A DNA stretch of 64,000 nucleotides from Spirochaetia bacterium (lineage in GTDB: Bacteria; Spirochaetota; Spirochaetia; CADAEX01): NCBI GenBank assembly GCA_963662795.1, contig OY759746.1:3840001-3904000 (forward strand), in the 5' to 3' direction. The position numbers were made by a program, and so were the translations under genes. Positions 1 to 64,000 of the stretch are shown here, in pieces. Positions within the stretch are counted from its first letter, which is position 1; each line of letters begins with the position of its first letter. The notes under the pieces are model-generated. The model worked only from the letters and a program-made list of their open reading frames with translations. It had not been told where the DNA came from and did not search any database.

Positions 1-396
1 CGGTGAAATAATTCTCAAGCTCCGGCATTGAAGCAGGATTTTTTTTGTATAAATTGAATAAAGTATCAGCAATACCCAGAAAATGTTTGCTGTTGTCCTT
101 TTCTATATCATTGTTTTTTCCTGCTGTCTGCTGTATTTCCCCATTAATTTCAGATACTTTTTTCCTGAACTGGGTAAGCTTTTCTTTTTAGATTCAGCTT
201 CTTCCAAAAGAGATTCAGCTTTTTTTAACTCAGTTATTGAGGAACCGTGTTTTTTCTTCCTGATGATAGAATTATACTCTCCAGTTTCATTCTGAAATAT
301 TAATTCCCCAAGGGTTTTATAATGCGAATCCGCATCAAGTACGGCATCCTTTATCATGACTTCAATTTTTTTAATTTCCTTAATTCTGTTATCCAT
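1..396 (-). pseudogene. Coiled-coil-like hypothetical protein with an apparent -1 frameshift near 178-189, running off the window start
   Basis: ORF 402..103 stops early. A -1 frame opens at the A-rich TCT AAA AAG AAA AGC site and stays open to base 1 (KLTQFRKKVSEINGEIQQ...ELENYFT). Could be an assembly indel. Confidence 0.5.
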
Positions 397-515
397 ACGC
401 ATATTGTGTCATAAACTCAACAAATCTGCAATTTTTTTTATTTTTTATTGAAGAAACTTCCTGATTTAATTATCATTTAAATGAGTTTTTTTATCCTGGC
501 GATATTGGAGTTATT

Positions 516-1439
516 ATGATATTTTCTGAAACTATATTAGATACAATTGGTAAAACACCTTTAATTAAATTGAGAAGCATCTCTGAAGAGACCGGCAACC
601 TTGTTCTCGCAAAAGCAGAATTCATGAATCCTGCTTCAAGCGTTAAAGACAGGGCCGCCCTTTTTATGATAAACAGCGCGGAGAAAGAAGGTATATTAAA
701 ACCTGAAAGCGTCATTGTTGAGCCGACAAGCGGCAACACAGGTATCGGGCTTGCACTGGTCTGTGCAGTCAAAAAATACAGGCTTATTCTTACCATGCCT
801 GAATCCATGAGTATGGAAAGAAGAAATCTTCTCTCTGCCATGGGTGCGGAACTGGTTTTGACCCCGGCCGACGAGGGAATGTCCGGAGCAATCAACAAAG
901 CCCGGGAAATAGCGGAATCGAACAAGGATAGCTTTATTCCAATGCAGTTTTCAAACAAGGCAAACCCGGAAGCACACTACAGAACAACGGGGGTGGAAAT
1001 CTGGGAAGATACAGGCGGTGAGATTGACTGGTTTGTAGCAGGAGTCGGAACAGGCGGAACTGTTTCAGGCTGCGGCAGGTATTTCAGAAGGAAAAAAAGT
1101 TCTGTAAAAATCGCGGCAGTTGAACCATGGGAATCTTCAGTAATATCAGGGGAGCAGGCCGCAAAACACCGCATACAGGGTATAGGCGCAGGCTTTATCC
1201 CGGAAAACCTCGACAGGTCGCTTATTGACAGAATAATCAGGGTAAGAAGCGAAGATGCCATAGAAATGAGCAGAACTCTTATCAAAACCGATGGGATTTT
1301 TGCCGGTATTTCTGCCGGAGCCAATGTATATGCAGCAAAAATGATCTCCGAGTATGAAAAAAACAAGGGGAAAATAATTGTGACTATTCTCTGCGACAGC
1401 GGGGAGAGGTATCTTTCAACAGGGATATACAACACATAA
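516..1439 (+). CDS. cysK: Cysteine synthase A (O-acetylserine sulfhydrylase)
   Basis: PLP lysine motif NPASSVKDR, EPTSGNTGIG, GVGTGGT, HRIQGIGAGF, DSGERYLS. Confidence 0.95.
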   Translation: MIFSETILDTIGKTPLIKLRSISEETGNLVLAKAEFMNPASSVKDRAALFMINSAEKEGILKPESVIVEPTSGNTGIGLALVCAVKKYRLILTMPESMSMERRNLLSAMGAELVLTPADEGMSGAINKAREIAESNKDSFIPMQFSNKANPEAHYRTTGVEIWEDTGGEIDWFVAGVGTGGTVSGCGRYFRRKKSSVKIAAVEPWESSVISGEQAAKHRIQGIGAGFIPENLDRSLIDRIIRVRSEDAIEMSRTLIKTDGIFAGISAGANVYAAKMISEYEKNKGKIIVTILCDSGERYLSTGIYNT

Positions 1440-1455
1440 TATCAAAGCTTTTCTG

Positions 1456-1821
1456 TCAGTTCCGGAAATTCTCCACAAACTGAACCTCATACCCGTCAGG
1501 GTCGCTGATAAAGAAAAACCCCACATGAGGATTTGGAAAGAACGGCCCTTTAATACTGATGTTTCTCTTTTTCATCTCTACAAGGGATTTATCAAGGGAT
1601 GGGGTTTCAAAGCCGATTGATATGCCCTTTCCCAGGCCTTCAGCCATTTTCTCACCTGTGCAGACAAGTTCCACCTTGGGCATGTTTTCTTCACCAAGCA
1701 TAACAATTTCAGTTTCTCCCCCGTCATGACGGCTGCTGACTGAAAGTCCAAGTACTCCCTGATAGAATTCAAGGGATTTTTTCATATTTTCAACCCTTAA
1801 TGTTACCCAGCAGAATTTCAT
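1456..1821 (-). CDS. VOC/glyoxalase family protein (lactoylglutathione lyase-like)
   Basis: TLRVENMKKSLEFY...LG and FFISDPDGYEVQ motifs; GGAGG RBS. Confidence 0.85.
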   Translation of the reverse strand: MKFCWVTLRVENMKKSLEFYQGVLGLSVSSRHDGGETEIVMLGEENMPKVELVCTGEKMAEGLGKGISIGFETPSLDKSLVEMKKRNISIKGPFFPNPHVGFFFISDPDGYEVQFVENFRN

Positions 1822-1869
1822 TTTATTTCTCCTCCGTATTATTATAAACCTGCCCCCGATGCTTCCCTG

Positions 1870-2559
1870 TCAGGACGGTATTTTTCCTTTCCGGTACCAG
1901 TTTTCCGCGATATAAACGCATGGCGTGTCAAAAACTGCGACTATCCATTTCATTATGTATGTTGTAAGAAATATTTCAACTATTGTTTTACTGTCAAAGA
2001 CTCCGGCGAACGCAATCAGCGTAAATACAACGCTGTCTATCAGCTGGCTTACCATCGTGCTTGCGTTATTTCTTATCCAGATATATTTTTTGTCTGAATA
2101 TTTGTTTTTCCAGAAGCTGTAAGCCCAGATATCGTGATATTCGGATAAAAGAAACGCCGCAAGACTTGCAAGTGCTATCCTTGGCATCACTGAAAATATT
2201 GCGCTTAGGTGCTCACTTGCAAAGTCTGATTCCGCAGGGGTGAAACGGATTGCGATATTCATAAGTATAGTCATTGCCGCAAGAGAAAGAAACCCGGCAA
2301 AAACGGCTTTTGAAGCTTCTTTTTTTGAATGGTTTTCAGAGAGTATATCAGTGACAAGAAAGGATGTCGCATAGATAATATTGCCGAGTGTATTTGTAAA
2401 CCCGAATATTTCAACAGTTTTAATTACTTCGATGTTTGCAAGTATTACAGATATCGGTATCCATATAAAAAGCCCGGTTTTCCCTAAAAACCGATAGAAG
2501 AAAAGAATAAAGGCAAAATTGATAAAAAGTGAGGCAAACCATAATATTTCATTTGTCAT
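1870..2559 (-). CDS. yhhQ: Queuosine precursor transporter (YhhQ/Vut_1 family)
   Basis: Multi-TM protein with DILSE, RIALASLAAF, WIRNNASTMVSQLIDS and DTP motifs; preQ1 riboswitch directly upstream. Confidence 0.9.
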   Translation of the reverse strand: MTNEILWFASLFINFAFILFFYRFLGKTGLFIWIPISVILANIEVIKTVEIFGFTNTLGNIIYATSFLVTDILSENHSKKEASKAVFAGFLSLAAMTILMNIAIRFTPAESDFASEHLSAIFSVMPRIALASLAAFLLSEYHDIWAYSFWKNKYSDKKYIWIRNNASTMVSQLIDSVVFTLIAFAGVFDSKTIVEIFLTTYIMKWIVAVFDTPCVYIAENWYRKGKIPS

Positions 2560-2564
2560 GAAAA

Positions 2565-2605
2565 CTCCTTGTTTTGTTTATGCGGGTTGCAGGAAACGAC
2601 CGCTT
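2565..2605 (-). ncRNA. preQ1 class I riboswitch (translational)
   Basis: Minus strand reads GCGG-UCGUUUCCUGCAAC-CCGC-AUAAACAAAACAAGGAG: P1 stem, loop, and A-rich tail AACAAAACAAG overlapping the SD. Matches the T. tengcongensis preQ1-I pattern and sits upstream of a Q-precursor transporter. Confidence 0.85.
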
Positions 2606-2625
2606 TAATCTGCGAAATTATTATT

Positions 2626-2653
2626 CATGTGCAGACAAATGGGTCTGCACATG
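2626..2653. repeat. Perfect 11-bp inverted repeat (hairpin) after the FabK-like gene
   Basis: CATGTGCAGAC-aaatgg-GTCTGCACATG; no clear U-tract. Confidence 0.6.
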
Positions 2654-2665
2654 TTATCCGGTTAA

Positions 2666-3691
2666 TTATTCTATATAAGATATAACCTTTTCAAGTTCTT
2701 TTACAGCATCGCGGTTGACTTCCTCAATTATTGCTTTTACAGAAATAATGTCTTTTACAAAGTCTATGCTCTGCCCCGCCATAAGAGAACCGGTTGCGAC
2801 ATCTCCGTCAACAACAGCCCGTCTTAATGCTCCGATCCAGAACTCCTCGAGCTTCAATCCCGCGTCCCGTGTGCTTATCTCCCCTGCCTCAATTTTTTTG
2901 ATCAGGTCAAGCTGAAGTGCTGTAAATTCCCTGAATCCTTCATTCATTATCGCCCTTACCGGTATGACCGGAACCCTGGGGTCGAATTTGGCGCACGGCT
3001 GTACATCCTTGGCCGTCGCCCTGACAAAGGCTTCCTTGAATGCCTTATGGGCAGGGGACTCTACAGAAGCGGCAAACCTTGTGCCGAGCTGGATACCGGA
3101 GGCGCCCATCAACATGTAGTGGGCCATAAGAAAACCGCTTCCGATACCGCCTGCGACAAAAACCGGAATATCAGTCACCTGGGGCAGGATCTGCTCGGCG
3201 AGCACGCTTGTGGATACAGGCCCTATATGGCCTCCTGCTTCGTGCCCTTCAATAATTACGGCATCGGCGCCAAGCCTTAAATGCATTTCAACCGCCTTGA
3301 GAGAGGGGGCGAAGCAGATAAGTTTACCGCCTGCGTCTTTCACTTTTCCGTATGCGTCGCGGGGAGGAAGGCCTCCTGCGAATATCACAAAGTCTGCCTT
3401 AATCCTGCACACATAATCAAGCTGAGGTGTAAAATTGGGCGCAATTGTTATCATATTTACACCGAAAGGCTTTGTGGTTAGTGTCTGGGTCTTTTTTATT
3501 TCCTCTGCAAAAAGGTCAACAGGCATATTCCCGCCTGCGATTACACCGAATCCGCCGGCATTGGATATGGCAGAAACAAGCTGATGGTTTGAAATCCACG
3601 ACATGGCACCGCCTAATACAGGTGAATCAACGCCGAGAAAATCCCGCCCCTTTTTATTTAATCTGTCGAAAAGCTGTTTTCCTTTATTCAT
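2666..3691 (-). CDS. Enoyl-ACP reductase FabK / nitronate monooxygenase family flavoprotein
   Basis: GGAMSW, LVSAISNAGGFG, EGHEAGGHIG, AGGIG, QLGTRF, GSLMAGQS. Confidence 0.85.
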   Translation of the reverse strand: MNKGKQLFDRLNKKGRDFLGVDSPVLGGAMSWISNHQLVSAISNAGGFGVIAGGNMPVDLFAEEIKKTQTLTTKPFGVNMITIAPNFTPQLDYVCRIKADFVIFAGGLPPRDAYGKVKDAGGKLICFAPSLKAVEMHLRLGADAVIIEGHEAGGHIGPVSTSVLAEQILPQVTDIPVFVAGGIGSGFLMAHYMLMGASGIQLGTRFAASVESPAHKAFKEAFVRATAKDVQPCAKFDPRVPVIPVRAIMNEGFREFTALQLDLIKKIEAGEISTRDAGLKLEEFWIGALRRAVVDGDVATGSLMAGQSIDFVKDIISVKAIIEEVNRDAVKELEKVISYIE

Positions 3692-3815
3692 ATTGTTTTA
3701 CCTCGCAATATTTGATCATATTTAAAAAATAAACGCAAATAATATTGAAAGATTATATACTGGTCAAGTCAATATCTTTAAAAAACACTTATTTTAAAAT
3801 ATAATCCCTTTATAA

Positions 3816-4229
3816 ATGGGTAATACTAACAGGACAGATATAATCAGGAAAGAAATATTCCGTCTTTTTATCATGATTTTTTCATTTTCTGTATTATCAG
3901 CCGCTGCGGTTTCGACGCTTTTTATAATACTTAACGATAAAGCAATGCTTATAATTGTACTTTCAATCACGGTAATATTTTCATGCTGGGCATTTTTTTT
4001 CACTCAGCTTGTCAAAATCTTAAGGCCAATGAAAGATTATACCCTCCTTGACAGCAGCGAGATCAACAGGATAATCGCAAAGAACACTGCCCCCATCAGA
4101 AAAAAATACTATTCAATCTATAATCTTCAAAAAGAAAAAGATAAAAAAATGATTCTATTGCGGTATAACCTTGAAAGACTGTATATTAAGATCAGACAGG
4201 ATAATAAAAATCAGGACCGGAGCAGCTGA
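3816..4229 (+). CDS. Hypothetical 2-TM membrane protein
   Basis: Two hydrophobic segments; stop abuts the next start codon. Confidence 0.55.
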   Translation: MGNTNRTDIIRKEIFRLFIMIFSFSVLSAAAVSTLFIILNDKAMLIIVLSITVIFSCWAFFFTQLVKILRPMKDYTLLDSSEINRIIAKNTAPIRKKYYSIYNLQKEKDKKMILLRYNLERLYIKIRQDNKNQDRSS

Positions 4230-5540
4230 ATGATACACATAAATTTCTGGAAATGGGATAATTTAAACAGCGCGGACAGGGAAAAAATCCTCTCAAGATC
4301 TGATACAGATATTAAAGGGGTAATGGAATCTGTTGGCAGAATAATTGAGGATGTAAAAGCAGATAAAGACAGCGCATTGATAAGATATACAAAACAGTTT
4401 GATAAAGCTGACCTTTCTGAAATACCTTTAATGGTAACAGAAAAAGAATATGATGAAGCTGAAAAAGGGCTCACCTCTGACGTAAAGGACGCTCTCTCCT
4501 GGTCCATAGCCAATGTGCGCAAATATCACAGGAAACAGATCCCGGAAGGCTTTGACAGCTTTGAAATAAGACCAGGCATATTTACAGGAGAGAGGGTTAC
4601 TCCTGTAGATTCGGCAGGACTTTATGTTCCCCGCGGCAGGGGAAGCTTCCCTTCGATGCTCTACATGCTCAGTGTCCCTGCGGTTGAAGCAGGAGTTAAG
4701 CGGGTATGCGTTGTTACGCCGCCGAACAGCGACGGCACAGTTGACCCGGCCTGTCTTTACGCTGCAAGGCTCTGCGGTGTCTCTGAAATTTACAGGGTCG
4801 GCGGCGCGCAGGCAATTGCAGCCCTTGCATACGGGACAGAATCGATAAAACCGGTTGTAAAGATTACAGGCCCGGGCAGCGTTTATGTAACAGCCGCAAA
4901 AAGACTGCTTTACGGAAAGATAGATGTCGGCCTTCCTGCCGGCCCTTCGGAATCTGTTATTATTGCGGACTCTTCGGCGGACCCGTACAGGGCAGCTCTT
5001 GATCTTCTTATTGAAGCCGAACACGGATCAGATTCTTCCGCTGTTTTAATTACTGATTCAGAAGTGCTTGCTAAAAAAGTAACCGGATATTTATCCTCAA
5101 TTATTGAAAATGTGCCTGAGCCGAGAAAGACATTTTTATCCGATGTTTTCAGGGGATACGGCGGGATTATTCTGACCTCCGGCATGGATGAAACTGCGGA
5201 AATTGTAAACCTCTATGCTCCCGAGCACCTTCAAATTGCAACGGCCGATCCGCTTGAAGCATCAAAAATGATCAGAAACGCGGGAGAAATCCTCCTCGGG
5301 CAGGACACTCCCTTTTCAATAGCAAATTACTCGACAGGACCGAACGCGGTACTTCCGACCGGCGGAATGGCAAAGAGTTTTTCCCCGGTATCTGTAAGAG
5401 ACTTTACAAAATCCACTTCTTTAATTTATGCAGACCGTAAAGGGCTTAAGGATGTCACTGCCCACGTAATTGCGCTTGCCGATTATGAGGGGTTTAATAC
5501 CCACGCCGGTGCGCTCAGGATGAGGAAAGAACCGCAATAA
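4230..5540 (+). CDS. Histidinol dehydrogenase-family protein (divergent HisD homologue)
   Basis: GLYVPRG, VGGAQAIAALAYGT, GPG, AGPSE, EAEH, APEHL, PTGG; some metal-site residues differ from canonical HisD. Confidence 0.85.
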   Translation: MIHINFWKWDNLNSADREKILSRSDTDIKGVMESVGRIIEDVKADKDSALIRYTKQFDKADLSEIPLMVTEKEYDEAEKGLTSDVKDALSWSIANVRKYHRKQIPEGFDSFEIRPGIFTGERVTPVDSAGLYVPRGRGSFPSMLYMLSVPAVEAGVKRVCVVTPPNSDGTVDPACLYAARLCGVSEIYRVGGAQAIAALAYGTESIKPVVKITGPGSVYVTAAKRLLYGKIDVGLPAGPSESVIIADSSADPYRAALDLLIEAEHGSDSSAVLITDSEVLAKKVTGYLSSIIENVPEPRKTFLSDVFRGYGGIILTSGMDETAEIVNLYAPEHLQIATADPLEASKMIRNAGEILLGQDTPFSIANYSTGPNAVLPTGGMAKSFSPVSVRDFTKSTSLIYADRKGLKDVTAHVIALADYEGFNTHAGALRMRKEPQ

Positions 5541-5544
5541 CTAT

Positions 5545-6975
5545 ATGAACACTGATATTGCCTCTGTAGATGAAGGGTTTTACTATCTTGAATCATTTAC
5601 AAATCTTGAAAGAAAAACAACTCTTTATGAAAGGGAATACAGACTCGACAGGGTAAAGTACCTTTTTGCCTCTTTCGGAAGCCCGCATGATGGGATAAAC
5701 CTTATCCACATCGCAGGATCCAAGGGGAAGGGCTCGACCTCATCGTATGCGGCATCAATACTTAAAAACTGCGGTTTTAAAACAGGTCTTTACGCTTCTC
5801 CCCATCTTCTGACATACAGGGAAAGGATAACTCTCGCAGGTGATTTCTTCAGTGACGAGGTCTATATCAGAAATATCAGTTGTATTAAAGCTTTTCTGGA
5901 AAACGCGAAGATACCGTTTGAGACTCCCCCCACTACCTTTGAGCTTCTGACCCTTCTTGCGTTTTTGATCTTCAGGGAACAGAAATGCAGCTGGGCAGTT
6001 ATTGAAACCGGGATAGGGGGAAGGCTTGATGCCACAAACATCATTACCCCCCTGTGTTCAGTTATAACCCCGCTTGAGCTTGAGCATCAGGACATTCTCG
6101 GCAATTCTCTTGAAGAGATTGCATTTGAAAAAGCCGGAATCATCAAGAGATTAATTCCTGCTGTCACGGCCGGGCAGCCCGAAAAAGCACTTGAGGTTTT
6201 AAAGACCGCAGCTTCAGACAAAGACAGCAGTCTGACGGTAGTAACCGATGCCATGAGGATAAGCAATGCAGCTGTGTCGGTCAGCGGAACATCTTTTACC
6301 CTTTCTTCAGATTCAGGTGAAACTTTTGAATATAATCTTCAAACCCGGCTTTTAGGTTCATTCCAGGCAGAAAACAGCGCTCTTGCGATACTTGCTGTTA
6401 TGAAAGCGCTGGGAAAATACAGGGATTTTCCCTCAGGAGAACCTTATAACGGAAAACTTTTTTCCGAAGAAATTTCTTTCAGGAATTTCTTTCAGGAAGC
6501 AGTAAAAAAAGGGATTAGTGAGGCAAAAGCTGCAGGAAGAATTGAGTATCTGATGCCATCCGGATTTCAGCCGGGAATAATACTGGACTCTTCCCATACA
6601 CCTGGTTCTGCGGAAAAGCTGCTAAGTGTCATTGAAACAATAGGGGATTATGAAAAGAAGGTTCTGCTTTTCGGTTCGATTGAGGGCAAGGATTATAAAA
6701 AAATGCTCGAAATACTCGGCCCTCTTTTTAATGAAATAATCATCTCTACCCCGGGAATTTTTAAAAAAAGCAGCCCTGAAATGTCCTATAATTATGCCAG
6801 ACAGCTCATGAGCAATAACAAGGTGTCTCTTGAAATTGTACCGGCATCTGCCCTTGAAAAAGCACTGGAAAGCGCCGGGGGCAAAGGTCTTATCGTTGTT
6901 ACAGGTTCTTTTTATATGGCAGGTGAAATCAGGAAAATCCTGAAAGGAGGATATTGTGGAATTTCTGAGCAGTGA
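5545..6975 (+). CDS. folC: Folylpolyglutamate synthase / dihydrofolate synthase
   Basis: IHIAGSKGKGST, SPHL...ERI, ETGIGGRLDATN, IAFEKAGII, TGSFY. Confidence 0.93.
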   Translation: MNTDIASVDEGFYYLESFTNLERKTTLYEREYRLDRVKYLFASFGSPHDGINLIHIAGSKGKGSTSSYAASILKNCGFKTGLYASPHLLTYRERITLAGDFFSDEVYIRNISCIKAFLENAKIPFETPPTTFELLTLLAFLIFREQKCSWAVIETGIGGRLDATNIITPLCSVITPLELEHQDILGNSLEEIAFEKAGIIKRLIPAVTAGQPEKALEVLKTAASDKDSSLTVVTDAMRISNAAVSVSGTSFTLSSDSGETFEYNLQTRLLGSFQAENSALAILAVMKALGKYRDFPSGEPYNGKLFSEEISFRNFFQEAVKKGISEAKAAGRIEYLMPSGFQPGIILDSSHTPGSAEKLLSVIETIGDYEKKVLLFGSIEGKDYKKMLEILGPLFNEIIISTPGIFKKSSPEMSYNYARQLMSNNKVSLEIVPASALEKALESAGGKGLIVVTGSFYMAGEIRKILKGGYCGISEQ

Positions 6976-7531
6976 CAGAATTGCTGTTTTAAGGGGAGAT
7001 ATTACAAAACTTGAAGTTGACGCAATTGTTAACGCAGCCAATTCACAGCTTCTTGGAGGCGGCGGTGTTGACGGGGCCATTCACAGGGCAGGAGGGCCTG
7101 AAATACTTGAAGAATGCAAGGCAATAAGAAAAAATCAGTATCCGGGACCTGAAGGTATGCCGCCGGGAAACGCTGTTGTAACTACAGGAGGCTATCTTCC
7201 CGCAAAAAAAATTATCCATACGGCAGGCCCTGTCTGGGGGGGCGGCAATATGGGAGAAGAAGCGATACTGGAAAAGGCATATCTCTCATGTCTTGAGACT
7301 GCCTTGACTTTTAAATTTTCCTCTATTGCATTTCCGGCAATTTCAACAGGTGTTTTCGGTTACCCAAAGAAAAAGGCGGCAGTTACCGCTTACAGGACTG
7401 TAAAGAATTTTATCGAAAGCAGCAGATACCCGGAAATGGTTTATTTTGTATTTATAAACAATCAGGATGCTGATTTATTTATTAAAACAATTGAAACAGT
7501 TTTTTTTGCTGATTCGATTGATGAAGACTGA
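6956..7531 (+). CDS. Macro domain O-acetyl-ADP-ribose deacetylase (YmdB-like)
   Basis: GDIT...DAIVNAAN..L.GGGGVDGAIH, IAFPAISTGVFGYP. Confidence 0.93.
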   Translation: MEFLSSDRIAVLRGDITKLEVDAIVNAANSQLLGGGGVDGAIHRAGGPEILEECKAIRKNQYPGPEGMPPGNAVVTTGGYLPAKKIIHTAGPVWGGGNMGEEAILEKAYLSCLETALTFKFSSIAFPAISTGVFGYPKKKAAVTAYRTVKNFIESSRYPEMVYFVFINNQDADLFIKTIETVFFADSIDED

Positions 7532-7540
7532 GGAATAAAA

Positions 7541-9049
7541 TTGTCGCTTAATAATGCAGAAATTGATCTTATTATATCTGAGCTTGATATTTCAGGAAGC
7601 CAGATACAGAATATAATTCAGCCTGATTTCTCTTCATTATTTTTATCGCTCTATGACAGAGGCGCTAAAAAAGATCTCTTTATTTCTCTTGCCCAGAGTA
7701 AAACACGATTAAACCTTACAAACAGAAGATTCCCGAAACCGGCAAAACAGCAGAGATTTGTGCAGTTTCTGAAAGCGAGGATACCTGGAGGAATAATTAC
7801 TGATGTTACGCAGCCCGGAAAAGAACGAATAGTAAGAATCAGGATAGACAATGAAGAGTGGATAACCCTCCTCTGGATAAGGCTCTGGGGCGGCAGCGCA
7901 AACATTATAGCGACAGATGAAAAATTAAATATTCTTGACCTTTTCTACAGAAGGCCTGGTAAAAACGAGACAAGCGGGAAAAAACTTGAACTCCCTGAAA
8001 ATGTACTGAAATCTGCTGAAGGAATGGAAAATACTGCCGGAAAGGATAATATCGTCCTACCAGCCTCTTCGGAAACAAATGCGGTTTTAAGCAGGGAAAA
8101 AGCCTATACAGTGAGGGAATATCCCCACGGGAATGAAAATCCGTTCAACACTTTTATTGACAGATTTTACTCTGAAGAAATTGAATCGGGTGAGAAAGAT
8201 AAAATCAGGGAAATAATTAAGGGAAAGATTAACAAAAAGCTTTCACTTCTGAAATCTTCATTTGAGCGGATTTCGGATGAACTTGGGAGTCCCGGGAGCT
8301 TTGACAGGTTCAAACAGTACGGGCAGCTCATATTAAGCGGCAGCCATTCAATAAAAACAGGTGACAGATGGTTTAAAACAGAGAATTATCTGGATAACGG
8401 AAATTTAATTTCAATCGAACTTGACAGCACTCTCTCTCCTGAGGAAAACGCGGAGAACTATTTTAAAAAATACAAAAAAGCAAAATCCGCCCAGTCAAAT
8501 CTTAATGAAGAAAAAAACAATATTGAATCCCGTATTGAAAAACTGAATCAGACTATTGCTTCGCTTGATGCAATTGATGATATAGGGAAGCTTAAAAAAA
8601 TAATCTCAGGTGATGATTTAAATAAGGATAAAATTGAAAAGGAAGATGTACCGGGCCTTCAATTTTTTTCCGGCGGTTACAGATTCCTTGTCGGCCGGAC
8701 AGCGGCAGAAAACGATGCTCTTTTGAGAAAACATGTAAGGGGAAACGATTACTGGCTGCATGCAAGGGATTATCCCGGAGGCTATGTTTTTATCAAATAC
8801 CTGAATGGAAAATCTGTTCCGCTTGAAATACTTGTTGAAGCGGGAACCCTTGCAGTTTATTTCAGCAAGGGACGTAACTCGGGAAAAGGAGAAGTATATT
8901 ATACCCAGGTAAAATATCTAAGAAGAGCAAAGGGTGCAAAAAAAGGGACAGTACTGCCGACACAGGAAAAAAACCTTTCCATTGTCCTTGATAAAAATAT
9001 TCTCGGGAAATTGCTTAACAGGGGAAAAGAAATCCCTTTAATATATTAA
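7541..9049 (+). CDS. NFACT family protein / ribosome quality-control RqcH (FbpA-like)
   Basis: N-terminal NFACT (ERIV), ENAENYFKKYKK coiled coil, VGRTAAEND...WLHARDYPG, YTQVKY NFACT-R domain. Confidence 0.88.
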   Translation: MSLNNAEIDLIISELDISGSQIQNIIQPDFSSLFLSLYDRGAKKDLFISLAQSKTRLNLTNRRFPKPAKQQRFVQFLKARIPGGIITDVTQPGKERIVRIRIDNEEWITLLWIRLWGGSANIIATDEKLNILDLFYRRPGKNETSGKKLELPENVLKSAEGMENTAGKDNIVLPASSETNAVLSREKAYTVREYPHGNENPFNTFIDRFYSEEIESGEKDKIREIIKGKINKKLSLLKSSFERISDELGSPGSFDRFKQYGQLILSGSHSIKTGDRWFKTENYLDNGNLISIELDSTLSPEENAENYFKKYKKAKSAQSNLNEEKNNIESRIEKLNQTIASLDAIDDIGKLKKIISGDDLNKDKIEKEDVPGLQFFSGGYRFLVGRTAAENDALLRKHVRGNDYWLHARDYPGGYVFIKYLNGKSVPLEILVEAGTLAVYFSKGRNSGKGEVYYTQVKYLRRAKGAKKGTVLPTQEKNLSIVLDKNILGKLLNRGKEIPLIY

Positions 9050-9101
9050 TAATTATAAACATATTGTTGCTAATTAATTTTCAATAACCAATACTATATA
9101 T

Positions 9102-9956
9102 ATGGCAACAGAAATCACAGATATGTCACAGCCTGAAGGGAAAATCAGGGGGCCTATTGTAGACGGTATTTTCTATCCCGATGATGAAAAATTACTTACA
9201 GAAGAGATAAGATATCTCCTTCAGGATGTGACAGAAATTCATGGCAGTTCATTCGGTATAATTGTCCCTCATGCGGCTCTCCCCTTTTCAGGCTCTCTTG
9301 CAGCAGCAGCCTATAATTCAATTGCAGAAAGAAATATTTCTACTGTTGTAATTATTGCACCGGTTCACAGGGAAGAACAGGATGCAGTTTTTCTGACAGA
9401 ATCTGTTTTATTTTCAATACCGACAGGAAAAATAAAGGTTAATACAGAGATTGTAAAAAAACTTGAACATACAAACCCCTGTTTCCAGATCAATGATGTG
9501 CCTCATCTTGAAGAACACTGCATAGAGATGCAGCTTCCGTTTATTCACTATCTTTTTCCGGAGGCTGATATAGTTCCGATACTTGTCGGCTCAAACAAAA
9601 TGGAAATTCTTGAAATAATCTCTGATTCCCTCAGGAATGTGTTCAATGATAAACTTGACAAGACACTTTTTGTAGTATCGGCCAATATGACAGCATACCT
9701 TCCTGTTGAAGAGGCATACAGACATTTCAGACAACTGCTTCATGCGCTTGAAACAGGCGATACTGAAGAATTGAACAGTATGCTGAAAAGCAATTACAAT
9801 AAATCAAAAGGCATCGGCTGTGTTGCTGTCCTTCTTGCAATTGCAGGAGCAGGAGCGCGGGTAAAGGTTCTAAGAAAAAAAGACTCATCAAAATACGGAT
9901 GTGAAAGCGGGAATATTGTCTGCTATGCCGCTATTACAGTAGATAAAGCCGGCTAA
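9102..9956 (+). CDS. AmmeMemoRadiSam system protein B (Memo-like)
   Basis: GIFYP, IVPHA, EEHCIEMQLPF; adjacent to an AMMECR1 protein. Confidence 0.88.
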   Translation: MATEITDMSQPEGKIRGPIVDGIFYPDDEKLLTEEIRYLLQDVTEIHGSSFGIIVPHAALPFSGSLAAAAYNSIAERNISTVVIIAPVHREEQDAVFLTESVLFSIPTGKIKVNTEIVKKLEHTNPCFQINDVPHLEEHCIEMQLPFIHYLFPEADIVPILVGSNKMEILEIISDSLRNVFNDKLDKTLFVVSANMTAYLPVEEAYRHFRQLLHALETGDTEELNSMLKSNYNKSKGIGCVAVLLAIAGAGARVKVLRKKDSSKYGCESGNIVCYAAITVDKAG

Positions 9957-9985
9957 AACCTGTACAATAACAATCAGAGGAAATA

Positions 9986-10555
9986 ATGGAATTCACTCTC
10001 ACACAACCAGATAAAAAGTTATTGGCAGAAACAGCAAGAGAAACAATCAGGGCTAAGCTGGCCGGAAGGAAACCTGTCTATAAACCCCACTCGGAGACAC
10101 TTGAAAAAAAATGTGGAGCGTTTGTTACTCTCCACAAAAACGGCGGACTGCGCGGCTGCATAGGACATCTCGTAGGGATAAGGCCTCTTTATGTTACGAT
10201 AAGGGAAATGGCCCTGGCAAGCGCTTTTGACGATCCGCGCTTCCCCCCTGTTGAAAAAAGCGAGCTTGATTCAATTGAAATAGAAATATCGGTTCTCTCT
10301 CCAATGTTAAAGATTAAATCTATAGATGAAATCAAGACAGGTCTTCACGGTGTATATATAAGAAAAGACCTCAGAACAGGCACACTTCTTCCCCAGGTTG
10401 CCGCTGAACAGGGATGGGACACGGAAGAATTTGTAAGTTATGCCTGCATCAAGGCAGGACTGGATAAAAATGCATGGAAAGAAGCTGAAACAGAGATTTT
10501 CATCTACACGGCTATTGTTTTTGGTGAAAAAGAAGAGCTTAACGAAGCAATCTAG
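9986..10555 (+). CDS. AmmeMemoRadiSam system protein A (AMMECR1 domain)
   Basis: GAFVTL...LRGCIG, DPRFPP, IEISVLS, LLPQV, KAG. Confidence 0.93.
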   Translation: MEFTLTQPDKKLLAETARETIRAKLAGRKPVYKPHSETLEKKCGAFVTLHKNGGLRGCIGHLVGIRPLYVTIREMALASAFDDPRFPPVEKSELDSIEIEISVLSPMLKIKSIDEIKTGLHGVYIRKDLRTGTLLPQVAAEQGWDTEEFVSYACIKAGLDKNAWKEAETEIFIYTAIVFGEKEELNEAI

Positions 10556-10630
10556 CACAGCTCAACCCGGTTCTTTGAGTCTGATCCTCTAACCCGGCCG
10601 GGTCTGTAATGTGCAATTCAGGATCGCCGA

Positions 10631-11608
10631 CTAATATCTGATTATTCCTGCCGCAAGACCTCCTGCCCCGGCTCCGATCAATATACCACCGGTAACAGCA
10701 AGCGGATAATACGGAGAAGACGCTGTAAAATAGTTTGTATTGGCAATATTACCCGATATCAGTGTAATAATCTCAAGACCTGTACCCGCAAGAATCATCC
10801 CCATACTGCCCCAGAAAAGTCTGTATTCTTTTCTGGATTCTTTTTCGTTTAAGGAATCCCTGATTTCCTGCATGGTTATTGTGGAAAGCGGTTTGCTTAT
10901 AAAATCATTAATGTCCCAGTATGTTATAACATCATCCGGGACTGTTTCAGCAGCAAGCAATTTTTCAGGCTCACTTGCTTTTATTGCAACCATTTCATTT
11001 GCGGTAATAATTATTGAATTCTCTTTGAGAGAAGTTATTGTCTGACCGGGCAATGCCGCTGCGGTATCTGTCTGAACCGGCTCCACTGTTTTCTTTACAA
11101 CTTCAACAGATCCGCTGAAACAGTAAACCCTTGAAAGGAGATCTTCCCGGAGCCCCGCCGGATCAGAAATTATATCATATCCGAAATCTGTCCCTCTGAC
11201 ACCGCAGACAGCACTCTTTCCGTCAATTTTAAAAGACTGGCTGCCGGTTAATTTTTCAACTTTGGCGCGGATTCTGCCGTATGTGAGGGAAAAAAGCCCT
11301 CCCCCTTTTTCCGGGAAAGTGTCTATCCTGAAACTTGAATTTTCAGATATTTTTATAATACTGTCTGAACCCGACACCTGAAGTTCAAGAATTGTGCCCG
11401 GTTCAGTTATAAGAACGTCTCCCTGCCGAAAAACCAGCCCAAGAACATCTGTTTCAAATAAATCATAGTAGACATCATTCCCGTCCCTGACATGTGTAAA
11501 ACCTTCGCCGTCAGCATATATTATAACGCAGGACTGTGATGTCTGGCTGAATAGATGGGAAACAGAAAAAACAAGAAATATAAATACTAATATATAAATC
11601 TTTTTCAT
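10631..11608 (-). CDS. FecR-domain protein with signal peptide and C-terminal membrane anchors
   Basis: Signal peptide, GRIRAKV...SAVCGVRGTDF, C-terminal hydrophobic Gly-rich helices. Confidence 0.8.
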   Translation of the reverse strand: MKKIYILVFIFLVFSVSHLFSQTSQSCVIIYADGEGFTHVRDGNDVYYDLFETDVLGLVFRQGDVLITEPGTILELQVSGSDSIIKISENSSFRIDTFPEKGGGLFSLTYGRIRAKVEKLTGSQSFKIDGKSAVCGVRGTDFGYDIISDPAGLREDLLSRVYCFSGSVEVVKKTVEPVQTDTAAALPGQTITSLKENSIIITANEMVAIKASEPEKLLAAETVPDDVITYWDINDFISKPLSTITMQEIRDSLNEKESRKEYRLFWGSMGMILAGTGLEIITLISGNIANTNYFTASSPYYPLAVTGGILIGAGAGGLAAGIIRY

Positions 11609-11640
11609 AACTTCTAATTTAGATTATTTTAAGCGATATT

Positions 11641-12576
11641 TCAAAGGTTTTTACCGTAACTATCAAGGAAAATAGATACCTTTTCCAGGATTAAAGATGC
11701 GTTTTCCGGATTTTCCCAGTAAACATTGTTAATTTTTCTGAAAAATGTTATCTGCCGTTTTGCATAGTGCCGCGTATTGAGTTTGATCTTCTCCCTTATC
11801 TCATCTGCAGCAAGGAAAGGGTCATAATCAAGTGCGAAAAACTCCCTGTAGCCTATCCCGCCCATACCGGGGGCATCAGACTCATACCCCATATTTCTGA
11901 GCCTTAGAAACTCATCATAAATCCCTGCGTCAAACATTGCGTCAACCCTTGCATTTATCCTTGCGTAAAGTTCTTTCCTTTCCCTGAATAGCCCTATGAG
12001 AAGAAAATCATATTCCTCTCTTTCTGAATCCGGTAATGCAAATGAGGAAAGGGGCTTTCCTGATGCGTACCAGACTTCAAGCGCCCTTGCAATCCTGTAG
12101 GGATCTTTTTTTCCGATTTTGTTCAAATATTCAGGATCAATTTTTTCAAGTTCTTCTGAAAGGGCAGCAATGCCCTCTTTTTCAAGTCTTGCAGCAATCA
12201 TGCTGCGTATATTCTCATCGCTCCTGGGAGCTTTCGGCATTCCGTAAATAAAATTCTTCAGGAAAAAAGCATTTCCTCCTGAGATAACCGGCACTTTACC
12301 CCGTAACCAGATATCACGGCAAAGCCTGTCAGCGTGAGCTGTAAAATCGCCCGCTCCGAATTCCATATCAGGTTCAAGAAAATCTACAAGATGATGTTTT
12401 ATCCTGTCTGTTATATCTGAATCAGGTTTAGCAGTCCCTATATTCATATATTTATAGACCTGCATTGAGTCGAGGTTAATAATTTCCGCTATTTTGCTTA
12501 AATTTAAAAGAAATGCTGTCTTTCCGACAGCAGTGGGGCCAAATACAACAACTACAGGTATTCTACCTTCCGGCAC
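11641..12576 (-). CDS. miaA: tRNA dimethylallyltransferase
   Basis: GPTAVGKT, DSMQVY..MNIGTAKP, RIARALEV, TRHYAKRQITF. Confidence 0.96.
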   Translation of the reverse strand: MPEGRIPVVVVFGPTAVGKTAFLLNLSKIAEIINLDSMQVYKYMNIGTAKPDSDITDRIKHHLVDFLEPDMEFGAGDFTAHADRLCRDIWLRGKVPVISGGNAFFLKNFIYGMPKAPRSDENIRSMIAARLEKEGIAALSEELEKIDPEYLNKIGKKDPYRIARALEVWYASGKPLSSFALPDSEREEYDFLLIGLFRERKELYARINARVDAMFDAGIYDEFLRLRNMGYESDAPGMGGIGYREFFALDYDPFLAADEIREKIKLNTRHYAKRQITFFRKINNVYWENPENASLILEKVSIFLDSYGKNL

Positions 12577-12584
12577 GGATAGTT

Positions 12585-12776
12585 TTATTCCTCCCGTCTG
12601 TAATCAACTTTACCGGAAAGAACCTGTTTCAGCGCTGCAGAGACTACCTTGCTGCCCTCTTTTTCCACTTCTTCAGCGCCTGTAACAGTAATCTGCGCAG
12701 CCCTTTTTATTATCGCGAAAGTAAGTTCGTATATATTTCTGTTTCTCTGAACAAGTTTATCAAGAGGTATTATCAT
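12585..12776 (-). CDS. rpoZ: RNA polymerase omega subunit (spirochaete-type)
   Basis: NIYELTFAIIKRAAQI and KVVSAAL resemble the omega YxL...RA.Q/K.v..Al motifs; AGGAG RBS; yicC-kinase-omega context. Confidence 0.72.
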   Translation of the reverse strand: MIIPLDKLVQRNRNIYELTFAIIKRAAQITVTGAEEVEKEGSKVVSAALKQVLSGKVDYRREE

Positions 12777-12897
12777 TTATTATTGCTCCTGTATCGGATG
12801 GTCCGGAATTAACTGATTAATATTACAGATTTTTTATAAAAAAGTAAATAGCTCCGAAAAATATAAACTCATGCCGTGCTTCAAAGTTTCCCTGGAA

Positions 12898-13431
12898 TTA
12901 TTTTTTACCCTTATAGTCTAAAAGCTGTTCAGCCTTTTGCACAATCAGCTCTGCAACTTCTTCCGCCGACAATGCGCCTGTATCTATAACAAGATTTGCA
13001 AAGGAAAAATCATTATTATCGATATTATATAGATTCTTATACCGCTCTGAATCTCTTTTATCCCTTGCTATAGTTTTATTAAATACTTCTTCATAACTTC
13101 CGCCTTCACGCCGGTGTATACGCTCTGCCCTGACATCAGTCGGTGCATCAAGAAAAACCTTGAGATCCGCATCATCAATAATCCAGATAGCAAGACGGGA
13201 ACCGAGAACACAATTCCCCTCTGACGCGAGTTCCTTCTGTTTTTCATCCAGCATGATATCAAAACGTTTATCAGCTTCCGCAAGACGGCACAGCTCTTCG
13301 AAGGGAATACCTTTCTCCTGTGCCATGATTCTGAATGTATAATTGACAAATTTCAAGCCGAGTTTTGCTGCCGTCATTTTGCTGACTGTTGTATTACCGC
13401 AGCCGCTTTTTCCTGATATTGCTATTTTCAT
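12898..13431 (-). CDS. Cytidylate kinase-like (archaeal-type CMP kinase) P-loop kinase
   Basis: ISGKSGCGNTT, SRLA, RAERI..RE, RD..D..RY..LY. Confidence 0.85.
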   Translation of the reverse strand: MKIAISGKSGCGNTTVSKMTAAKLGLKFVNYTFRIMAQEKGIPFEELCRLAEADKRFDIMLDEKQKELASEGNCVLGSRLAIWIIDDADLKVFLDAPTDVRAERIHRREGGSYEEVFNKTIARDKRDSERYKNLYNIDNNDFSFANLVIDTGALSAEEVAELIVQKAEQLLDYKGKK

Positions 13432-13432
13432 G

Positions 13433-14302
13433 TTACGCTATATTCCTCACCTGTTCCCGGATTTTTTCCAGTGCGTCCCTTGCATCAATTACTGCCTGGT
13501 TAACTTCCACCTTAAAACTTTTTGATCCGATTGTATTTATTTCCCTGTTTATTTCCTGACAGATAAAATCAAGCTTTTTTCCAATTTGAGGAGAGTCTGA
13601 AGATATTTCAGCTTTAAACCCTTCAATGTGAGACTTAAGTCTTACAATCTCCTCGTTTATGCTGAACCTGACCAGCATTACGGCAGTTTCAGCGTAAATT
13701 CTGTTCTCATCAGCCTTGTCGCCGAGAAGCTGTTCAAACCGCTCTTTAAGATTTTTTTTAATATCATCCTCCATGGATGCAGCAAATTTTTCCGCAGTGC
13801 CTACAGCTCCTGAAATAATTTCAATCTGCCTTTCAATATCTTCCCTGGTCCTTGCGGCCTCAATTGTTCTGCTTTCATCAAACTGCAGATATGTTTTTTC
13901 AAGGAGCGGCTCAAGGATCTTCCAGAAATAATCCGCGTCCCTGTTTCTCGTTTTTTTGATTATACCTTCCATTCTCAGAAGATGCGATAAATTAATTGTT
14001 TCATTTATTCCCGCAATTGAAACAAGCTGTTTTAATGCGTCAATCCCGGCAAGGGCGACTCCTTTATCAATTGAAACAGTTGAATCCTCTTCAATCTCTT
14101 TTACCCTTACATATAGTTCAACCTTTCCTCTCTCAATTCTCGAAGAGAGAAAATTTCTGAGAACAGGCTCAAGTGAAGAGAAGAATGGGGGCAGATTAAT
14201 GTATAAATCAAGGTAGCGGTTGTTATATGATTTTAATTCTGTAACAATATCTATTTTTTCATCCTGATATTCGCTATAGCCGTATCCTGTCATACTTTTC
14301 AT
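13433..14302 (-). CDS. yicC: YicC/YloC family endoribonuclease
   Basis: MKSMTGYG, NNRYLD, EEIVRL.SH, GKKLDFI.QE.NRE.NTIGSK, EKIREQV.N. Confidence 0.95.
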   Translation of the reverse strand: MKSMTGYGYSEYQDEKIDIVTELKSYNNRYLDLYINLPPFFSSLEPVLRNFLSSRIERGKVELYVRVKEIEEDSTVSIDKGVALAGIDALKQLVSIAGINETINLSHLLRMEGIIKKTRNRDADYFWKILEPLLEKTYLQFDESRTIEAARTREDIERQIEIISGAVGTAEKFAASMEDDIKKNLKERFEQLLGDKADENRIYAETAVMLVRFSINEEIVRLKSHIEGFKAEISSDSPQIGKKLDFICQEINREINTIGSKSFKVEVNQAVIDARDALEKIREQVRNIA

Positions 14303-14378
14303 TATTTACTCCAATATTTTTATGGGCGCCAACCGGTCCGTAAGGATCATACTCAACTTAAAATTAACCTTTACAGTT

Positions 14379-15842
14379 TCACCTGTCCCTGTTTTTGAAA
14401 TAGCTGTAAAGAGCTTCTCCAAGTTTCCAGTTATCCCCGGCACCCATTGTAAGGAAAAGATCTCCTTCCCTTAATTCCTTTTCAAGGAAACCTGATGCAT
14501 CGGAAGGCTCTTTATAGAAAAGGACATTGCCATGCTTCTCTTTGGTCTTAACGAAAAAATCATTGTCCAGGGTATTTCCCCCTTCTCCCTTTTCCCTGGC
14601 CGACGCATATATTTTATTGAGTATTACAACATCGGCATCAGAAAATGATGAGGAAAAATCCTCAAGCAGTGCTTTAGTCCGCGAATAAGTGTGGGACATA
14701 AAATCCACGATAATTCTTTTACCGGGATAAAAGGACCTGATACCTGCAAGGGTTGCGGCTATAGCTGTCGGATGATGGCCGTAATCATCCATAAAAACGA
14801 TACCGCAGGCATTTCCAAGCAGTTCGCTTCTTCTCTTGCTCCCCTTAAAATTCCTCACTCCGGATGCTATTTTTTCTCCGTCAGAAATTAAAACTTCGGG
14901 GATATTTTTCCCTTTTATGTGCGAAGCAATACATGCGGATACTGCCGCCGCAGCTGCGCTGTTAAGCACATTATGCAGCCCCGGCACCCTTAATTCGAAA
15001 TCGCACTCAATCCCGTGCAGATTGAACATTGTCCTGCCGTCAAGCTGTTTTATGTTTTTTATCTTAAAATCACCTTCCGCACTGATGCCGTACGGGATAA
15101 GCCTTATACTGCTGTTTTTTTTCCTTACAGCATCCCCGAGTGATGCGGCCCCCTTCTCATCGGCACAGTAGATAAGGGTGCCCCCTTCCGGGAGTTTTTC
15201 CGCATAGGAGAGAAAGGCTGAAAATATATCATCGTAGTCCTTAAAATAATCGAGGTGATCAGGTTCTATGCTGGTTACAACGAGTATATCAGGTGAAAAA
15301 GAGAGAAAATGCCTTTTGTATTCGCAGGTTTCTGCGACAAAATACTTATCCCCTGCCGTAAAGGTGGATTTACCGTCAAAATTGGATATTGCAGACCCGG
15401 CAAGGACAGAAACAGGAAGATCAAGTTCCTTGAGTACAGTACCTGTAATGCCTGTAGTAGTTGTTTTCCCGTGAACACCGGCAATGCCGCAGGAGGGGGC
15501 TGTTCTTGAGTATGCGCCAAGCGCCTGTGTATATTCAAGGACAGGGATTTCTCTTTTTAAAGCTTCCGAAAGATCCGGATTTGAATCCCTGCCGTAGGCG
15601 GAAGAGTGGATTACAAGATCGTAATTATCATCAAGATTGGAGGCGGAAAAACCCTCCCTGTATTTAATCCCGAACTGTTTTAAAATTGCATCAGTATAAA
15701 ATATTTCATCAGTATCACTGCCGCTTACAATTGCTCCGGCCTTGTGAAAAAGCTCTGCAAGGGCGGCCATCCCAGTTCCCTTTATTCCCACAAAATATAT
15801 CTTTTTTCCTGTTAAAGGCTGAGGAAGCTGGAAACTGTTCAT
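14379..15842 (-). CDS. murC: UDP-N-acetylmuramate--L-alanine ligase
   Basis: GIKGTGM, AGVHGKTTT, DHLDYF, DDYGHHPT, HTYSRT, MGAG; start placed at ATG 15842, 6 nt after the -10 box. Confidence 0.93.
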   Translation of the reverse strand: MNSFQLPQPLTGKKIYFVGIKGTGMAALAELFHKAGAIVSGSDTDEIFYTDAILKQFGIKYREGFSASNLDDNYDLVIHSSAYGRDSNPDLSEALKREIPVLEYTQALGAYSRTAPSCGIAGVHGKTTTTGITGTVLKELDLPVSVLAGSAISNFDGKSTFTAGDKYFVAETCEYKRHFLSFSPDILVVTSIEPDHLDYFKDYDDIFSAFLSYAEKLPEGGTLIYCADEKGAASLGDAVRKKNSSIRLIPYGISAEGDFKIKNIKQLDGRTMFNLHGIECDFELRVPGLHNVLNSAAAAAVSACIASHIKGKNIPEVLISDGEKIASGVRNFKGSKRRSELLGNACGIVFMDDYGHHPTAIAATLAGIRSFYPGKRIIVDFMSHTYSRTKALLEDFSSSFSDADVVILNKIYASAREKGEGGNTLDNDFFVKTKEKHGNVLFYKEPSDASGFLEKELREGDLFLTMGAGDNWKLGEALYSYFKNRDR

Positions 15843-15848
15843 AGTGGA

Positions 15849-15877
15849 ATAATAGAAAAACACAGCTCTTTTTGCAA
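15849..15877 (-). promoter_or_regulatory. Sigma70-type promoter of murC, probably leaderless
   Basis: TTGCAA-N17-TATTAT-N6-ATG with no SD. Confidence 0.65.
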
Positions 15878-15943
15878 TAGAAACAAGGCTTCTTTAGTGA
15901 GATTACAGTGACAAACTCACTGTTTCCCTGTATCCTACGGGTG

Positions 15944-17587
15944 ATGAAAATTACCCGGAAAATTCTTTTGCTTTTTGCTGCCCTTCTGCTTATGCCTTTG
16001 TCATCCTGCGCTGCGGATGACATTGTTGAGGTAATTATATCACCTGATATTGAAACAGAGACCGCTGAAACCTTTGCAAAGGTACTTGCATCAGCAAAAA
16101 ACAGGCTGAAAATCAGTACCGGCAGAAGTAAAACCGGAAAACAGGATAATGAGGGAAGTTCCATACAGATTTTACTTCAGCTTGAGGGTAAAGATGCCTA
16201 TGGTGATTTTTTTGCATCTGCCGCACCGGATTCGCGAAAAAATACTGCCCTTAAAACTGTTACAGGGAACAGAATTTATGCTCCATATACCGTATTCTAT
16301 GATCCCGAAATAAGCGCATCAACAGAAGAAATCCTGAAAGGAAAATACAAAATAAAACAGCTTGATGAAATCACCCTCCCTGAAAAAGCCCTTGCTGTTG
16401 ACGGCCGTTACCCGGACAGTAAAAATTACCCTCTTGTCGTCAATGTAACTGCTTTATTCCCTCAATACGGGGAAAATAAAAAAATCGATCAAAAAATTGA
16501 ATCCCTTAAAGCCGCTATTGTTTCTTATTACGGCTTTCAGGGGGATTTTGATGCATATGCAGATCCGGCGGTCGGGGAAGCAGTTACTGACAAAGACGCA
16601 ATTGCGGCTGGCGGGCAGAGAACAGCTGCTCCGCCTGAAGATCCTGTATGCGCTGTTACCTGGATAAGCTTTACCGGCGATATAATGCCTCTACGCGGAG
16701 TCGACCGTCAGCTTATGACGGGAGAGAAACGCGGCCTTGAAAAAGTTTTCGGAGGCACCCTTGAAATACTGCAGAACAGCAGCCTCGCTATAGGAAATCT
16801 TGAAACTGCCGTAACAGACCTCGGAAGCGGCAGCAAACTTGACAAATCATATAACTTTAAAATTCCATATCAGGTTCTGCCGCGCCTTAAAGAGGCAGGC
16901 TATGATTATCTGATGATCACAAACAATCACAGTTTCGATTACGGTATTGAAGGATTCAGGGATACCCTTTTAAATCTTAAAAAGGCAGGGATTGCAACAT
17001 CGGGGGCAGGACTTGATAAAAATGAAGCAATCGCTCCCTTCAGTACAGAAATAGACGGAAAAAAAATCAACATATTCTCACTTTCAGATTATCCTCCTGA
17101 AAAACTTTTTTCAGGGCGGATAGAAACCGAGGCAAAAGAGGACCGACCCGGCACGGCATGGTTCTCTGATGAATTTCTGTCATCCCTGAAAAATAATTCA
17201 GGCAAAAAAAGCATTGATATAGTATGCGTCCACGGCGGATTTGAGTGGTCATCATCCCCTGCGGCTTCACAGAAAGACCTTTTCAGAAAACTCACTGAAA
17301 ACGGTGCAGATATTGTAGTGGGCTCTCATCCGCATATCCTTCAGCCTCTTGAGGTTTCAGGCCGCTCCCTTATAGCTTACTCTACCGGTAATTTTGTATT
17401 TCCGGGAATGGAAGAAACAAAATTCGGGGAAGAAACTGTTATTCTTGAAACAGGCTGGTATGGAAGTGAAATCAAATATATCAATATTCACCCTGTTAAA
17501 ATATCAGGGGCTGAAATTAATCTTGATAAAAGCGGAAAGATAGCTGAACGGTTTTTAAAAATGAACAGGGCGTGGAACGGGAAATAA
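15944..17587 (+). CDS. CapA/PGA_cap metallophosphatase-family lipoprotein
   Basis: Lipobox-like LSSC; GDIM, GNLE, NNHSFDYG, HGGFE, GSHPH, YSTGNF. Confidence 0.85.
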   Translation: MKITRKILLLFAALLLMPLSSCAADDIVEVIISPDIETETAETFAKVLASAKNRLKISTGRSKTGKQDNEGSSIQILLQLEGKDAYGDFFASAAPDSRKNTALKTVTGNRIYAPYTVFYDPEISASTEEILKGKYKIKQLDEITLPEKALAVDGRYPDSKNYPLVVNVTALFPQYGENKKIDQKIESLKAAIVSYYGFQGDFDAYADPAVGEAVTDKDAIAAGGQRTAAPPEDPVCAVTWISFTGDIMPLRGVDRQLMTGEKRGLEKVFGGTLEILQNSSLAIGNLETAVTDLGSGSKLDKSYNFKIPYQVLPRLKEAGYDYLMITNNHSFDYGIEGFRDTLLNLKKAGIATSGAGLDKNEAIAPFSTEIDGKKINIFSLSDYPPEKLFSGRIETEAKEDRPGTAWFSDEFLSSLKNNSGKKSIDIVCVHGGFEWSSSPAASQKDLFRKLTENGADIVVGSHPHILQPLEVSGRSLIAYSTGNFVFPGMEETKFGEETVILETGWYGSEIKYINIHPVKISGAEINLDKSGKIAERFLKMNRAWNGK

Positions 17588-17608
17588 CCGCCGGTTCAGT
17601 TTATTGCA

Positions 17609-18859
17609 TCAAAGGACAATATTATCAATAGCGCTTAGTCTCTCATTTAGGGCAGGGTGCGAATAATGGTAGAAACTGTAAAGCTTATGCGGTACAAGAT
17701 TTGAAAGATTCTCCCGCCCGAGCTTTAACAGAGCATTCTTCATGTTTTCCCTGCTTTCAACTGCATGTACCGCAAAACTGTCTGCCTCATACTCGTGTTT
17801 TCTTGAAAGCGAATTGAAGAACGGAGTAAGCAGGAATGTAAACGGATGGGAATATAACATAACAAGAACCAGGACACCATAGTAACCGGAACCTGCAAAA
17901 CCGAACGCCGTAAAAAGCGAAGAAAACCCGGCAAGGAGGCTGATAATATAAAAACCTGCAAGCAGTATAAACAGGGAAAGAATTATCCCCTTTATCAGGT
18001 GATGTTTTTTATTGTGGCCTATTTCGTGCGCGAGGACAGCTTCCAGCTCATCGCCGTTAAGTGAGGTCAGCAGTGTATCAAAGAGTACTATCCGCCTCAT
18101 TTTGCCAAAACCTGTAAAATACGCGTTCGAATGACGGGACCTTTTACTGCCGTCCATTTTAAAGATGCCGTTTACGGCGAATTTCAATCTGTGGGCAAGA
18201 ACAAAAAGCCTGTTTTCAAGTTCCTTGTCATCAAGCTTTTCAAATTTGTTAAAAAGAGGCGCTATCAGGACCGGATAAAGAATATTTATCGCAATTTCAA
18301 ATACTGCTGTAAACAGAAACGCATATATCCACCAGAAGTTTCCTGTTTTATCCATAAACCAGAACAGGGCGCAGAGAAGCGAGAACGAAAGCAGAACGCC
18401 CAGAAGAATGCCTTTCAGCATATCAACTATATAAAGACGGACAGTCATATTGCTGAAGCCGAACTTTTTTTCAATGACAAATTCGGAATATATACCGAAC
18501 GGCATCATAAACACTGATAAAATAAACATTACAATATAAATAAAAAATATCCCTGAGATATAGGGATGCAATGATGCCCCTTGAAGAAATACCTCTATTT
18601 TTCCGAAGAGCCCTGAAAATATAAAATAGAGAAGCACTGCTGCCTCATAAAGATTCGAGATAAGTTTGAATTTGCCTTTAAAAAGGGTATATTCCGCGGA
18701 TTTTATAAAATTATCTTCGCTTATGTGGTTTTTAAAAAATACAGGTACTGTTTTTATGGATGAGGCCCTTCTCAGGTTTAAAACCTCAAGAAAGGACTCG
18801 AAAATCAGCACTGCTGAAAATATTATCAGATAAAAGAACAGAATATTCATAAACCTCAC
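17609..18859 (-). CDS. M48 family zinc metalloprotease (Ste24/CAAX protease-like)
   Basis: DGSKRSRHSNAYFTG, LAHEIGH, EYEAD, YSHP...ERL; multi-TM. Confidence 0.93.
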   Translation of the reverse strand: MRFMNILFFYLIIFSAVLIFESFLEVLNLRRASSIKTVPVFFKNHISEDNFIKSAEYTLFKGKFKLISNLYEAAVLLYFIFSGLFGKIEVFLQGASLHPYISGIFFIYIVMFILSVFMMPFGIYSEFVIEKKFGFSNMTVRLYIVDMLKGILLGVLLSFSLLCALFWFMDKTGNFWWIYAFLFTAVFEIAINILYPVLIAPLFNKFEKLDDKELENRLFVLAHRLKFAVNGIFKMDGSKRSRHSNAYFTGFGKMRRIVLFDTLLTSLNGDELEAVLAHEIGHNKKHHLIKGIILSLFILLAGFYIISLLAGFSSLFTAFGFAGSGYYGVLVLVMLYSHPFTFLLTPFFNSLSRKHEYEADSFAVHAVESRENMKNALLKLGRENLSNLVPHKLYSFYHYSHPALNERLSAIDNIVL

Positions 18860-18883
18860 CCCCCTGAGCGGGGGCTGGGAGCT

Positions 18884-19078
18884 TTATAATGCAGCAACCG
18901 CTTCCTGCTTTTTGCCGTTTGCGATAGATGCTTTGCAGTTTTTGCAAATTTTGTATTTTTTACCGTTTGATTCATATTCGTAAACAGCTTTAATACCGCC
19001 TCTCTTACAAACAGGGCATACACTTCTGCCGCTTGCAACCTGGTCTCTTATTCCTTTGCCTCTGTGAGCTTTAGACAT
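18884..19078 (-). CDS. Small basic Zn-ribbon protein (64 aa), candidate spirochaete ribosomal protein bL38-like
   Basis: Strong RBS AAGGAG before ATG 19078; MSKAHRGKGIR...CPVC...CKNC; Lys/Arg-rich. Confidence 0.6.
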   Translation of the reverse strand: MSKAHRGKGIRDQVASGRSVCPVCKRGGIKAVYEYESNGKKYKICKNCKASIANGKKQEAVAAL

Positions 19079-19130
19079 AATTTCTCCTTCGTTTTTCTCG
19101 GTACAAATATATAGAGTGCTTTTTAAAAAG

Positions 19131-19826
19131 TCAATTGCGCTGTTTTTGAAGAATATGAAATACCATCTCCGAGAGGAGCAAAGAGCTTCTTTTAAGGAAT
19201 TTTTTAAAGTCATGAGGGGCATTTCCGTCTGCCCTGTCAGAAATCACCCTTACAAGAAGGAACGGGATATTATTCATATAAGCTGTAAAGGCAACAGATG
19301 CCCCTTCCATTTCAACCGCATCTCCTTCAAGATCATCCTTAAGTATTTTTTTCTTTTCCTCTGAGGTATTGCTTATAAACTGATCTCCTGTAAGAATCCG
19401 CCCTTTCACAACTTTTATCCCTTCAGCCCTGAAAGTCATGGCTTTTTCAAAAAGTGCTCTGTCTGACTCAAGAACCCTCACTCCGGTATACGGAATTTCA
19501 CCGATTTTAAAGCCGAGCGATGATGCATCGAAATCGTGCTGAAGACAGTCAACAGATACTACGATATCACCAATATCAAGCGAAGGATTAATGGCTCCCG
19601 CAATACCTGAGAAAATTATCGCTTCAGGTTTGAATAAATCAGACAGTTTCTGGGTAGTCATGGCAGACATAACCTTCCCTACACCTGTCAATCCGACAAG
19701 TACCTCTGCTGTGCCTATATTGCCCCTGTAGTAATCCATATTTAAAATATTATATTTTTCGGAAACCTCAACCTTTCTGATAATATCTGAAACTTCTTCT
19801 TTCATTGCACAAAGCAGCAGAAACAT
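19131..19826 (-). CDS. mtnN: 5'-methylthioadenosine/S-adenosylhomocysteine nucleosidase
   Basis: AMKEE, GVGKV, GIAG, TGDQF, VEMEGA, RVISD. Confidence 0.93.
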   Translation of the reverse strand: MFLLLCAMKEEVSDIIRKVEVSEKYNILNMDYYRGNIGTAEVLVGLTGVGKVMSAMTTQKLSDLFKPEAIIFSGIAGAINPSLDIGDIVVSVDCLQHDFDASSLGFKIGEIPYTGVRVLESDRALFEKAMTFRAEGIKVVKGRILTGDQFISNTSEEKKKILKDDLEGDAVEMEGASVAFTAYMNNIPFLLVRVISDRADGNAPHDFKKFLKRSSLLLSEMVFHILQKQRN

Positions 19827-19882
19827 CTTTAAACCTCCCTGACCGTGACTGTTATTATTTAATTATATAGTATCATTTTTTT

Positions 19883-20719
19883 CTATCCTCCCACTCCGAT
19901 CAGCGCCGCTCCCGCAATGGAGAGGACAAGTCCTATAATACGCAAAACTGTAAGTTTTTCATGAAGAACTATCTTCTGCAGCAGGACTGTCGGGGCAGGA
20001 TAAAGAGCCGAGAGAATAACTGCAATAATCAGATAGCCGGTGCGGGCCGCCAGAAGATAGAATACATTTGCAGCCATATCAAGAAATCCGCTTAGAATGG
20101 TGACACGCCTTGTTCCTTTTTCCAGTCTGATCCTGGATTTTCTGAAAATGGTAAGAATGATGAAAAGGGGAACTGTCGCGAATCTTGCGGCCACAAGCGG
20201 CCATAGTCCCGAGCCCTCTGATGTTCTTGAAATCAATATAAAAAAACCGCCGAAAAAGGCGCCTGAAAAAAGGCCAAGACGGACTGACCGCATTACATGG
20301 TCATTTTTATCCCCTTTTTCCCAGGAAAGTAATAAAATCGCAGGCAGGGAAAGCGCAACACCTGTCCAGGTCAGAAGAGGAGGCCTTTCGCCTGTAATAA
20401 AGCCGAAGAGTACCGGCAAGGCAGCGCCGGAAAGAGCCGCCAACGGAGAAATTACCGATGCGATACCTTTTGAAAGGCCGTGGAACAGTATCATAACCCC
20501 GACAGCTCCCGAAATACCGGCTGCCATTCCCCAGATAATGTCTGCTCCGGCAACACTTAAGGAGCCCAGCAAAGGGGCGGCAATGAGTACCGTTATCAGC
20601 CCGGCGCCCTGAGACCAGGCTACTGTAGCCGTGGTTGAGTTTTTTCTGGAGGAAAACCCTCCCAGAAAATCGGCAGTTCCAAATGCGAAAGCAGACATCA
20701 GAGCGTAAATAATAACCAT
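19883..20719 (-). CDS. DMT/EamA family transporter
   Basis: About 10 TM in two repeats; FGTADFLGG, LHEKL. Confidence 0.88.
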   Translation of the reverse strand: MVIIYALMSAFAFGTADFLGGFSSRKNSTTATVAWSQGAGLITVLIAAPLLGSLSVAGADIIWGMAAGISGAVGVMILFHGLSKGIASVISPLAALSGAALPVLFGFITGERPPLLTWTGVALSLPAILLLSWEKGDKNDHVMRSVRLGLFSGAFFGGFFILISRTSEGSGLWPLVAARFATVPLFIILTIFRKSRIRLEKGTRRVTILSGFLDMAANVFYLLAARTGYLIIAVILSALYPAPTVLLQKIVLHEKLTVLRIIGLVLSIAGAALIGVGG

Positions 20720-20853
20720 GTAAAAATATTATCAGTTATACGGGTTTTAAAACAGCACCTTAACCTTCCTAATCAAATGTCTCCCGGTCCGCTTCTTCCG
20801 TATATTAAAAATAATTAGACAGATCCTTATAATCCTTTTATAATTTGCATACA

Positions 20854-21978
20854 ATGAATAACATAATATCAAAAAACAACACAAAACCGTTGTTCCCCAA
20901 TAAAGGTTTTTTATTTTTTATACTTGCCGCAACAGGCCTGTCTGCTTTTTTTCTCTCATCCTGCACAAGCGCGGCAAAAACTGTTTCCTCTGTAGTACCG
21001 GATGCCGCACTCAGGCAGTATGTGCTTGAAATTGAAGAGAACACAGAATTCATCCTGCCGCTTTATTACAGCGATATAATTTCACTGCCGCCCGATACAG
21101 GCAGATTCATCACTTACGATGGAGAGACCGGCAGTTATTATGTCCCCGGTAATGCTAAAGCAGCTGCGGCCGGAGGCGGGAATTCCTCATTTGAGACTGT
21201 ACCGGTATCACCAGGGGAAGGGGAACTTTCAGGATTCAGCTGCACCGCCAAAAATGAGGTTATCTACTGCAGTGCTGACGGAAATGTTTACAGAAACAGG
21301 AAAACCGCAGCAGGGATCTGGGAAGAGAAAAAGATATTTACAGCTGATCTGCAATCAGGCGCGGATAAAATCACGGCAATGGCAGCTGATGATAAAAATG
21401 TTTACCTCTGCACCAACAGAGAGGACTCAGGTATCTACAGATACACACATTCAGGAAAAGCCGAGGCTGTCATTAAACTAAAATATACTGCTGCTTCCGC
21501 GAAGAAGGAAATCAGGGCAATCGACATTAAAAGCAGCTACCTCTATCTCCTTTTTGATTCCGGGTTAATTTTACTTGCCGACTATGAGGAAAGAGGAGTT
21601 GAGGCAGGATATCTCCCCTCTGACAGGGATGCAGTGTTTACTTTTTTTACAGTCAGGCAGGAAGGCAGCAGCTCTGACCTCCTTCTTGCCCGTAAAGCTG
21701 TGAAAGGGATAAGGAGTTATTCACTTTTCCCCCTCTCATCCATGCACAAAATGAGGATTGAGGAAGGCTTTATCAAAAAAACAAATCCCCCTGTTTCAGG
21801 GTGCCGACATGTCCTTACAGACAGCAGCGGCAGGATAATTTTTCCTGTAAAAAGCACCCTTGTAAACCTTGATAATGTTATTCCCGGTTTTATTACTGTT
21901 ACGGGTATGATTCAGGATTCAGAAAACGGGGAAAAGATTCTTGTTGTTGCTTCTGTTGGCCGCAACACCGGCAGTTGA
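20854..21978 (+). CDS. Hypothetical lipoprotein (beta-propeller-like)
   Basis: LSSC lipobox and repeated beta-strand blades; start inferred from the upstream TATAAT. Confidence 0.6.
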   Translation: MNNIISKNNTKPLFPNKGFLFFILAATGLSAFFLSSCTSAAKTVSSVVPDAALRQYVLEIEENTEFILPLYYSDIISLPPDTGRFITYDGETGSYYVPGNAKAAAAGGGNSSFETVPVSPGEGELSGFSCTAKNEVIYCSADGNVYRNRKTAAGIWEEKKIFTADLQSGADKITAMAADDKNVYLCTNREDSGIYRYTHSGKAEAVIKLKYTAASAKKEIRAIDIKSSYLYLLFDSGLILLADYEERGVEAGYLPSDRDAVFTFFTVRQEGSSSDLLLARKAVKGIRSYSLFPLSSMHKMRIEEGFIKKTNPPVSGCRHVLTDSSGRIIFPVKSTLVNLDNVIPGFITVTGMIQDSENGEKILVVASVGRNTGS

Positions 21979-22962
21979 ATCCTGGTTTACAATTGAGGCG
22001 CATGGCCTGCCGGTAAGTACATCAAGCACGGCTGCTGCGCATTTCCTCTGTAAATCAGCCTGGGATTCAACCGAATACCAGGCAGCGTGATCAGTAAGAA
22101 TTATATTGTTAACAGAAAAAAGAGGGGAATCTGAGGGAAGCGGCTCTATTTCATGAACATCAACAGCAGCGCCGGCAATCTGTTTTTCGTCAAGAGCCTT
22201 AATCATCGATTCCGTGTCAATTACAGCTCCCCGTGAAGTATTTATTATAATTGCGGTATTTTTCATCAGCTTGAATTCCCTGCTTCCTATCATCCCTCTT
22301 GTCTCATCTGTCAATGGGATATTAAGGCTTATAAAATCACATTCCGCAAGCAGCTCATCAAGGCCGCACAGGAATGCCGGCCCGCCGTATGCGGATATTT
22401 CCGACAGCAGTGCCCTCTTTTCATCAGGATGATGATCGAATACCATGACAGAGGAAAACCCCAGTGATATTATTTTTTTGTGGAGAGCCTGGCCTGTCTT
22501 GCCGTAGCCGATTATTCCGAAATTTTTTCCGGATATTCTGTGCACCGGCACTTCTCCCCTTATGTTCCACTTTCCCTTGCGGATAAGGGTGTCTTTTACA
22601 GTTATATTCCTCACACAGCTGAAAAGGAGGGCAATAATATGCTCAGAAACTTCATCACTGCAGTAATCGGGGACATTTACAACTTTTATTCCCTTTTCAG
22701 ATGCGTACTTTACATCAACATTATCATATCCTATGCCGTAGCGCCCGATGACTGTGCATTTTTCAAGCCCTGAAATAAAGTTTTTGTTGATTTTATACAG
22801 GTTTACCAGGAGGGCATCAGCGTCTCTGCAAAGCTGCTTTAGTTCGGCCGGATCAGTAATTCCGCCGGCTTCTATCACTTCGCAGCCGTTTGAGCCTAAA
22901 ACTGTTTTTTCGGGATTGTGGTTATCATATCGATCTTCAAGAAGCACTATTTTATATTTCAT
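21919..22962 (-). CDS. D-isomer 2-hydroxyacid dehydrogenase (CtBP/SerA-like)
   Basis: RYGIGYDNVD, GIIGYG, INTSRG, DVHEIEP, HAAWYS. Confidence 0.9.
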   Translation of the reverse strand: MKYKIVLLEDRYDNHNPEKTVLGSNGCEVIEAGGITDPAELKQLCRDADALLVNLYKINKNFISGLEKCTVIGRYGIGYDNVDVKYASEKGIKVVNVPDYCSDEVSEHIIALLFSCVRNITVKDTLIRKGKWNIRGEVPVHRISGKNFGIIGYGKTGQALHKKIISLGFSSVMVFDHHPDEKRALLSEISAYGGPAFLCGLDELLAECDFISLNIPLTDETRGMIGSREFKLMKNTAIIINTSRGAVIDTESMIKALDEKQIAGAAVDVHEIEPLPSDSPLFSVNNIILTDHAAWYSVESQADLQRKCAAAVLDVLTGRPCASIVNQDSTAGVAANRSNNKNLFPVF

Positions 22963-23036
22963 TGGGATTCAGCCTAAAACATAAAAGGGGTAATTTCAAG
23001 CAGTTTTTTCTCTGCGTGTATTGCTTTACAGCAAAT

Positions 23037-24296
23037 CTAAAACAGCTCTTCAAGCACATACAGATAGTTTTCCCCGGTGCCGAAGATTATCCATCTGCCT
23101 GCTATTACAGGTGAGCTGAGTATCTCTCCGTCTGTATCGATTTCCCATAAGACTTTACCGCTTCCTGCATCAATACATTTAAGGGAAGGGTTTATTTCCA
23201 GATATTTATCCCCCCTTGTTCCAAGGTATATCCTGTTGCCAGCAACTGAGGGGGCTGATGAGACAGGCGCATCAAATTTCCTTTCCCACAAAAGTTCTCC
23301 TGTTGTGGATTTGAAAGCTTTCAGGGAATCATTGCCCGGGCTGTATATTACATTGTCCTTCCATACCGCCGGAGCCATGTAATCAAGAAGGTAGATATTC
23401 TCCCAGAACAGGTCTTCCGCTATGTAGTTTTCGTAATCTACAGGATCTGTTACTTCCGTATTTTTCCATATTATTTCCCCTGTAAGGGCATCGAGTGCAT
23501 AGTACTCAAACAGGAACTGGTTGCCAATTACGCCGCAGGCGGCAAAATGGACAGCATCTCCCGATACTGCGGGAAACGAATACCAGGAAAGACCGTCTTC
23601 ATCAGTGCGGAACAGCCAGAGAAACCTGTTTTCATCAATACTGTATGCACCCAGGCTGAACGGATCGTCTTCCGGCCCCGGGAGAAAATAGACTACTCCG
23701 TTATTGATCTGGAAGCTGTTATATTCCCAGACATAATTGGTAACGGCAGACAACTCAACACCCTCTTTTGAGAAAAAATGGGTAGCCCCCGTATCTGTTG
23801 TAAAAACTATTGAATCGTTATAACCGATAATTGTCGAGTTTACAGGGAAACCCGTAAAGTGCTCCCAGGCAGGATCCCCGCTTTTATGGTAAACCGCGTA
23901 GATGTACCCATCAGTCGATCCGAAGTAAACTTTTTCATCATCAACATAGGGAACAGAGTTTACAGGAGCTCTTGTCTTGAAAACCCATCTCATAAATCCT
24001 GTGTTGATATCAAGCGCGTAAAAATTGCTGTCTGATGAGCCGAAGTAAAGAGTGTTCTTATAAACTACCGGCGGATTAAAGTGCCTTTCCCGGGCGCTCC
24101 CTTCCTGAAGCTGCAGTTTCCATTTTATCCCTACCGGAGGATATATTTTATCACTTGAATATCCCCTGCCCCCTTCTCCGCGGAACATGACCCAGTCCCT
24201 GCTGGATCTGTATCCGCACCCGGAAAAAGCAAGGAGAATGAAAAAAACAGGCAGAACCGCAACTAGCCGGCGGCTGATAAAGAGATTTTTTTTCAT
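23037..24296 (-). CDS. PQQ-like beta-propeller lipoprotein (BamB-like repeats)
   Basis: FSGC lipobox; repeated YALD..TG...W blades. Confidence 0.88.
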   Translation of the reverse strand: MKKNLFISRRLVAVLPVFFILLAFSGCGYRSSRDWVMFRGEGGRGYSSDKIYPPVGIKWKLQLQEGSARERHFNPPVVYKNTLYFGSSDSNFYALDINTGFMRWVFKTRAPVNSVPYVDDEKVYFGSTDGYIYAVYHKSGDPAWEHFTGFPVNSTIIGYNDSIVFTTDTGATHFFSKEGVELSAVTNYVWEYNSFQINNGVVYFLPGPEDDPFSLGAYSIDENRFLWLFRTDEDGLSWYSFPAVSGDAVHFAACGVIGNQFLFEYYALDALTGEIIWKNTEVTDPVDYENYIAEDLFWENIYLLDYMAPAVWKDNVIYSPGNDSLKAFKSTTGELLWERKFDAPVSSAPSVAGNRIYLGTRGDKYLEINPSLKCIDAGSGKVLWEIDTDGEILSSPVIAGRWIIFGTGENYLYVLEELF

Positions 24297-26518
24297 CAGT
24301 AAAATACTCCTCTGAGGCTTAAGAGGTATTTAAAGTGTTCTGTAACACCTTTTGGAGATGTCAGGGAGATGAGTCTTGAATATTCGGCCCCGAACCGGTT
24401 CACAACCTCATCATACTCATTCCCGGTATAGACACTCCTGTAAAGGAGTTCTGTAAAAAGTATTGCAAATTTCCTGAATTCACGGTTTATCTCACCGTAC
24501 TCTTCAGGAGTCATTGTCTTTAACTTGAGCGGATATCCTGAAAGGAACAGTCTGTGAAGAATATATTTGTACCTCTCTTCAAACGAAAGGGGAACCGGCT
24601 TTAATGATTTAAAGGCAAGAGAAAAGAGGATAAAAGCCTTGTAAAGATAAAGGAGCGCCGCGACAGATGCAAAAATTAGTGCGGTAAGGGACAAAAGCAT
24701 CTTCCATGGAAAGATAAACGCCTGACTCCTGTCTTTGACGTCACGTATAATCGGAATTACAACCTGGGCGCTGTTGGGATCTCCGTTTTCAGGCGGAATA
24801 GCGAATTCAGTAGTTTCAAAATCCACCCAGCCGAATCCCGGTACATAAAATTGTACCCATGAGTGCCTGTGGGCAGTGGTAACCAGCTTAAGCTTTTCAA
24901 GAGGGATATCGGCAATTTTATCGAGGCTCTGCTTTAAGACAGATAAGGCCTCAATGTGTGAAGGAGACTGGAGCCCGTCAGAAGCAAGATACCCCCGCAC
25001 AACGCGTGACGGAATCCCGGACATCCTGCCAATAAGAGCGGCAGCATTTGAAAATTCAGTACAGTCGCCTGAAAAATCTCCGGCAATAAAACGGCTTAAC
25101 CGCTCGACAGTTGAATCCTCCTCATAGCCTAGTTCATACTGATATTTTGAAAACCCTTTAAGGATAGCGCTTATTTTTTTATTGTATGAAACATTTTCAA
25201 TACCGAGGGAGGCAATATATTCGCCGAATATTTTTTTATGCCTTTCATCAAGAGGCACTTCAAGATATGAAGCAAGGTCCTTACTTTCATCATCTGACAG
25301 GGGGCCGGTATCAAGCCTCTGGAGTATTTCAGTATCAAGAGGAGATATCATGGATATGGAATTATAAGAATAGGAAAAAGGATAAGTTTCCTGCGAATAG
25401 ACTGTCGGCTCGACAAGCTTTGGAAGATACGGGAGAACCCGCTCAGGTATTGCTGAAAGGAAAAAAGCCGGGATTTCTTCCCTGAACCCGCCTGAATCGC
25501 CCGAACTCTGATATGCATATGGATTTACCCATGTCTCAAGCAGCCTCTGTGTCTTTAAGGTATTGAGGGTTTCCTCGCTAAGCCCGCCGGCGGCAGATGA
25601 CCCGTTTTCCGAATAGACAAACCCCTTGACCGGATTAAAGCCTCCAAGGTAATCCCAGGCGGAATAAAGATCGCTCCTGTCAGAAGCAACTATCATTACA
25701 GCATACTGTTTGCTGTTACTTGTTGAGGAGGCCCTGCTCCGTCTGCCCCACTTCTCTGAAGGAACGCCTGACAACTTTCCATCCTTGTTATCCTCCTCCC
25801 CTTCCGCGCCGGAGGATGATATTGCCTTTTCATTCCTGAAATTGAGTATGAAATCGTTGGCGGCAAAATCCACTGGAATAAAAAGGACTGCTGCTGCAAG
25901 AAGAGGCACCATCACGCCGAAAAAGATAAGAATTTCTCTTTTAAAATCAGACAGTCTGCCGCTCCCGGCGCGCGAACTTGAGTTATAAAGGAGCAGAGAG
26001 AGAAAGAGGTACGAGATAATCAAAAAAATATAGAACAGGGGAATCATAGAGGAGGAACTCTGCCATGAAGACTCCGAAGCTCTTGAAAACTCAAGAAGAC
26101 GGTAAAAAATGTAATAGATAAACGCAGGTTCAATAAAGACGAGTGAAACAGCACCTGATCTGAATACAAGGAAACTGTAGATAAAAAGGGCCGGGATAAT
26201 GATAATGGTTTTGGGAATAAACTCATGAAAACCCGGGACTACTGCCAGGAGAAATGGAAAGAGAACAGCGATGAACAGGATTAAGCGCCGTTTCCCTGAC
26301 TGTATTTTTTTATGCATGGAAATCTGCGAAAAGAGATAAGAAAGAACAGCTTCAAAGGGAACAAGGAGAAACCAGAAAGCAAAGCCGGCGCTGTCATAAC
26401 CGACAACAACAGAGGATGAGAGTAAAGGGGCGCAAACTGCCGCAAAGTATACTGTGAGCCTTAAAACAAGGGGGAGTAAATATATTTTGTTGCTGTTTTT
26501 ACTGCCGTTGTAAAGCAT
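24296..26518 (-). CDS. Membrane transglutaminase-like domain protein
   Basis: N-terminal TM bundle; GDCTEF, GIPSRVV.GY, HSWVQFY.PG.GWV.FE. Confidence 0.88.
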   Translation of the reverse strand: MLYNGSKNSNKIYLLPLVLRLTVYFAAVCAPLLSSSVVVGYDSAGFAFWFLLVPFEAVLSYLFSQISMHKKIQSGKRRLILFIAVLFPFLLAVVPGFHEFIPKTIIIIPALFIYSFLVFRSGAVSLVFIEPAFIYYIFYRLLEFSRASESSWQSSSSMIPLFYIFLIISYLFLSLLLYNSSSRAGSGRLSDFKREILIFFGVMVPLLAAAVLFIPVDFAANDFILNFRNEKAISSSGAEGEEDNKDGKLSGVPSEKWGRRSRASSTSNSKQYAVMIVASDRSDLYSAWDYLGGFNPVKGFVYSENGSSAAGGLSEETLNTLKTQRLLETWVNPYAYQSSGDSGGFREEIPAFFLSAIPERVLPYLPKLVEPTVYSQETYPFSYSYNSISMISPLDTEILQRLDTGPLSDDESKDLASYLEVPLDERHKKIFGEYIASLGIENVSYNKKISAILKGFSKYQYELGYEEDSTVERLSRFIAGDFSGDCTEFSNAAALIGRMSGIPSRVVRGYLASDGLQSPSHIEALSVLKQSLDKIADIPLEKLKLVTTAHRHSWVQFYVPGFGWVDFETTEFAIPPENGDPNSAQVVIPIIRDVKDRSQAFIFPWKMLLSLTALIFASVAALLYLYKAFILFSLAFKSLKPVPLSFEERYKYILHRLFLSGYPLKLKTMTPEEYGEINREFRKFAILFTELLYRSVYTGNEYDEVVNRFGAEYSRLISLTSPKGVTEHFKYLLSLRGVFY

Positions 26519-26524
26519 CTTTCT

Positions 26525-27964
26525 TTAAGCCTCTTTATCCTTTTTAACGGATATGGTTTTATCTCCCATATTCATTCTGATCTTAACCATTTTAATCTTA
26601 TCCCCCGGAAAGGATATCTTCTGCCGGGAAGTCCTGTTTCCCCTTCCGGCAGTAATTACCGGCGACAGCCGTGCCATCCCCCAGTAAAACGATAACGGCC
26701 TGTAAAGCGCGCAAAATGCAAAATCCCTTATCCTGCAGGGGATATAATTGCCTCCATCCCCGTATTTTTCGTCATTTTTGTATTTCCCTGTATCAAATTC
26801 AGGAAGATAGCACGCAGAAACAGCATCGCCGTCCATTTTTTTAAGGGCAGGCATAAGTATATCCGATGTTTCTGCAAAAATGCAGACTTTACTTCCGGGA
26901 AGTATTTCAGAGAGAAAGGAAAGGTCTGTAGTCCTGTCACTATCCGATGCTGCGGAAGAAGAGAGAAGCTGGGAAGCCCTGTAAAAATCAGAGTTTTCCC
27001 TGACTATACATCTGCTGCCGTCGATGAGTATCTGGAATTCACATTTTCCCGCTTCCTCTTTTGCCCTTCTGAGAAAGGTATAAAAAAACTCCCTGAAATA
27101 TTTACCCCTTATAAAACTTCTGTATGAATCTCCCTTGATGCCATTCCGGGAACCTGCCGCGTCTGAGGCATTACTTCTGTCGTCTCCGCTCAGGTAGATG
27201 AAAGTCATCAGCTCAGATTCCTCCCTTCCCCCCGGCGATATCCTTGTAACAAGTTTTCCGATCTTTCCACTTGACTTCCAGTTGATATCCCTGTAAAGAT
27301 CTCCCTGCACATATTCCCTCATCAGATATTTTTCCATATCATTGTCATACTTTCTGTGCTTCGTAATAAGATCTGTCCTTAAAAAGGAAAGATCGGCCCG
27401 GGCATCATGGCTGTAGCCCGGCAGTACGGGAAAATCCTTTAATTTTTCACTGAATATTTTTATCCTCACCAGTGCGAATATGTCCTCCGCAAAAATATTT
27501 ATCATGCCGGAAACAGTTCCGGGATAGCGGAATGAAAAACTGAATCTGAAAGTCCCTTTGCTGTCTGATCTGTGCCTGCCTGTAGATAAGGGAGAAACAG
27601 AACCGGAAGTTCTCCCCTGTGCCTTGATGACAAGAGCGTAACGGGAAAACAGCGGCGGTTTCTTCCCCTCAGCTGTTACTGTCTGCCTGTTTAAAGGAGT
27701 GTCATCATTATCATTTAAAGGGGCGGAATCAATTATACCCTCAGATTTCCATACAATCCTTTCAACAGGCGAAACTCTTGTGTAAAAAAAAATCAGCCCC
27801 CACACTGAAAGGATAAATACTATAAAAAATGAGGAAACTGATACAGCTGTATAGTTGGATACAGTGAGTCCCCTTCCAAGCGAATAAAGTGAAAAGAAAA
27901 ACATTACAGTTCCGGGAAGAGTAAAAGGATAACTGTTGATAAAAGCTTTAAAAAGCTTCTTCAT
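26525..27964 (-). CDS. DUF58 domain protein
   Basis: REYVQGDLYRDINWKSSGK motif; follows MoxR. Confidence 0.85.
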   Translation of the reverse strand: MKKLFKAFINSYPFTLPGTVMFFFSLYSLGRGLTVSNYTAVSVSSFFIVFILSVWGLIFFYTRVSPVERIVWKSEGIIDSAPLNDNDDTPLNRQTVTAEGKKPPLFSRYALVIKAQGRTSGSVSPLSTGRHRSDSKGTFRFSFSFRYPGTVSGMINIFAEDIFALVRIKIFSEKLKDFPVLPGYSHDARADLSFLRTDLITKHRKYDNDMEKYLMREYVQGDLYRDINWKSSGKIGKLVTRISPGGREESELMTFIYLSGDDRSNASDAAGSRNGIKGDSYRSFIRGKYFREFFYTFLRRAKEEAGKCEFQILIDGSRCIVRENSDFYRASQLLSSSAASDSDRTTDLSFLSEILPGSKVCIFAETSDILMPALKKMDGDAVSACYLPEFDTGKYKNDEKYGDGGNYIPCRIRDFAFCALYRPLSFYWGMARLSPVITAGRGNRTSRQKISFPGDKIKMVKIRMNMGDKTISVKKDKEA

Positions 27965-28968
27965 CTCGCGACTTTAATTGATTCGATTATATCAGCAAGT
28001 ATGCCGGCAGGAACTCCCGCGCTTTCCCTTACTGTAACCCTGTGGCTGATTGCAGGAACAAACAGCTCCTTGATTATATCAGGTGTAACATAGTTAAGCC
28101 CTCTCACCAGTGCAAGCGCTCTTGCAAGACGTGAAAGCTTGACGCCTGCCCGCGGGCTTGCGCCCTGAAGCAGATAGGGATTCTCCCGGGTTGCCCTTAT
28201 GGCTTTCACAATATAATCAACAAGCTCATTATGAATAGTAACCTTGTCTACCATCTCCTGCCATCCGATAAGTTCTTCCGCCTTTACAACCTGTTTGAAG
28301 GATGCCCACCCGTCGCTCCTGCTGTGCTGAATTACAATGCTTTTTTCATCATCAAAACCGGGAATGCCCATTGATATCTGTATCATAAACCTGTCAAGCT
28401 GCGGTGCGGGAAGAGGAAAGAGGTGCGCCCCTTCGAGGTTCATTGTGGCAATAATAAAAAACGGGGAAGGAAGATTATATGTCTTTCCTTCAACAGTTAC
28501 CTTCTGTTCTTCCATAGCCTGGAAAAAAGAACCCTGTGTTTTGGGTGTAAGGAGGTTTATCTCATCACAGAGGACAAAATTTGCGAAAATCGGCCCCTTG
28601 CTGAACATGAAATTACCATCTTTGCCGTCAAGACGTGTATAACCGATTATATCCTGAGGCAGCAGATCGACGGTACACTGTATCCTGCTGAACGGGTCGA
28701 TCTGTATCGTGCTGTCTCCCGTATCAACAGTTTTATAGTGGGAATTATCGATTGAGCCTGCAAGGGCTCTTGCGAGTGATGTTTTACCGACACCGTGTGT
28801 ATCTGCAAGGATGACATGACCGCCCGCTATCTTTGAGGCGATTATATATTCGAGCCGCAGCCTGTTCACATAGATAACACTTTTAATATTATCTATAAGT
28901 GCTGCAATTTTTCCGCTTATTTCTACTGCCCGCTCTTCATGCAGGGCTTTTGACATGCTTTCTTCCAT
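27961..28968 (-). CDS. MoxR family AAA+ ATPase
   Basis: GVGKT, RIQCTVDLLPQDI, DEIN, AMEE, PLP.PQLDRF, GASPR. Confidence 0.93.
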   Translation of the reverse strand: MEESMSKALHEERAVEISGKIAALIDNIKSVIYVNRLRLEYIIASKIAGGHVILADTHGVGKTSLARALAGSIDNSHYKTVDTGDSTIQIDPFSRIQCTVDLLPQDIIGYTRLDGKDGNFMFSKGPIFANFVLCDEINLLTPKTQGSFFQAMEEQKVTVEGKTYNLPSPFFIIATMNLEGAHLFPLPAPQLDRFMIQISMGIPGFDDEKSIVIQHSRSDGWASFKQVVKAEELIGWQEMVDKVTIHNELVDYIVKAIRATRENPYLLQGASPRAGVKLSRLARALALVRGLNYVTPDIIKELFVPAISHRVTVRESAGVPAGILADIIESIKVAR

Positions 28969-29152
28969 AATGTCTAGAATTTAATTCAAATTTCTTTTCT
29001 AATCAATCATTATTGTCAGGAGAAAGGAAAAGTGCCGCAATATTCCGGAGGGCTGCAAAAACTGAACCTGTAATGAAATATACAGGTCTCTGTATGATTT
29101 TAAAAAAGTAGAACATTACGAAAAGCTGTTGTATACTTAAGCAGATACAAAT

Positions 29153-30754
29153 ATGAACAAAATCGATATCATAAATCCGCCCAGCAATATCAAAACAAAA
29201 ATCACCCTGCTTTCAACAGGAGTCGTTTTCATATCGCTCATCATGGTTGCGCTTCTTCTCGGCCAGTTTTCCTTTGTAAAGGTGGAAACCCTGCTTGATA
29301 ACCATGTCATGAATATAGCGAGAACAGTTTCGCTTATCCCTGATATAAAAAAGAATATCGGAACGGAAAACGGGGATGAGATAATCCAGCCTATAACAGA
29401 GAACATCAGGAAAAAGACAGGAACAGAATACATAATTGTATTTGACTATCAGAGAAAAAAATATTCAGATCCGGTTGTTTCAGAGATAGGAAAGGAGATA
29501 TCGGGATGGGACTGGATGGATGTGCTTCTGGGGAGAGAATACATTCTTAAGGCATCAACACCTGCAGGTCCCATCCTTAAAGCCTATGTGCCTGTAGTCA
29601 ACAATGAAAACAGACAGACAGGAGCAGTTCTTGTTGGAATGATGCTCAAAAATATAAACGACCTGTCTGTTGAAATCAGGTTCAGCATAACAGCTGTAAC
29701 AATTATCGGGCTTTTTATCGGGATGATCGGCTCATCCATCCTTGCAGACAATATCAAAAACACAATGTTTAACCTCGAACCCTATGAAATTGCCACATTT
29801 TTCATGGAATTCGAAGCAGTACTTGAATCAGTCAGGGATGCGATTATAGCTGTTGATGAGAACTGCATGATTACAATGGCAAACGGGGAAGCCAGAAGGA
29901 TGCTCAATGTTGAAAAAATAAACAGGGGAGAAGACCTTAAACTGCTTATGCCCAATTCCAGGCTTCCTGAAGTTATCGAGTCAGGAGAACCCGAGTTTGA
30001 CCAGGAACAGACAATCGGTAACTTCAGGGTAATAGGAAACAAGATCCCGATTGTTATCAAAGGAAAAATTACAGGCGCCATTGCAAGCTACAGGGACATA
30101 ACTGAGATGCTCTCTCTTGCCGAAGAGCTCACCGGAGTAAAGGAATATGTTGAGGCGCTTCGGATCCAGAATCACGAATTCTCAAACAAGATGCACACTC
30201 TTTCGGGGCTTATCCAGCTCGAAGAATACGGCAAGGCGCTTGAATACATATCATCCCAGACAGATATTCACACAAACATCCTTTCTTTTGTCTCAAGAAA
30301 AATCCACAGCGCGGCAGTAGCCGGACTTCTGCTGGGGAAAAGAGGCAAATGCCTTGAGCTGGGCGTTGACTTTACGATTGACCAGGACAGCAACCTTGGA
30401 AGAATAGGCTCAACTGACAGCAGTTCTCTGGTAGTCATAATAGGCAACCTGCTTGAAAACGCCATAACAGCTGTATCAGATAATGAGAAAGATAAGCGTA
30501 AAGTTATTTTCTCCATATTCCATGAACTTGATAAAGTATATATAACTGTAGCTGATAACGGAATCGGGGTTACCTCTGAAGTTGCAAAAAACATTTACAA
30601 CAAGGGGTTCACTACCAAAAAGAACTATAACAGCGGCTACGGACTTTATCTTACAAAATCAATAGTTGACTCCTATGACGGAGAAATCAATTTTGACAGG
30701 AACAAGGACGGAATGACAGAGTTTTTTATAATCCTTCCGATAAAAGAGGTATAG
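29153..30754 (+). CDS. CitA/DcuS-type sensor histidine kinase
   Basis: 2 TM with sCache, LEPYEIA, PAS, LRIQNHEFSNK, GNLLENA, DNGIG, GFTTK, GYGL. Confidence 0.92.
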   Translation: MNKIDIINPPSNIKTKITLLSTGVVFISLIMVALLLGQFSFVKVETLLDNHVMNIARTVSLIPDIKKNIGTENGDEIIQPITENIRKKTGTEYIIVFDYQRKKYSDPVVSEIGKEISGWDWMDVLLGREYILKASTPAGPILKAYVPVVNNENRQTGAVLVGMMLKNINDLSVEIRFSITAVTIIGLFIGMIGSSILADNIKNTMFNLEPYEIATFFMEFEAVLESVRDAIIAVDENCMITMANGEARRMLNVEKINRGEDLKLLMPNSRLPEVIESGEPEFDQEQTIGNFRVIGNKIPIVIKGKITGAIASYRDITEMLSLAEELTGVKEYVEALRIQNHEFSNKMHTLSGLIQLEEYGKALEYISSQTDIHTNILSFVSRKIHSAAVAGLLLGKRGKCLELGVDFTIDQDSNLGRIGSTDSSSLVVIIGNLLENAITAVSDNEKDKRKVIFSIFHELDKVYITVADNGIGVTSEVAKNIYNKGFTTKKNYNSGYGLYLTKSIVDSYDGEINFDRNKDGMTEFFIILPIKEV

Positions 30755-30757
30755 GAA

Positions 30758-31438
30758 ATGGATATTCAGGTTCTGATAGTGGAAGACGACCCGATGGTTT
30801 CCGACATCCACAGAAAATTCATCACTTCAATTGATGGTTTTACTGTAACAGGGATAGCGTCAACAGGTAAGGAAGCTCTTGAGATTCTTGATACAAAGGA
30901 TATTAATTTAATCATTCTTGATATATTCATGCCGACAATGGACGGAATTGAGACAATGATAAAGATAAGGGAATCGGGAAAGGATGTTGATATTATCCTG
31001 ATCACTGCCGCTATGGAAGGAGATACTGTAAAACGGTGCCTCAGGTTCGGCGCACTTGACTATATATTGAAACCTTTCAAATTTGAAAGGCTCTGCGCTT
31101 CACTTGAAAATTACAAAAAGATGTATCAGAAAAGATTTGAATATTCGGATAAATATGCCCAAAGCGATATCGATAATCTTCTGCTTACAGCAAGGGATTT
31201 AAACAGCAGCAGTGAACTTCCGAAAGGATTGCAGAACTCGACACTTGAAAAAATTATTGAGAAGATGATTGAACTTGAACATCCCCTTTCAGCAGATGAA
31301 GTCGCAGTAATATGCGGAATTTCAAGAGTGACTGCAAGACGGTATCTTGAGTATCTTTTATACTACGGGAAAGCGGTTATTGAACCTCAGCACCTGAAAG
31401 TCGGAAGGCCTGTAAACAAGTACAGATATCTGAAATAA
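30758..31438 (+). CDS. CitB/DcuR-type response regulator
   Basis: VEDDPMV, LDIFMP, KPF, LPKGL, ISRVTARRYLEYL, VGRP. Confidence 0.93.
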   Translation: MDIQVLIVEDDPMVSDIHRKFITSIDGFTVTGIASTGKEALEILDTKDINLIILDIFMPTMDGIETMIKIRESGKDVDIILITAAMEGDTVKRCLRFGALDYILKPFKFERLCASLENYKKMYQKRFEYSDKYAQSDIDNLLLTARDLNSSSELPKGLQNSTLEKIIEKMIELEHPLSADEVAVICGISRVTARRYLEYLLYYGKAVIEPQHLKVGRPVNKYRYLK

Positions 31439-31473
31439 TTTTTGCTGCTTCACATCAGTTACGGAGACTATAA

Positions 31474-33303
31474 ATGGAAATAAACTCAATATTCAAAGAT
31501 ATTTTCACAAACAAAAAAACCTTTGTAAACGCTGCAGGTTCAAATGAAGGGACATCTTCGGTTTCTTCATCCGGTCTTGCGGCAGCGGCAGAGAAGATGA
31601 TACTTTCCGCCTCGGGATGGAGAAAAATATTTGCAGGCGGTACGGAAAACAGCGGCCGGAATGTAACTGACGAGGATAAATTGCTCATAGCCGGTGCGGC
31701 AAATGTGTTTCATGCATGGATAAAAAAACGGTACGGAAAAGAAAGGGTGTGTATTGCCGCGGCGCTTGATTCAAGGCCAACCGGAGCGCTCCTCGGGGAA
31801 GCGGCTGTAAGAACGCTTTTATCTCTCGGGGCCGAGGTAAGATATCTTTATATCTGTGCGGCGCCTGAGGTGATGGCATGGGTAAAGCAGAGTGAGGAAA
31901 TTGACGGGTTTATCTATATCTCAGCAAGCCACAATCCTATAGGATATAACGGGATCAAATTCGGGCCTGAGACCGGGGCAGTTCTCGGCGGAAGCGGCTC
32001 CGCGGAAATTATAAATAACTTTAAAGCGCTTATCAATGACAAGGGGTCACCCATCCTGCTATCACATCTTCTGAACAATGCAGATCCTGATAAACTTGAA
32101 AAAGCGGCAGCGGATGCTGTCAAATGGAAAAGAGCTTCATATAAAACCTATCTTGATTTTTCACTTCAAATATTCAATCCCGAAAGATCAAGCCTCTCCG
32201 CAGGCAGCGCCGGGAAGCGGAAAAGCGTTATAGGAATCGCGGGAGACCTTAACGGCAGCGCCAGATGCACTTCCATTGATAAAGAATTTTTCTCATCAAT
32301 CGGGGTAAAATCTTTATTCGTAAACACAGAAGCGGGGAATATAAAGCATCCTATCCTTCCTGAAGGGGAAAACCTCTCCTGGTGCAGGAATACACTGGAG
32401 GATGCCCATGCAAAAGACAGTTCATTCACCATCGGATATATGCCGGATAACGACGGAGACAGGGGGAACCTTGTCTGGTTCGATGAGGATTCGCTTTCAG
32501 TCCGTATACTGAAAGCACAGGATGTCTTTGCCCTCACCTGTCTTGCAGAGCTTTCATTCATGACAGAATCAGGCATGCTTGAAGGGAAAAAAGGAGCTGT
32601 AGTCGTTAACGGCCCTACTTCCTGCCGGATTGAGAGAATCGCCTCCTCTTTCGGAGTCAAGGTCTTCCGCGCGGAAGTGGGAGAAGCAAACGCCGTAAGC
32701 CTTGCGCAGAAGCTTATTAATGAAGGCTGGGTTATCCGCTACCTGGGTGAAGGTTCAAACGGAGGCAGCATAACATTTCCGGCTACAGTACGGGACCCGC
32801 TTAACACAATCGGTGCCATAGTAAGACTGCTGCGCAGCAGAGGAAAAAAAGGAGAGACACTTAAGGAAATTATAAAAAGCCTCCCCCCGTTTACAACGAC
32901 AGAGACAGACGACCCTCTCGCAAAAATGCATATTAAAACAGCCGATCAGGCCTTGCTGAAAGAAAGGTATGAAAATATTTTTCTAAGTGAATGGGAGGAA
33001 AAAAAATCCTATCTTGAAAAAGAGGCCGGCATAGCATCCTGGGAGGAAGTAAACTATATGCAGACCGATGCTGTAAAAGGCATGGGAAAAGAGTCACGCG
33101 GCAGCAGGGTTTCCGGGGGCCTGAAAATTCTCTTCAAAGACTCAGGTAATAATGATAAAGGGTTTATCTGGATGAGAGGGTCCGGCACAGAGCCCGTTTT
33201 CCGCGTAATGGCTGACATCGAAGGGGAAAACAGCCCGCTTGAACGTTTTCTTGTTAAATGGCAGCGGGAGATGATAGAGAAAGCGGACTCATTTGCAAAA
33301 TGA
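31474..33303 (+). CDS. Alpha-D-phosphohexomutase (phosphoglucomutase/phosphomannomutase family)
   Basis: SASHNP phosphoserine loop, DNDGDR metal loop, RGSGTEP. Confidence 0.88.
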   Translation: MEINSIFKDIFTNKKTFVNAAGSNEGTSSVSSSGLAAAAEKMILSASGWRKIFAGGTENSGRNVTDEDKLLIAGAANVFHAWIKKRYGKERVCIAAALDSRPTGALLGEAAVRTLLSLGAEVRYLYICAAPEVMAWVKQSEEIDGFIYISASHNPIGYNGIKFGPETGAVLGGSGSAEIINNFKALINDKGSPILLSHLLNNADPDKLEKAAADAVKWKRASYKTYLDFSLQIFNPERSSLSAGSAGKRKSVIGIAGDLNGSARCTSIDKEFFSSIGVKSLFVNTEAGNIKHPILPEGENLSWCRNTLEDAHAKDSSFTIGYMPDNDGDRGNLVWFDEDSLSVRILKAQDVFALTCLAELSFMTESGMLEGKKGAVVVNGPTSCRIERIASSFGVKVFRAEVGEANAVSLAQKLINEGWVIRYLGEGSNGGSITFPATVRDPLNTIGAIVRLLRSRGKKGETLKEIIKSLPPFTTTETDDPLAKMHIKTADQALLKERYENIFLSEWEEKKSYLEKEAGIASWEEVNYMQTDAVKGMGKESRGSRVSGGLKILFKDSGNNDKGFIWMRGSGTEPVFRVMADIEGENSPLERFLVKWQREMIEKADSFAK

Positions 33304-33371
33304 CTTAAAAAACCTCCGGATCTTTTAAGCACATTGCCCGGTCTGCATCCCCCGCCGCTGTATGCACTTTA

Positions 33372-36074
33372 CTATTTTACGCTTAAGTTGAAAACACCGT
33401 CCCAGTTTTTGGGAGGCGGAGTCTTCTTGAAATCAACGCATCTTTTAATATAGGTAACCGCCGGCCCGTCATCGGGTGAAATACCTAATACCTTATTGAA
33501 CAGATCGGCACACCCGTCCCAGTCCTGCCCCTGGAATTTCTCAAGCGCGCTGTGCGAAAGCTCAATAATTTCAAGTGTCTTATCCGATGCTTCCTTTTTC
33601 TCATCAATAAGCTCAAAAAGCTGTACCGGCCTGTTTATGCCCACTACCCTTACAGGATCAAGCTTCCTGCAGGCAAACCGGTTTTTTGTCTGGCTGATTG
33701 TATACTCGCTTGCAAGGATCCAGGTGCCGTACTGTTTGTTTACCCCTTCAAGGCGGGCGGCAAGGTTTACAGCGTTGCCCATAATTGTATAGTCCATCTT
33801 CCGTGCCGTACCCATGTTGCCGACAACCATCTCGCCGGTATTAATCCCTATTCTTGTCATCAGGGGGCTCGGCGCAATCTGTTTATCAAGAAACACCTTG
33901 TTTATTTCCATCTCCATCTTCTTCATCTTTACTGCCGCCGAGCATGCCTGCTGCGCGTGGTCCGGAAACTCTACCGGCGCTCCGAAAAAGGAGATAATCG
34001 CGTCGCCCTCATATTTATCGATAGTACCCCTGCTGTCGAGTATGATATCACTCATGGCAGTGAGATACTCGTTAAGAAGTTTTACAAGGTCTGACGGGTC
34101 AAGAGACTCTGAAATTGTGGAAAAGCCCCTTACATCAGTAAAAATCGCAGTAAGCTCTTTTTTATCTCCCCCGAGTTTAAGTTTTTCAGGATCGTTCATC
34201 AGCTGTGAGATTACATCCTGTGAAAGATAATGGCCGAATGCGTTTCTGATAAATATTTTTTCCTTTGATGTGGTTATCAGGTTTACCATTGTATAGATAA
34301 TAAATGTAACAAATACTGATGCTGCAGGTGTAATAACATTTACATACATACCGGTATATCTGAAAACAGCTGCGGCAGATGCAAGTATTAAAGCGATAAA
34401 AGAGAGCCCGATAATTATGGAAGTGCCGGCGCTTCTTCTTTTAATAACAGCAAAAACAAGAAGTGAAAACAGAAATGAGGCAAGTATTGGAATCCAGAAA
34501 GGAGCAATTGAAATAAACTGCCTGCTTAATATTGTGTTTGCAACTGAAGCATGAGTTCCTACATTCATATACTCTTTCTCAAAAGGGTTTACGCCAATAT
34601 CGGTAGTTGATGTTCCGGTATGCCCGATAATGCAGAAAGACCCTTCGACATTTTCCCTTATAATCCGTCTTGCCTCCGCAAGTTCCGTGGATATTGAAAT
34701 TGTCTTTGCGAATATATCAGGTACATCCTTTTTAAGCTCTGTATACTCATTTTTAACGTCAGCAGGAATTGAATCAGAATTAATTACCGCATCAATATCG
34801 TTAAGAATCCTTTTTTCCGCATCCCCTGACAAAAAAGAGGCTGTTTCAAGAAGGAAATATTCCCTTACCTGCGCATATTCATCGAAATTTGATGTATCGC
34901 CTGACTCAACCATCCGGCTGAGAAGATCATCAGCATATTGATAGAGATCATAAAGAGGAGTATCGCCGTTATAATATTCAAGATATCCTGCATGTTTCAT
35001 AAGCTTAAGATTCTCGGCAAGCGACTTATAAAGCCTGTTGTGCATCTCAAGATACCAGTAAGTCATGTGCCTGAAACTTTTTTCATAGCTTTTTACAGGC
35101 CAGTTGATAAGAAGCTGACCGTCAACAAGTGGTATTGAGATATCCTCGGTTTTACCGTCAGGAAGGACCGCCCCTTTTAACAGAAGACTTCCTTTTCCTG
35201 CCTTAATCTCAGGCTTTCCCAGCCAGTCATAAAGCGGCGAAAAAGCAAGCTGGGGAAAGTACCTGCCCTTATAAACCCTTAACAGGTCTATCCTTCTCCT
35301 TACCCCGTCGTTATCGATAAACACATTGGGAAACCCAGCTCCCCTGCCGTTTTTAAGTACAGGTGCTATCGCGGGACGCAGGTCATCAGCCCGGAAAAAA
35401 ATATCTCCCCCTGAATCAATTTTTATGGAGGAAATCGGGATATTTTCAGATGCCCACTCTTTCAGTTCCGCAGGAACGCTGTCGTCAGTCCCTTTAAACA
35501 TATTAACAGTAAAAAAAGCCTTGCCGAAATACCTTGCAGCCTTTCCCAGGTACTCATCATTATCCCGAGCCACACTGCCCATGGTATCGAGCAGATTAAG
35601 CTTTATGCTGTTGTTGATCTCCTTAAGCTGGGAAGCAAAATCAGATGCATCCCGCACACGCAGCTGCCCTGAGGAAATCGCCCCGAAAAGGTCTGAAATA
35701 TTGCTGTTAATTGTATCAAACTGCTGGTTTAAGGTATCAGGTATTTTATTTTCAAGAAATTCTGCATTAATCCCTCTTGGGCTTTTTTCCGTATATTCAA
35801 TATCAAATACAGCATATTCAGCCCTGAATTCTTTCAGGAGAAGCAGCCCGTCCGCCATTATGCTCCTGCTCCAGGGCCACACTCCTACTTTTGAGATAGC
35901 AAGATCATCAACGTCAATCAATACAATCTTCTTCTCTTCCGGAACTTCCGGCTTTATTCTTAAAAAAAGGTCATAAGCCCTGTGTTCATTGTCCTCCATG
36001 ATCTGGGTAAAACTTAATATGGTAAATACAGCCGCAACAGCAAATGGCATAAAATAAAGCAGATTTTTTTTCAT
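33372..36074 (-). CDS. CHASE2-domain class III adenylate cyclase (copy 1)
   Basis: N-terminal TM, CHASE2 motifs (WPWSR, D.DGVRR), 3 TM, FTDVRGFS, DKYEGDA, DYTIMGNAVNLAARLE, C-terminal TPR-like tail ending WDGV; G-rich RBS before ATG 36074. Confidence 0.93.
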   Translation of the reverse strand: MKKNLLYFMPFAVAAVFTILSFTQIMEDNEHRAYDLFLRIKPEVPEEKKIVLIDVDDLAISKVGVWPWSRSIMADGLLLLKEFRAEYAVFDIEYTEKSPRGINAEFLENKIPDTLNQQFDTINSNISDLFGAISSGQLRVRDASDFASQLKEINNSIKLNLLDTMGSVARDNDEYLGKAARYFGKAFFTVNMFKGTDDSVPAELKEWASENIPISSIKIDSGGDIFFRADDLRPAIAPVLKNGRGAGFPNVFIDNDGVRRRIDLLRVYKGRYFPQLAFSPLYDWLGKPEIKAGKGSLLLKGAVLPDGKTEDISIPLVDGQLLINWPVKSYEKSFRHMTYWYLEMHNRLYKSLAENLKLMKHAGYLEYYNGDTPLYDLYQYADDLLSRMVESGDTSNFDEYAQVREYFLLETASFLSGDAEKRILNDIDAVINSDSIPADVKNEYTELKKDVPDIFAKTISISTELAEARRIIRENVEGSFCIIGHTGTSTTDIGVNPFEKEYMNVGTHASVANTILSRQFISIAPFWIPILASFLFSLLVFAVIKRRSAGTSIIIGLSFIALILASAAAVFRYTGMYVNVITPAASVFVTFIIYTMVNLITTSKEKIFIRNAFGHYLSQDVISQLMNDPEKLKLGGDKKELTAIFTDVRGFSTISESLDPSDLVKLLNEYLTAMSDIILDSRGTIDKYEGDAIISFFGAPVEFPDHAQQACSAAVKMKKMEMEINKVFLDKQIAPSPLMTRIGINTGEMVVGNMGTARKMDYTIMGNAVNLAARLEGVNKQYGTWILASEYTISQTKNRFACRKLDPVRVVGINRPVQLFELIDEKKEASDKTLEIIELSHSALEKFQGQDWDGCADLFNKVLGISPDDGPAVTYIKRCVDFKKTPPPKNWDGVFNLSVK

Positions 36075-36206
36075 GTCCCCTCCCCCGGGATTTTTTATAT
36101 TATTCAATTTTTAATTTCATTCTACAGTAATTTATATTATAATTGTATAATGTAATTATTAGAAATGAAATTACAAAAAGATATTTTAAAAAAACAAAGG
36201 AGTTTA

Positions 36207-36656
36207 ATGATGAAAAGAGCATTTTTATCTGCAGCTCTTTTTCTGACCGCGATGCTCATTTACAGTCAATCCAACGAGGAAATAGACGCATTTATGGCTA
36301 AAAAACAGGCGGATGTAGCAACAGCAGCTTACTTCACCCTTTCAGCAGCCGGAATGCAGAACGCCGCATCCACAGCAGAGGCAGCTCCCGGATACCTTAA
36401 TGAGAACAAGTGGTTTAAGGAAGAGCTTAAAGGGGATGAGCTGCTTAAAGCAAGTGACGCATCATACCTTATCATGAAGGCATTCGCGCAGAAAGGCGGC
36501 CTTATGTATACAATCGCACCGGGACCGCGCTATGCGCTTAAGGAGATCAAGTACCTCAAACTCATTGATCAGAAAACAGACCCCGCAAAGATAATGACCG
36601 GGGAAGAGTTCATGATACTTCTTTCTGAATTCCTGTCATGGAAGGAGACAAACTGA
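36207..36656 (+). CDS. Small secreted protein with SLH-like helical repeats (module gene A, copy 1)
   Basis: AAGGAG RBS, signal peptide, GGLMY...PGPRYA.KE.KY motif shared with 51038..51520. Confidence 0.75.
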   Translation: MMKRAFLSAALFLTAMLIYSQSNEEIDAFMAKKQADVATAAYFTLSAAGMQNAASTAEAAPGYLNENKWFKEELKGDELLKASDASYLIMKAFAQKGGLMYTIAPGPRYALKEIKYLKLIDQKTDPAKIMTGEEFMILLSEFLSWKETN

Positions 36657-37972
36657 TGAAAAAAGCACTTTTTATTTTACTTGCGGCATTTGCCGCAGTA
36701 TCGTTAGCATCAGCTGTCGATTTCGGGGGAAACCTTGAAAATTATTCACTTATAACCAGCGATGATGATTCACAGAAACAGACAGACAAGGCAGCCCTCT
36801 GGTTTGGCGTATCCCCGTCTGAAACAATATATATCAAGGGACAGGGAAGCGTTGCCTACTCACTCGATGATTACGACTTTCTTGCCGATATTGACTACCT
36901 CTATATCACACAGGATTTCCCGGGAGCAATAAATGAGCAATCAGCTTTCACCTACAAGGCGGGAAGGTTTTTCCAGTCGGAATTCACAGGTAAAGTATTT
37001 GCCCACAGGCTTGACGGGGCTCTTTTTACTCTTGCGCTTCCGATAGCAAACTTTTCACTCGGAGCAGGCTATACAGGTCTTTTACTCAAGCCGGTTTCCG
37101 GCGTAAACAATACAGCGGCAGATATGGTTGATGATTCTGATGATGATGTAAAACTTGCACCCAAAAAGATGATAGTAAGACTTGGCGCAAGCTTTATTGA
37201 TATTATGCCTGCGCAGCAGCTTGATGTTTCGTTTGTAACCCAGTTTGACATGAGAAGCGACGACCTGCTTGAAGACGGCGATGCTGCAACAGAAGACGGC
37301 AACGGCGGAAAACTCAACACATACTATATAGGAGCAGGGCTTTCCGGGGCAATTACAGGTTCATTTATATATGACACATACCTTTATTATCAGCTTGGGA
37401 AAACCCTTACCCTGATTGATGACGAATTTACCGATAAACCCATAAGCGCAATTCTCCTGGGCGGAAGCCTGAGCTACCTTAACAGGGAGTTCTACAGGTC
37501 AAAGGTGACCGGGTCTCTGCTTTACGCAAGCGGCGATGACGATAATACCTCGGTTTATGAAGGCAACACAAAGGGAAGCGGCACACAGTTCATGCCGGTG
37601 TCCTCATCTTCAACCGGGCTTATATTCTCCCCAACTCCGTCTAATTTACTTAAGGCAGGGCTTGAATACTCAATGAAGCCTTTTGCGGAAAGCAAAAATA
37701 TGATGAAAAACTTCCAGGCTGCAGTCAGCGCCGGAATTTTCTACAAGGCATCTGAAGGAGCTGTTTCGGAGTCCAAGGCTTCGGCAGTCTCTGATGAAAA
37801 ATACCTTGGAACTGAAGCGCTGCTGACGCTCAACTTCAGGCCGGTATCGGATTTCGGTCTCACGCTCGCAGGAGGAGCTTTCTTCCCGAACGACAGCAAA
37901 GACGGCCCAATGGGTGAGGATTACAGGGATACTGAGGCAGGCGTAATGATCAACGTCTCTCTCAGTTTCTAG
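36656..37972 (+). CDS. Outer-membrane beta-barrel protein (alginate-export-like; module gene B, copy 1)
   Basis: Signal peptide, amphipathic strands, YLGTE, C-terminal beta-signal INVSLSF; TGATG coupling to the upstream gene. Confidence 0.8.
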   Translation: MKKALFILLAAFAAVSLASAVDFGGNLENYSLITSDDDSQKQTDKAALWFGVSPSETIYIKGQGSVAYSLDDYDFLADIDYLYITQDFPGAINEQSAFTYKAGRFFQSEFTGKVFAHRLDGALFTLALPIANFSLGAGYTGLLLKPVSGVNNTAADMVDDSDDDVKLAPKKMIVRLGASFIDIMPAQQLDVSFVTQFDMRSDDLLEDGDAATEDGNGGKLNTYYIGAGLSGAITGSFIYDTYLYYQLGKTLTLIDDEFTDKPISAILLGGSLSYLNREFYRSKVTGSLLYASGDDDNTSVYEGNTKGSGTQFMPVSSSSTGLIFSPTPSNLLKAGLEYSMKPFAESKNMMKNFQAAVSAGIFYKASEGAVSESKASAVSDEKYLGTEALLTLNFRPVSDFGLTLAGGAFFPNDSKDGPMGEDYRDTEAGVMINVSLSF

Positions 37973-38026
37973 CTTTTATACAGATATGATTATGGATGAA
38001 TTGCATCCAAGTTTTTGGAGGACAAA

Positions 38027-38716
38027 TTGAGATTACATAAAATACACATTCCAATGATAATTCTGCTGTTGCTTACATCATCAGCTGTTTTCGCAGCAGA
38101 TGCAGTAATAAAGAATTTCACAGGAAGGGTTGAGATTCAAAATGCAGGCTCTTCTGCATGGAGCGCCGTCTCGCAGGGACAGAGCATAAAAACCGGAACA
38201 CTGATATCAACAGGTTTTAATTCAAACGCAGTACTTGACCTTGGCAGCTCCGAGATTTTCCTGAAACCGCTTACAAGGGTTTCTGTCGACGATCTTGAGA
38301 CAAGCGGCAGTACAATCAAGACAGACCTCAACCTGAAGCTCGGCAAAATAAGGGCGGATGTAAAAACGACAGAAGGACTCAAGCACAACTTCACCCTGCG
38401 CACCCCTGTATCCACTGCCGCTGTACGCGGAACAGTATTTGAAGCCGGAGTCTCATCCCTTGATGTAATTCAGGGAATGATTGCATATTCAAATAAAATA
38501 GGACAGAAACGCAGTGTTGGAGGCGGCTCTTCCTCTTCCATGCCTGGAACAGGGTTCAGCTCGCCTGAATCAGCGCTTGAGGCAATAGCCGCAAGTTTCA
38601 GCATAGACACAACAACAGCTGTTGAAACCGGTGCCGAAATTATAAGCGATTATGTAAAAATCAGGACCACAGGCGAAGGTACAGTTGTCGTTACAGTTAT
38701 AAGTAAGCCGTATTAA
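38027..38716 (+). CDS. Secreted FecR-domain protein (module gene C, copy 1)
   Basis: GGAGG then TTG start; signal AVFA|AD; ISTGFNS, LKPLTR, TPVSTAAVRGT. Confidence 0.88.
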   Translation: MRLHKIHIPMIILLLLTSSAVFAADAVIKNFTGRVEIQNAGSSAWSAVSQGQSIKTGTLISTGFNSNAVLDLGSSEIFLKPLTRVSVDDLETSGSTIKTDLNLKLGKIRADVKTTEGLKHNFTLRTPVSTAAVRGTVFEAGVSSLDVIQGMIAYSNKIGQKRSVGGGSSSSMPGTGFSSPESALEAIAASFSIDTTTAVETGAEIISDYVKIRTTGEGTVVVTVISKPY

Positions 38717-38728
38717 AGGAGGTCAGAA

Positions 38729-39196
38729 ATGAAAAAATTATTTTTTTTATTTTTACTATTATCAATTTTTTTTATTTCCTGTTATATAACCCCTGAAAGT
38801 GATCAGGAAGACAGTGTATTATCTCTGCGGTTACCTGCAGACAGCATTCCACAAAGAGAGATTGGGGTAGATGAAGCCGGGTTTATGGCAATAATTACAA
38901 ATGTTAATTTTGAGACTGAAGAGGTAGATGCAAGTTTTTTTAATAATCCCGAAAATGCATTATATATTGAAGAAGTCACAATCAGTTCTTCATCAGAAGA
39001 TACCTTCATGGACAATTTACCAATTGAAATCCGTCTTGAAAAGGTTCCAGAGGGCGATAAAATGTACATCTATCTAATGTATCTTGGGAGTTTAGCATCT
39101 GACAATCCTTTTGGATTCTTTTATTCTGAAACCCCATTTTCAATAAAAAAGGGTGAGATCACTTATATAGAACTAACTGGATATGTTTTATATTAG
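38729..39196 (+). CDS. Variable lipoprotein (module gene D, copy 1)
   Basis: AAAGGAGG RBS; MKK-hydrophobic-ISC|Y lipobox; acidic beta-rich body. Confidence 0.8.
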   Translation: MKKLFFLFLLLSIFFISCYITPESDQEDSVLSLRLPADSIPQREIGVDEAGFMAIITNVNFETEEVDASFFNNPENALYIEEVTISSSSEDTFMDNLPIEIRLEKVPEGDKMYIYLMYLGSLASDNPFGFFYSETPFSIKKGEITYIELTGYVLY

Positions 39197-39223
39197 CTAT
39201 ATTCCGGAAGTATAGTTATCACT

Positions 39224-39253
39224 AAAAAGCCGGCTGTAACACCGGCTTTTTTT
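39224..39253. terminator. Bidirectional rho-independent terminator
   Basis: AAAAAGCCGG-ctgtaaca-CCGGCTTTTTTT between convergent genes. Confidence 0.85.
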
Positions 39254-39272
39254 ATACACCTGATAACTGTTC

Positions 39273-39701
39273 TCAATTCCGATCCTTCTTTTCAGCTTCC
39301 TTCACCATTATACGTTCCTTCACAACAACACTGTCCCGTGTATAGCCGTGTCTTTCGTAAAAACCATGCGCGAAACGTGTCGTTAAATAACCTCGAATTG
39401 TTTTAAGCTCATCAATATTATCTATATAGCACATCAGTTGCTCTCCTATACCCTGTCCCTGATATTCAGGTAAAACAAAGAATTCTGCAAGGTAATACAT
39501 GGTTGAAAAATCAGTTACAATCCGTGCAAAGCCGACCTGCTTTCTGTCAAGATACACTCCGATGCAGAAAGAGTTTTCAATAGACTTAACAATAACCTCA
39601 TCAGGCCTGTCCTTTGCCCAGTAAGACTCTTTATGCAGAAAATCTTTAATCATTTCTATATCAAGCCTTGATTTGTCTGTGCTGAATTCAATTTCTTTCA
39701 T
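39273..39701 (-). CDS. GNAT family N-acetyltransferase
   Basis: SYWA, QVGFARIVTD, VLPEYQGQGIG, AHGFYER; start at 39701, 6 nt after a TTGACA-N17-CAGATT promoter. Confidence 0.9.
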   Translation of the reverse strand: MKEIEFSTDKSRLDIEMIKDFLHKESYWAKDRPDEVIVKSIENSFCIGVYLDRKQVGFARIVTDFSTMYYLAEFFVLPEYQGQGIGEQLMCYIDNIDELKTIRGYLTTRFAHGFYERHGYTRDSVVVKERIMVKEAEKKDRN

Positions 39702-39940
39702 AAAACCAATCTGCAATAACATAATATAAGTGTCAACCTTCCGTGCAAGAGATATTCATTCAATTTATTTTCAGAAATTCCTTTTATTTTCATTTTTTCT
39801 AAATTATAATTAAATCATTGACTAATGTTTGGTTTAATTTATTTATAAGTGAATAAAACTGTTTTACCTTTTTTTTCAACTTGAACCGGTTTTACCCAAA
39901 CTATTCTACTTCTGTCATTTTTTTTATTCAGGAGGGATAA

Positions 39941-40639
39941 ATGATTAAAGTTAAATTTCCCTTTATAGTCCTGCTTCTTTTTTTACTGTCATCAACTGCG
40001 GGATTTGCAGCAGATCAGGCAATTCTGAAAACTCTTTCCGGCAAAGTGGAACTTAACACAGGAGGCACTTCATGGATCCCGGCAAAACAGGGACAGACAA
40101 TAGCCAAAGGGACAGTTATTTCTACCGGATTCAATTCAAATGCTGTTGTAGACCTCGGAAGCTCGGAAATTTTTTTAAAACCTCTTACAAGAATAGCGCT
40201 CGAAGATCTTTCAACAAGCGGCAATACAATAAAAACAAACCTTAACCTGAGGCTCGGCAGAATTGACGCAGATGTTAAAACAACTGAAGGGCTTAAGCAT
40301 AACTTCACTCTGAGAACACCTGTCTCGACTGCCGCGGTCCGGGGAACCAGATTCACAGCAGGGGTTGCAATGCTTGAAGTAAAAACCGGCAGGATTTCCT
40401 ATTCAAATAAAATAGGACAGAAGAGAAGTGTTTCAGGCGGATCATCCTCTTCTGTTTCAGGCGGCGGCTATACAGCACCTGAGTCAGCGGCTGAAGCAGT
40501 TGTCCAGACATTCAGCACTTTAACAACAACAGTTACAGAAACCGGCACAAGCATTATTGTAAGACCGCCTCCGGCCCTTCCCACAACAGGTACAGTAACA
40601 GTCACATGGGATCTGGATGAATCCGGTCTCCCGATGTGA
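39941..40639 (+). CDS. Secreted FecR-domain protein (module gene C, copy 2)
   Basis: GGAGG RBS; signal AGFA|AD; core near-identical to 38027..38716 (e.g. KTTEGLKHNFTLRTPVSTAAVRGT). Confidence 0.9.
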   Translation: MIKVKFPFIVLLLFLLSSTAGFAADQAILKTLSGKVELNTGGTSWIPAKQGQTIAKGTVISTGFNSNAVVDLGSSEIFLKPLTRIALEDLSTSGNTIKTNLNLRLGRIDADVKTTEGLKHNFTLRTPVSTAAVRGTRFTAGVAMLEVKTGRISYSNKIGQKRSVSGGSSSSVSGGGYTAPESAAEAVVQTFSTLTTTVTETGTSIIVRPPPALPTTGTVTVTWDLDESGLPM

Positions 40640-40658
40640 AGAAGATAAGGAGTAATTT

Positions 40659-41525
40659 ATGAAAATAAATATATTTTTATTTATTTTACTAATATTTATT
40701 ATTTTAATATCCTGTTACCAGCAGCCTGAATCAGCAGATTCAGGATCAGTATCTATCAGACTTCAGTCAGATATAATGAGGGATGCTCCTGCTGGTTATG
40801 ACGGGGAACTGGTACTTGCAGTTTTCAAGGCTGGAGATCTTGATTCTTTGATAGGTTATTCAGGAGGCAGTATAGCTTCAACAGAAATTTCTTACCTCGG
40901 TGATTTCCCGACTCCGTTGCTGGCAAACAATTCAGTACCTTTTACCGGTAGATCAGGAGTAATCTCATTACTGAATGTACCTTCTGACAGATCTCTTTCG
41001 CTTCTTGTCGAACATTATGGCGGATTATACGGAGTAGAGGGAACATATTATCATTCATATTCCGGAGTATCTGATACATTTGAAGTTAAGGGGGGCGGAA
41101 CCGCTGAAGTAGCAATTACTCTTACCCCAACAACATATGCTGCCGGGATGAGTGTAAATAAATATACTTCCTATACTGCTTCTCATTTCAGATTATATGA
41201 TCCTACACATCTGAGTACAATTTTACATTTCAACGGTAATGAAATTGAATTAATAGATCCCAGTTTTTATGAAACATTTAATATGGAGGATAGGTACGGA
41301 ACAACAGGAACTGTATCTGGAAATAATGCTATTGTCACATTTGATGTTGCGGATGCTATTCTTCCAGGAAGAAAGACACGTGTACTTGTCAGTGAAAATC
41401 AAACCATCTCTCAAAATAATTTCATAGGAATATCTAATGAATTTGAACTGAGACCTGGATTATCAGATTATGTAACTGTAACATATTATCAGTACACTTC
41501 AAGCAGTTCCTGGAACTACAGCTAA
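40659..41525 (+). CDS. Variable lipoprotein (module gene D, copy 2; probably two beta-sandwich domains)
   Basis: AAGGAG RBS; ISC|Y lipobox; FEVKGGGTAEVAITL and FELRPGLSDYVTVTY domain ends. Confidence 0.8.
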   Translation: MKINIFLFILLIFIILISCYQQPESADSGSVSIRLQSDIMRDAPAGYDGELVLAVFKAGDLDSLIGYSGGSIASTEISYLGDFPTPLLANNSVPFTGRSGVISLLNVPSDRSLSLLVEHYGGLYGVEGTYYHSYSGVSDTFEVKGGGTAEVAITLTPTTYAAGMSVNKYTSYTASHFRLYDPTHLSTILHFNGNEIELIDPSFYETFNMEDRYGTTGTVSGNNAIVTFDVADAILPGRKTRVLVSENQTISQNNFIGISNEFELRPGLSDYVTVTYYQYTSSSSWNYS

Positions 41526-41536
41526 AGCTGACTCAA

Positions 41537-43324
41537 GTGATTAAAGAAAAATATATCCCGGGTCCTGCAGCATTTTTCGCTGTAGATCCCGGGAATTTTA
41601 TTGTTTATAATTTTTTAACAAAAAAAATATCTAAAATAACTAAAACCAAGGCTTACAAATATTCACAATTATCAGGTATTAAAACCATTGATCAGCACAA
41701 AAAAAATCAGGTTAATCAATCTGAATCCATTTCAACAATCAATGATTATGATTATTTATTTTCAACTTTTATTAAAAATAAACTTCTCTGTCCTCTGTCT
41801 TTTTTTAAAGATTCTAATAAGAATTTAGATACTAATTATACAATAACATTTATTACATCAAACAGACCGGAATTACTTACAAATGCGTTAAATAGTCTTG
41901 CAGAAAAAATATATATCAATCATAAAGATCTGCCTATCATGGTATTTGATGACTCATCTGAACCAGAAATAACGGAAATAAACAAAAGTTTAAGTAATGA
42001 GATTAAAAATAAATTCGGAATAAAAACATTCTACTTTGGGATAAAGGAAAAACTACAATTTATTGATTTACTTAACTCAAAAACAGAAGGGAAAATAATC
42101 AATAAAGATATATTAAAATTTGCAATTCTGGGGTTTCAGCAGAATTCACCCCTTAAAGGGCCGGGTGGAAACAGAAATACAGCTCTCTTAAAACTTGCCG
42201 GAAAAAAAGTAATCAGTTTTGATGATGATATACAATATCGTTTTGTCACTCACCCTGAAATTAATCATGATATGGAAATAGCATATTTGAAAGATCCGGA
42301 AGGTGATCTGTTTTTAAATATATTCAGGGCAGGTGATAAAATTATTAATTCTGAAATTGATCCCATTGGTTATATTAAAGAAATTCTGGGAAAAAGCATT
42401 AAAACACTCATAAAAAAAACAGAAATAAATAACGGGACTTTATTTACAGATAATTTCAGACCAGAGCCTGTTTTTTCACTTGCAAACCAAGAAAGCTCAA
42501 TAAAAGCTGCAATCTTTGGTATATATGGGGGAAGATGGTACAGCAGCCCTTTTGGAATCTATTTCAAAAACAATCCTGATAAAATAGTTTTCAAAAAAAA
42601 ATCTGAATATACCAGCATAAAGGAAAAACCTGTATCTTTAATGCTTCCACATCGCCTCACGTTGAGCAGAGCACCATTCTTTGTTGCAACAGCCATGGGA
42701 ATGGATGCAGGGAATATCCTCCCGCCATTCCCGCCATATGGGAGAAATCAGGATGGAATTTGGGCAGCTGTAATGCTTGCATTAAACCAAAATGCATTTA
42801 TATCACATATCCCTATTGCAATCTATCACGAGATGAGCAATAAAAATATTTTTACAAATGATGACTATAAAGATGCTTCAGTAGGTTTCGGCATTATTAC
42901 CGTGTTATTGATAGAACACTGCAGGAAAAAACTTATATCATTATACAGTAAAGCAACTTATGAAACACTGGGAAATCAGCTTTTCAATATATCTCAGATA
43001 ACAGATAAACATTTTATTTCATTATGTCACGAGCTCTGGCTTGATTATACAGGAAATACAATATGCAACATTGAAAAGAAACTTACTGATAATAAAAGAA
43101 AACCAAAACACTGGGCTGAAGATATGGATAAATTTATCGATTTGCTGGAAAAACAATCATTAGACCCTGGAAACGCACTTCCGAGAGAACTAAGAGACAA
43201 TTACCCAATAGAGAAGACAATAAGGATATACAAATTATTTTTTAAAGATTATGGAAATCTCTTAAAAAGCTGGCCCATTATATGGGAAGAAGCTTTTAAT
43301 TTGAATATTGAAAAGGAAAACTGA
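41537..43324 (+). CDS. GT2/GT-A-like glycosyltransferase with extra N-terminal domain (paralogue 1)
   Basis: ITSNRPELL, VFDDS, GGNRN, SFDDD, RNQD; AT-rich. Confidence 0.7.
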   Translation: MIKEKYIPGPAAFFAVDPGNFIVYNFLTKKISKITKTKAYKYSQLSGIKTIDQHKKNQVNQSESISTINDYDYLFSTFIKNKLLCPLSFFKDSNKNLDTNYTITFITSNRPELLTNALNSLAEKIYINHKDLPIMVFDDSSEPEITEINKSLSNEIKNKFGIKTFYFGIKEKLQFIDLLNSKTEGKIINKDILKFAILGFQQNSPLKGPGGNRNTALLKLAGKKVISFDDDIQYRFVTHPEINHDMEIAYLKDPEGDLFLNIFRAGDKIINSEIDPIGYIKEILGKSIKTLIKKTEINNGTLFTDNFRPEPVFSLANQESSIKAAIFGIYGGRWYSSPFGIYFKNNPDKIVFKKKSEYTSIKEKPVSLMLPHRLTLSRAPFFVATAMGMDAGNILPPFPPYGRNQDGIWAAVMLALNQNAFISHIPIAIYHEMSNKNIFTNDDYKDASVGFGIITVLLIEHCRKKLISLYSKATYETLGNQLFNISQITDKHFISLCHELWLDYTGNTICNIEKKLTDNKRKPKHWAEDMDKFIDLLEKQSLDPGNALPRELRDNYPIEKTIRIYKLFFKDYGNLLKSWPIIWEEAFNLNIEKEN

Positions 43325-43326
43325 AT

Positions 43327-45135
43327 TTGACTGATAAATATTATCCTGCTTTTCTTGAATTTAAAAAAGCAGGTGAAAACAAATATTTCGTTTTAAACAG
43401 AAATGATCAAACAACACATATCATTAGTAGTTTTGAAGGAGAACTTTTGAGGAGTCTTTCAGGTTGTAAAACATGGGAAGAACATCTGGAGAATATCAGG
43501 GAAACTGATAAATATGGAATAGCAGATGCTGTTTTACTAAAAAGCTTCAACAATTGGATTGATAGAGGATTTCTCCGAAATGAAATACTTATTTCAAACC
43601 CAGGAATAAACAAATATTCAGACAATGAGAAGCAGCAAATTATTTCTGGATGCATAACCTGTAATCGCCCTGACATGCTGGACAGATGGCTGAAATCGAG
43701 GGTAAGAACACCAGATTATAAAGAGAAAAAAACCCAAATTCTGATATGCGATGATACTATAAATTCCAAAATATCTGAAAGAAATAAAAATATTATAAAC
43801 AATCATAAAAAAGATTATGCCGGAAAAATTGCATACGTTGATAACAGAAAAAAGAAAATACTATCAGAATTGATAACACAATCAATATCTCATGATTTGC
43901 CAGAAGGCCTTGTTGATTTTGGTTTGTCTTTAGATGAAAATTTACATGTCAAAAACACAAGAGGCGGAAATAGAAATACAATGACACTTGCATCTGCCGG
44001 ATTCACTCTGTATTCAAGTGATGATGATATTGAATACAGTTTTTTCTCACGTCAAAACCAGCAATCAGATGAATATCATTTTGTTGATAATTTCAATTCG
44101 CCAACAACTTTTTATCCAGATATGAACTCCCTGAATTCAGGTATTACCTCTTTAGAGAAAATCAATCTATTAAAATGTTTTGAATCATTTATAGATTCAG
44201 ATATATCATCTCTTTTTAAAAACAATGCTTCTGTTTTTCTTGATAATATAACAGCAGAATCTGCCATGTTTGCTGAACAAAATATACTCCAGATCAGGGC
44301 AATTGGTGCAGGTTATTGCGGCGGCAGATGGTATCAGAATCCATTTATACCGCTGTTCCAGCAGGATAGAGAGAGAGAACTTTTTTTTTACGACTATGAA
44401 AATTATAAATTTATCAGGAATAATGGATTGAATATAAAATCAGCAGACAACTATACCCTTCACAACGACAATTTTCTAATGGGTGGGACCTTTTGTATAA
44501 ATAATAAGAATATCATTTCACCGTGCCTTCCCAGAGGAAGAAGGGATGATACGAACTTTGCAATTATCCTTAACAAGTGCCTTGAGCCTGGACTTACACT
44601 TCATCTCCCTTTTGCTTTGTATCACAATCCTGATGAAAAACCTCCGTTTTCAAAGAAGAATTTTATGGATGTATCTCTGGAAACAGGAATATACTCTAAT
44701 CTACTTCTTGAAAAACTTACTTCATCGTTTCTAAATCCGGGGAGAAAAGAACGCTTACAAGAACTTGGCTTTCGTTTTCAGGAATTCGGGAAGCTTAAAA
44801 CACCTGATTTTGAAGAGCAGCTTAAACTCATGCAGCTGGGATTTTTAACAAAGATAATGAATCACATAAGTTATCTTCTTGATCTTTATGAAAGAGAGCC
44901 CATCTGGTGGGCGGAGGATATGGAAAAATATTACGAGCTGCTTAAAAAGGAAGCATTGTCATCTGAGAGTGTAGTGCCGAGTGAACTTCGCAGTTCAGGC
45001 ACAAAAGAGGAAAGCCTTGCAGCTTTTCAGAATTACATTTTCAAATGCGGTGAGATGCTGCAATGGTGGCCGGAAATATGGGAAGCTGCCAGAGTGATAA
45101 ACCAGGAAGGAAGAGGTCCAATAGATATTGATTAA
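43327..45135 (+). CDS. GT2/GT-A-like glycosyltransferase with RRE/PqqD-like N-terminus (paralogue 2)
   Basis: ITCNRPDML, ICDD, GGNRN, SSDDD, RRDD; shares GGRWY, WAEDM and WP.IWE.A with the upstream paralogue. Confidence 0.7.
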   Translation: MTDKYYPAFLEFKKAGENKYFVLNRNDQTTHIISSFEGELLRSLSGCKTWEEHLENIRETDKYGIADAVLLKSFNNWIDRGFLRNEILISNPGINKYSDNEKQQIISGCITCNRPDMLDRWLKSRVRTPDYKEKKTQILICDDTINSKISERNKNIINNHKKDYAGKIAYVDNRKKKILSELITQSISHDLPEGLVDFGLSLDENLHVKNTRGGNRNTMTLASAGFTLYSSDDDIEYSFFSRQNQQSDEYHFVDNFNSPTTFYPDMNSLNSGITSLEKINLLKCFESFIDSDISSLFKNNASVFLDNITAESAMFAEQNILQIRAIGAGYCGGRWYQNPFIPLFQQDRERELFFYDYENYKFIRNNGLNIKSADNYTLHNDNFLMGGTFCINNKNIISPCLPRGRRDDTNFAIILNKCLEPGLTLHLPFALYHNPDEKPPFSKKNFMDVSLETGIYSNLLLEKLTSSFLNPGRKERLQELGFRFQEFGKLKTPDFEEQLKLMQLGFLTKIMNHISYLLDLYEREPIWWAEDMEKYYELLKKEALSSESVVPSELRSSGTKEESLAAFQNYIFKCGEMLQWWPEIWEAARVINQEGRGPIDID

Positions 45136-45189
45136 GTGTTCCCGGTGATTTTTTAAAAAACCCCCGGCAGAAAAATAAGGAAAATAAAA

Positions 45190-46167
45190 TTGAAAAAAAT
45201 ACTTGTTACAGGCGGCGGCGGTTTTATCGGCTCGCACCTGTGTGAAAAACTTTTAAATGACGGTAATTCTGTTATCTGCCTTGATAATTTTTACACCGGC
45301 AGCAGATATAATGTTGAGCACTTAACCGGTAATAAATATTTTAAACTCCTGATTCATGATGTAACTGTTCCGGTCAATATTGAAACAGATCAGATATATA
45401 ATCTTGCATGCCCGGCAAGTCCTGTTCATTATCAGTCCGATCCGGTACAGACAATAAAAACGTCTGTTCAGGGCGCAATTAATATGCTTGAACTCGCTAA
45501 AATAACCGGAGCGCGAATTCTTCAGGCTTCAACATCAGAGGTTTACGGAGATCCGGAAGTTCATCCCCAGAAAGAAGATTACTGGGGCAGGGTCAATCCT
45601 ATTGGTATCAGAAGCTGCTATGACGGAGGGAAAAGGTGCGCGGAAACCCTTTTTTTCGATTATCACCGCCAGTACGGCGTTCAAATAAAAATTGCAAGAA
45701 TTTTCAATACCTATGGACCAGGTATGCAGTCGAATGATGGAAGAGTTGTAAGCAATTTTATTGTACAGGCACTAAAAAATGAAAATCTTACGATTTTTGG
45801 TACAGGGAAACAGACCAGAAGTTTCTGTTATGTTGATGATATCGTAGATGGTTTGGTTAAGCTAATGAACAGCCGGGATAATTTTACAGGCCCTGTCAAT
45901 ATCGGCAATCCTGATGAAATTTCAATACTTGAACTGGCTGAAAAAGTAATCTCGCTGACCGGTTCCTATAGCAGCCTTGTTTACAACCCTCTGCCGGCCG
46001 ATGATCCTCAGAGAAGGAAACCGATAATTGACCTTGCTGTGAATGAGCTGGGATGGCAGCCTGAAACAAAAATGCAGGAAGGGTTAAAGAAAACGATTGA
46101 ATATTTTAACGGCGTCCTTTCCCGGAAAAATCAGGCTGGGCCGGTTCAATTCAAACCGGCCCATTAA
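45190..46167 (+). CDS. UDP-glucuronate decarboxylase (UDP-xylose synthase)
   Basis: [59 protein letters not shown]. Confidence 0.93.
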
Positions 46168-46183
46168 TATTCTATTTAAGGAT

Positions 46184-48916
46184 TTACTTAACTCCCAGGT
46201 TGAATACTCCGTCCCAGTTGGCTGCCGGCGGGGTTTTCCTGTATTTCTGACACCTGTCCATAAATGTTGAGGCCGGCCCGTCTTCCGGCAGGAGTTTTAA
46301 TATCTCGCTGAAAAGTTTTTCCGCCTTCTCCCATTCTTTTTCCTCAAAAGCATCAAGCGCGCCGTGAAACAGTTCAACACCTTCAACAGTTTTACGGTCT
46401 GCGGCCGACTTTTCCTCCAGTATTTCATAAAGCCTTACCGGAGTATTTATTCCGACAACCCTTACCCTGTCGAGCTTTCTGAATAGAAAAGCATCCCCTG
46501 CCTGGTCTGCTGTTGATTCGCTTGTAAGCAGCCATGTTCCGTACTGCTTGTTGACTCCTTCAAGCCGGGCCGCGAGGTTTACAGCGTTTCCCATTATTGT
46601 ATAGTCCATCTTCCTGGGAGTTCCCATGTTGCCGACAACCATCTCGCCTGTATTGACTCCTACCCTGGTAAGAAGAGGTGAAGGAGTAAGAGAATCACGC
46701 ATGAATCTTTCATTAAGTTCCTTTTCCTCCCTCTTCATTCTTATCGCGGACATACATGCCTTGTATGCGTGGTCTTCAAGATCAATCGGGGCACCGAAGA
46801 AGGAGATAATCGCGTCCCCTTCATATTTATCAATTGTCCCCTTGTATTCAAGGATAATGTCGCTCATCGCGGAAAGATAATAGTTAAGAAGCTTTACAAG
46901 GTCCTGCGGATCAAGGTTTTCAGATATTGTCGAGAACCCCTTAACATCGGTAAATACAGCTGTAAGGTTTTTCTTTTCCCCTCCGAGGTTCAGCCTGTCC
47001 GGGTTAAGGATAAGCTGGCTGATAACGTCAGCCGACAGGTATCTTGAAAAGGCGTTTCGCAAGAAACTTTTCTCGCTTTCGCTCTTTATGAATTTCATTA
47101 TTGAAAGCGCAAGAAATGTAAAAAAGATTACAAGGACAGGAGTCAGAATCGGAAGATATATTTTAAGAAAAATAAAGATTCCTGCTCCCGCGAGTATTAC
47201 AATAAAAAGGAAAATCAAACCAATAAATACAACCTTTTTAGGGTCTGTTTTTCTGGTTGTGAATGTTACAAGAAAAGCAAATATTGAAGCTATAATTCCG
47301 GAAATTGAAACAGGCAGCTCTGTAATAAAATCACCGGAAAGGATTGTGTTTGCGACTGCCGCGTGTGTGCCGACATTCATGTAGTTTTTTTCAAACGGGT
47401 TTACGCCGATATCTGTTGTTGATATACCAGTATAGCCCATAATCGCAAATGAACCGGCAAGTTCTTTTTCAAGTATTCCCCTTATTTCCATAAGCTTTCT
47501 GTAATCACCGTCTACAGCGTCGAATACAGTTTCCACTTCACTGCGGATTGCAAGATATTCATCCTTTTTCGAGATATCAAAATCAGGATGGGCAATAATT
47601 TCATCTATACGGCCGATAATCGCTTTTTCGGCGTTCCCGTCAAGCAGCTCTCCCAATCCCTCAAAAAACATTTTCCTCACACTGCGGTATTCTTCCATCT
47701 CTTCCGGGGCCCTTAACTCTTCCAGTATATCGTCCCTGATGCCGTCGCTGTACCTGTAAAGATCAAGCAGCGGGGTATCGCCTCCGTAAAATGATAAATA
47801 TCCAGCCTTATCCATTATTTCAAGGTTCATCATGATGTTATCCAGAAGCTTGTCATGAACTACAAGGTTGTTGAAGGAAAGCTGTCTGAAGCTGTCAGCG
47901 AAAAGTTTTTTCGGCCAGTGGATGAGCATTTTGCCCTCTTCCGTAAGAGGGATTGTGATATCACGTAAAGAACCGTCAGGATATTTCGCTCCTTTTAAAG
48001 TAACGCGGCTGCCTGTTACAGATATATCCGGATTCCCAAGGTAATCAAAAAGAGGGGCAGCTACAAGCTGGGGATAGAGTTTGCCTTCGTATTCTTTAAA
48101 GACATCAATCCGCCGCCTTACGCCGTCATCATCAACGACAACGTTGGGGAACCCAGCCCCCTTCCCTTTTGAAATGATGGGAAGAATTGCGGGCTGAAGA
48201 GATTTTGCCTTTTCAAAAATTTTATTTTTTTCAGGATCAAAGCCTGATACTTTAACAGGTATGTTTGATTTAACATAATCGGTAAGATCTTCCCTGACAT
48301 TGATGAGCTGAATATCATCAGGGAGCATATTGACCGTAAAGAAAGCCGTATCAAAAAGTCTTGCAGTTTTTCCAAGATAGATATCATTATCCCTGGCAAT
48401 ATGCTGTACTGCATCCAGCAGCTGTTCTTTCAGGGAATCTGTAAGTCCCGCAAGGTCGTTGACATAGTCTTCGGCATCCCTCACATGAATTGATCCGTTT
48501 GCAATTGCGGTAAAAAGGCCGGTGATATTGTCCTTAAGCCCTGCGAACTGGCTGCTGAACAGATCAGGGATAATTTCCTCAAGGTAGCGGGAATCTATCC
48601 CCTGGGGGCTTCTGTCCACATACTCAATATCAAAAACAACATAGGCAGTTTCAAACTCCTTCATCAGTATAAGACCGTCAGCGACAATGTCGCGGCTCCA
48701 CGGCCAGACTCCTACCTGGGCTATGGCAAGATCATCTATGTTAAGCAAGAGTATTTCCTGTCTTTCTTCAATTGTTGGTTTTATATTAAGCAGCACATCA
48801 TAAATCCTTTTTTCCGCTACCCTGTATACAGGCAGTAGGAGCAGAAGCGCGAAAAAACCGGAGACGACTGCCGGAATTATAAAGAGTTTCCATTTATCCA
48901 GGATTATTTTTTTCAT
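46184..48916 (-). CDS. CHASE2-domain class III adenylate cyclase (copy 2)
   Basis: Full-length paralogue of 33372..36074: VGVWPWSR, DGVRRRID, FTDVKGFS, DKYEGDA, MDYTIMGNAVNLAARLE, WDGVFNL. Confidence 0.93.
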   Translation of the reverse strand: MKKIILDKWKLFIIPAVVSGFFALLLLLPVYRVAEKRIYDVLLNIKPTIEERQEILLLNIDDLAIAQVGVWPWSRDIVADGLILMKEFETAYVVFDIEYVDRSPQGIDSRYLEEIIPDLFSSQFAGLKDNITGLFTAIANGSIHVRDAEDYVNDLAGLTDSLKEQLLDAVQHIARDNDIYLGKTARLFDTAFFTVNMLPDDIQLINVREDLTDYVKSNIPVKVSGFDPEKNKIFEKAKSLQPAILPIISKGKGAGFPNVVVDDDGVRRRIDVFKEYEGKLYPQLVAAPLFDYLGNPDISVTGSRVTLKGAKYPDGSLRDITIPLTEEGKMLIHWPKKLFADSFRQLSFNNLVVHDKLLDNIMMNLEIMDKAGYLSFYGGDTPLLDLYRYSDGIRDDILEELRAPEEMEEYRSVRKMFFEGLGELLDGNAEKAIIGRIDEIIAHPDFDISKKDEYLAIRSEVETVFDAVDGDYRKLMEIRGILEKELAGSFAIMGYTGISTTDIGVNPFEKNYMNVGTHAAVANTILSGDFITELPVSISGIIASIFAFLVTFTTRKTDPKKVVFIGLIFLFIVILAGAGIFIFLKIYLPILTPVLVIFFTFLALSIMKFIKSESEKSFLRNAFSRYLSADVISQLILNPDRLNLGGEKKNLTAVFTDVKGFSTISENLDPQDLVKLLNYYLSAMSDIILEYKGTIDKYEGDAIISFFGAPIDLEDHAYKACMSAIRMKREEKELNERFMRDSLTPSPLLTRVGVNTGEMVVGNMGTPRKMDYTIMGNAVNLAARLEGVNKQYGTWLLTSESTADQAGDAFLFRKLDRVRVVGINTPVRLYEILEEKSAADRKTVEGVELFHGALDAFEEKEWEKAEKLFSEILKLLPEDGPASTFMDRCQKYRKTPPAANWDGVFNLGVK

Positions 48917-49066
48917 AAGTACCTATCCCCTTAATTAAAAAGTATATGTGATTTTCTTATTTATTTACAACCAATAATTTTGTTTTTCCGGCACGGGGTA
49001 TATTTTTGAGCATTATGGGTTTATAATAATTTTATAATAAATTAATTCGGGAGGATTATCTTAGAC

Positions 49067-50090
49067 GGCCAGAAATTCCTAGCGCAATAAACTAATATTG
49101 TGACAGGAGTTTTAAGTGAGTTACAAAAGAATGAATCTCAATGAAAGAATGGCCATTTTTCAGATGATTTACACCAAAAGATTAAAGCTATCACAAATAG
49201 CAAGTAATCTTGGCCGAAGAGCTTCAAGTATTACAAGAGAAATAAAACGCGGTACTGATGAAGGATATTACAATCCTTTAATTGCAGAGTATGAGCATTT
49301 AAGGCAAAGAAAAAATCAGAGCCCCAAATTAAAAATAGACAACAAGTCATGGCAGCTTATAAAACCCAAACTCCAACTCCGGTGGTCCCCACAGCAAATT
49401 GCCAAATGGCTGGAAATAAATTATCCTTCAGATAAAGTGAGTGATAAAACAATTTATAACTATGTCCATTTCCACATGAGGGGAGAGCTTAAAAAACTAG
49501 CGCTTAAAGATTTAAGACTCAAAGGAAAGAAAAGAAAGAGTGCAAATAAGGACGAAAAACGGGGTAAATTAAAAGATATTACCCTTATAGACGAAAGGCC
49601 TGCTGAAATTAACTCACGGAAAGTTCCAGGACACTGGGAAGGAGATCTTCTCATTGGAAAGGACCATAAATCAGCAATCTGCGTAATAGTTGAACGTAAA
49701 ACTAGGTTTATCCAGCTTGATCTGTTAAAAACATATGATGCAAATACAGTAAGAAAAACAATAGAGAAAAGGTTTAAGAAGATATCTCCTCTTCTAAGAA
49801 AATCTCTGACTCTTGATCAGGGTAAAGAGAACAGTGAGTTCAAAAAACTCAAAGAAAATCTTAATATTGATGTATACTTTTGCCATCCGGCATCTCCCTG
49901 GGAAAAGGGAACATGTGAAAACACAAATGGCTTGATTCGTGATATGCTTGATGAAGTAGATGATTTCAGAAAGCTTTCGCAGTATGATGTATCACGAGTA
50001 GCAAGGCTATTGAATGAGAGGCCAAGAAAAACTCTTGACTTCATAACACCTAAAGAAGCTATTGCCAATTTGCGCTAGGAATTTCTGTGC
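49067..50090 (+). mobile_element. IS30-family insertion sequence
   Basis: Perfect 18-bp inverted repeat CAGAAATTCCTAGCGCAA (49070-49087 / 50070-50087), extendable to 21 bp with 2 mismatches; flanked by the 2-bp direct repeat AC. Confidence 0.9.
49116..50078 (+). CDS. IS30 family transposase
   Basis: HTH (IA..LGR..SSITREIKR), WSPQQIA, GHWEGDL, TLDQGKE, PWEKGTCENTNGLIR, LNERPRKTL. Confidence 0.96.
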   Translation: MSYKRMNLNERMAIFQMIYTKRLKLSQIASNLGRRASSITREIKRGTDEGYYNPLIAEYEHLRQRKNQSPKLKIDNKSWQLIKPKLQLRWSPQQIAKWLEINYPSDKVSDKTIYNYVHFHMRGELKKLALKDLRLKGKKRKSANKDEKRGKLKDITLIDERPAEINSRKVPGHWEGDLLIGKDHKSAICVIVERKTRFIQLDLLKTYDANTVRKTIEKRFKKISPLLRKSLTLDQGKENSEFKKLKENLNIDVYFCHPASPWEKGTCENTNGLIRDMLDEVDDFRKLSQYDVSRVARLLNERPRKTLDFITPKEAIANLR

Positions 50091-50095
50091 ACATT

Positions 50096-50903
50096 ATGAA
50101 AAAGATTATTTCCTCGCCTTTAATGCTTATCTTTTCAATTCTAATACTTACAGGCGTATTTTTCTCAGGATGCAATTCAGATACCACATCCGACGGCGGG
50201 AGATGTTATCGGGACATGGATCAAGGTCTGGGAAGGTGACCCTTACCAGATTCCTTCGGAAGGTGAAGGGCCCTTCGCAGATACCCTGATCTTTGATGTC
50301 GGGGACACCGCACTCGAAGCTGTTTTTTATATGAATACCGAACAGGTAGGCGGGTTTAAGGGAACATATTCAATTAGTGATGATGAAATTGTTGTTTCAG
50401 TGACCCATACATGGAATGAGGAATGGGATTGGGAAGGAGAGAACGATCCTGTGTGGAATGAAGAATCCGATGAATATGTTTTCCTTTTTACTCCCGGCAG
50501 CAGCACTCTTGCAGTAACAGATTTCTATGAAGAAGTTATTGTAATGGATAAGATAACATTTGGAAAACCGGACTTTCTCTCCGATCCGCCGTTTGGATGG
50601 TTTGACGGGGAAAGTGTATATTTAGCATTTGAAGTGACTGGTGAAAATCCTTATAGTTATGTGTGGGGTTCTCAATACAAACTTGGCACATGGGATGCAT
50701 CCGGGACAGAGAACGGATATATACGCACTGTTGTGACTAGTTATAGTATAGGAGACACCGCGCCATACTTAAATCTGAATTGGGGGTTTCTAAATCCTTA
50801 TAGTTATTATAAGGGTGAAGGTATTCAGCTTGATATAGAGATGTATTACGGTGATGGTATTACCACTATCACATTCGAACCTGATACGGCATCCATCGAA
50901 TAA
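50096..50903 (+). pseudogene. Frameshifted lipoprotein (lipocalin-like GTW motifs)
   Basis: ATG 50096 gives MKKIISS...FFSG|CNSD and stops at 50237-50239. The +1 frame from GGCGGGA (~50195-50201) gives GDVIGTWIKVW... continuous with ORF 50331..50903. Confidence 0.75.
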
Positions 50904-51037
50904 TCAGTATGTTCATGATAAACAGCATTTTTTTCACTCTTTTCTGGTTTTTACTGGAAAAGCATTTTATAATTATAGGAAGCATTATTGCGTTTAAATA
51001 CGGAATTGATAGAGATTTTAACTTAGGAGGTAGTTTA

Positions 51038-51520
51038 ATGCCTTTTTTTACTGGCAAAAGGATTCTGAGAGCAGCTTTAATTGCAGTTATCTTCTGCTGT
51101 GCTGTGTTCACGGTTTCCGCGGATTTTAATACGATACTTGATTCTATCCTTACAGAGGATAAGATATCCTTCGGCAGCGCGTCATATATTCTTCTGACAG
51201 GTTCAGGAGCACTGAGTGAAGACGCAACCATCGAAGAGGCGGCCGCTAAAATGGCTGAAATGATTCCGCAGGCAGACGCATCGGCGGATAAACCTGTAAC
51301 TATGGGTGAATTTTCCTATATGGCTATGAAAACATACGGGATAAGCGGAGGAATAATGTACCGCTTTTTTCCAGGCCCACGCTACGCAATCCGCGAACTG
51401 AGATACAAAAAAATAGTACAGGGAAACGCATACAGCGGTATGAACCTTTCATCTGAAAGGGCCTTGAGGATTATGGGCAGGGTACTTGACAGGGAGGAGT
51501 CGAAAAATGCGGAAAAATAG
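51038..51520 (+). CDS. Small secreted protein with SLH-like repeats (module gene A, copy 2)
   Basis: AGGAGG RBS; signal peptide; GGIMY...PGPRYA.RE..Y; DKPVTMGEF. Confidence 0.75.
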   Translation: MPFFTGKRILRAALIAVIFCCAVFTVSADFNTILDSILTEDKISFGSASYILLTGSGALSEDATIEEAAAKMAEMIPQADASADKPVTMGEFSYMAMKTYGISGGIMYRFFPGPRYAIRELRYKKIVQGNAYSGMNLSSERALRIMGRVLDREESKNAEK

Positions 51521-52805
51521 AATTATTTTTACAACAGTAATAGTGATGATGCTTCTCGCTCCGTCATGTATCTTTGCGATTAGTATGGAAGCAGGCGGCA
51601 CTTTTTATAACAGCACGGGTTTTGTCTCAGACGGTATTGAAGATACAGACCTTGAGCAGCTTAATACACTTACCTTGCGTTTTGATGCGTACACGGAATC
51701 GGAAACAGGGGCCAACGGCACATTCACAGCTCAGGGAAGGTATGAATATACTGATGAAAGATCATTCCTCCTTGACGCCGAAATATTACGTCTTAAAGGG
51801 GCATTCCCCGGCGCAATGGGAGAAACATCAATAATTGAGGCATCTGCCGGAAGATTTTTCTTCAGCGACCCGGCAGGGATGATACTCACCCATACCGCAG
51901 ACGGAGCTTCCTTTGAGCTGATGTATCCGAAGGTAAGGCTTATGGCAGCAGGAGGATATACCGGATTGATTATCAATCCTTCGAGCGATATAAGGATGAC
52001 CCGTATAGACTTAAGCGAAACAGATCTTGAAATGGAAGATAATTTTTACGGGCCGAAAAGAGCTTTCGGCCAGTTCGGCTTAACATTTCCTGAACTCTGG
52101 TGGCTCAACTCCCTATCTCTTTTTACCCTTGCACAGTTTGACCTGCGGGATGAGGATGAAGGAACTGTTATGAATACACAGTACCTTGGAGTACAGACTG
52201 AAAGAAGCTACGGCAGGAACCTTTATCAGGACCTTTTTTTAATCCTTCAGGCCGGACAGCTGAAAACACCTGACCTCGAAGACAGGGTCGGCTACGGACT
52301 GCTTTTAGGGCTCCGCCTCAGATACCTTAAAGAGAATTTTTTCGGTTCAAGGTTTGAATTCAGGGCCCTTGGTGCCCCTCCCGATATTTCTACAGACGAT
52401 CTTTCAGACAAGATTCCATTCGGAGTTCTCGGATTTGTCCCCATGAATCAGCCTGATCTCGGGGAAGCGGTTTCACCGTCACTTTCAGGTCTCGGGCTTT
52501 TTGACCTCAATTATTCCTTCAGGCCGTTTTACAACAGCAAATCAGAAACTGCGGCAGGAATTCAGCCTGGTTTAGGGGCAAAAGGATATTTTAGGACATA
52601 CTCGGTTAAAGTTGACTGGATAGACACAGATCCTGATTCAGACTCTCTTTATCTCGGCACTGAAATTAATGCCTCGCTGGTCTGGAGAATTTTTTCCGAT
52701 CTCGGAATTGACATAAATGGCGCTTATTTTATTCCTTCAAGCACAATCTCTGAAGACATGGATACAATATGGGCGCTCAATTTTAATTTATCTGTAAGTT
52801 TTTAG
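51507..52805 (+). CDS. Outer-membrane beta-barrel protein (module gene B, copy 2)
   Basis: Signal peptide; AGRFF, H..DGA, GYTGL...P and YLGTE shared with copy 1; C-terminal FNLSVSF. Confidence 0.8.
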   Translation: MRKNRIIFTTVIVMMLLAPSCIFAISMEAGGTFYNSTGFVSDGIEDTDLEQLNTLTLRFDAYTESETGANGTFTAQGRYEYTDERSFLLDAEILRLKGAFPGAMGETSIIEASAGRFFFSDPAGMILTHTADGASFELMYPKVRLMAAGGYTGLIINPSSDIRMTRIDLSETDLEMEDNFYGPKRAFGQFGLTFPELWWLNSLSLFTLAQFDLRDEDEGTVMNTQYLGVQTERSYGRNLYQDLFLILQAGQLKTPDLEDRVGYGLLLGLRLRYLKENFFGSRFEFRALGAPPDISTDDLSDKIPFGVLGFVPMNQPDLGEAVSPSLSGLGLFDLNYSFRPFYNSKSETAAGIQPGLGAKGYFRTYSVKVDWIDTDPDSDSLYLGTEINASLVWRIFSDLGIDINGAYFIPSSTISEDMDTIWALNFNLSVSF

Positions 52806-52822
52806 TTTAGGAGGTATCAGGT

Positions 52823-53524
52823 ATGATACGTAAAATGTTTATTTTTTATTTGTTATTGTTGATAGTATCTGCTTCTGCGCTCTACGGGGCAGCACAAAAC
52901 GCAGTTGTTGTTTCAGCTTCAGGAAAGGTCGAGTACAAGGCGGAAGGGGCCGCATGGACCGCTGTAAAAGAGGGAACAGAGATTCCGCCCGGCTCAACAA
53001 TTTCTACCGGTTTTAATTCAAAAGCAGTTATTGAGATGGGCTCATCCACCCTTGAAGTTAAGCCCCTTACAAGGATGAGGCTTGATAAACTTGCGGAACA
53101 GGACGGAGTTATATCTACAGACCTCTTCCTCAGAGTCGGCAGGGTAAAAGCGGAAGTAAAGGCAGTTGAAGGGCTGCAGCACAGTTTTACCTTAAAAAGC
53201 CCGGTTACCACTGCGTCCGTTAGGGGAACAGGATTTGATTTTGACGGCGTAAACCTAAAGGTAAGAAACGGCGTTGTAAAAATGAGCAACAGGTTCAGGC
53301 ATTCAGCATCGTATAAAGCCGGTGAATCCGGCTCTTCCACCGGTATAACTCCTCCGAAGGGAGGCTCTGAAGGACGGGAAAGTGATATAGTTGTGAGCGC
53401 AGACACATCCGATGTTTTAGGCGGAGGAGAAGATACCGATCCCACAACGTCAGGGGGCGGAAGCTCTTCCGGTGTCCAGTACGGCAGCATTGGCGTCAAC
53501 TGGACCGTCTACATTGTTGAATAA
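52823..53524 (+). CDS. Secreted FecR-domain protein (module gene C, copy 3)
   Basis: AGGAGG RBS; ISTGFNS, KPLTR, SPVTTASVRGT; Gly/Ser/Asp linker and a terminal beta-strand. Confidence 0.88.
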   Translation: MIRKMFIFYLLLLIVSASALYGAAQNAVVVSASGKVEYKAEGAAWTAVKEGTEIPPGSTISTGFNSKAVIEMGSSTLEVKPLTRMRLDKLAEQDGVISTDLFLRVGRVKAEVKAVEGLQHSFTLKSPVTTASVRGTGFDFDGVNLKVRNGVVKMSNRFRHSASYKAGESGSSTGITPPKGGSEGRESDIVVSADTSDVLGGGEDTDPTTSGGGSSSGVQYGSIGVNWTVYIVE

Positions 53525-53541
53525 TAGGCAGGGAGGTTTAT

Positions 53542-54255
53542 ATGTTTAATAAAAATTTTATTTTAAAAACAGTTTTGCTGTTTTTTGTCATACTGGCATT
53601 CGGCGGGTGCTATCAGATGATTGAATCATCTGAAGGAGACCTTGTTCTTAATGCTTCAATTCCAGCCCGCGCAGCAGAAAACCTGTCGGGAGATATATGG
53701 GTCGTAGGTATTGTCCTTGATGCCGCGTTTGAAGAACAGCTTAAAGAAATCAACAGGATAGGCGATATCCAGGATGCAGATGACGGAATTGAGGATTATC
53801 TTGATGACGATCTGGATGATCTGTGGCAGGATGCAATTCAGAAAGGGGCTGTCCGCTTTGACGGAGGACGTTTTTATTTCCAGTTCAAAATGACTATACC
53901 CGATTCTGATACAGGGAATTTTACAATTTCAGGAATCCCTGCAAATAAAAAATATTTTCTCTATGTAGCAGTCTTTGATAATGAAGTTACATCTCTTGAT
54001 GAGTTTGATGAAGACCCTGGTCTTGTTATGGATATAAGGTATTATGACCCTGCTGATATTGCTGATCCCTTTAACAGAATACCTGACAGTACTCCTGCCG
54101 GATGGTATTGTTTCAAGGATTGGGATTTTGAATATAACAACGGAAATCCTCGGCTTGGTACCGACACTGAAATCTGGACAACTGCATCAGAGCAGCCGTT
54201 TACCGTGGAAGCAGGTAAAGCTACATCGGTCGATATACTTCTTGTAGATTTTTAG
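53542..54255 (+). CDS. Variable lipoprotein (module gene D, copy 3)
   Basis: GGGAGG RBS; GGC|Y lipobox; very acidic; ends PFTVEAGKATSVDILLVDF. Confidence 0.8.
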   Translation: MFNKNFILKTVLLFFVILAFGGCYQMIESSEGDLVLNASIPARAAENLSGDIWVVGIVLDAAFEEQLKEINRIGDIQDADDGIEDYLDDDLDDLWQDAIQKGAVRFDGGRFYFQFKMTIPDSDTGNFTISGIPANKKYFLYVAVFDNEVTSLDEFDEDPGLVMDIRYYDPADIADPFNRIPDSTPAGWYCFKDWDFEYNNGNPRLGTDTEIWTTASEQPFTVEAGKATSVDILLVDF

Positions 54256-54276
54256 CTTGTTTTTTAATTCAATCAG

Positions 54277-54303
54277 AGCGGGGCTTTGTCCCCGCTTTTT
54301 TTT
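54277..54303 (+). terminator. Rho-independent terminator
   Basis: AGCGGGG-ctttgt-CCCCGCT followed by a T-run. Confidence 0.85.
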
Positions 54304-54327
54304 CATTTCCTGATGTCTGTGCAGCTG

Positions 54328-54759
54328 TCATTCGGGAATTATCAGTTCCCTCTTCCCTCCCCTCCTCCGTACCCAGTTGATAGCATCAGCTATCTTTTTC
54401 TTCCGGATTATTCTTTTCTGCAAATTCCATTTGCCGGGAAAATCTATAAGGATAAGAGAAAGAAAGATTGTCAGCAATCCCTGACCAGGGATGAATAGAA
54501 GCGCTATACCGATAAAAAAAAGGACCAGCCCGGTGAGGTTTTTTATTGCAAGCAAAATATAAAATGCCAGGGGGGCAGATGCCGGCCTTGTAAAGGATTC
54601 TCTCCTTTTTTCTTTAAGAAAATAATCTTCAGGAAGCAGATTAATCAAAAAAGGAACAGCAAGCGCTGTCCCGATAAATGCTGCCGCGGAAACAACTCCA
54701 GCGGCAAGCAGCAGTATTTCATTAGACTCAATCCAGTTTATTAACTGATCAAGGTTCAT
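54328..54759 (-). CDS. PGPGW-family putative membrane protein
   Basis: LPEDYF, KN..G, IPGQGLLT, DFPGK. Confidence 0.75.
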   Translation of the reverse strand: MNLDQLINWIESNEILLLAAGVVSAAAFIGTALAVPFLINLLPEDYFLKEKRRESFTRPASAPLAFYILLAIKNLTGLVLFFIGIALLFIPGQGLLTIFLSLILIDFPGKWNLQKRIIRKKKIADAINWVRRRGGKRELIIPE

Positions 54760-54777
54760 ATCTTTATATCAAGGGGT

Positions 54778-55833
54778 TTAAGCCCGCTCTCTTTTTTTTC
54801 TGGCTTCTTCAGCTTTTCTGCTGATTTTATTCCATACGCCTGAAAGCCCCATTGCCTTTTTCATCTCTTTCAATGTAAAGGCTGCTTCCTGCCTCATTTT
54901 CATGGTGCCTTCAAAAAGTATTTCCTCAACAAGGCCTTTCTGTCCTTCATACTGCGATCTTCTCTCCCTGATAGGTCCAAGAAAGTTATTTATTGCAACA
55001 GAAAGCTTCTGTTTTACCTCTACATCGCCTACCTTGCCTTTTTTATATCTTTCTTTCAGATCATCAACTTCCGCTGTATCAGAATTAAAAATATCGTGGT
55101 AGATAAAAACAGGGTTGCCTTTGACCTTCCCCGGGATATCCGCCCGTATTCTGGCAGGGTCTGTATACATTCCCGCAACTTTTTTCTCAACCTCTTTGGC
55201 GCTGTCTGAAAGCATTATAGAGTTGTTCAGGGATTTGGACATTTTCGCGTTTCCGTCAGTCCCCACAAGGGTTGGAACATCGCCGATCATTGCATCAGGA
55301 ACAGGGAAAACTTCTCCGTAGAGGGTATTGAATCTTCTCGCAATCTCCCGGGTAAGCTCCACATGGGACTCGTTATCCTTTCCAACAGGCACAAGATGGG
55401 CCCTTGGCATAAGAATATCTGCTGCCTGAAGCACCGGATAACCCAGAAGTCCAAACGGGATTTCAGTGAGGTTTGCCGACTTTGCCATATCCTTGATGCT
55501 GGGCACCCTCTGAAGGCGTGGAACAGTAACCAGGTTTTCGAAAATTAGGTTCATTTCACACACTTCATGAACAGCAGATTGAAGGTAAATAACGCTTTTT
55601 GCAGGATCTATCCCGCAGGCAAGGTAGTCAAGGACAAGCTCGTGCGCGTTCTGGCCTATGGCTTCAATAGCTTCCCGTGAAGGCTTTGTTGTAAGCATGT
55701 GGAGATCAGCAATAATGAAAAAACACTCATATTTATCCTGAAGAGCCACCCTGTTTTTTAATGAACCGACATAATGTCCAAGATGCAATTTACCTGTCGG
55801 CCTGTCGCCGGTTAAAATTCTTTTTTTGCTCAT
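54778..55833 (-). CDS. trpS: Tryptophan--tRNA ligase
   Basis: TGDRPTGKLHLGH (HIGH), YPVLQAADIL, KMSKS. Confidence 0.96.
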   Translation of the reverse strand: MSKKRILTGDRPTGKLHLGHYVGSLKNRVALQDKYECFFIIADLHMLTTKPSREAIEAIGQNAHELVLDYLACGIDPAKSVIYLQSAVHEVCEMNLIFENLVTVPRLQRVPSIKDMAKSANLTEIPFGLLGYPVLQAADILMPRAHLVPVGKDNESHVELTREIARRFNTLYGEVFPVPDAMIGDVPTLVGTDGNAKMSKSLNNSIMLSDSAKEVEKKVAGMYTDPARIRADIPGKVKGNPVFIYHDIFNSDTAEVDDLKERYKKGKVGDVEVKQKLSVAINNFLGPIRERRSQYEGQKGLVEEILFEGTMKMRQEAAFTLKEMKKAMGLSGVWNKISRKAEEARKKRERA

Positions 55834-55851
55834 TTATTTTCCTTAAAATTA

Positions 55852-56943
55852 TTATTTTTTCGTTTTTCTGCGTTTAGGTCCCGGTTTAGGCTTTTTCCGC
55901 AGACTGCCGGTTCCCATCATTACTGCAACCGGCCTTAAAAACGATATATTCTGACATACAATTTTTATTGTTACTGTAATGGGGACAGAAAGAAGAGCTC
56001 CAACTGCCCCCCAGAGCCAGCCCCAGAAGACAAGTGAAAACAGTATTATTACCGGACTCAGGTTAAGCTTGTTCCCCTGCATTTCAGGTTCAACAATATT
56101 GCCGAGTACCATCTGAATTGAAGTCATAGTAAGTGCTACAAGGACAACCATGCCCACAGAAGGATAAAACTGGACGACGGATTGTATTGAGATAAAGAAA
56201 ACTACAAGTATCGAACCGATATTCGGGATAAAGTTCAGAAAAAAAGCAAGTACCCCCCAGACAAGCGGGAAATCAAGGCCGATTATAAGTAACACCATCC
56301 AGACAAGAAAACCGGTAATTGTGCTTATAAGCAGTTTTATTGAAAGATATTTCCCGACTTCCCTTGTTATATGCCCGATTACTATAAAGAACTTTTTACT
56401 TGTTCTTACAGGAAAGGCTTTTTTAAGCTTGATCCTGAAAAGGGGAAATTCAAGGAAAAGGAAAATAAGGAAAATAAAGACCATCAATATATATCCGACA
56501 AGTTTGGTCAGCGAGTTGGAAAGGGACAAAAGATATCCACGGGAAACCTTGGCCCAGTTATAGTCAAGAAGAAAATCTGAGGTTGACACATTGAATCGGG
56601 TCATAAGCTGGTAGGAAAAATCCTTGTAAATATCCTTGAACTGCTCAAGATACCATGGATACTGATCACTGAAAGCATTTATGCTGCTGTAGAGAATCAT
56701 TACTATCAGATAGCAGAATCCGAAAAGAATGATAATGACAAAAGAAATGGCGATAATTCGTGGCATTTTTATGCTTTGCAGCGCAATAATGAGCGGATAA
56801 AGCATAAATGAAAAAAGAATGGCAATTACCATGGGAATAAAGACTGATTTCGCGACACTCAGCACAAAACCAAGAGCTATGAGTACTATTATACCTAAAA
56901 AAGCTGTCGCCAGTTTGTTTTTGAGCATGCCGAATAATATCAT
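55852..56943 (-). CDS. AI-2E family transporter
   Basis: LNFIPNIG, GNIVEP...G..LNLSP, FWGWLWG..GALLSVP. Confidence 0.92.
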   Translation of the reverse strand: MILFGMLKNKLATAFLGIIVLIALGFVLSVAKSVFIPMVIAILFSFMLYPLIIALQSIKMPRIIAISFVIIILFGFCYLIVMILYSSINAFSDQYPWYLEQFKDIYKDFSYQLMTRFNVSTSDFLLDYNWAKVSRGYLLSLSNSLTKLVGYILMVFIFLIFLFLEFPLFRIKLKKAFPVRTSKKFFIVIGHITREVGKYLSIKLLISTITGFLVWMVLLIIGLDFPLVWGVLAFFLNFIPNIGSILVVFFISIQSVVQFYPSVGMVVLVALTMTSIQMVLGNIVEPEMQGNKLNLSPVIILFSLVFWGWLWGAVGALLSVPITVTIKIVCQNISFLRPVAVMMGTGSLRKKPKPGPKRRKTKK

Positions 56944-57036
56944 AATTGGAATATTTGATTAATAGTGTTAATATCTTTTTTACATTTTTGTATGATTATA
57001 GTAGATTATAGTTGGTTACGATTAACGGAGGATTTT

Positions 57037-57555
57037 ATGATTTACAAATACGGGGAAATTACACCTGATACAGATAAGGCGGCTTTTATTGCTGAAAGCG
57101 CTGATATTATCGGTGATGTGACACTTGGAGAAGATTCCAATATATGGTTTAACACTACACTGAGGGGAGATATTGCCCCTATAAAAGTAGGGAAAGGATC
57201 AAACATACAGGACGGGGCAATACTGCATGTAAACCACAATATGCCCTGCGTTGTAGGGGATAATGTAACGGTCGGTCACGGGGCAATTATACACGCCGCA
57301 ACAGTCAAAGACGGCTGTCTGATCGGAATGGGGGCCATTCTGCTTAACGAATGTGAAATAGGCGAAGACAGTGTTGTTGGTGCAGGCTCTCTTGTTACAG
57401 AGAGAAAGAAGTTCCCGCCCCGTTCCCTTATAATCGGGTCGCCTGCAAGAAAAGTTAAAGACATCAGCGATGATGACATTAAAAATATCAGGGCCAATGC
57501 ATCTGAATATATTGCCCTTGGCAAAAAGACAGCAGAGAGCAATAAAAAAATGTAA
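57037..57555 (+). CDS. Gamma carbonic anhydrase family (YrdA-like hexapeptide) protein
   Basis: GGAGG RBS; IIGDV, LRGD, NIQD...LH, VGH...H, IGMGA. Confidence 0.92.
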   Translation: MIYKYGEITPDTDKAAFIAESADIIGDVTLGEDSNIWFNTTLRGDIAPIKVGKGSNIQDGAILHVNHNMPCVVGDNVTVGHGAIIHAATVKDGCLIGMGAILLNECEIGEDSVVGAGSLVTERKKFPPRSLIIGSPARKVKDISDDDIKNIRANASEYIALGKKTAESNKKM

Positions 57556-57561
57556 TTATTA

Positions 57562-58824
57562 TCAGGATGTTGTACCCCAGATAGCGGCCATTATGTTCTT
57601 AAGCCTGGTTCTGGCAACAGCGAATGAATAATATTTAAGGCCCAGAAGATAGTTTTTCTCAACCATGCGTGTTCTTGCTTCTGTGCTGTCGATTATCCTG
57701 TCTACGGCACTAACAGTTTCATCTGAAACATAATCATCCATCTCTATGGCACGGAAACCCTTGGGTCTTATATCGTGATAATAGATTGAATAGTTATTGA
57801 CGAAAACAGGCTTTTTGTAATAAATAGCTTCGAGAAAAGCATTTCCGAAACCTTCAAATACAGAAGGATAGGTTACGATATCGCAGGAATTATAGACATC
57901 CCCAAGTGTATAAACCTTCCGGCCGTTCTCCCTGGTATAGCGTTTTTTATCCGTAATCAAATCGTCAGCAAAAACAGCTTTTATACCCATCAGGTTTATG
58001 TAATCCTTGACCCTGTTCTGGTATTCATAGCCTTCATCGCCTGAAGCATGTGAAATAACCAGCGCTGCCTTTCTTTTCATTCTTGCTACAAGCTCAATTG
58101 CATGTTCGATACCCTTCCTCTGCACAACCCTTGTCGGCTGAAGGAACAGCAGCTCATCTTCATCTATCCCGAAATCTTTTTTGAGATCATCTATGTAGCC
58201 ATCCCTTGGAGACGGCGGAGTTGAAAAATCCATAACATTGGGAATGAGTACTCCGGCAATTCCGGTTCTGAGTCCAAGCTGGTTCTGTCCTGATGAGTTA
58301 ATGACCACATGATACATTGAAGGAAGGTGCGGCGGACAGCTGGAGTTAAGATAATCCCAGATACAGTTTCGCAGGAAACGTTTCCTTTCCCAGAAAAAAT
58401 CATGGTGGTGCGCAATTACCGGTATTCCGGTTTCCGCTATGAAATCAGTTACAGCCAGGGAAAGCGGTATATTGAGCGGAATTGTTATAATATTTTCAGG
58501 AACTATAATATCAATATCATATTTATTTACAAATTCATAAATCTTGTCTTTAATCAGTTTTCTGTATTCATGTATTTTTTCTGTTGTCTCTTTTGTTCTG
58601 ATACTGTGATCGAAAATTTTATTGTTCAGTTTACGTATATCCGGATGTTTGAAATGAATAAGATCATAGAACATCGATTTTTCCGGCGGTGTTTCAATTT
58701 CTCCAGCCAGATAATAACATTCATATCCTTCATTCTCAAGAATATTTACCCATTTTTCAGTCTCAAGCGATACACCGTCAGTCCCTGCAAAGCGGAAAGA
58801 AATAAAGCCAACTTTTTTATTCAT
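57562..58824 (-). CDS. GT4 glycosyltransferase (mannosylglucosylglycerate synthase-like)
   Basis: AGTDGVSLE, HHHDFFWER, QPTRVVQRKGIEHA, YPSVFEGFGNAFLEA. Confidence 0.8.
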   Translation of the reverse strand: MNKKVGFISFRFAGTDGVSLETEKWVNILENEGYECYYLAGEIETPPEKSMFYDLIHFKHPDIRKLNNKIFDHSIRTKETTEKIHEYRKLIKDKIYEFVNKYDIDIIVPENIITIPLNIPLSLAVTDFIAETGIPVIAHHHDFFWERKRFLRNCIWDYLNSSCPPHLPSMYHVVINSSGQNQLGLRTGIAGVLIPNVMDFSTPPSPRDGYIDDLKKDFGIDEDELLFLQPTRVVQRKGIEHAIELVARMKRKAALVISHASGDEGYEYQNRVKDYINLMGIKAVFADDLITDKKRYTRENGRKVYTLGDVYNSCDIVTYPSVFEGFGNAFLEAIYYKKPVFVNNYSIYYHDIRPKGFRAIEMDDYVSDETVSAVDRIIDSTEARTRMVEKNYLLGLKYYSFAVARTRLKNIMAAIWGTTS

Positions 58825-58936
58825 AGATCAACTCCAAAATACTGTAATAATCTAAGCTTAAAATTATTTTATGCATTTCGCAATGTTTTTTTAATTTAAT
58901 TCAGAATCATTTATATCATTTTGAAGTTTAATGGGG

Positions 58937-58977
58937 AAAAATAAAAGGGGCTGTCCGCCTCGCGGGACAGCCCTTCT
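58937..58977 (-). terminator. Rho-independent terminator of the Hsp20 gene
   Basis: Minus strand GGGCTGTCC...GGACAGCCC followed by CTTTTATTTTT. Confidence 0.8.
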
Positions 58978-59003
58978 GCTCAGTCAGTTTTTAAAACTGG
59001 TTT

Positions 59004-59429
59004 TTATTTCTTAATTTCAATTCTTTTTGGCAGTTCTTTTTCTTTTTTGCTTACTTCGAGTGAAAGAACCCCGTTTTCAAATTTAGCAGATATTTTTTCT
59101 CCATCTGCATTTTCCGGAAGAATAAAAGATCTGTAATACTTTTCAAGTCTTTCTGATATAATATTCCTGCTGCCCTCATTCTTTTCCTCTCTGGCTGCTT
59201 TTTCGGCTTTTATTGTCAGAACATCCTTTTCAAGCCTTACATCTATTTCATCTTCACTGAAACCGGGAAGTTCAATTGCAAAATCAAAAGATCCTTCTTT
59301 CTCTACAATATCTGTAAGTGGTTTTTTGAACTCATCATTAAGATTAAAGTCAAAAAAATCATCAAACAGATTGCCCCATACCGGCCTCAACCCTGACCTC
59401 AAAGGTCTGTAAGTAACTATGCTGTTCAT
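59004..59429 (-). CDS. Hsp20/alpha-crystallin small heat-shock protein
   Basis: ELPGF..DEIDV, RSFILPE, AKFENGVL; AGGAGG RBS. Confidence 0.95.
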   Translation of the reverse strand: MNSIVTYRPLRSGLRPVWGNLFDDFFDFNLNDEFKKPLTDIVEKEGSFDFAIELPGFSEDEIDVRLEKDVLTIKAEKAAREEKNEGSRNIISERLEKYYRSFILPENADGEKISAKFENGVLSLEVSKKEKELPKRIEIKK

Positions 59430-59475
59430 ATATTTCCTCCTAAAAATTATTTATTTAATATTTCATTTATTATAT

Positions 59476-59491
59476 TGCAAATACTGTGCCA
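59476..59491 (-). promoter_or_regulatory. Sigma54 (-24/-12) promoter for Hsp20
   Basis: Minus strand TGGCAC-AGTAT-TTGCA, an exact match to the TGGCAC-N5-TTGCW consensus, 47 nt upstream of the start. Confidence 0.85.
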
Positions 59492-59588
59492 ACCTTTTAT
59501 AATTATTGATAATTACTTATAATACAAAGATTTATAAATATTTTCCCCGCAATGGCCTCTATAATTAAAATGTGTAATCACTACTTGC

Positions 59589-59645
59589 TGTGTCATTATT
59601 TCTCATGGGTCAAATAGTCTCTATTATATGTGTCACATTGTCACA
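59589..59645. promoter_or_regulatory. Three putative enhancer-binding-protein sites (TGnGTCA-N3-nnTCnCW)
   Basis: TGTGTCATTATTTCTCA, TGGGTCAAATAGTCTCT and TGTGTCACATTGTCACA, about 100-155 bp upstream of the sigma54 promoter. Confidence 0.55.
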
Positions 59646-59724
59646 CTTATCGCAAAATAATTATACTTTGACCTGCCTTGAATCAATACGGGATATAATG
59701 TTTAATAGTCTGGAATTAAAATAA

Positions 59725-61047
59725 ATGATATCAGAAAAAAAACTTGATTACACAGATATATTAAAATTCTGGGCGCCGCTTGCAATGATGTGGGTGGTCA
59801 TGTCACTTGAAATGCCTGTTATCAACGCAGTCGTTGCCAGAATGAGTTTCCCGAAAGAAAATCTTGCTATTTTCGGCGTAGTGTTTTCAATCAGCCTGAT
59901 AATTGAAGGGCCGATTATACAGATGCTCTCTGCTGCTACAGCGCTTTCATCGAATTACAGCAGCTATAAAAAACTGTCCCGCTTTCTGTTTTTTTCCGTT
60001 TTCTTTTTAACTTCCATCCATCTTTTATGCGCAGCTCCGCATGTATTTAATTTTATAGCAAAAAATCTTTTGAATTTGCAGGATGATTTTATTCATCCTG
60101 CGCGGATTTCATTTCTTATAATGTTTCCCTGGACATCAGCTATCGGCTACAGAAGAATGTGGCAGGGCGTTCTTATCCGGGACGGCCGAACATACGCAGT
60201 GACCGCAATAATGATATTCAGGATCTTAGTGACAATATCAGTTCTTTTTGCAGGTTTTTTTCTCACTGAAATGAGGGGCTCATATATAGCCGCCCTTTCG
60301 TTAAGCGCAGGAGTAACTGCAGGAGCTTTAGCCGCAGGATTACTTGCTTCTTCTACAATCAGGAAAAGAAAAGCTGAGGAAAATGCCGGCTCTAATAATT
60401 CATGCGTTACCTGGAGTTACCTTTTTATTTTTTACGCCCCTCTTGCCCTTACCTCTTTTGTAACTATGGCAAACAGGCCTATCATCTCTGCCGGTATTAC
60501 AAGGGGTCTTTTTCCGGTTGAATCACTGGCTGCATGGCCTGTAGTACTATCATTTGTGTTTCTTTTCCAGAGTATCCCGCTTTCTTTTCAGGAAGCCGCA
60601 ATAGCTCTTATTTCCGATAATAACAGAAAGACGCTTAAAAGAAGTATTACAGTAATTGGAGCGGCAAGCGCTGCAGTATTTCTTGCCGCAGTAATTACCC
60701 CATTTGGAAGAAAAATATTTCTTTCACTGATTTCAGGCCTTCCTGATTATCTGATTGATATTTCTCTGCTGCCTCTTTTGCTCATGACGCTGGTCTCCTT
60801 TGCCGCCCCTGCGATAGCATGGCTAAGGGCTGTCAATATAAGAAAAGGGACAACTGCGAACATCGCCTGGGCTGTCGCGGTTAACCTGACTTTTGTCTCG
60901 CTGACTTTGGCAGTAATAAATCTTTTCTTTTCAATTTCCGGAATCATGGCTGCCGCATTAAGCTATACAACTGCTGTATGCGCAGAAGCGCTCTTTTTAA
61001 CTGTAATGACAGGGAAAAAGATTATATCAGACAGCCCCCAGGCTTAA
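59725..61047 (+). CDS. MATE/ANKH-like 12-TM membrane protein
   Basis: Two-repeat topology (FWAPLA / FYAPLA), E.LA.F, QGVLIR. Confidence 0.7.
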   Translation: MISEKKLDYTDILKFWAPLAMMWVVMSLEMPVINAVVARMSFPKENLAIFGVVFSISLIIEGPIIQMLSAATALSSNYSSYKKLSRFLFFSVFFLTSIHLLCAAPHVFNFIAKNLLNLQDDFIHPARISFLIMFPWTSAIGYRRMWQGVLIRDGRTYAVTAIMIFRILVTISVLFAGFFLTEMRGSYIAALSLSAGVTAGALAAGLLASSTIRKRKAEENAGSNNSCVTWSYLFIFYAPLALTSFVTMANRPIISAGITRGLFPVESLAAWPVVLSFVFLFQSIPLSFQEAAIALISDNNRKTLKRSITVIGAASAAVFLAAVITPFGRKIFLSLISGLPDYLIDISLLPLLLMTLVSFAAPAIAWLRAVNIRKGTTANIAWAVAVNLTFVSLTLAVINLFFSISGIMAAALSYTTAVCAEALFLTVMTGKKIISDSPQA

Positions 61048-61428
61048 GTCCCCGTGAATTTTAAGAACATGATTGTCAAAGTCTACGTACAGCTTTCTTT
61101 CAGGAAATACTTCTTCAAGTTTTTTCTGAAGCAGCTTTTTCACATCATCCTCGATTTCCCGGATATGCTCAGGATCAATTGTTTCAAGAGTCACCATCCT
61201 GATCTCAATCGCATAACCCTTTCCGTAAACAGAGCCGAAGCCTGCCGTATAGCTGGCCCCGACATTGAAAAGACCGTCATGTGATTTATTGGAAGCTTTT
61301 CCTCTTTCAAGTCTGGAAGGATGCAGGCCGTAGAGCATGCCGTAGTTCTCTTCGAGATAATCATCTATATCATCGAATACCTTTTTAAGCTTATCATCAA
61401 ATTCAGCCATCCTGGGATGGTAAACCAT
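61027..61428 (-). CDS. Conserved hypothetical protein
   Basis: Coupled to the phnE stop; LHPSR..RG..SN...DGLF motif-like segment. Confidence 0.7.
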   Translation of the reverse strand: MVYHPRMAEFDDKLKKVFDDIDDYLEENYGMLYGLHPSRLERGKASNKSHDGLFNVGASYTAGFGSVYGKGYAIEIRMVTLETIDPEHIREIEDDVKKLLQKKLEEVFPERKLYVDFDNHVLKIHGDLSLGAV

Positions 61429-62897
61429 TAGATAAATTTTCTCCTGATCTCCGCGCTTACATAATCAAGTATCGCGACTGTTACAGCGATGAACCATACT
61501 GCAATACCGGCAGCATGATAATCAAGCAGCCTGATATACTGAACAAGGAGAAACCCTATACCTCCGCCGCCGACAAGACCGATTACAGTCGACATCCTTA
61601 CGTTTATGTCCCACCTGTAAATCGAAAAGGAAACAAACGGGGGGATCATCTGGGGGATGATTGCAAACATTATTGTCTGGATGCTGTTGGCTCCTGTTGC
61701 CTTAATTGCCTCGATAGGACCCGGATCAATGCTTTCGATTCCCTCGGAATAAAGCTTGCCCAGCGCTGCGACTGAATGAATTGTCAAAGCGAGAATACCG
61801 GCAAACGGACCAAGGCCTACCCAGACTACAGCAATCAGTGCCCAGATTAAAGGCTCGATAGAGCGGATAATATTAAGTACAGTCCTTACAAAATAGTAAA
61901 CAGCAACTGTAATCCATGAACCAGACATAATATTCCTTGCAGCAAGAAAACTGACCGGGATTGAAAGTATGATGCCGAAGATTGTCGCCATCATTCCCAT
62001 GAATATTGTTTCCACCATTCTCGCGATAGTAAGCTTAAGGGGGTCAGCCGGAATGGGACCGCCTACCCTGCGGATCTGTCTTACTTCCACCCTGTTAAGC
62101 TGCACCCCTTCCGCGCTTGGAGGGATCAGCCGGTAAGGCAATGTCATTGTAAACTCAAATTTTCCTTCAGCGTCAGGGGTTACTGAAAGATACTGCCCCC
62201 CTTCCCTTGGTCTGAACTCATTCTTGATAGAATCAAGCCACCATACTTCACCAATTTCTCCCGGTGTAAATCCGCTTCCCCTTACCGTAATTTCTGTCCC
62301 TTTTACAATTTCATTGTTTTTATCAAGTGTCGAGAGAGAACCCCATCCGGGATCGGTTTCAACATAAGGTTTCCCTTCTGTCCTGATCTGCGCAGGAAGA
62401 ACATAATCGGGATCATCAATTACCAGATCCGCACCGCCAGTTAGTTCTTCGGTTTTATAGGTTATTGCAGCTTTCCACGGCCAGAGTACTTTAGATAGTG
62501 GTTTCCAGGCATCCGGCATCTGGACTGCTGCTTTAACAACATCAATCTCGCTTATCTGCCAGCCGAGGCCGAAAAAGATAACAAGAATTAAGACAAAGAC
62601 TCCGGGCCGTTTCTTTTTGGCGTTGTATTTAACCGAATCAATTGCTACCCATACCCAGAGAAGTAAGGTCAATACTATTAAAAATATAATAAAGCCTGGA
62701 TTGTTCGAAAACGCTTTTTTAAGTACAGGAAAAAATCCTTCATATCTATGGGCAAGAAGTGAGACTCTTGAGATTGAAAGGCCTATAATGCTTGTAAATG
62801 AAAGAATTATGAGGAGGCCTCTCTGAATATGCTTTCTGTAAAGATGACCGGCCCCGGGAAAGATAAGGGATAAAACGATCGGAGCAATATTTTTCAT
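61428..62897 (-). CDS. phnE: Phosphonate/phosphite ABC transporter permease with extra periplasmic domain
   Basis: RSIEPLIWAL, GLGPFAGILAL, GKLYSE.IE, YRWDINVR.STVIGLVGGGGIG. Confidence 0.9.
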   Translation of the reverse strand: MKNIAPIVLSLIFPGAGHLYRKHIQRGLLIILSFTSIIGLSISRVSLLAHRYEGFFPVLKKAFSNNPGFIIFLIVLTLLLWVWVAIDSVKYNAKKKRPGVFVLILVIFFGLGWQISEIDVVKAAVQMPDAWKPLSKVLWPWKAAITYKTEELTGGADLVIDDPDYVLPAQIRTEGKPYVETDPGWGSLSTLDKNNEIVKGTEITVRGSGFTPGEIGEVWWLDSIKNEFRPREGGQYLSVTPDAEGKFEFTMTLPYRLIPPSAEGVQLNRVEVRQIRRVGGPIPADPLKLTIARMVETIFMGMMATIFGIILSIPVSFLAARNIMSGSWITVAVYYFVRTVLNIIRSIEPLIWALIAVVWVGLGPFAGILALTIHSVAALGKLYSEGIESIDPGPIEAIKATGANSIQTIMFAIIPQMIPPFVSFSIYRWDINVRMSTVIGLVGGGGIGFLLVQYIRLLDYHAAGIAVWFIAVTVAILDYVSAEIRRKFI

Positions 62898-63685
62898 AGC
62901 CTGGTTCCTTTTACAGGTTTGCCTGCATTAACCCTTTCGGCTTCTTCCCCGTATATTTCCTTGAATTCGCGGTCTGTCATTTGTCTGATATCCTCGCCTG
63001 TTCCCCTGTAGACAATCTCTCCATCCTTAAGCCCTATTACCCTTGTTGCGTACCTCTGAACAAGATCAAGGTAATGGAGGCTGCAGATAACTGTAATATT
63101 CTGTTCCTGATTCATTTTTTCAATATAGCCCAGAATTGTATGGGCAAGTACCGGATCAAGACTCGCTACCGGCTCGTCAGCCAGCACCATCAGAGGCTCC
63201 TGCATGATTGCCCTTGCAATACCTACCCTCTGCTGCTGCCCTCCTGAAAGCTCATCCGCCCTTTTATATGCCTGCTCAGTGATTCCTACTCTTTTAAGTG
63301 CTGAAAACGCATCCTGATAATCTTTTTTGGAGAATTTATAATAAAGGCTTTTCCACGTGTTAACACGGCCCAAGCGACCGGAAAGGACATTATTGAGAAC
63401 ACTCAGTCTTTTAACAAGATTAAAATGCTGAAAAACCATGCCTATCTGCGATCTGATTTTGCGGAGCTCTGCTCCCTTTGCAGTGCATACATCTGCTCCG
63501 TTCCAGATTATACTTCCCGAAGTAGGTTCCACAAGCCTGTTTATGCACCTGAGAAGTGTCGACTTTCCAGAGCCGCTGAGTCCGATTATTACAAGGAATT
63601 CCCCATGTTCGAGATTAAAGCTCACATTTTTCAGGGCCTGTGTCCCGTCTCCGTAGGTTTTTGACAGATTTTTTATTTCAAGCAT
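62894..63685 (-). CDS. phnC: Phosphonate ABC transporter ATP-binding protein
   Basis: GLSGSGKST, FQHFNLV.R, LSGGQQQRVGIARA, ADEPVASLDP. Confidence 0.93.
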   Translation of the reverse strand: MLEIKNLSKTYGDGTQALKNVSFNLEHGEFLVIIGLSGSGKSTLLRCINRLVEPTSGSIIWNGADVCTAKGAELRKIRSQIGMVFQHFNLVKRLSVLNNVLSGRLGRVNTWKSLYYKFSKKDYQDAFSALKRVGITEQAYKRADELSGGQQQRVGIARAIMQEPLMVLADEPVASLDPVLAHTILGYIEKMNQEQNITVICSLHYLDLVQRYATRVIGLKDGEIVYRGTGEDIRQMTDREFKEIYGEEAERVNAGKPVKGTRL

Positions 63686-63719
63686 TTTTCCTGTTATCCG
63701 TTATTTTATTTAAAATATA

Positions 63720-63750
63720 AAGGGAGAAAAGCATAATGCGTCTCTCCCTT
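63720..63750. repeat. Intercistronic hairpin between phnD and phnC
   Basis: AAGGGAGA...TCTCCCTT stem. Confidence 0.5.
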
Positions 63751-63769
63751 CGGTTTTCATAGTTCTTAA

Positions 63770-64000
63770 TTATTTTGTCAGATCGCTGATCTTAAGACCC
63801 GCAGCCTGGAGTACCTGACGGAACGGATCGTAGAATGTGTCATCCTTCTCTGTCAGATCGTTCCACTGATAGGCTGTCTTAAGAGCTTCTTTCCCTTCAT
63901 CCGTCTTGACAATCTCAAGAAGGGCTTTAACAATTGTGGATCTCATTTCCTTCGGCATTGATTTTACGAACTGGACACCGTCATTGGGAATATCTGGTGT
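63770..64000 (-). CDS. phnD: Phosphonate ABC substrate-binding protein, C-terminal part (truncated by the window)
   Basis: Frame open to the window end (..PDIPNDGVQF..MPKE..DDTFYDPFR); upstream of phnC. Confidence 0.75.
   Translation of the reverse strand, partial: TPDIPNDGVQFVKSMPKEMRSTIVKALLEIVKTDEGKEALKTAYQWNDLTEKDDTFYDPFRQVLQAAGLKISDLTK

What the first reader, a model, noticed from the sequence alone, without database searches (positions are those of the whole stretch)
33372..54303. Repeated five-part trans-envelope module: CHASE2 adenylate cyclase divergent from SLH-like protein, beta-barrel, secreted FecR and variable lipoprotein
Seen: the same architecture occurs twice. Copy 1 is cyclase 33372-36074 with operon 36207-39196. 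Copy 2 is cyclase 46184-48916 with operon 51038-54255, separated from its cyclase by the IS30 and the broken lipoprotein gene. Gene order is identical, genes are tightly coupled, and each operon ends in a terminator. A third FecR+lipoprotein cassette lies between them. The FecR proteins have cleavable signal peptides and no cytoplasmic anti-sigma domain, and the window has no ECF sigma factor or TonB-dependent receptor. Known: canonical FecR relays TonB-receptor signals to FecI, and a loosely analogous outer-membrane receptor to CHASE2-cyclase link exists in Sinorhizobium (NsrA/CyaK). The K of DKYEGD and the D of MDYT indicate ATP specificity. Inference: this is a split, modular surface-to-cAMP relay. 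A swappable lipoprotein would sense, the barrel and FecR would cross the outer membrane and periplasm, the SLH-like protein would anchor, and CHASE2 would receive. I do not know of this five-gene form being characterised.
Basis: partly seen in the sequence, partly recalled or inferred. Interest (0 to 1): 0.88.

Follow-up and report, generated by a model that had tools for sequence, protein, structure and literature searches.

The report
Spirochaete envelope module feeding cAMP cyclases
Two copies of a gene set that is widespread in spirochaetes pair a membrane cAMP-making enzyme with an outer-membrane barrel, a wall-anchor-like protein, a secreted FecR-type adaptor and a variable lipoprotein; it is probably a split version of a known surface-to-cAMP signalling route.

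Summary
Two paralogous sets sit at the stated coordinates. Each has a CHASE2 class III cyclase divergent from A (SLH-fold secreted protein), B (18-strand barrel), F (secreted FecR-domain protein) and L (lipoprotein). A third F-L cassette lies between them.

The module is not a local oddity.
- A, B and F lie side by side in 19 of 22 barrel-anchored loci. F flanks A in 20 of 20 A-anchored loci across the phylum.
- A CHASE2 cyclase lies in 25 of these 42 loci, sometimes in the same operon.
- All 102 A-positive genomes of 301 sampled also carry CHASE2.

The 1219-aa ORF upstream of a CHASE2 cyclase on pSymB carries a FecR domain homologous to F, fused to TPR repeats and a C-terminal part that PMC7529298 describes as a barrel.

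I read the module as a split, differently built outer-membrane input for CHASE2 cyclases (confidence 0.55). No physical contact is shown, and the lipoprotein-as-sensor idea is inference. FecR-CHASE2 clustering is already in print for other phyla, and this scan has noted barrel-FecR-CHASE2 trios on other DNA. It is a new variant of a known kind. Interest 0.55.

The parts
33372..36074 (-). cyc1: CHASE2 class III adenylate cyclase. One N-terminal TM, a periplasmic part of about 495 aa, three TMs, the cyclase domain and a C-terminal tail (the ORF can extend to 36107 from a TTG).
   Evidence: Pfam CHASE2 9e-28 and Guanylate_cyc 7e-21; hydropathy and motifs FTDV, DKYEGD, MDYT, GNAVNLAARLEG; closest solved chain is CyaB 3r5g, E 2.9e-38.
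36207..36656 (+). A1: secreted SLH-fold protein, about 125 aa when mature (ORF from 36165). The family has no Pfam model.
   Evidence: Model pLDDT 94. VIA-align gives Z 10.5, 9.8 and 8.9 to the SLH domains 6bt4, 6cwc and 6qvm; the next row scores 5.9. No Pfam or NCBIfam hit. 732 clusters found; every one of the best 120 that carries a name is 'hypothetical'.
36656..37972 (+). B1: outer-membrane 18-strand beta-barrel ending in Phe (ORF from 36638; the likely ATG overlaps the A1 stop).
   Evidence: Model with 18 strands, pLDDT 70. The best Foldseek matches are AlgE, E 6e-15, TM 0.64-0.67. Two homologues carry PF13372.
38015..38716 (+). F1: secreted FecR-domain protein. Signal peptide, FecR domain 64-154, Gly/Ser linker, variable tail, terminal beta-strand-like motif.
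   Evidence: Pfam FecR 3e-07; sequence; alignment of 24 family members.
38729..39196 (+). L1: 155-aa lipoprotein (lipobox FISC, then Y). Only the first ~40 aa resemble L2 and L3.
   Evidence: Sequence; BLASTP; lipobox survey.
39232..39247 (+). Weak terminator-like hairpin plus T run after L1.
39941..40639 (+). F3: third secreted FecR-domain protein, 68% identical to F1 except in the tail. It is the first gene of an inserted island.
40659..41525 (+). L3: 288-aa lipoprotein (lipobox LISC, then Y) that follows F3.
41537..46167 (+). Rest of the inserted island: two glycosyltransferase-like or unknown genes and an NAD-dependent epimerase, packed behind F3-L3. This is context, not the core module.
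   Evidence: Pfam; GC 0.33-0.38; absent from L021 and L022, where the GNAT gene abuts cyc2.
46184..48916 (-). cyc2: paralogous CHASE2 adenylate cyclase, 50% identical to cyc1.
49061..50093 (+). IS30-family element (transposase 49116-50078), inserted 2 nt upstream of the Lx start codon, between cyc2 and its divergent operon.
   Evidence: Pfam rve + HTH_38. An empty site in a related strain's DNA contig joins 49060 to 50094. Four further full-length copies lie in the genome.
50096..50903 (+). Lx: lipoprotein pseudogene, the first gene of the copy-2 operon in relatives. It is frameshifted by an 11-nt deletion after 50192.
   Evidence: Frame switch seen in translation, with intact 272-aa orthologue in L021. 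The 11 nt are present in run X4 and absent in X2.
51038..51520 (+). A2: paralogue of A1 (ORF from 50909).
51507..52805 (+). B2: paralogue of B1, ends in Phe (ORF from 51486; overlaps A2).
52823..53524 (+). F2: secreted FecR-domain protein.
   Evidence: Pfam FecR 1.6e-06.
53542..54255 (+). L2: 237-aa lipoprotein (lipobox FGGC, then Y).
54275..54298 (+). Terminator-like hairpin (9 pairs, 6 GC) plus T run after L2.

Best explanation
The A-B-F(-L) genes encode an outer-membrane-anchored periplasmic assembly that acts as the input device of the neighbouring CHASE2 adenylate cyclase. It would be a split counterpart of the Sinorhizobium NsrA-to-CyaK relay, built with a different barrel.

Shown:
- The cyclase has one TM helix, a large periplasmic CHASE2 part, three TM helices and an intact class III catalytic domain of the adenylate type.
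- A is a secreted SLH-fold protein.
- B is an 18-strand outer-membrane barrel.
- F is a secreted FecR domain with a flexible linker and a variable tail.
- L is a lipoprotein with a conserved N-terminal stretch and a variable body.
- A, B and F are inherited as a block throughout Spirochaetota and sit next to CHASE2 cyclases far more often than chance allows.

Inferred:
- B, held by A to the wall or to another periplasmic structure, docks F at the inner face of the outer membrane.
- F carries a change in the state of the barrel or lipoprotein across the periplasm to the CHASE2 domain, much as canonical FecR reads an outer-membrane transducer.
- CHASE2 then switches cAMP synthesis, which is read by some of the genome's many cNMP-binding proteins.
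- The variable F tail and the lipoprotein that follows it form an exchangeable specificity cassette. This is the weakest step.
For: (1) Conserved block. A, B and F are all present and adjacent in 19 of 22 loci found through the barrel in the class. F is adjacent to A in 20 of 20 loci found through A across the phylum. B is detected in 17 of those 20, plus one by Pfam Alginate_exp. Gene order is permuted between lineages (A-B-F, F-A-B, A-F-B), which points to selection for proximity.
(2) Link to the cyclase. A full CHASE2 cyclase lies in 25 of the 42 loci. In the class it is usually divergent. Elsewhere it is on the same strand, in arrays such as A-B-F-L-cyclase (L013, L039, L041, L044), F-A-B-cyclase (L042), cyclase-A-F-B (L046) and A-B-F-cyclase with a 4-nt gap (L025).
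(3) Co-occurrence. In one sample of 301 phylum genomes, A is in 102 and CHASE2 in 230. All 102 A-positive genomes have CHASE2, against 128 of the 199 A-negative genomes. Related genomes are not independent, so the Fisher p of 1e-15 overstates the case.
(4) Domain fusion in the experimentally studied system. On S. meliloti pSymB, a 1219-aa ORF whose stop overlaps the start of a CHASE2 cyclase has FecR (85-179, E 2e-15) and TPR repeats. PMC7529298 describes residues 600-1200 of NsrA as a beta-barrel and reports that signal perception needs NsrA and CyaK (passages). Its FecR part is homologous to F (hhalign 94.8%, E 5e-08).
(5) Own genome. F-type or FecR genes sit beside cyclic-nucleotide genes repeatedly: F1/cyc1, F2/cyc2, a 150-aa F-like protein at cyc3, a FecR-DUF4962 gene overlapping the stop of a dCache-HAMP-cyclase gene, and a FecR-PEGA-PQQ gene next to a cNMP-binding protein.
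(6) FecR-CHASE2 clusters are reported in Burkholderiales, Campylobacterota and S. meliloti (passages of PMC5192318, PMC9239204 and PMC5498481).
(7) Weak hint of expression. In a metatranscriptome library, one 2497-nt contig of a ~90% identical relative spans A2-B2-F2. DNA carry-over cannot be excluded.
Against: No physical interaction is shown by anything I ran. In 17 of 42 loci no cyclase lies within the stretch fetched, although 5 of these are cut by a contig end within about 3 kb. In 12 loci whose neighbours I scanned, 10 of them without a cyclase, no other transducer appeared beside the trio. So the trio can stand alone, with any CHASE2 partner encoded elsewhere. [quoted passage not shown] That favours an output role for at least one such protein. 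B shows no detectable similarity to the C-terminal part of the NsrA-type ORF (hhalign probability 0.3%). The SLH likeness of A is by fold only. Copy 2 is damaged in this strain (IS insertion, Lx pseudogene), and cyc2 is in three pieces in a same-genus genome. That genome is an 81%-complete assembly, so this may be error.
Confidence: 0.55

Rival explanations
1. Output rather than input. A-B-F-L is an envelope unit, such as an OmpM-like wall-tethered porin or an AlgE-like export pore with accessory proteins. Its expression or activity is controlled by cAMP made by the neighbouring cyclase, and the shared divergent promoter region serves that regulation.
For: SMc02177 (FecR domain) and SMc02178, next to cyaD1 in S. 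meliloti, are Clr/cAMP targets and were not needed for signal perception (PMC5498481). An SLH-fold protein plus a barrel recalls the SLH-porin OmpM, which is among the barrel's Foldseek matches (ranks 19-21), and AlgE is the top match. 17 of 42 trios have no cyclase in the stretch fetched. The genome has 19 cNMP-binding hits that could mediate such control.
Against: In several lineages the cyclase lies inside the same co-directional array (L025, L042, L046, L013). That fits subunits of one device better than regulator and target. The NsrA-type protein with the same FecR domain acts upstream of CyaK (PMC7529298). No polysaccharide-synthesis genes recur beside the trio in the 12 loci scanned. 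No canonical SLH domain and no pyruvyl transferase were found in the genome.
Confidence: 0.22
2. Surface-lipoprotein delivery. B, helped by A and F, is a translocon that moves the variable lipoprotein (and perhaps F) to the cell surface, as Slam / type 11 systems do. The cyclase only reports on or regulates this traffic.
For: A lipoprotein of very variable size (144-542 aa) immediately follows F for 24 F genes of relatives' loci and all 3 in the window. The lipoproteins share a short N-terminal stretch that could be a recognition tag. Earlier notes of this scan describe Slam-like barrels paired with FecR-domain proteins next to CHASE2 cyclases in other phyla (unchecked leads).
Against: B has no Slam-family Pfam hit (limit 0.01), and its model resembles the 18-strand AlgE. 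Lineages with F-A-B order have no lipoprotein gene behind F. Nothing here shows surface exposure.
Confidence: 0.13
3. The neighbourhood is an accident of duplication: one ancestral segment was copied, and the genes have no common function.
For: The two window copies are paralogues that could stem from one segmental duplication.
Against: The trio and its link with CHASE2 cyclases recur in many families of the phylum with permuted gene order. A family is found only in CHASE2-bearing genomes: 102 of 102.
Confidence: 0.03

Closest known systems
NsrA - CyaK (and CyaD1/CyaD2) relay of Sinorhizobium meliloti: an outer-membrane receptor protein needed for a CHASE2 adenylate cyclase to perceive a plant or uL2-protein signal (PMC7529298 and PMC13001267, passages read; the original NsrA paper PMC5952392 is not held)
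   Same: A CHASE2 class III adenylate cyclase is encoded next to an outer-membrane component. The 1219-aa pSymB ORF that I take to be NsrA has a FecR domain homologous to F, and its stop overlaps the cyclase start. I infer that identity from size, replicon and neighbour, because the record is unannotated. In both systems the FecR domain and an outer-membrane barrel belong to the same unit.
   Different: Here the FecR domain and the barrel are separate proteins. The barrel is an 18-strand AlgE-like one with no detectable similarity to the NsrA-type C-terminal part. There are no TPR repeats. An SLH-fold protein and a variable lipoprotein are added. The cyclase's periplasmic part is much larger (about 495 aa against about 280 in the pSymB cyclase).
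FecR-CHASE2 gene clusters noted by comparative genomics: Burkholderia BiofilmReg operon (LysM-FecR protein + CHASE2 histidine kinase, PMC5192318); Campylobacterota cluster (CHASE2 cyclase, phosphodiesterase, FecR-domain outer-membrane protein, TPR protein, PMC9239204); S. meliloti cyaD1-smc02177 (PMC5498481)
   Same: A secreted or envelope FecR-domain protein is encoded beside a CHASE2 sensor protein, without an ECF sigma factor.
   Different: Those clusters have no SLH-fold protein, no AlgE-like barrel and no variable lipoprotein. The output can be a histidine kinase. None of them is in Spirochaetota.
Canonical FecR/FecI/FecA cell-surface signalling
   Same: A FecR (PF04773) periplasmic domain presumably reads an outer-membrane protein.
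   Different: There is no cytoplasmic anti-sigma part and no TM anchor (a cleavable signal peptide instead). The window has no ECF sigma factor and no TonB-dependent transducer.
SLH-porins (OmpM/Slp type) and AlgE alginate pore
   Same: An SLH fold (A) is encoded with an overlapping barrel gene (B). The barrel model is closest to AlgE, and OmpM1 is also among its matches.
   Different: The SLH-like part is a separate protein with no PF00395 signal. No CsaB-type pyruvyl transferase was found in the genome. There are no alginate genes. B itself does not reach PF13372.

Membership tests
CHASE2-class III adenylate cyclase | CHASE2 domain above Pfam cut-off, flanked by 1 + 3 TM helices | tested here: met
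   PF05226 scores 97.9 and 82.6 bits against a cut-off of 26.3. Hydropathy shows segments at 4-26, 520-546, 547-575 and 575-602 in cyc1.
CHASE2-class III adenylate cyclase | Class III catalytic domain with metal-binding, substrate-defining and transition-state residues of the adenylate type | tested here: met
   PF00211 scores 75 and 68 bits. The motifs FTDV, DKYEGD, MDYT and GNAVNLAARLEG are present in both copies. They are invariant or nearly so in 15 orthologues and align with P. aeruginosa CyaB 3r5g. The roles I give to individual residues are recalled, not tested.
Canonical FecR anti-sigma factor | FecR (PF04773) periplasmic domain | tested here: met
   F1 31.2, F3 32.4 and F2 28.9 bits against a cut-off of 24.
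Canonical FecR anti-sigma factor | N-terminal cytoplasmic anti-sigma domain and a TM anchor | tested here: not met
   The proteins start with a signal peptide (for example ...TSSAVFA/ADAV), and the FecR domain begins near residue 60.
Canonical FecR anti-sigma factor | Adjacent ECF sigma factor and TonB-dependent transducer | tested here: not met
   None of the genome's 7 Sigma70_r2 hits, nor its single TonB_dep_Rec hit, lies in the window.
SLH domain (PF00395) | Sequence match to the SLH profile | tested here: not met
   No Pfam hit for A1 or A2 at E 0.01. No PF00395 hit anywhere in the genome. A profile search against PDB sequences found nothing.
SLH domain (PF00395) | SLH three-dimensional fold | tested here: met
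   VIA-align Z 10.5 (118 aa aligned, rmsd 3.5) to Sap-SLH 6bt4, 9.8 to SpaA-SLH 6cwc and 8.9 to 6qvm; the next row scores 5.9. Foldseek ranks 1-14 are all SLH domains but weak (E 0.1).
SLH domain (PF00395) | Pyruvylated wall polymer as ligand (CsaB-type pyruvyl transferase in the genome) | tested here: not met
   No PF04230 hit in the genome, which is 98% complete.
AlgE / Alginate_exp (PF13372) outer-membrane pore | 18-strand beta-barrel fold | tested here: met
   The model has 18 strands. AlgE chains fill ranks 1-17 of Foldseek, E 6e-15 to 4e-13, TM 0.63-0.69. The model's mean pLDDT is only 70.
AlgE / Alginate_exp (PF13372) outer-membrane pore | Sequence membership and alginate-type biosynthesis neighbours | tested here: not met
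   B1 and B2 have no Pfam hit, and the genome has no PF13372 hit. Only some homologues reach it (P0018 and P0020; L040). No polysaccharide genes recur in the 12 loci scanned.
NsrA-CyaK type relay | FecR domain homologous to that of the NsrA-type protein, encoded beside a CHASE2 cyclase | tested here: met
   hhalign probability 94.8%, E 5e-08 over 132 columns. Adjacency is shown.
NsrA-CyaK type relay | One polypeptide with FecR + TPR + C-terminal barrel; barrel homologous | tested here: not met
   F and B are separate genes and have no TPR hit. B against the C-terminal 619 aa of the pSymB ORF gives probability 0.3%.
NsrA-CyaK type relay | Outer-membrane component required for cyclase activation by an external signal | not testable with these tools
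   This needs genetics and cAMP assays.
Slam / type 11 secretion barrel | Sequence match to Slam-family profiles | tested here: not met
   B1 and B2 have no Pfam family at E 0.01. The fold search is led by AlgE.

The most novel reading that the evidence does not exclude
CHASE2 domains may in general read no small ligand. They may instead read a FecR-domain adaptor held at the outer membrane. In Spirochaetota this adaptor system would be modular: a fixed A-B dock plus exchangeable cassettes of 'F tail + lipoprotein' that retarget one cAMP pathway to different surface cues. Three observations point this way: the extra F3-L3 cassette on an island, the strain-to-strain divergence that begins inside the F3 tail, and the lipoproteins of 144-542 aa behind F. 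If so, the 20-year-old question of what CHASE2 senses becomes directly testable in this system.
Probability: 0.25. Interest if true: 0.8.

Novelty: new variant of a known kind. Interest (0 to 1): 0.55.

Why it matters
CHASE2 is a common bacterial sensor domain, present in 230 of the 301 spirochaete genomes sampled. Its signal is described as not known in PMC5192318 (2016; passage). The only experimental handle is the NsrA-CyaK relay of one rhizobium. This work gives three things:
- A, B and F form a phylum-wide trio that is tightly tied to CHASE2 cyclases.
- The FecR domain is the element shared with the NsrA-type protein.
- The partners come as separate small proteins, so each contact can be tested on its own.

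It also defines an unannotated protein family (A) with an SLH fold in a phylum without canonical SLH domains. And it suggests a route by which spirochaetes, whose outer membranes are rich in variable lipoproteins, could couple surface events to cAMP. If the module turns out to be an output of cAMP instead, it would still identify a conserved cAMP-linked envelope structure.

Tried and rejected
- Complex prediction of the cyc1 periplasmic part (residues 26-519) with mature F1, each with its own alignment. Verdict 'no answer': score 0.00, mark 0.32. This is no evidence either way.
- The search for related loci on genome contigs with the barrel alignment failed because it had no conserved stretch to search with. 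I used the genome search and the fetch from genomes instead.
- Profile searches of A and F against PDB sequences found nothing useful.
- hhalign of B against the C-terminal part of the NsrA-type ORF showed no similarity.
- A suspected cyclase-FecR fusion at G000 3.79 Mb turned out to be two genes with overlapping stop and start: dCache-HAMP-cyclase and FecR-DUF4962.
- The canonical FecR/ECF/TonB reading is rejected.
- The alginate-exporter reading is not supported by neighbours or by Pfam.
- The Slam reading is not supported by sequence.
- The original NsrA paper (PMC5952392) is not held. What it says about NsrA's domains is unseen and may already cover the FecR domain.
- Literature searches: 'CHASE2' + 'FecR' found 4 papers, none on spirochaetes. 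'FecR' + 'Treponema' + 'adenylate cyclase' found 0. 'FecR' + 'adenylate cyclase' + 'outer membrane' + 'periplasm' found 9, none describing this module (listing only).
- Parts of the window without cover in the RNA-library run X1 (for example 39812-45123) allow no conclusion.
- Promoter-like sites were no more frequent than in shuffled sequence: 52 found against 46.7 expected.

Full report
WHAT IS THERE. The window is G000:C1:3840001-3904000 of a single-contig 3.93-Mb genome.

Copy 1 consists of:
- cyc1, 33372-36074 (-), CHASE2 + Guanylate_cyc;
- divergent from it, A1 (36207-36656), B1 (36656-37972), F1 (38015-38716, FecR) and L1 (38729-39196, lipoprotein).

Copy 2 consists of cyc2 (46184-48916, -), A2 (51038-51520), B2 (51507-52805), F2 (52823-53524) and L2 (53542-54255). 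Between the two copies lie a GNAT gene, then F3 (39941-40639) and L3 (40659-41525), then two glycosyltransferase-like genes and an epimerase.

The paralogy is unambiguous:

| Pair | Identity | E-value |
|---|---|---|
| cyc1 / cyc2 | 50% over 902 aa | 0 |
| A1 / A2 | 26% | 6e-16 |
| B1 / B2 | 28% | 5e-33 |
| F1 / F2 | 42% | 7e-45 |
| F1 / F3 | 68% | 8e-78 |

The lipoproteins resemble each other only over the first ~40 residues. Terminator-like hairpins follow L1 (weak) and L2 (strong). The window has no TonB-dependent receptor and no sigma-70 region 2.

CORRECTIONS FROM RELATIVES.
- Two same-genus genomes (L021, L022) show the older layout: response regulator, phosphoglucomutase, cyc1 / A1-B1-F1-L1, GNAT, cyc2 / Lx-A2-B2-F2-L2, PGPGW protein, TrpRS.
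- The F3-L3-GT-GT-epimerase stretch (GC 0.33-0.38 against about 0.43 around it) is therefore a 6.4-kb insertion in this genome.
- Copy 2 has a sixth gene, the lipoprotein Lx, which is 272 aa and intact in L021.
- In the window, a 1033-bp IS30-family element (49061-50093) sits 2 nt upstream of the Lx ATG. A related strain's DNA contig joins 49060 directly to 50094.
- Lx itself lacks 11 nt after 50192, which shifts the frame.
- The IS is present in five full-length copies in the genome, this one included.
- So in this strain the copy-2 operon has been cut off from its divergent promoter region and has lost its first gene.
- In L021, cyc2 is in three pieces. That genome is an 81%-complete assembly, so this may be error.

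THE PARTS.

Cyclases. Hydropathy shows one N-terminal TM segment, a periplasmic part of about 495 aa and three further TM segments before the catalytic domain. The motifs FTDV, DKYEGD, MDYT and GNAVNLAARLEG are present in both copies. They are invariant or nearly so in 15 orthologues. They align with P. aeruginosa adenylate cyclase CyaB (3r5g, E 2.9e-38), and every other solved relative but three (two rhodopsin-guanylyl cyclase fusions and a 'nucleotide cyclase') is also named adenylate cyclase. By my recollection of class IIIb cyclases, the residue that pairs with the Lys is the Thr of MDYT rather than the Asp. Both pairings indicate ATP.

A. It has a signal peptide and no Pfam or NCBIfam hit. 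Its model is confident (pLDDT 94). In a search that does not depend on Foldseek, residues 40-162 match three SLH domains at Z 10.5, 9.8 and 8.9, while the next row scores 5.9 and covers only the signal-peptide helix. By sequence it is not an SLH domain, and the genome has neither PF00395 nor a CsaB-type pyruvyl transferase. The family has at least 732 clusters. Of the best 120 listed, every one that carries a name is 'hypothetical', and those with an organism name come from Spirochaet* records.

B. It has a signal peptide and a C-terminal Phe. Its model has 18 strands (pLDDT 70) and is closest to the alginate pore AlgE (E 6e-15, TM 0.64-0.67). B1 and B2 do not reach PF13372, but some homologues do.

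F. It has a signal peptide, a FecR domain, a Gly/Ser linker, a variable segment and a terminal strand-like motif of alternating hydrophobic residues, often ending in Trp or Phe, in most of the 24 sequences aligned.

L. The lipoproteins have lipoboxes FISC, LISC and FGGC, each followed by Tyr.

CONSERVATION.
- The barrel profile finds matches in 19 of 41 genomes of the class sample, G000 included.
- Of 22 loci fetched through the barrel (own genus excluded), 19 have A, B and F side by side. One ends 196 nt after B, one lacks a detectable A, and one has only a weak barrel hit.
- The A profile finds matches in 102 of 301 genomes sampled across the phylum, in 49 of 126 genera.
- In 20 loci taken from as many genomes across 17 families, F is next to A in 20 of 20.
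- In those loci B is detected by my profile in 17. One more is detected by Pfam Alginate_exp. Two have an unassigned 386-387-aa ORF in the same position.
- Gene order differs between lineages: A-B-F, F-A-B, A-F-B, and A-F-barrel.
- A full CHASE2 cyclase lies in 14 of the 22 and 11 of the 20 loci, so 25 of 42 in all.
- Of the 17 loci without one, five are cut by a contig end within about 3 kb.
- With two to five CHASE2 genes per 2-5-Mb genome, chance adjacency would be of the order of one locus in a hundred. That figure is my estimate.
- In the class the cyclase is mostly divergent. Elsewhere it is on the same strand: A-B-F-L-cyclase (L013, L039, L041, L044), F-A-B-cyclase (L042), cyclase-A-F-B with 19-nt gaps (L046), and A-B-F-cyclase with a 4-nt gap (L025).
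- In the same 301 genomes CHASE2 is present in 230. All 102 A-positive genomes have it, against 128 of the 199 A-negative ones. Related genomes are not independent, so the Fisher p of 1e-15 overstates the case.
- A lipoprotein gene of 144-542 aa directly follows F for 24 F genes in relatives' loci and all 3 in the window. Lineages with F-A-B order have none there.
- In the 12 loci whose neighbours I scanned with Pfam, 10 of them without a cyclase, no other sensor protein sits beside the trio. Their genomes do hold CHASE2 genes elsewhere.

OWN GENOME.
- There are five CHASE2 genes.
- The third full-length paralogue (G000 2547988-2550714, 40% identical to cyc1) is convergent with a 150-aa secreted protein. 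That protein matches my F profile (E 9e-12) but not Pfam FecR. It follows a 1681-aa Big_5 lipoprotein.
- Among the nine Pfam FecR genes, a 912-aa FecR-DUF4962 gene overlaps the stop of a dCache-HAMP-cyclase gene. A 755-aa FecR-PEGA-PQQ gene lies next to a cNMP-binding protein.
- Four others, one of them in the window at 10631-11608, have no cyclase detected nearby.
- The genome has 19 cNMP-binding hits.

LINK TO WHAT IS KNOWN.
- FecR-CHASE2 clustering is in print (passages read):
  - A LysM-FecR protein with a CHASE2 histidine kinase in Burkholderiales (PMC5192318).
  - The FecR-domain protein SMc02177 beside cyaD1 in S. meliloti (PMC5498481). [quoted passage not shown]
- In S. meliloti the outer-membrane protein NsrA is required for CyaK and CyaD1/D2 to perceive their signals. 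Residues 600-1200 of NsrA are described as a beta-barrel (PMC7529298 and PMC13001267, passages).
- On a pSymB record I found a 1219-aa ORF whose stop overlaps the start of a 649-aa CHASE2 cyclase. It has a FecR domain (85-179, E 2e-15) and TPR repeats (397-606).
- From its size, replicon and neighbour I take it to be NsrA, but the record is unannotated and the original paper is not held.
- Its FecR part is homologous to the F family (hhalign 94.8%, E 5e-08). Its C-terminal 619 residues show no similarity to B.
- So the one experimentally studied relay joins in one protein the two elements, FecR domain and outer-membrane barrel, that are separate genes here.
- Earlier notes of this scan describe barrel + secreted FecR protein + CHASE2 cyclase sets in other phyla, mostly with Slam-like barrels. 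Those are unchecked leads, but they show that the theme was met before on other DNA.

HOW IT MOST LIKELY WORKS. I commit to an input device (confidence 0.55).
- B sits in the outer membrane.
- A, with its SLH fold, holds it to the wall or to another periplasmic structure.
- F docks there through its tail and reaches the CHASE2 part of the cyclase with its FecR domain.
- A change at the barrel or lipoprotein alters the F-CHASE2 contact and thereby cAMP synthesis.

The parts, their topology, their co-inheritance and the shared FecR domain are shown. Every contact, and the direction of information flow, is inferred.

The cassette idea, in which the F tail and L are exchanged together, rests on three hints:
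- F1 and F3 are 68% identical up to residue ~190 and then diverge.
- A related strain's contig follows the window up to 40534, inside the F3 tail, and then differs.
- The lipoproteins are highly variable.

The main rival (0.22) is that the operon is a cAMP-controlled envelope structure. A lipoprotein-export role is a second rival (0.13).

In an RNA library from a mixed community, one 2497-nt contig of a ~90% identical relative spans A2-B2-F2. This is a weak hint of expression, because DNA carry-over cannot be excluded.

VERDICT. This is a new, phylum-wide, split variant of the NsrA/FecR-to-CHASE2 theme, not a categorically new system.

Noticed in passing
window 10631-11608 (-): A fourth FecR-domain gene in the window (325 aa, Pfam FecR 1.8e-08). 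It stands among housekeeping genes (miaA-like IPPT, AMMECR1, Memo) and is not near any cyclase, so not every secreted FecR protein here is tied to cAMP genes.
   Followed up: partly
L049 770-6266 (G000:C1:3790770-3796266, about 44 kb upstream of the window): A dCache-HAMP-class III cyclase (924 aa) whose stop is overlapped by the start of a 912-aa FecR-DUF4962-Ig protein. This is a second kind of cyclase-FecR pairing, with a different sensor domain.
   Followed up: partly
L050 1395-5158 (G000:C1:1105395-1109158): A 755-aa FecR-PEGA-PQQ (beta-propeller) protein lies next to a cNMP-binding / HATPase_c_2 protein. A similar 899-aa FecR-PEGA-PQQ protein at L051 has no such neighbour.
   Followed up: no
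L026 989-9357 (G000:C1:2547988-2556356): The third CHASE2 cyclase paralogue is convergent with a 150-aa F-like secreted protein that follows a 1681-aa Big_5 lipoprotein. Large Big_5 or unassigned proteins also lie by the trio in L047 (1499 aa) and L034 (1056 aa).
   Followed up: partly
window 49061-50093: The IS30-family element is 99.6-100% identical in five full-length copies in the genome, this one included. There is also one copy split in two pieces and a small remnant. It is probably recently active.
   Followed up: partly
window 39941-46167: Low-GC island (0.33-0.38) in which F3-L3 is packed with gaps of 2-55 nt in front of two glycosyltransferase-like or unknown genes and an epimerase. 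It ends at a two-way hairpin (46137-46163) shared with cyc2. A related strain (run X4) has F3 but different sequence from 40534 on. A link between the lipoprotein cassette and glycosylation is possible but untested.
   Followed up: partly
L021 10161-12886: In a same-genus genome the cyc2 orthologue is in three pieces, while its Lx-A2-B2-F2-L2 operon is intact. This is the reverse of the damage seen in the window. The genome is an 81%-complete assembly, so it may be an assembly error.
   Followed up: no
window 33372-33600 and 46184-46400 (C-terminal ~70 aa of both cyclases): The tail behind the catalytic domain (ending ...NWDGVFNL..K) is invariant in several positions in 15 orthologues. It recurs at the end of other cyclases and, alone, at G000 808456-808668. 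Its function is unknown.
   Followed up: no
window 30758-33303: A response regulator with a DpiA-like HTH and a phosphoglucomutase-like gene precede cyc1 here and in the same-genus genome L021. Whether they belong to the same pathway was not examined.
   Followed up: no
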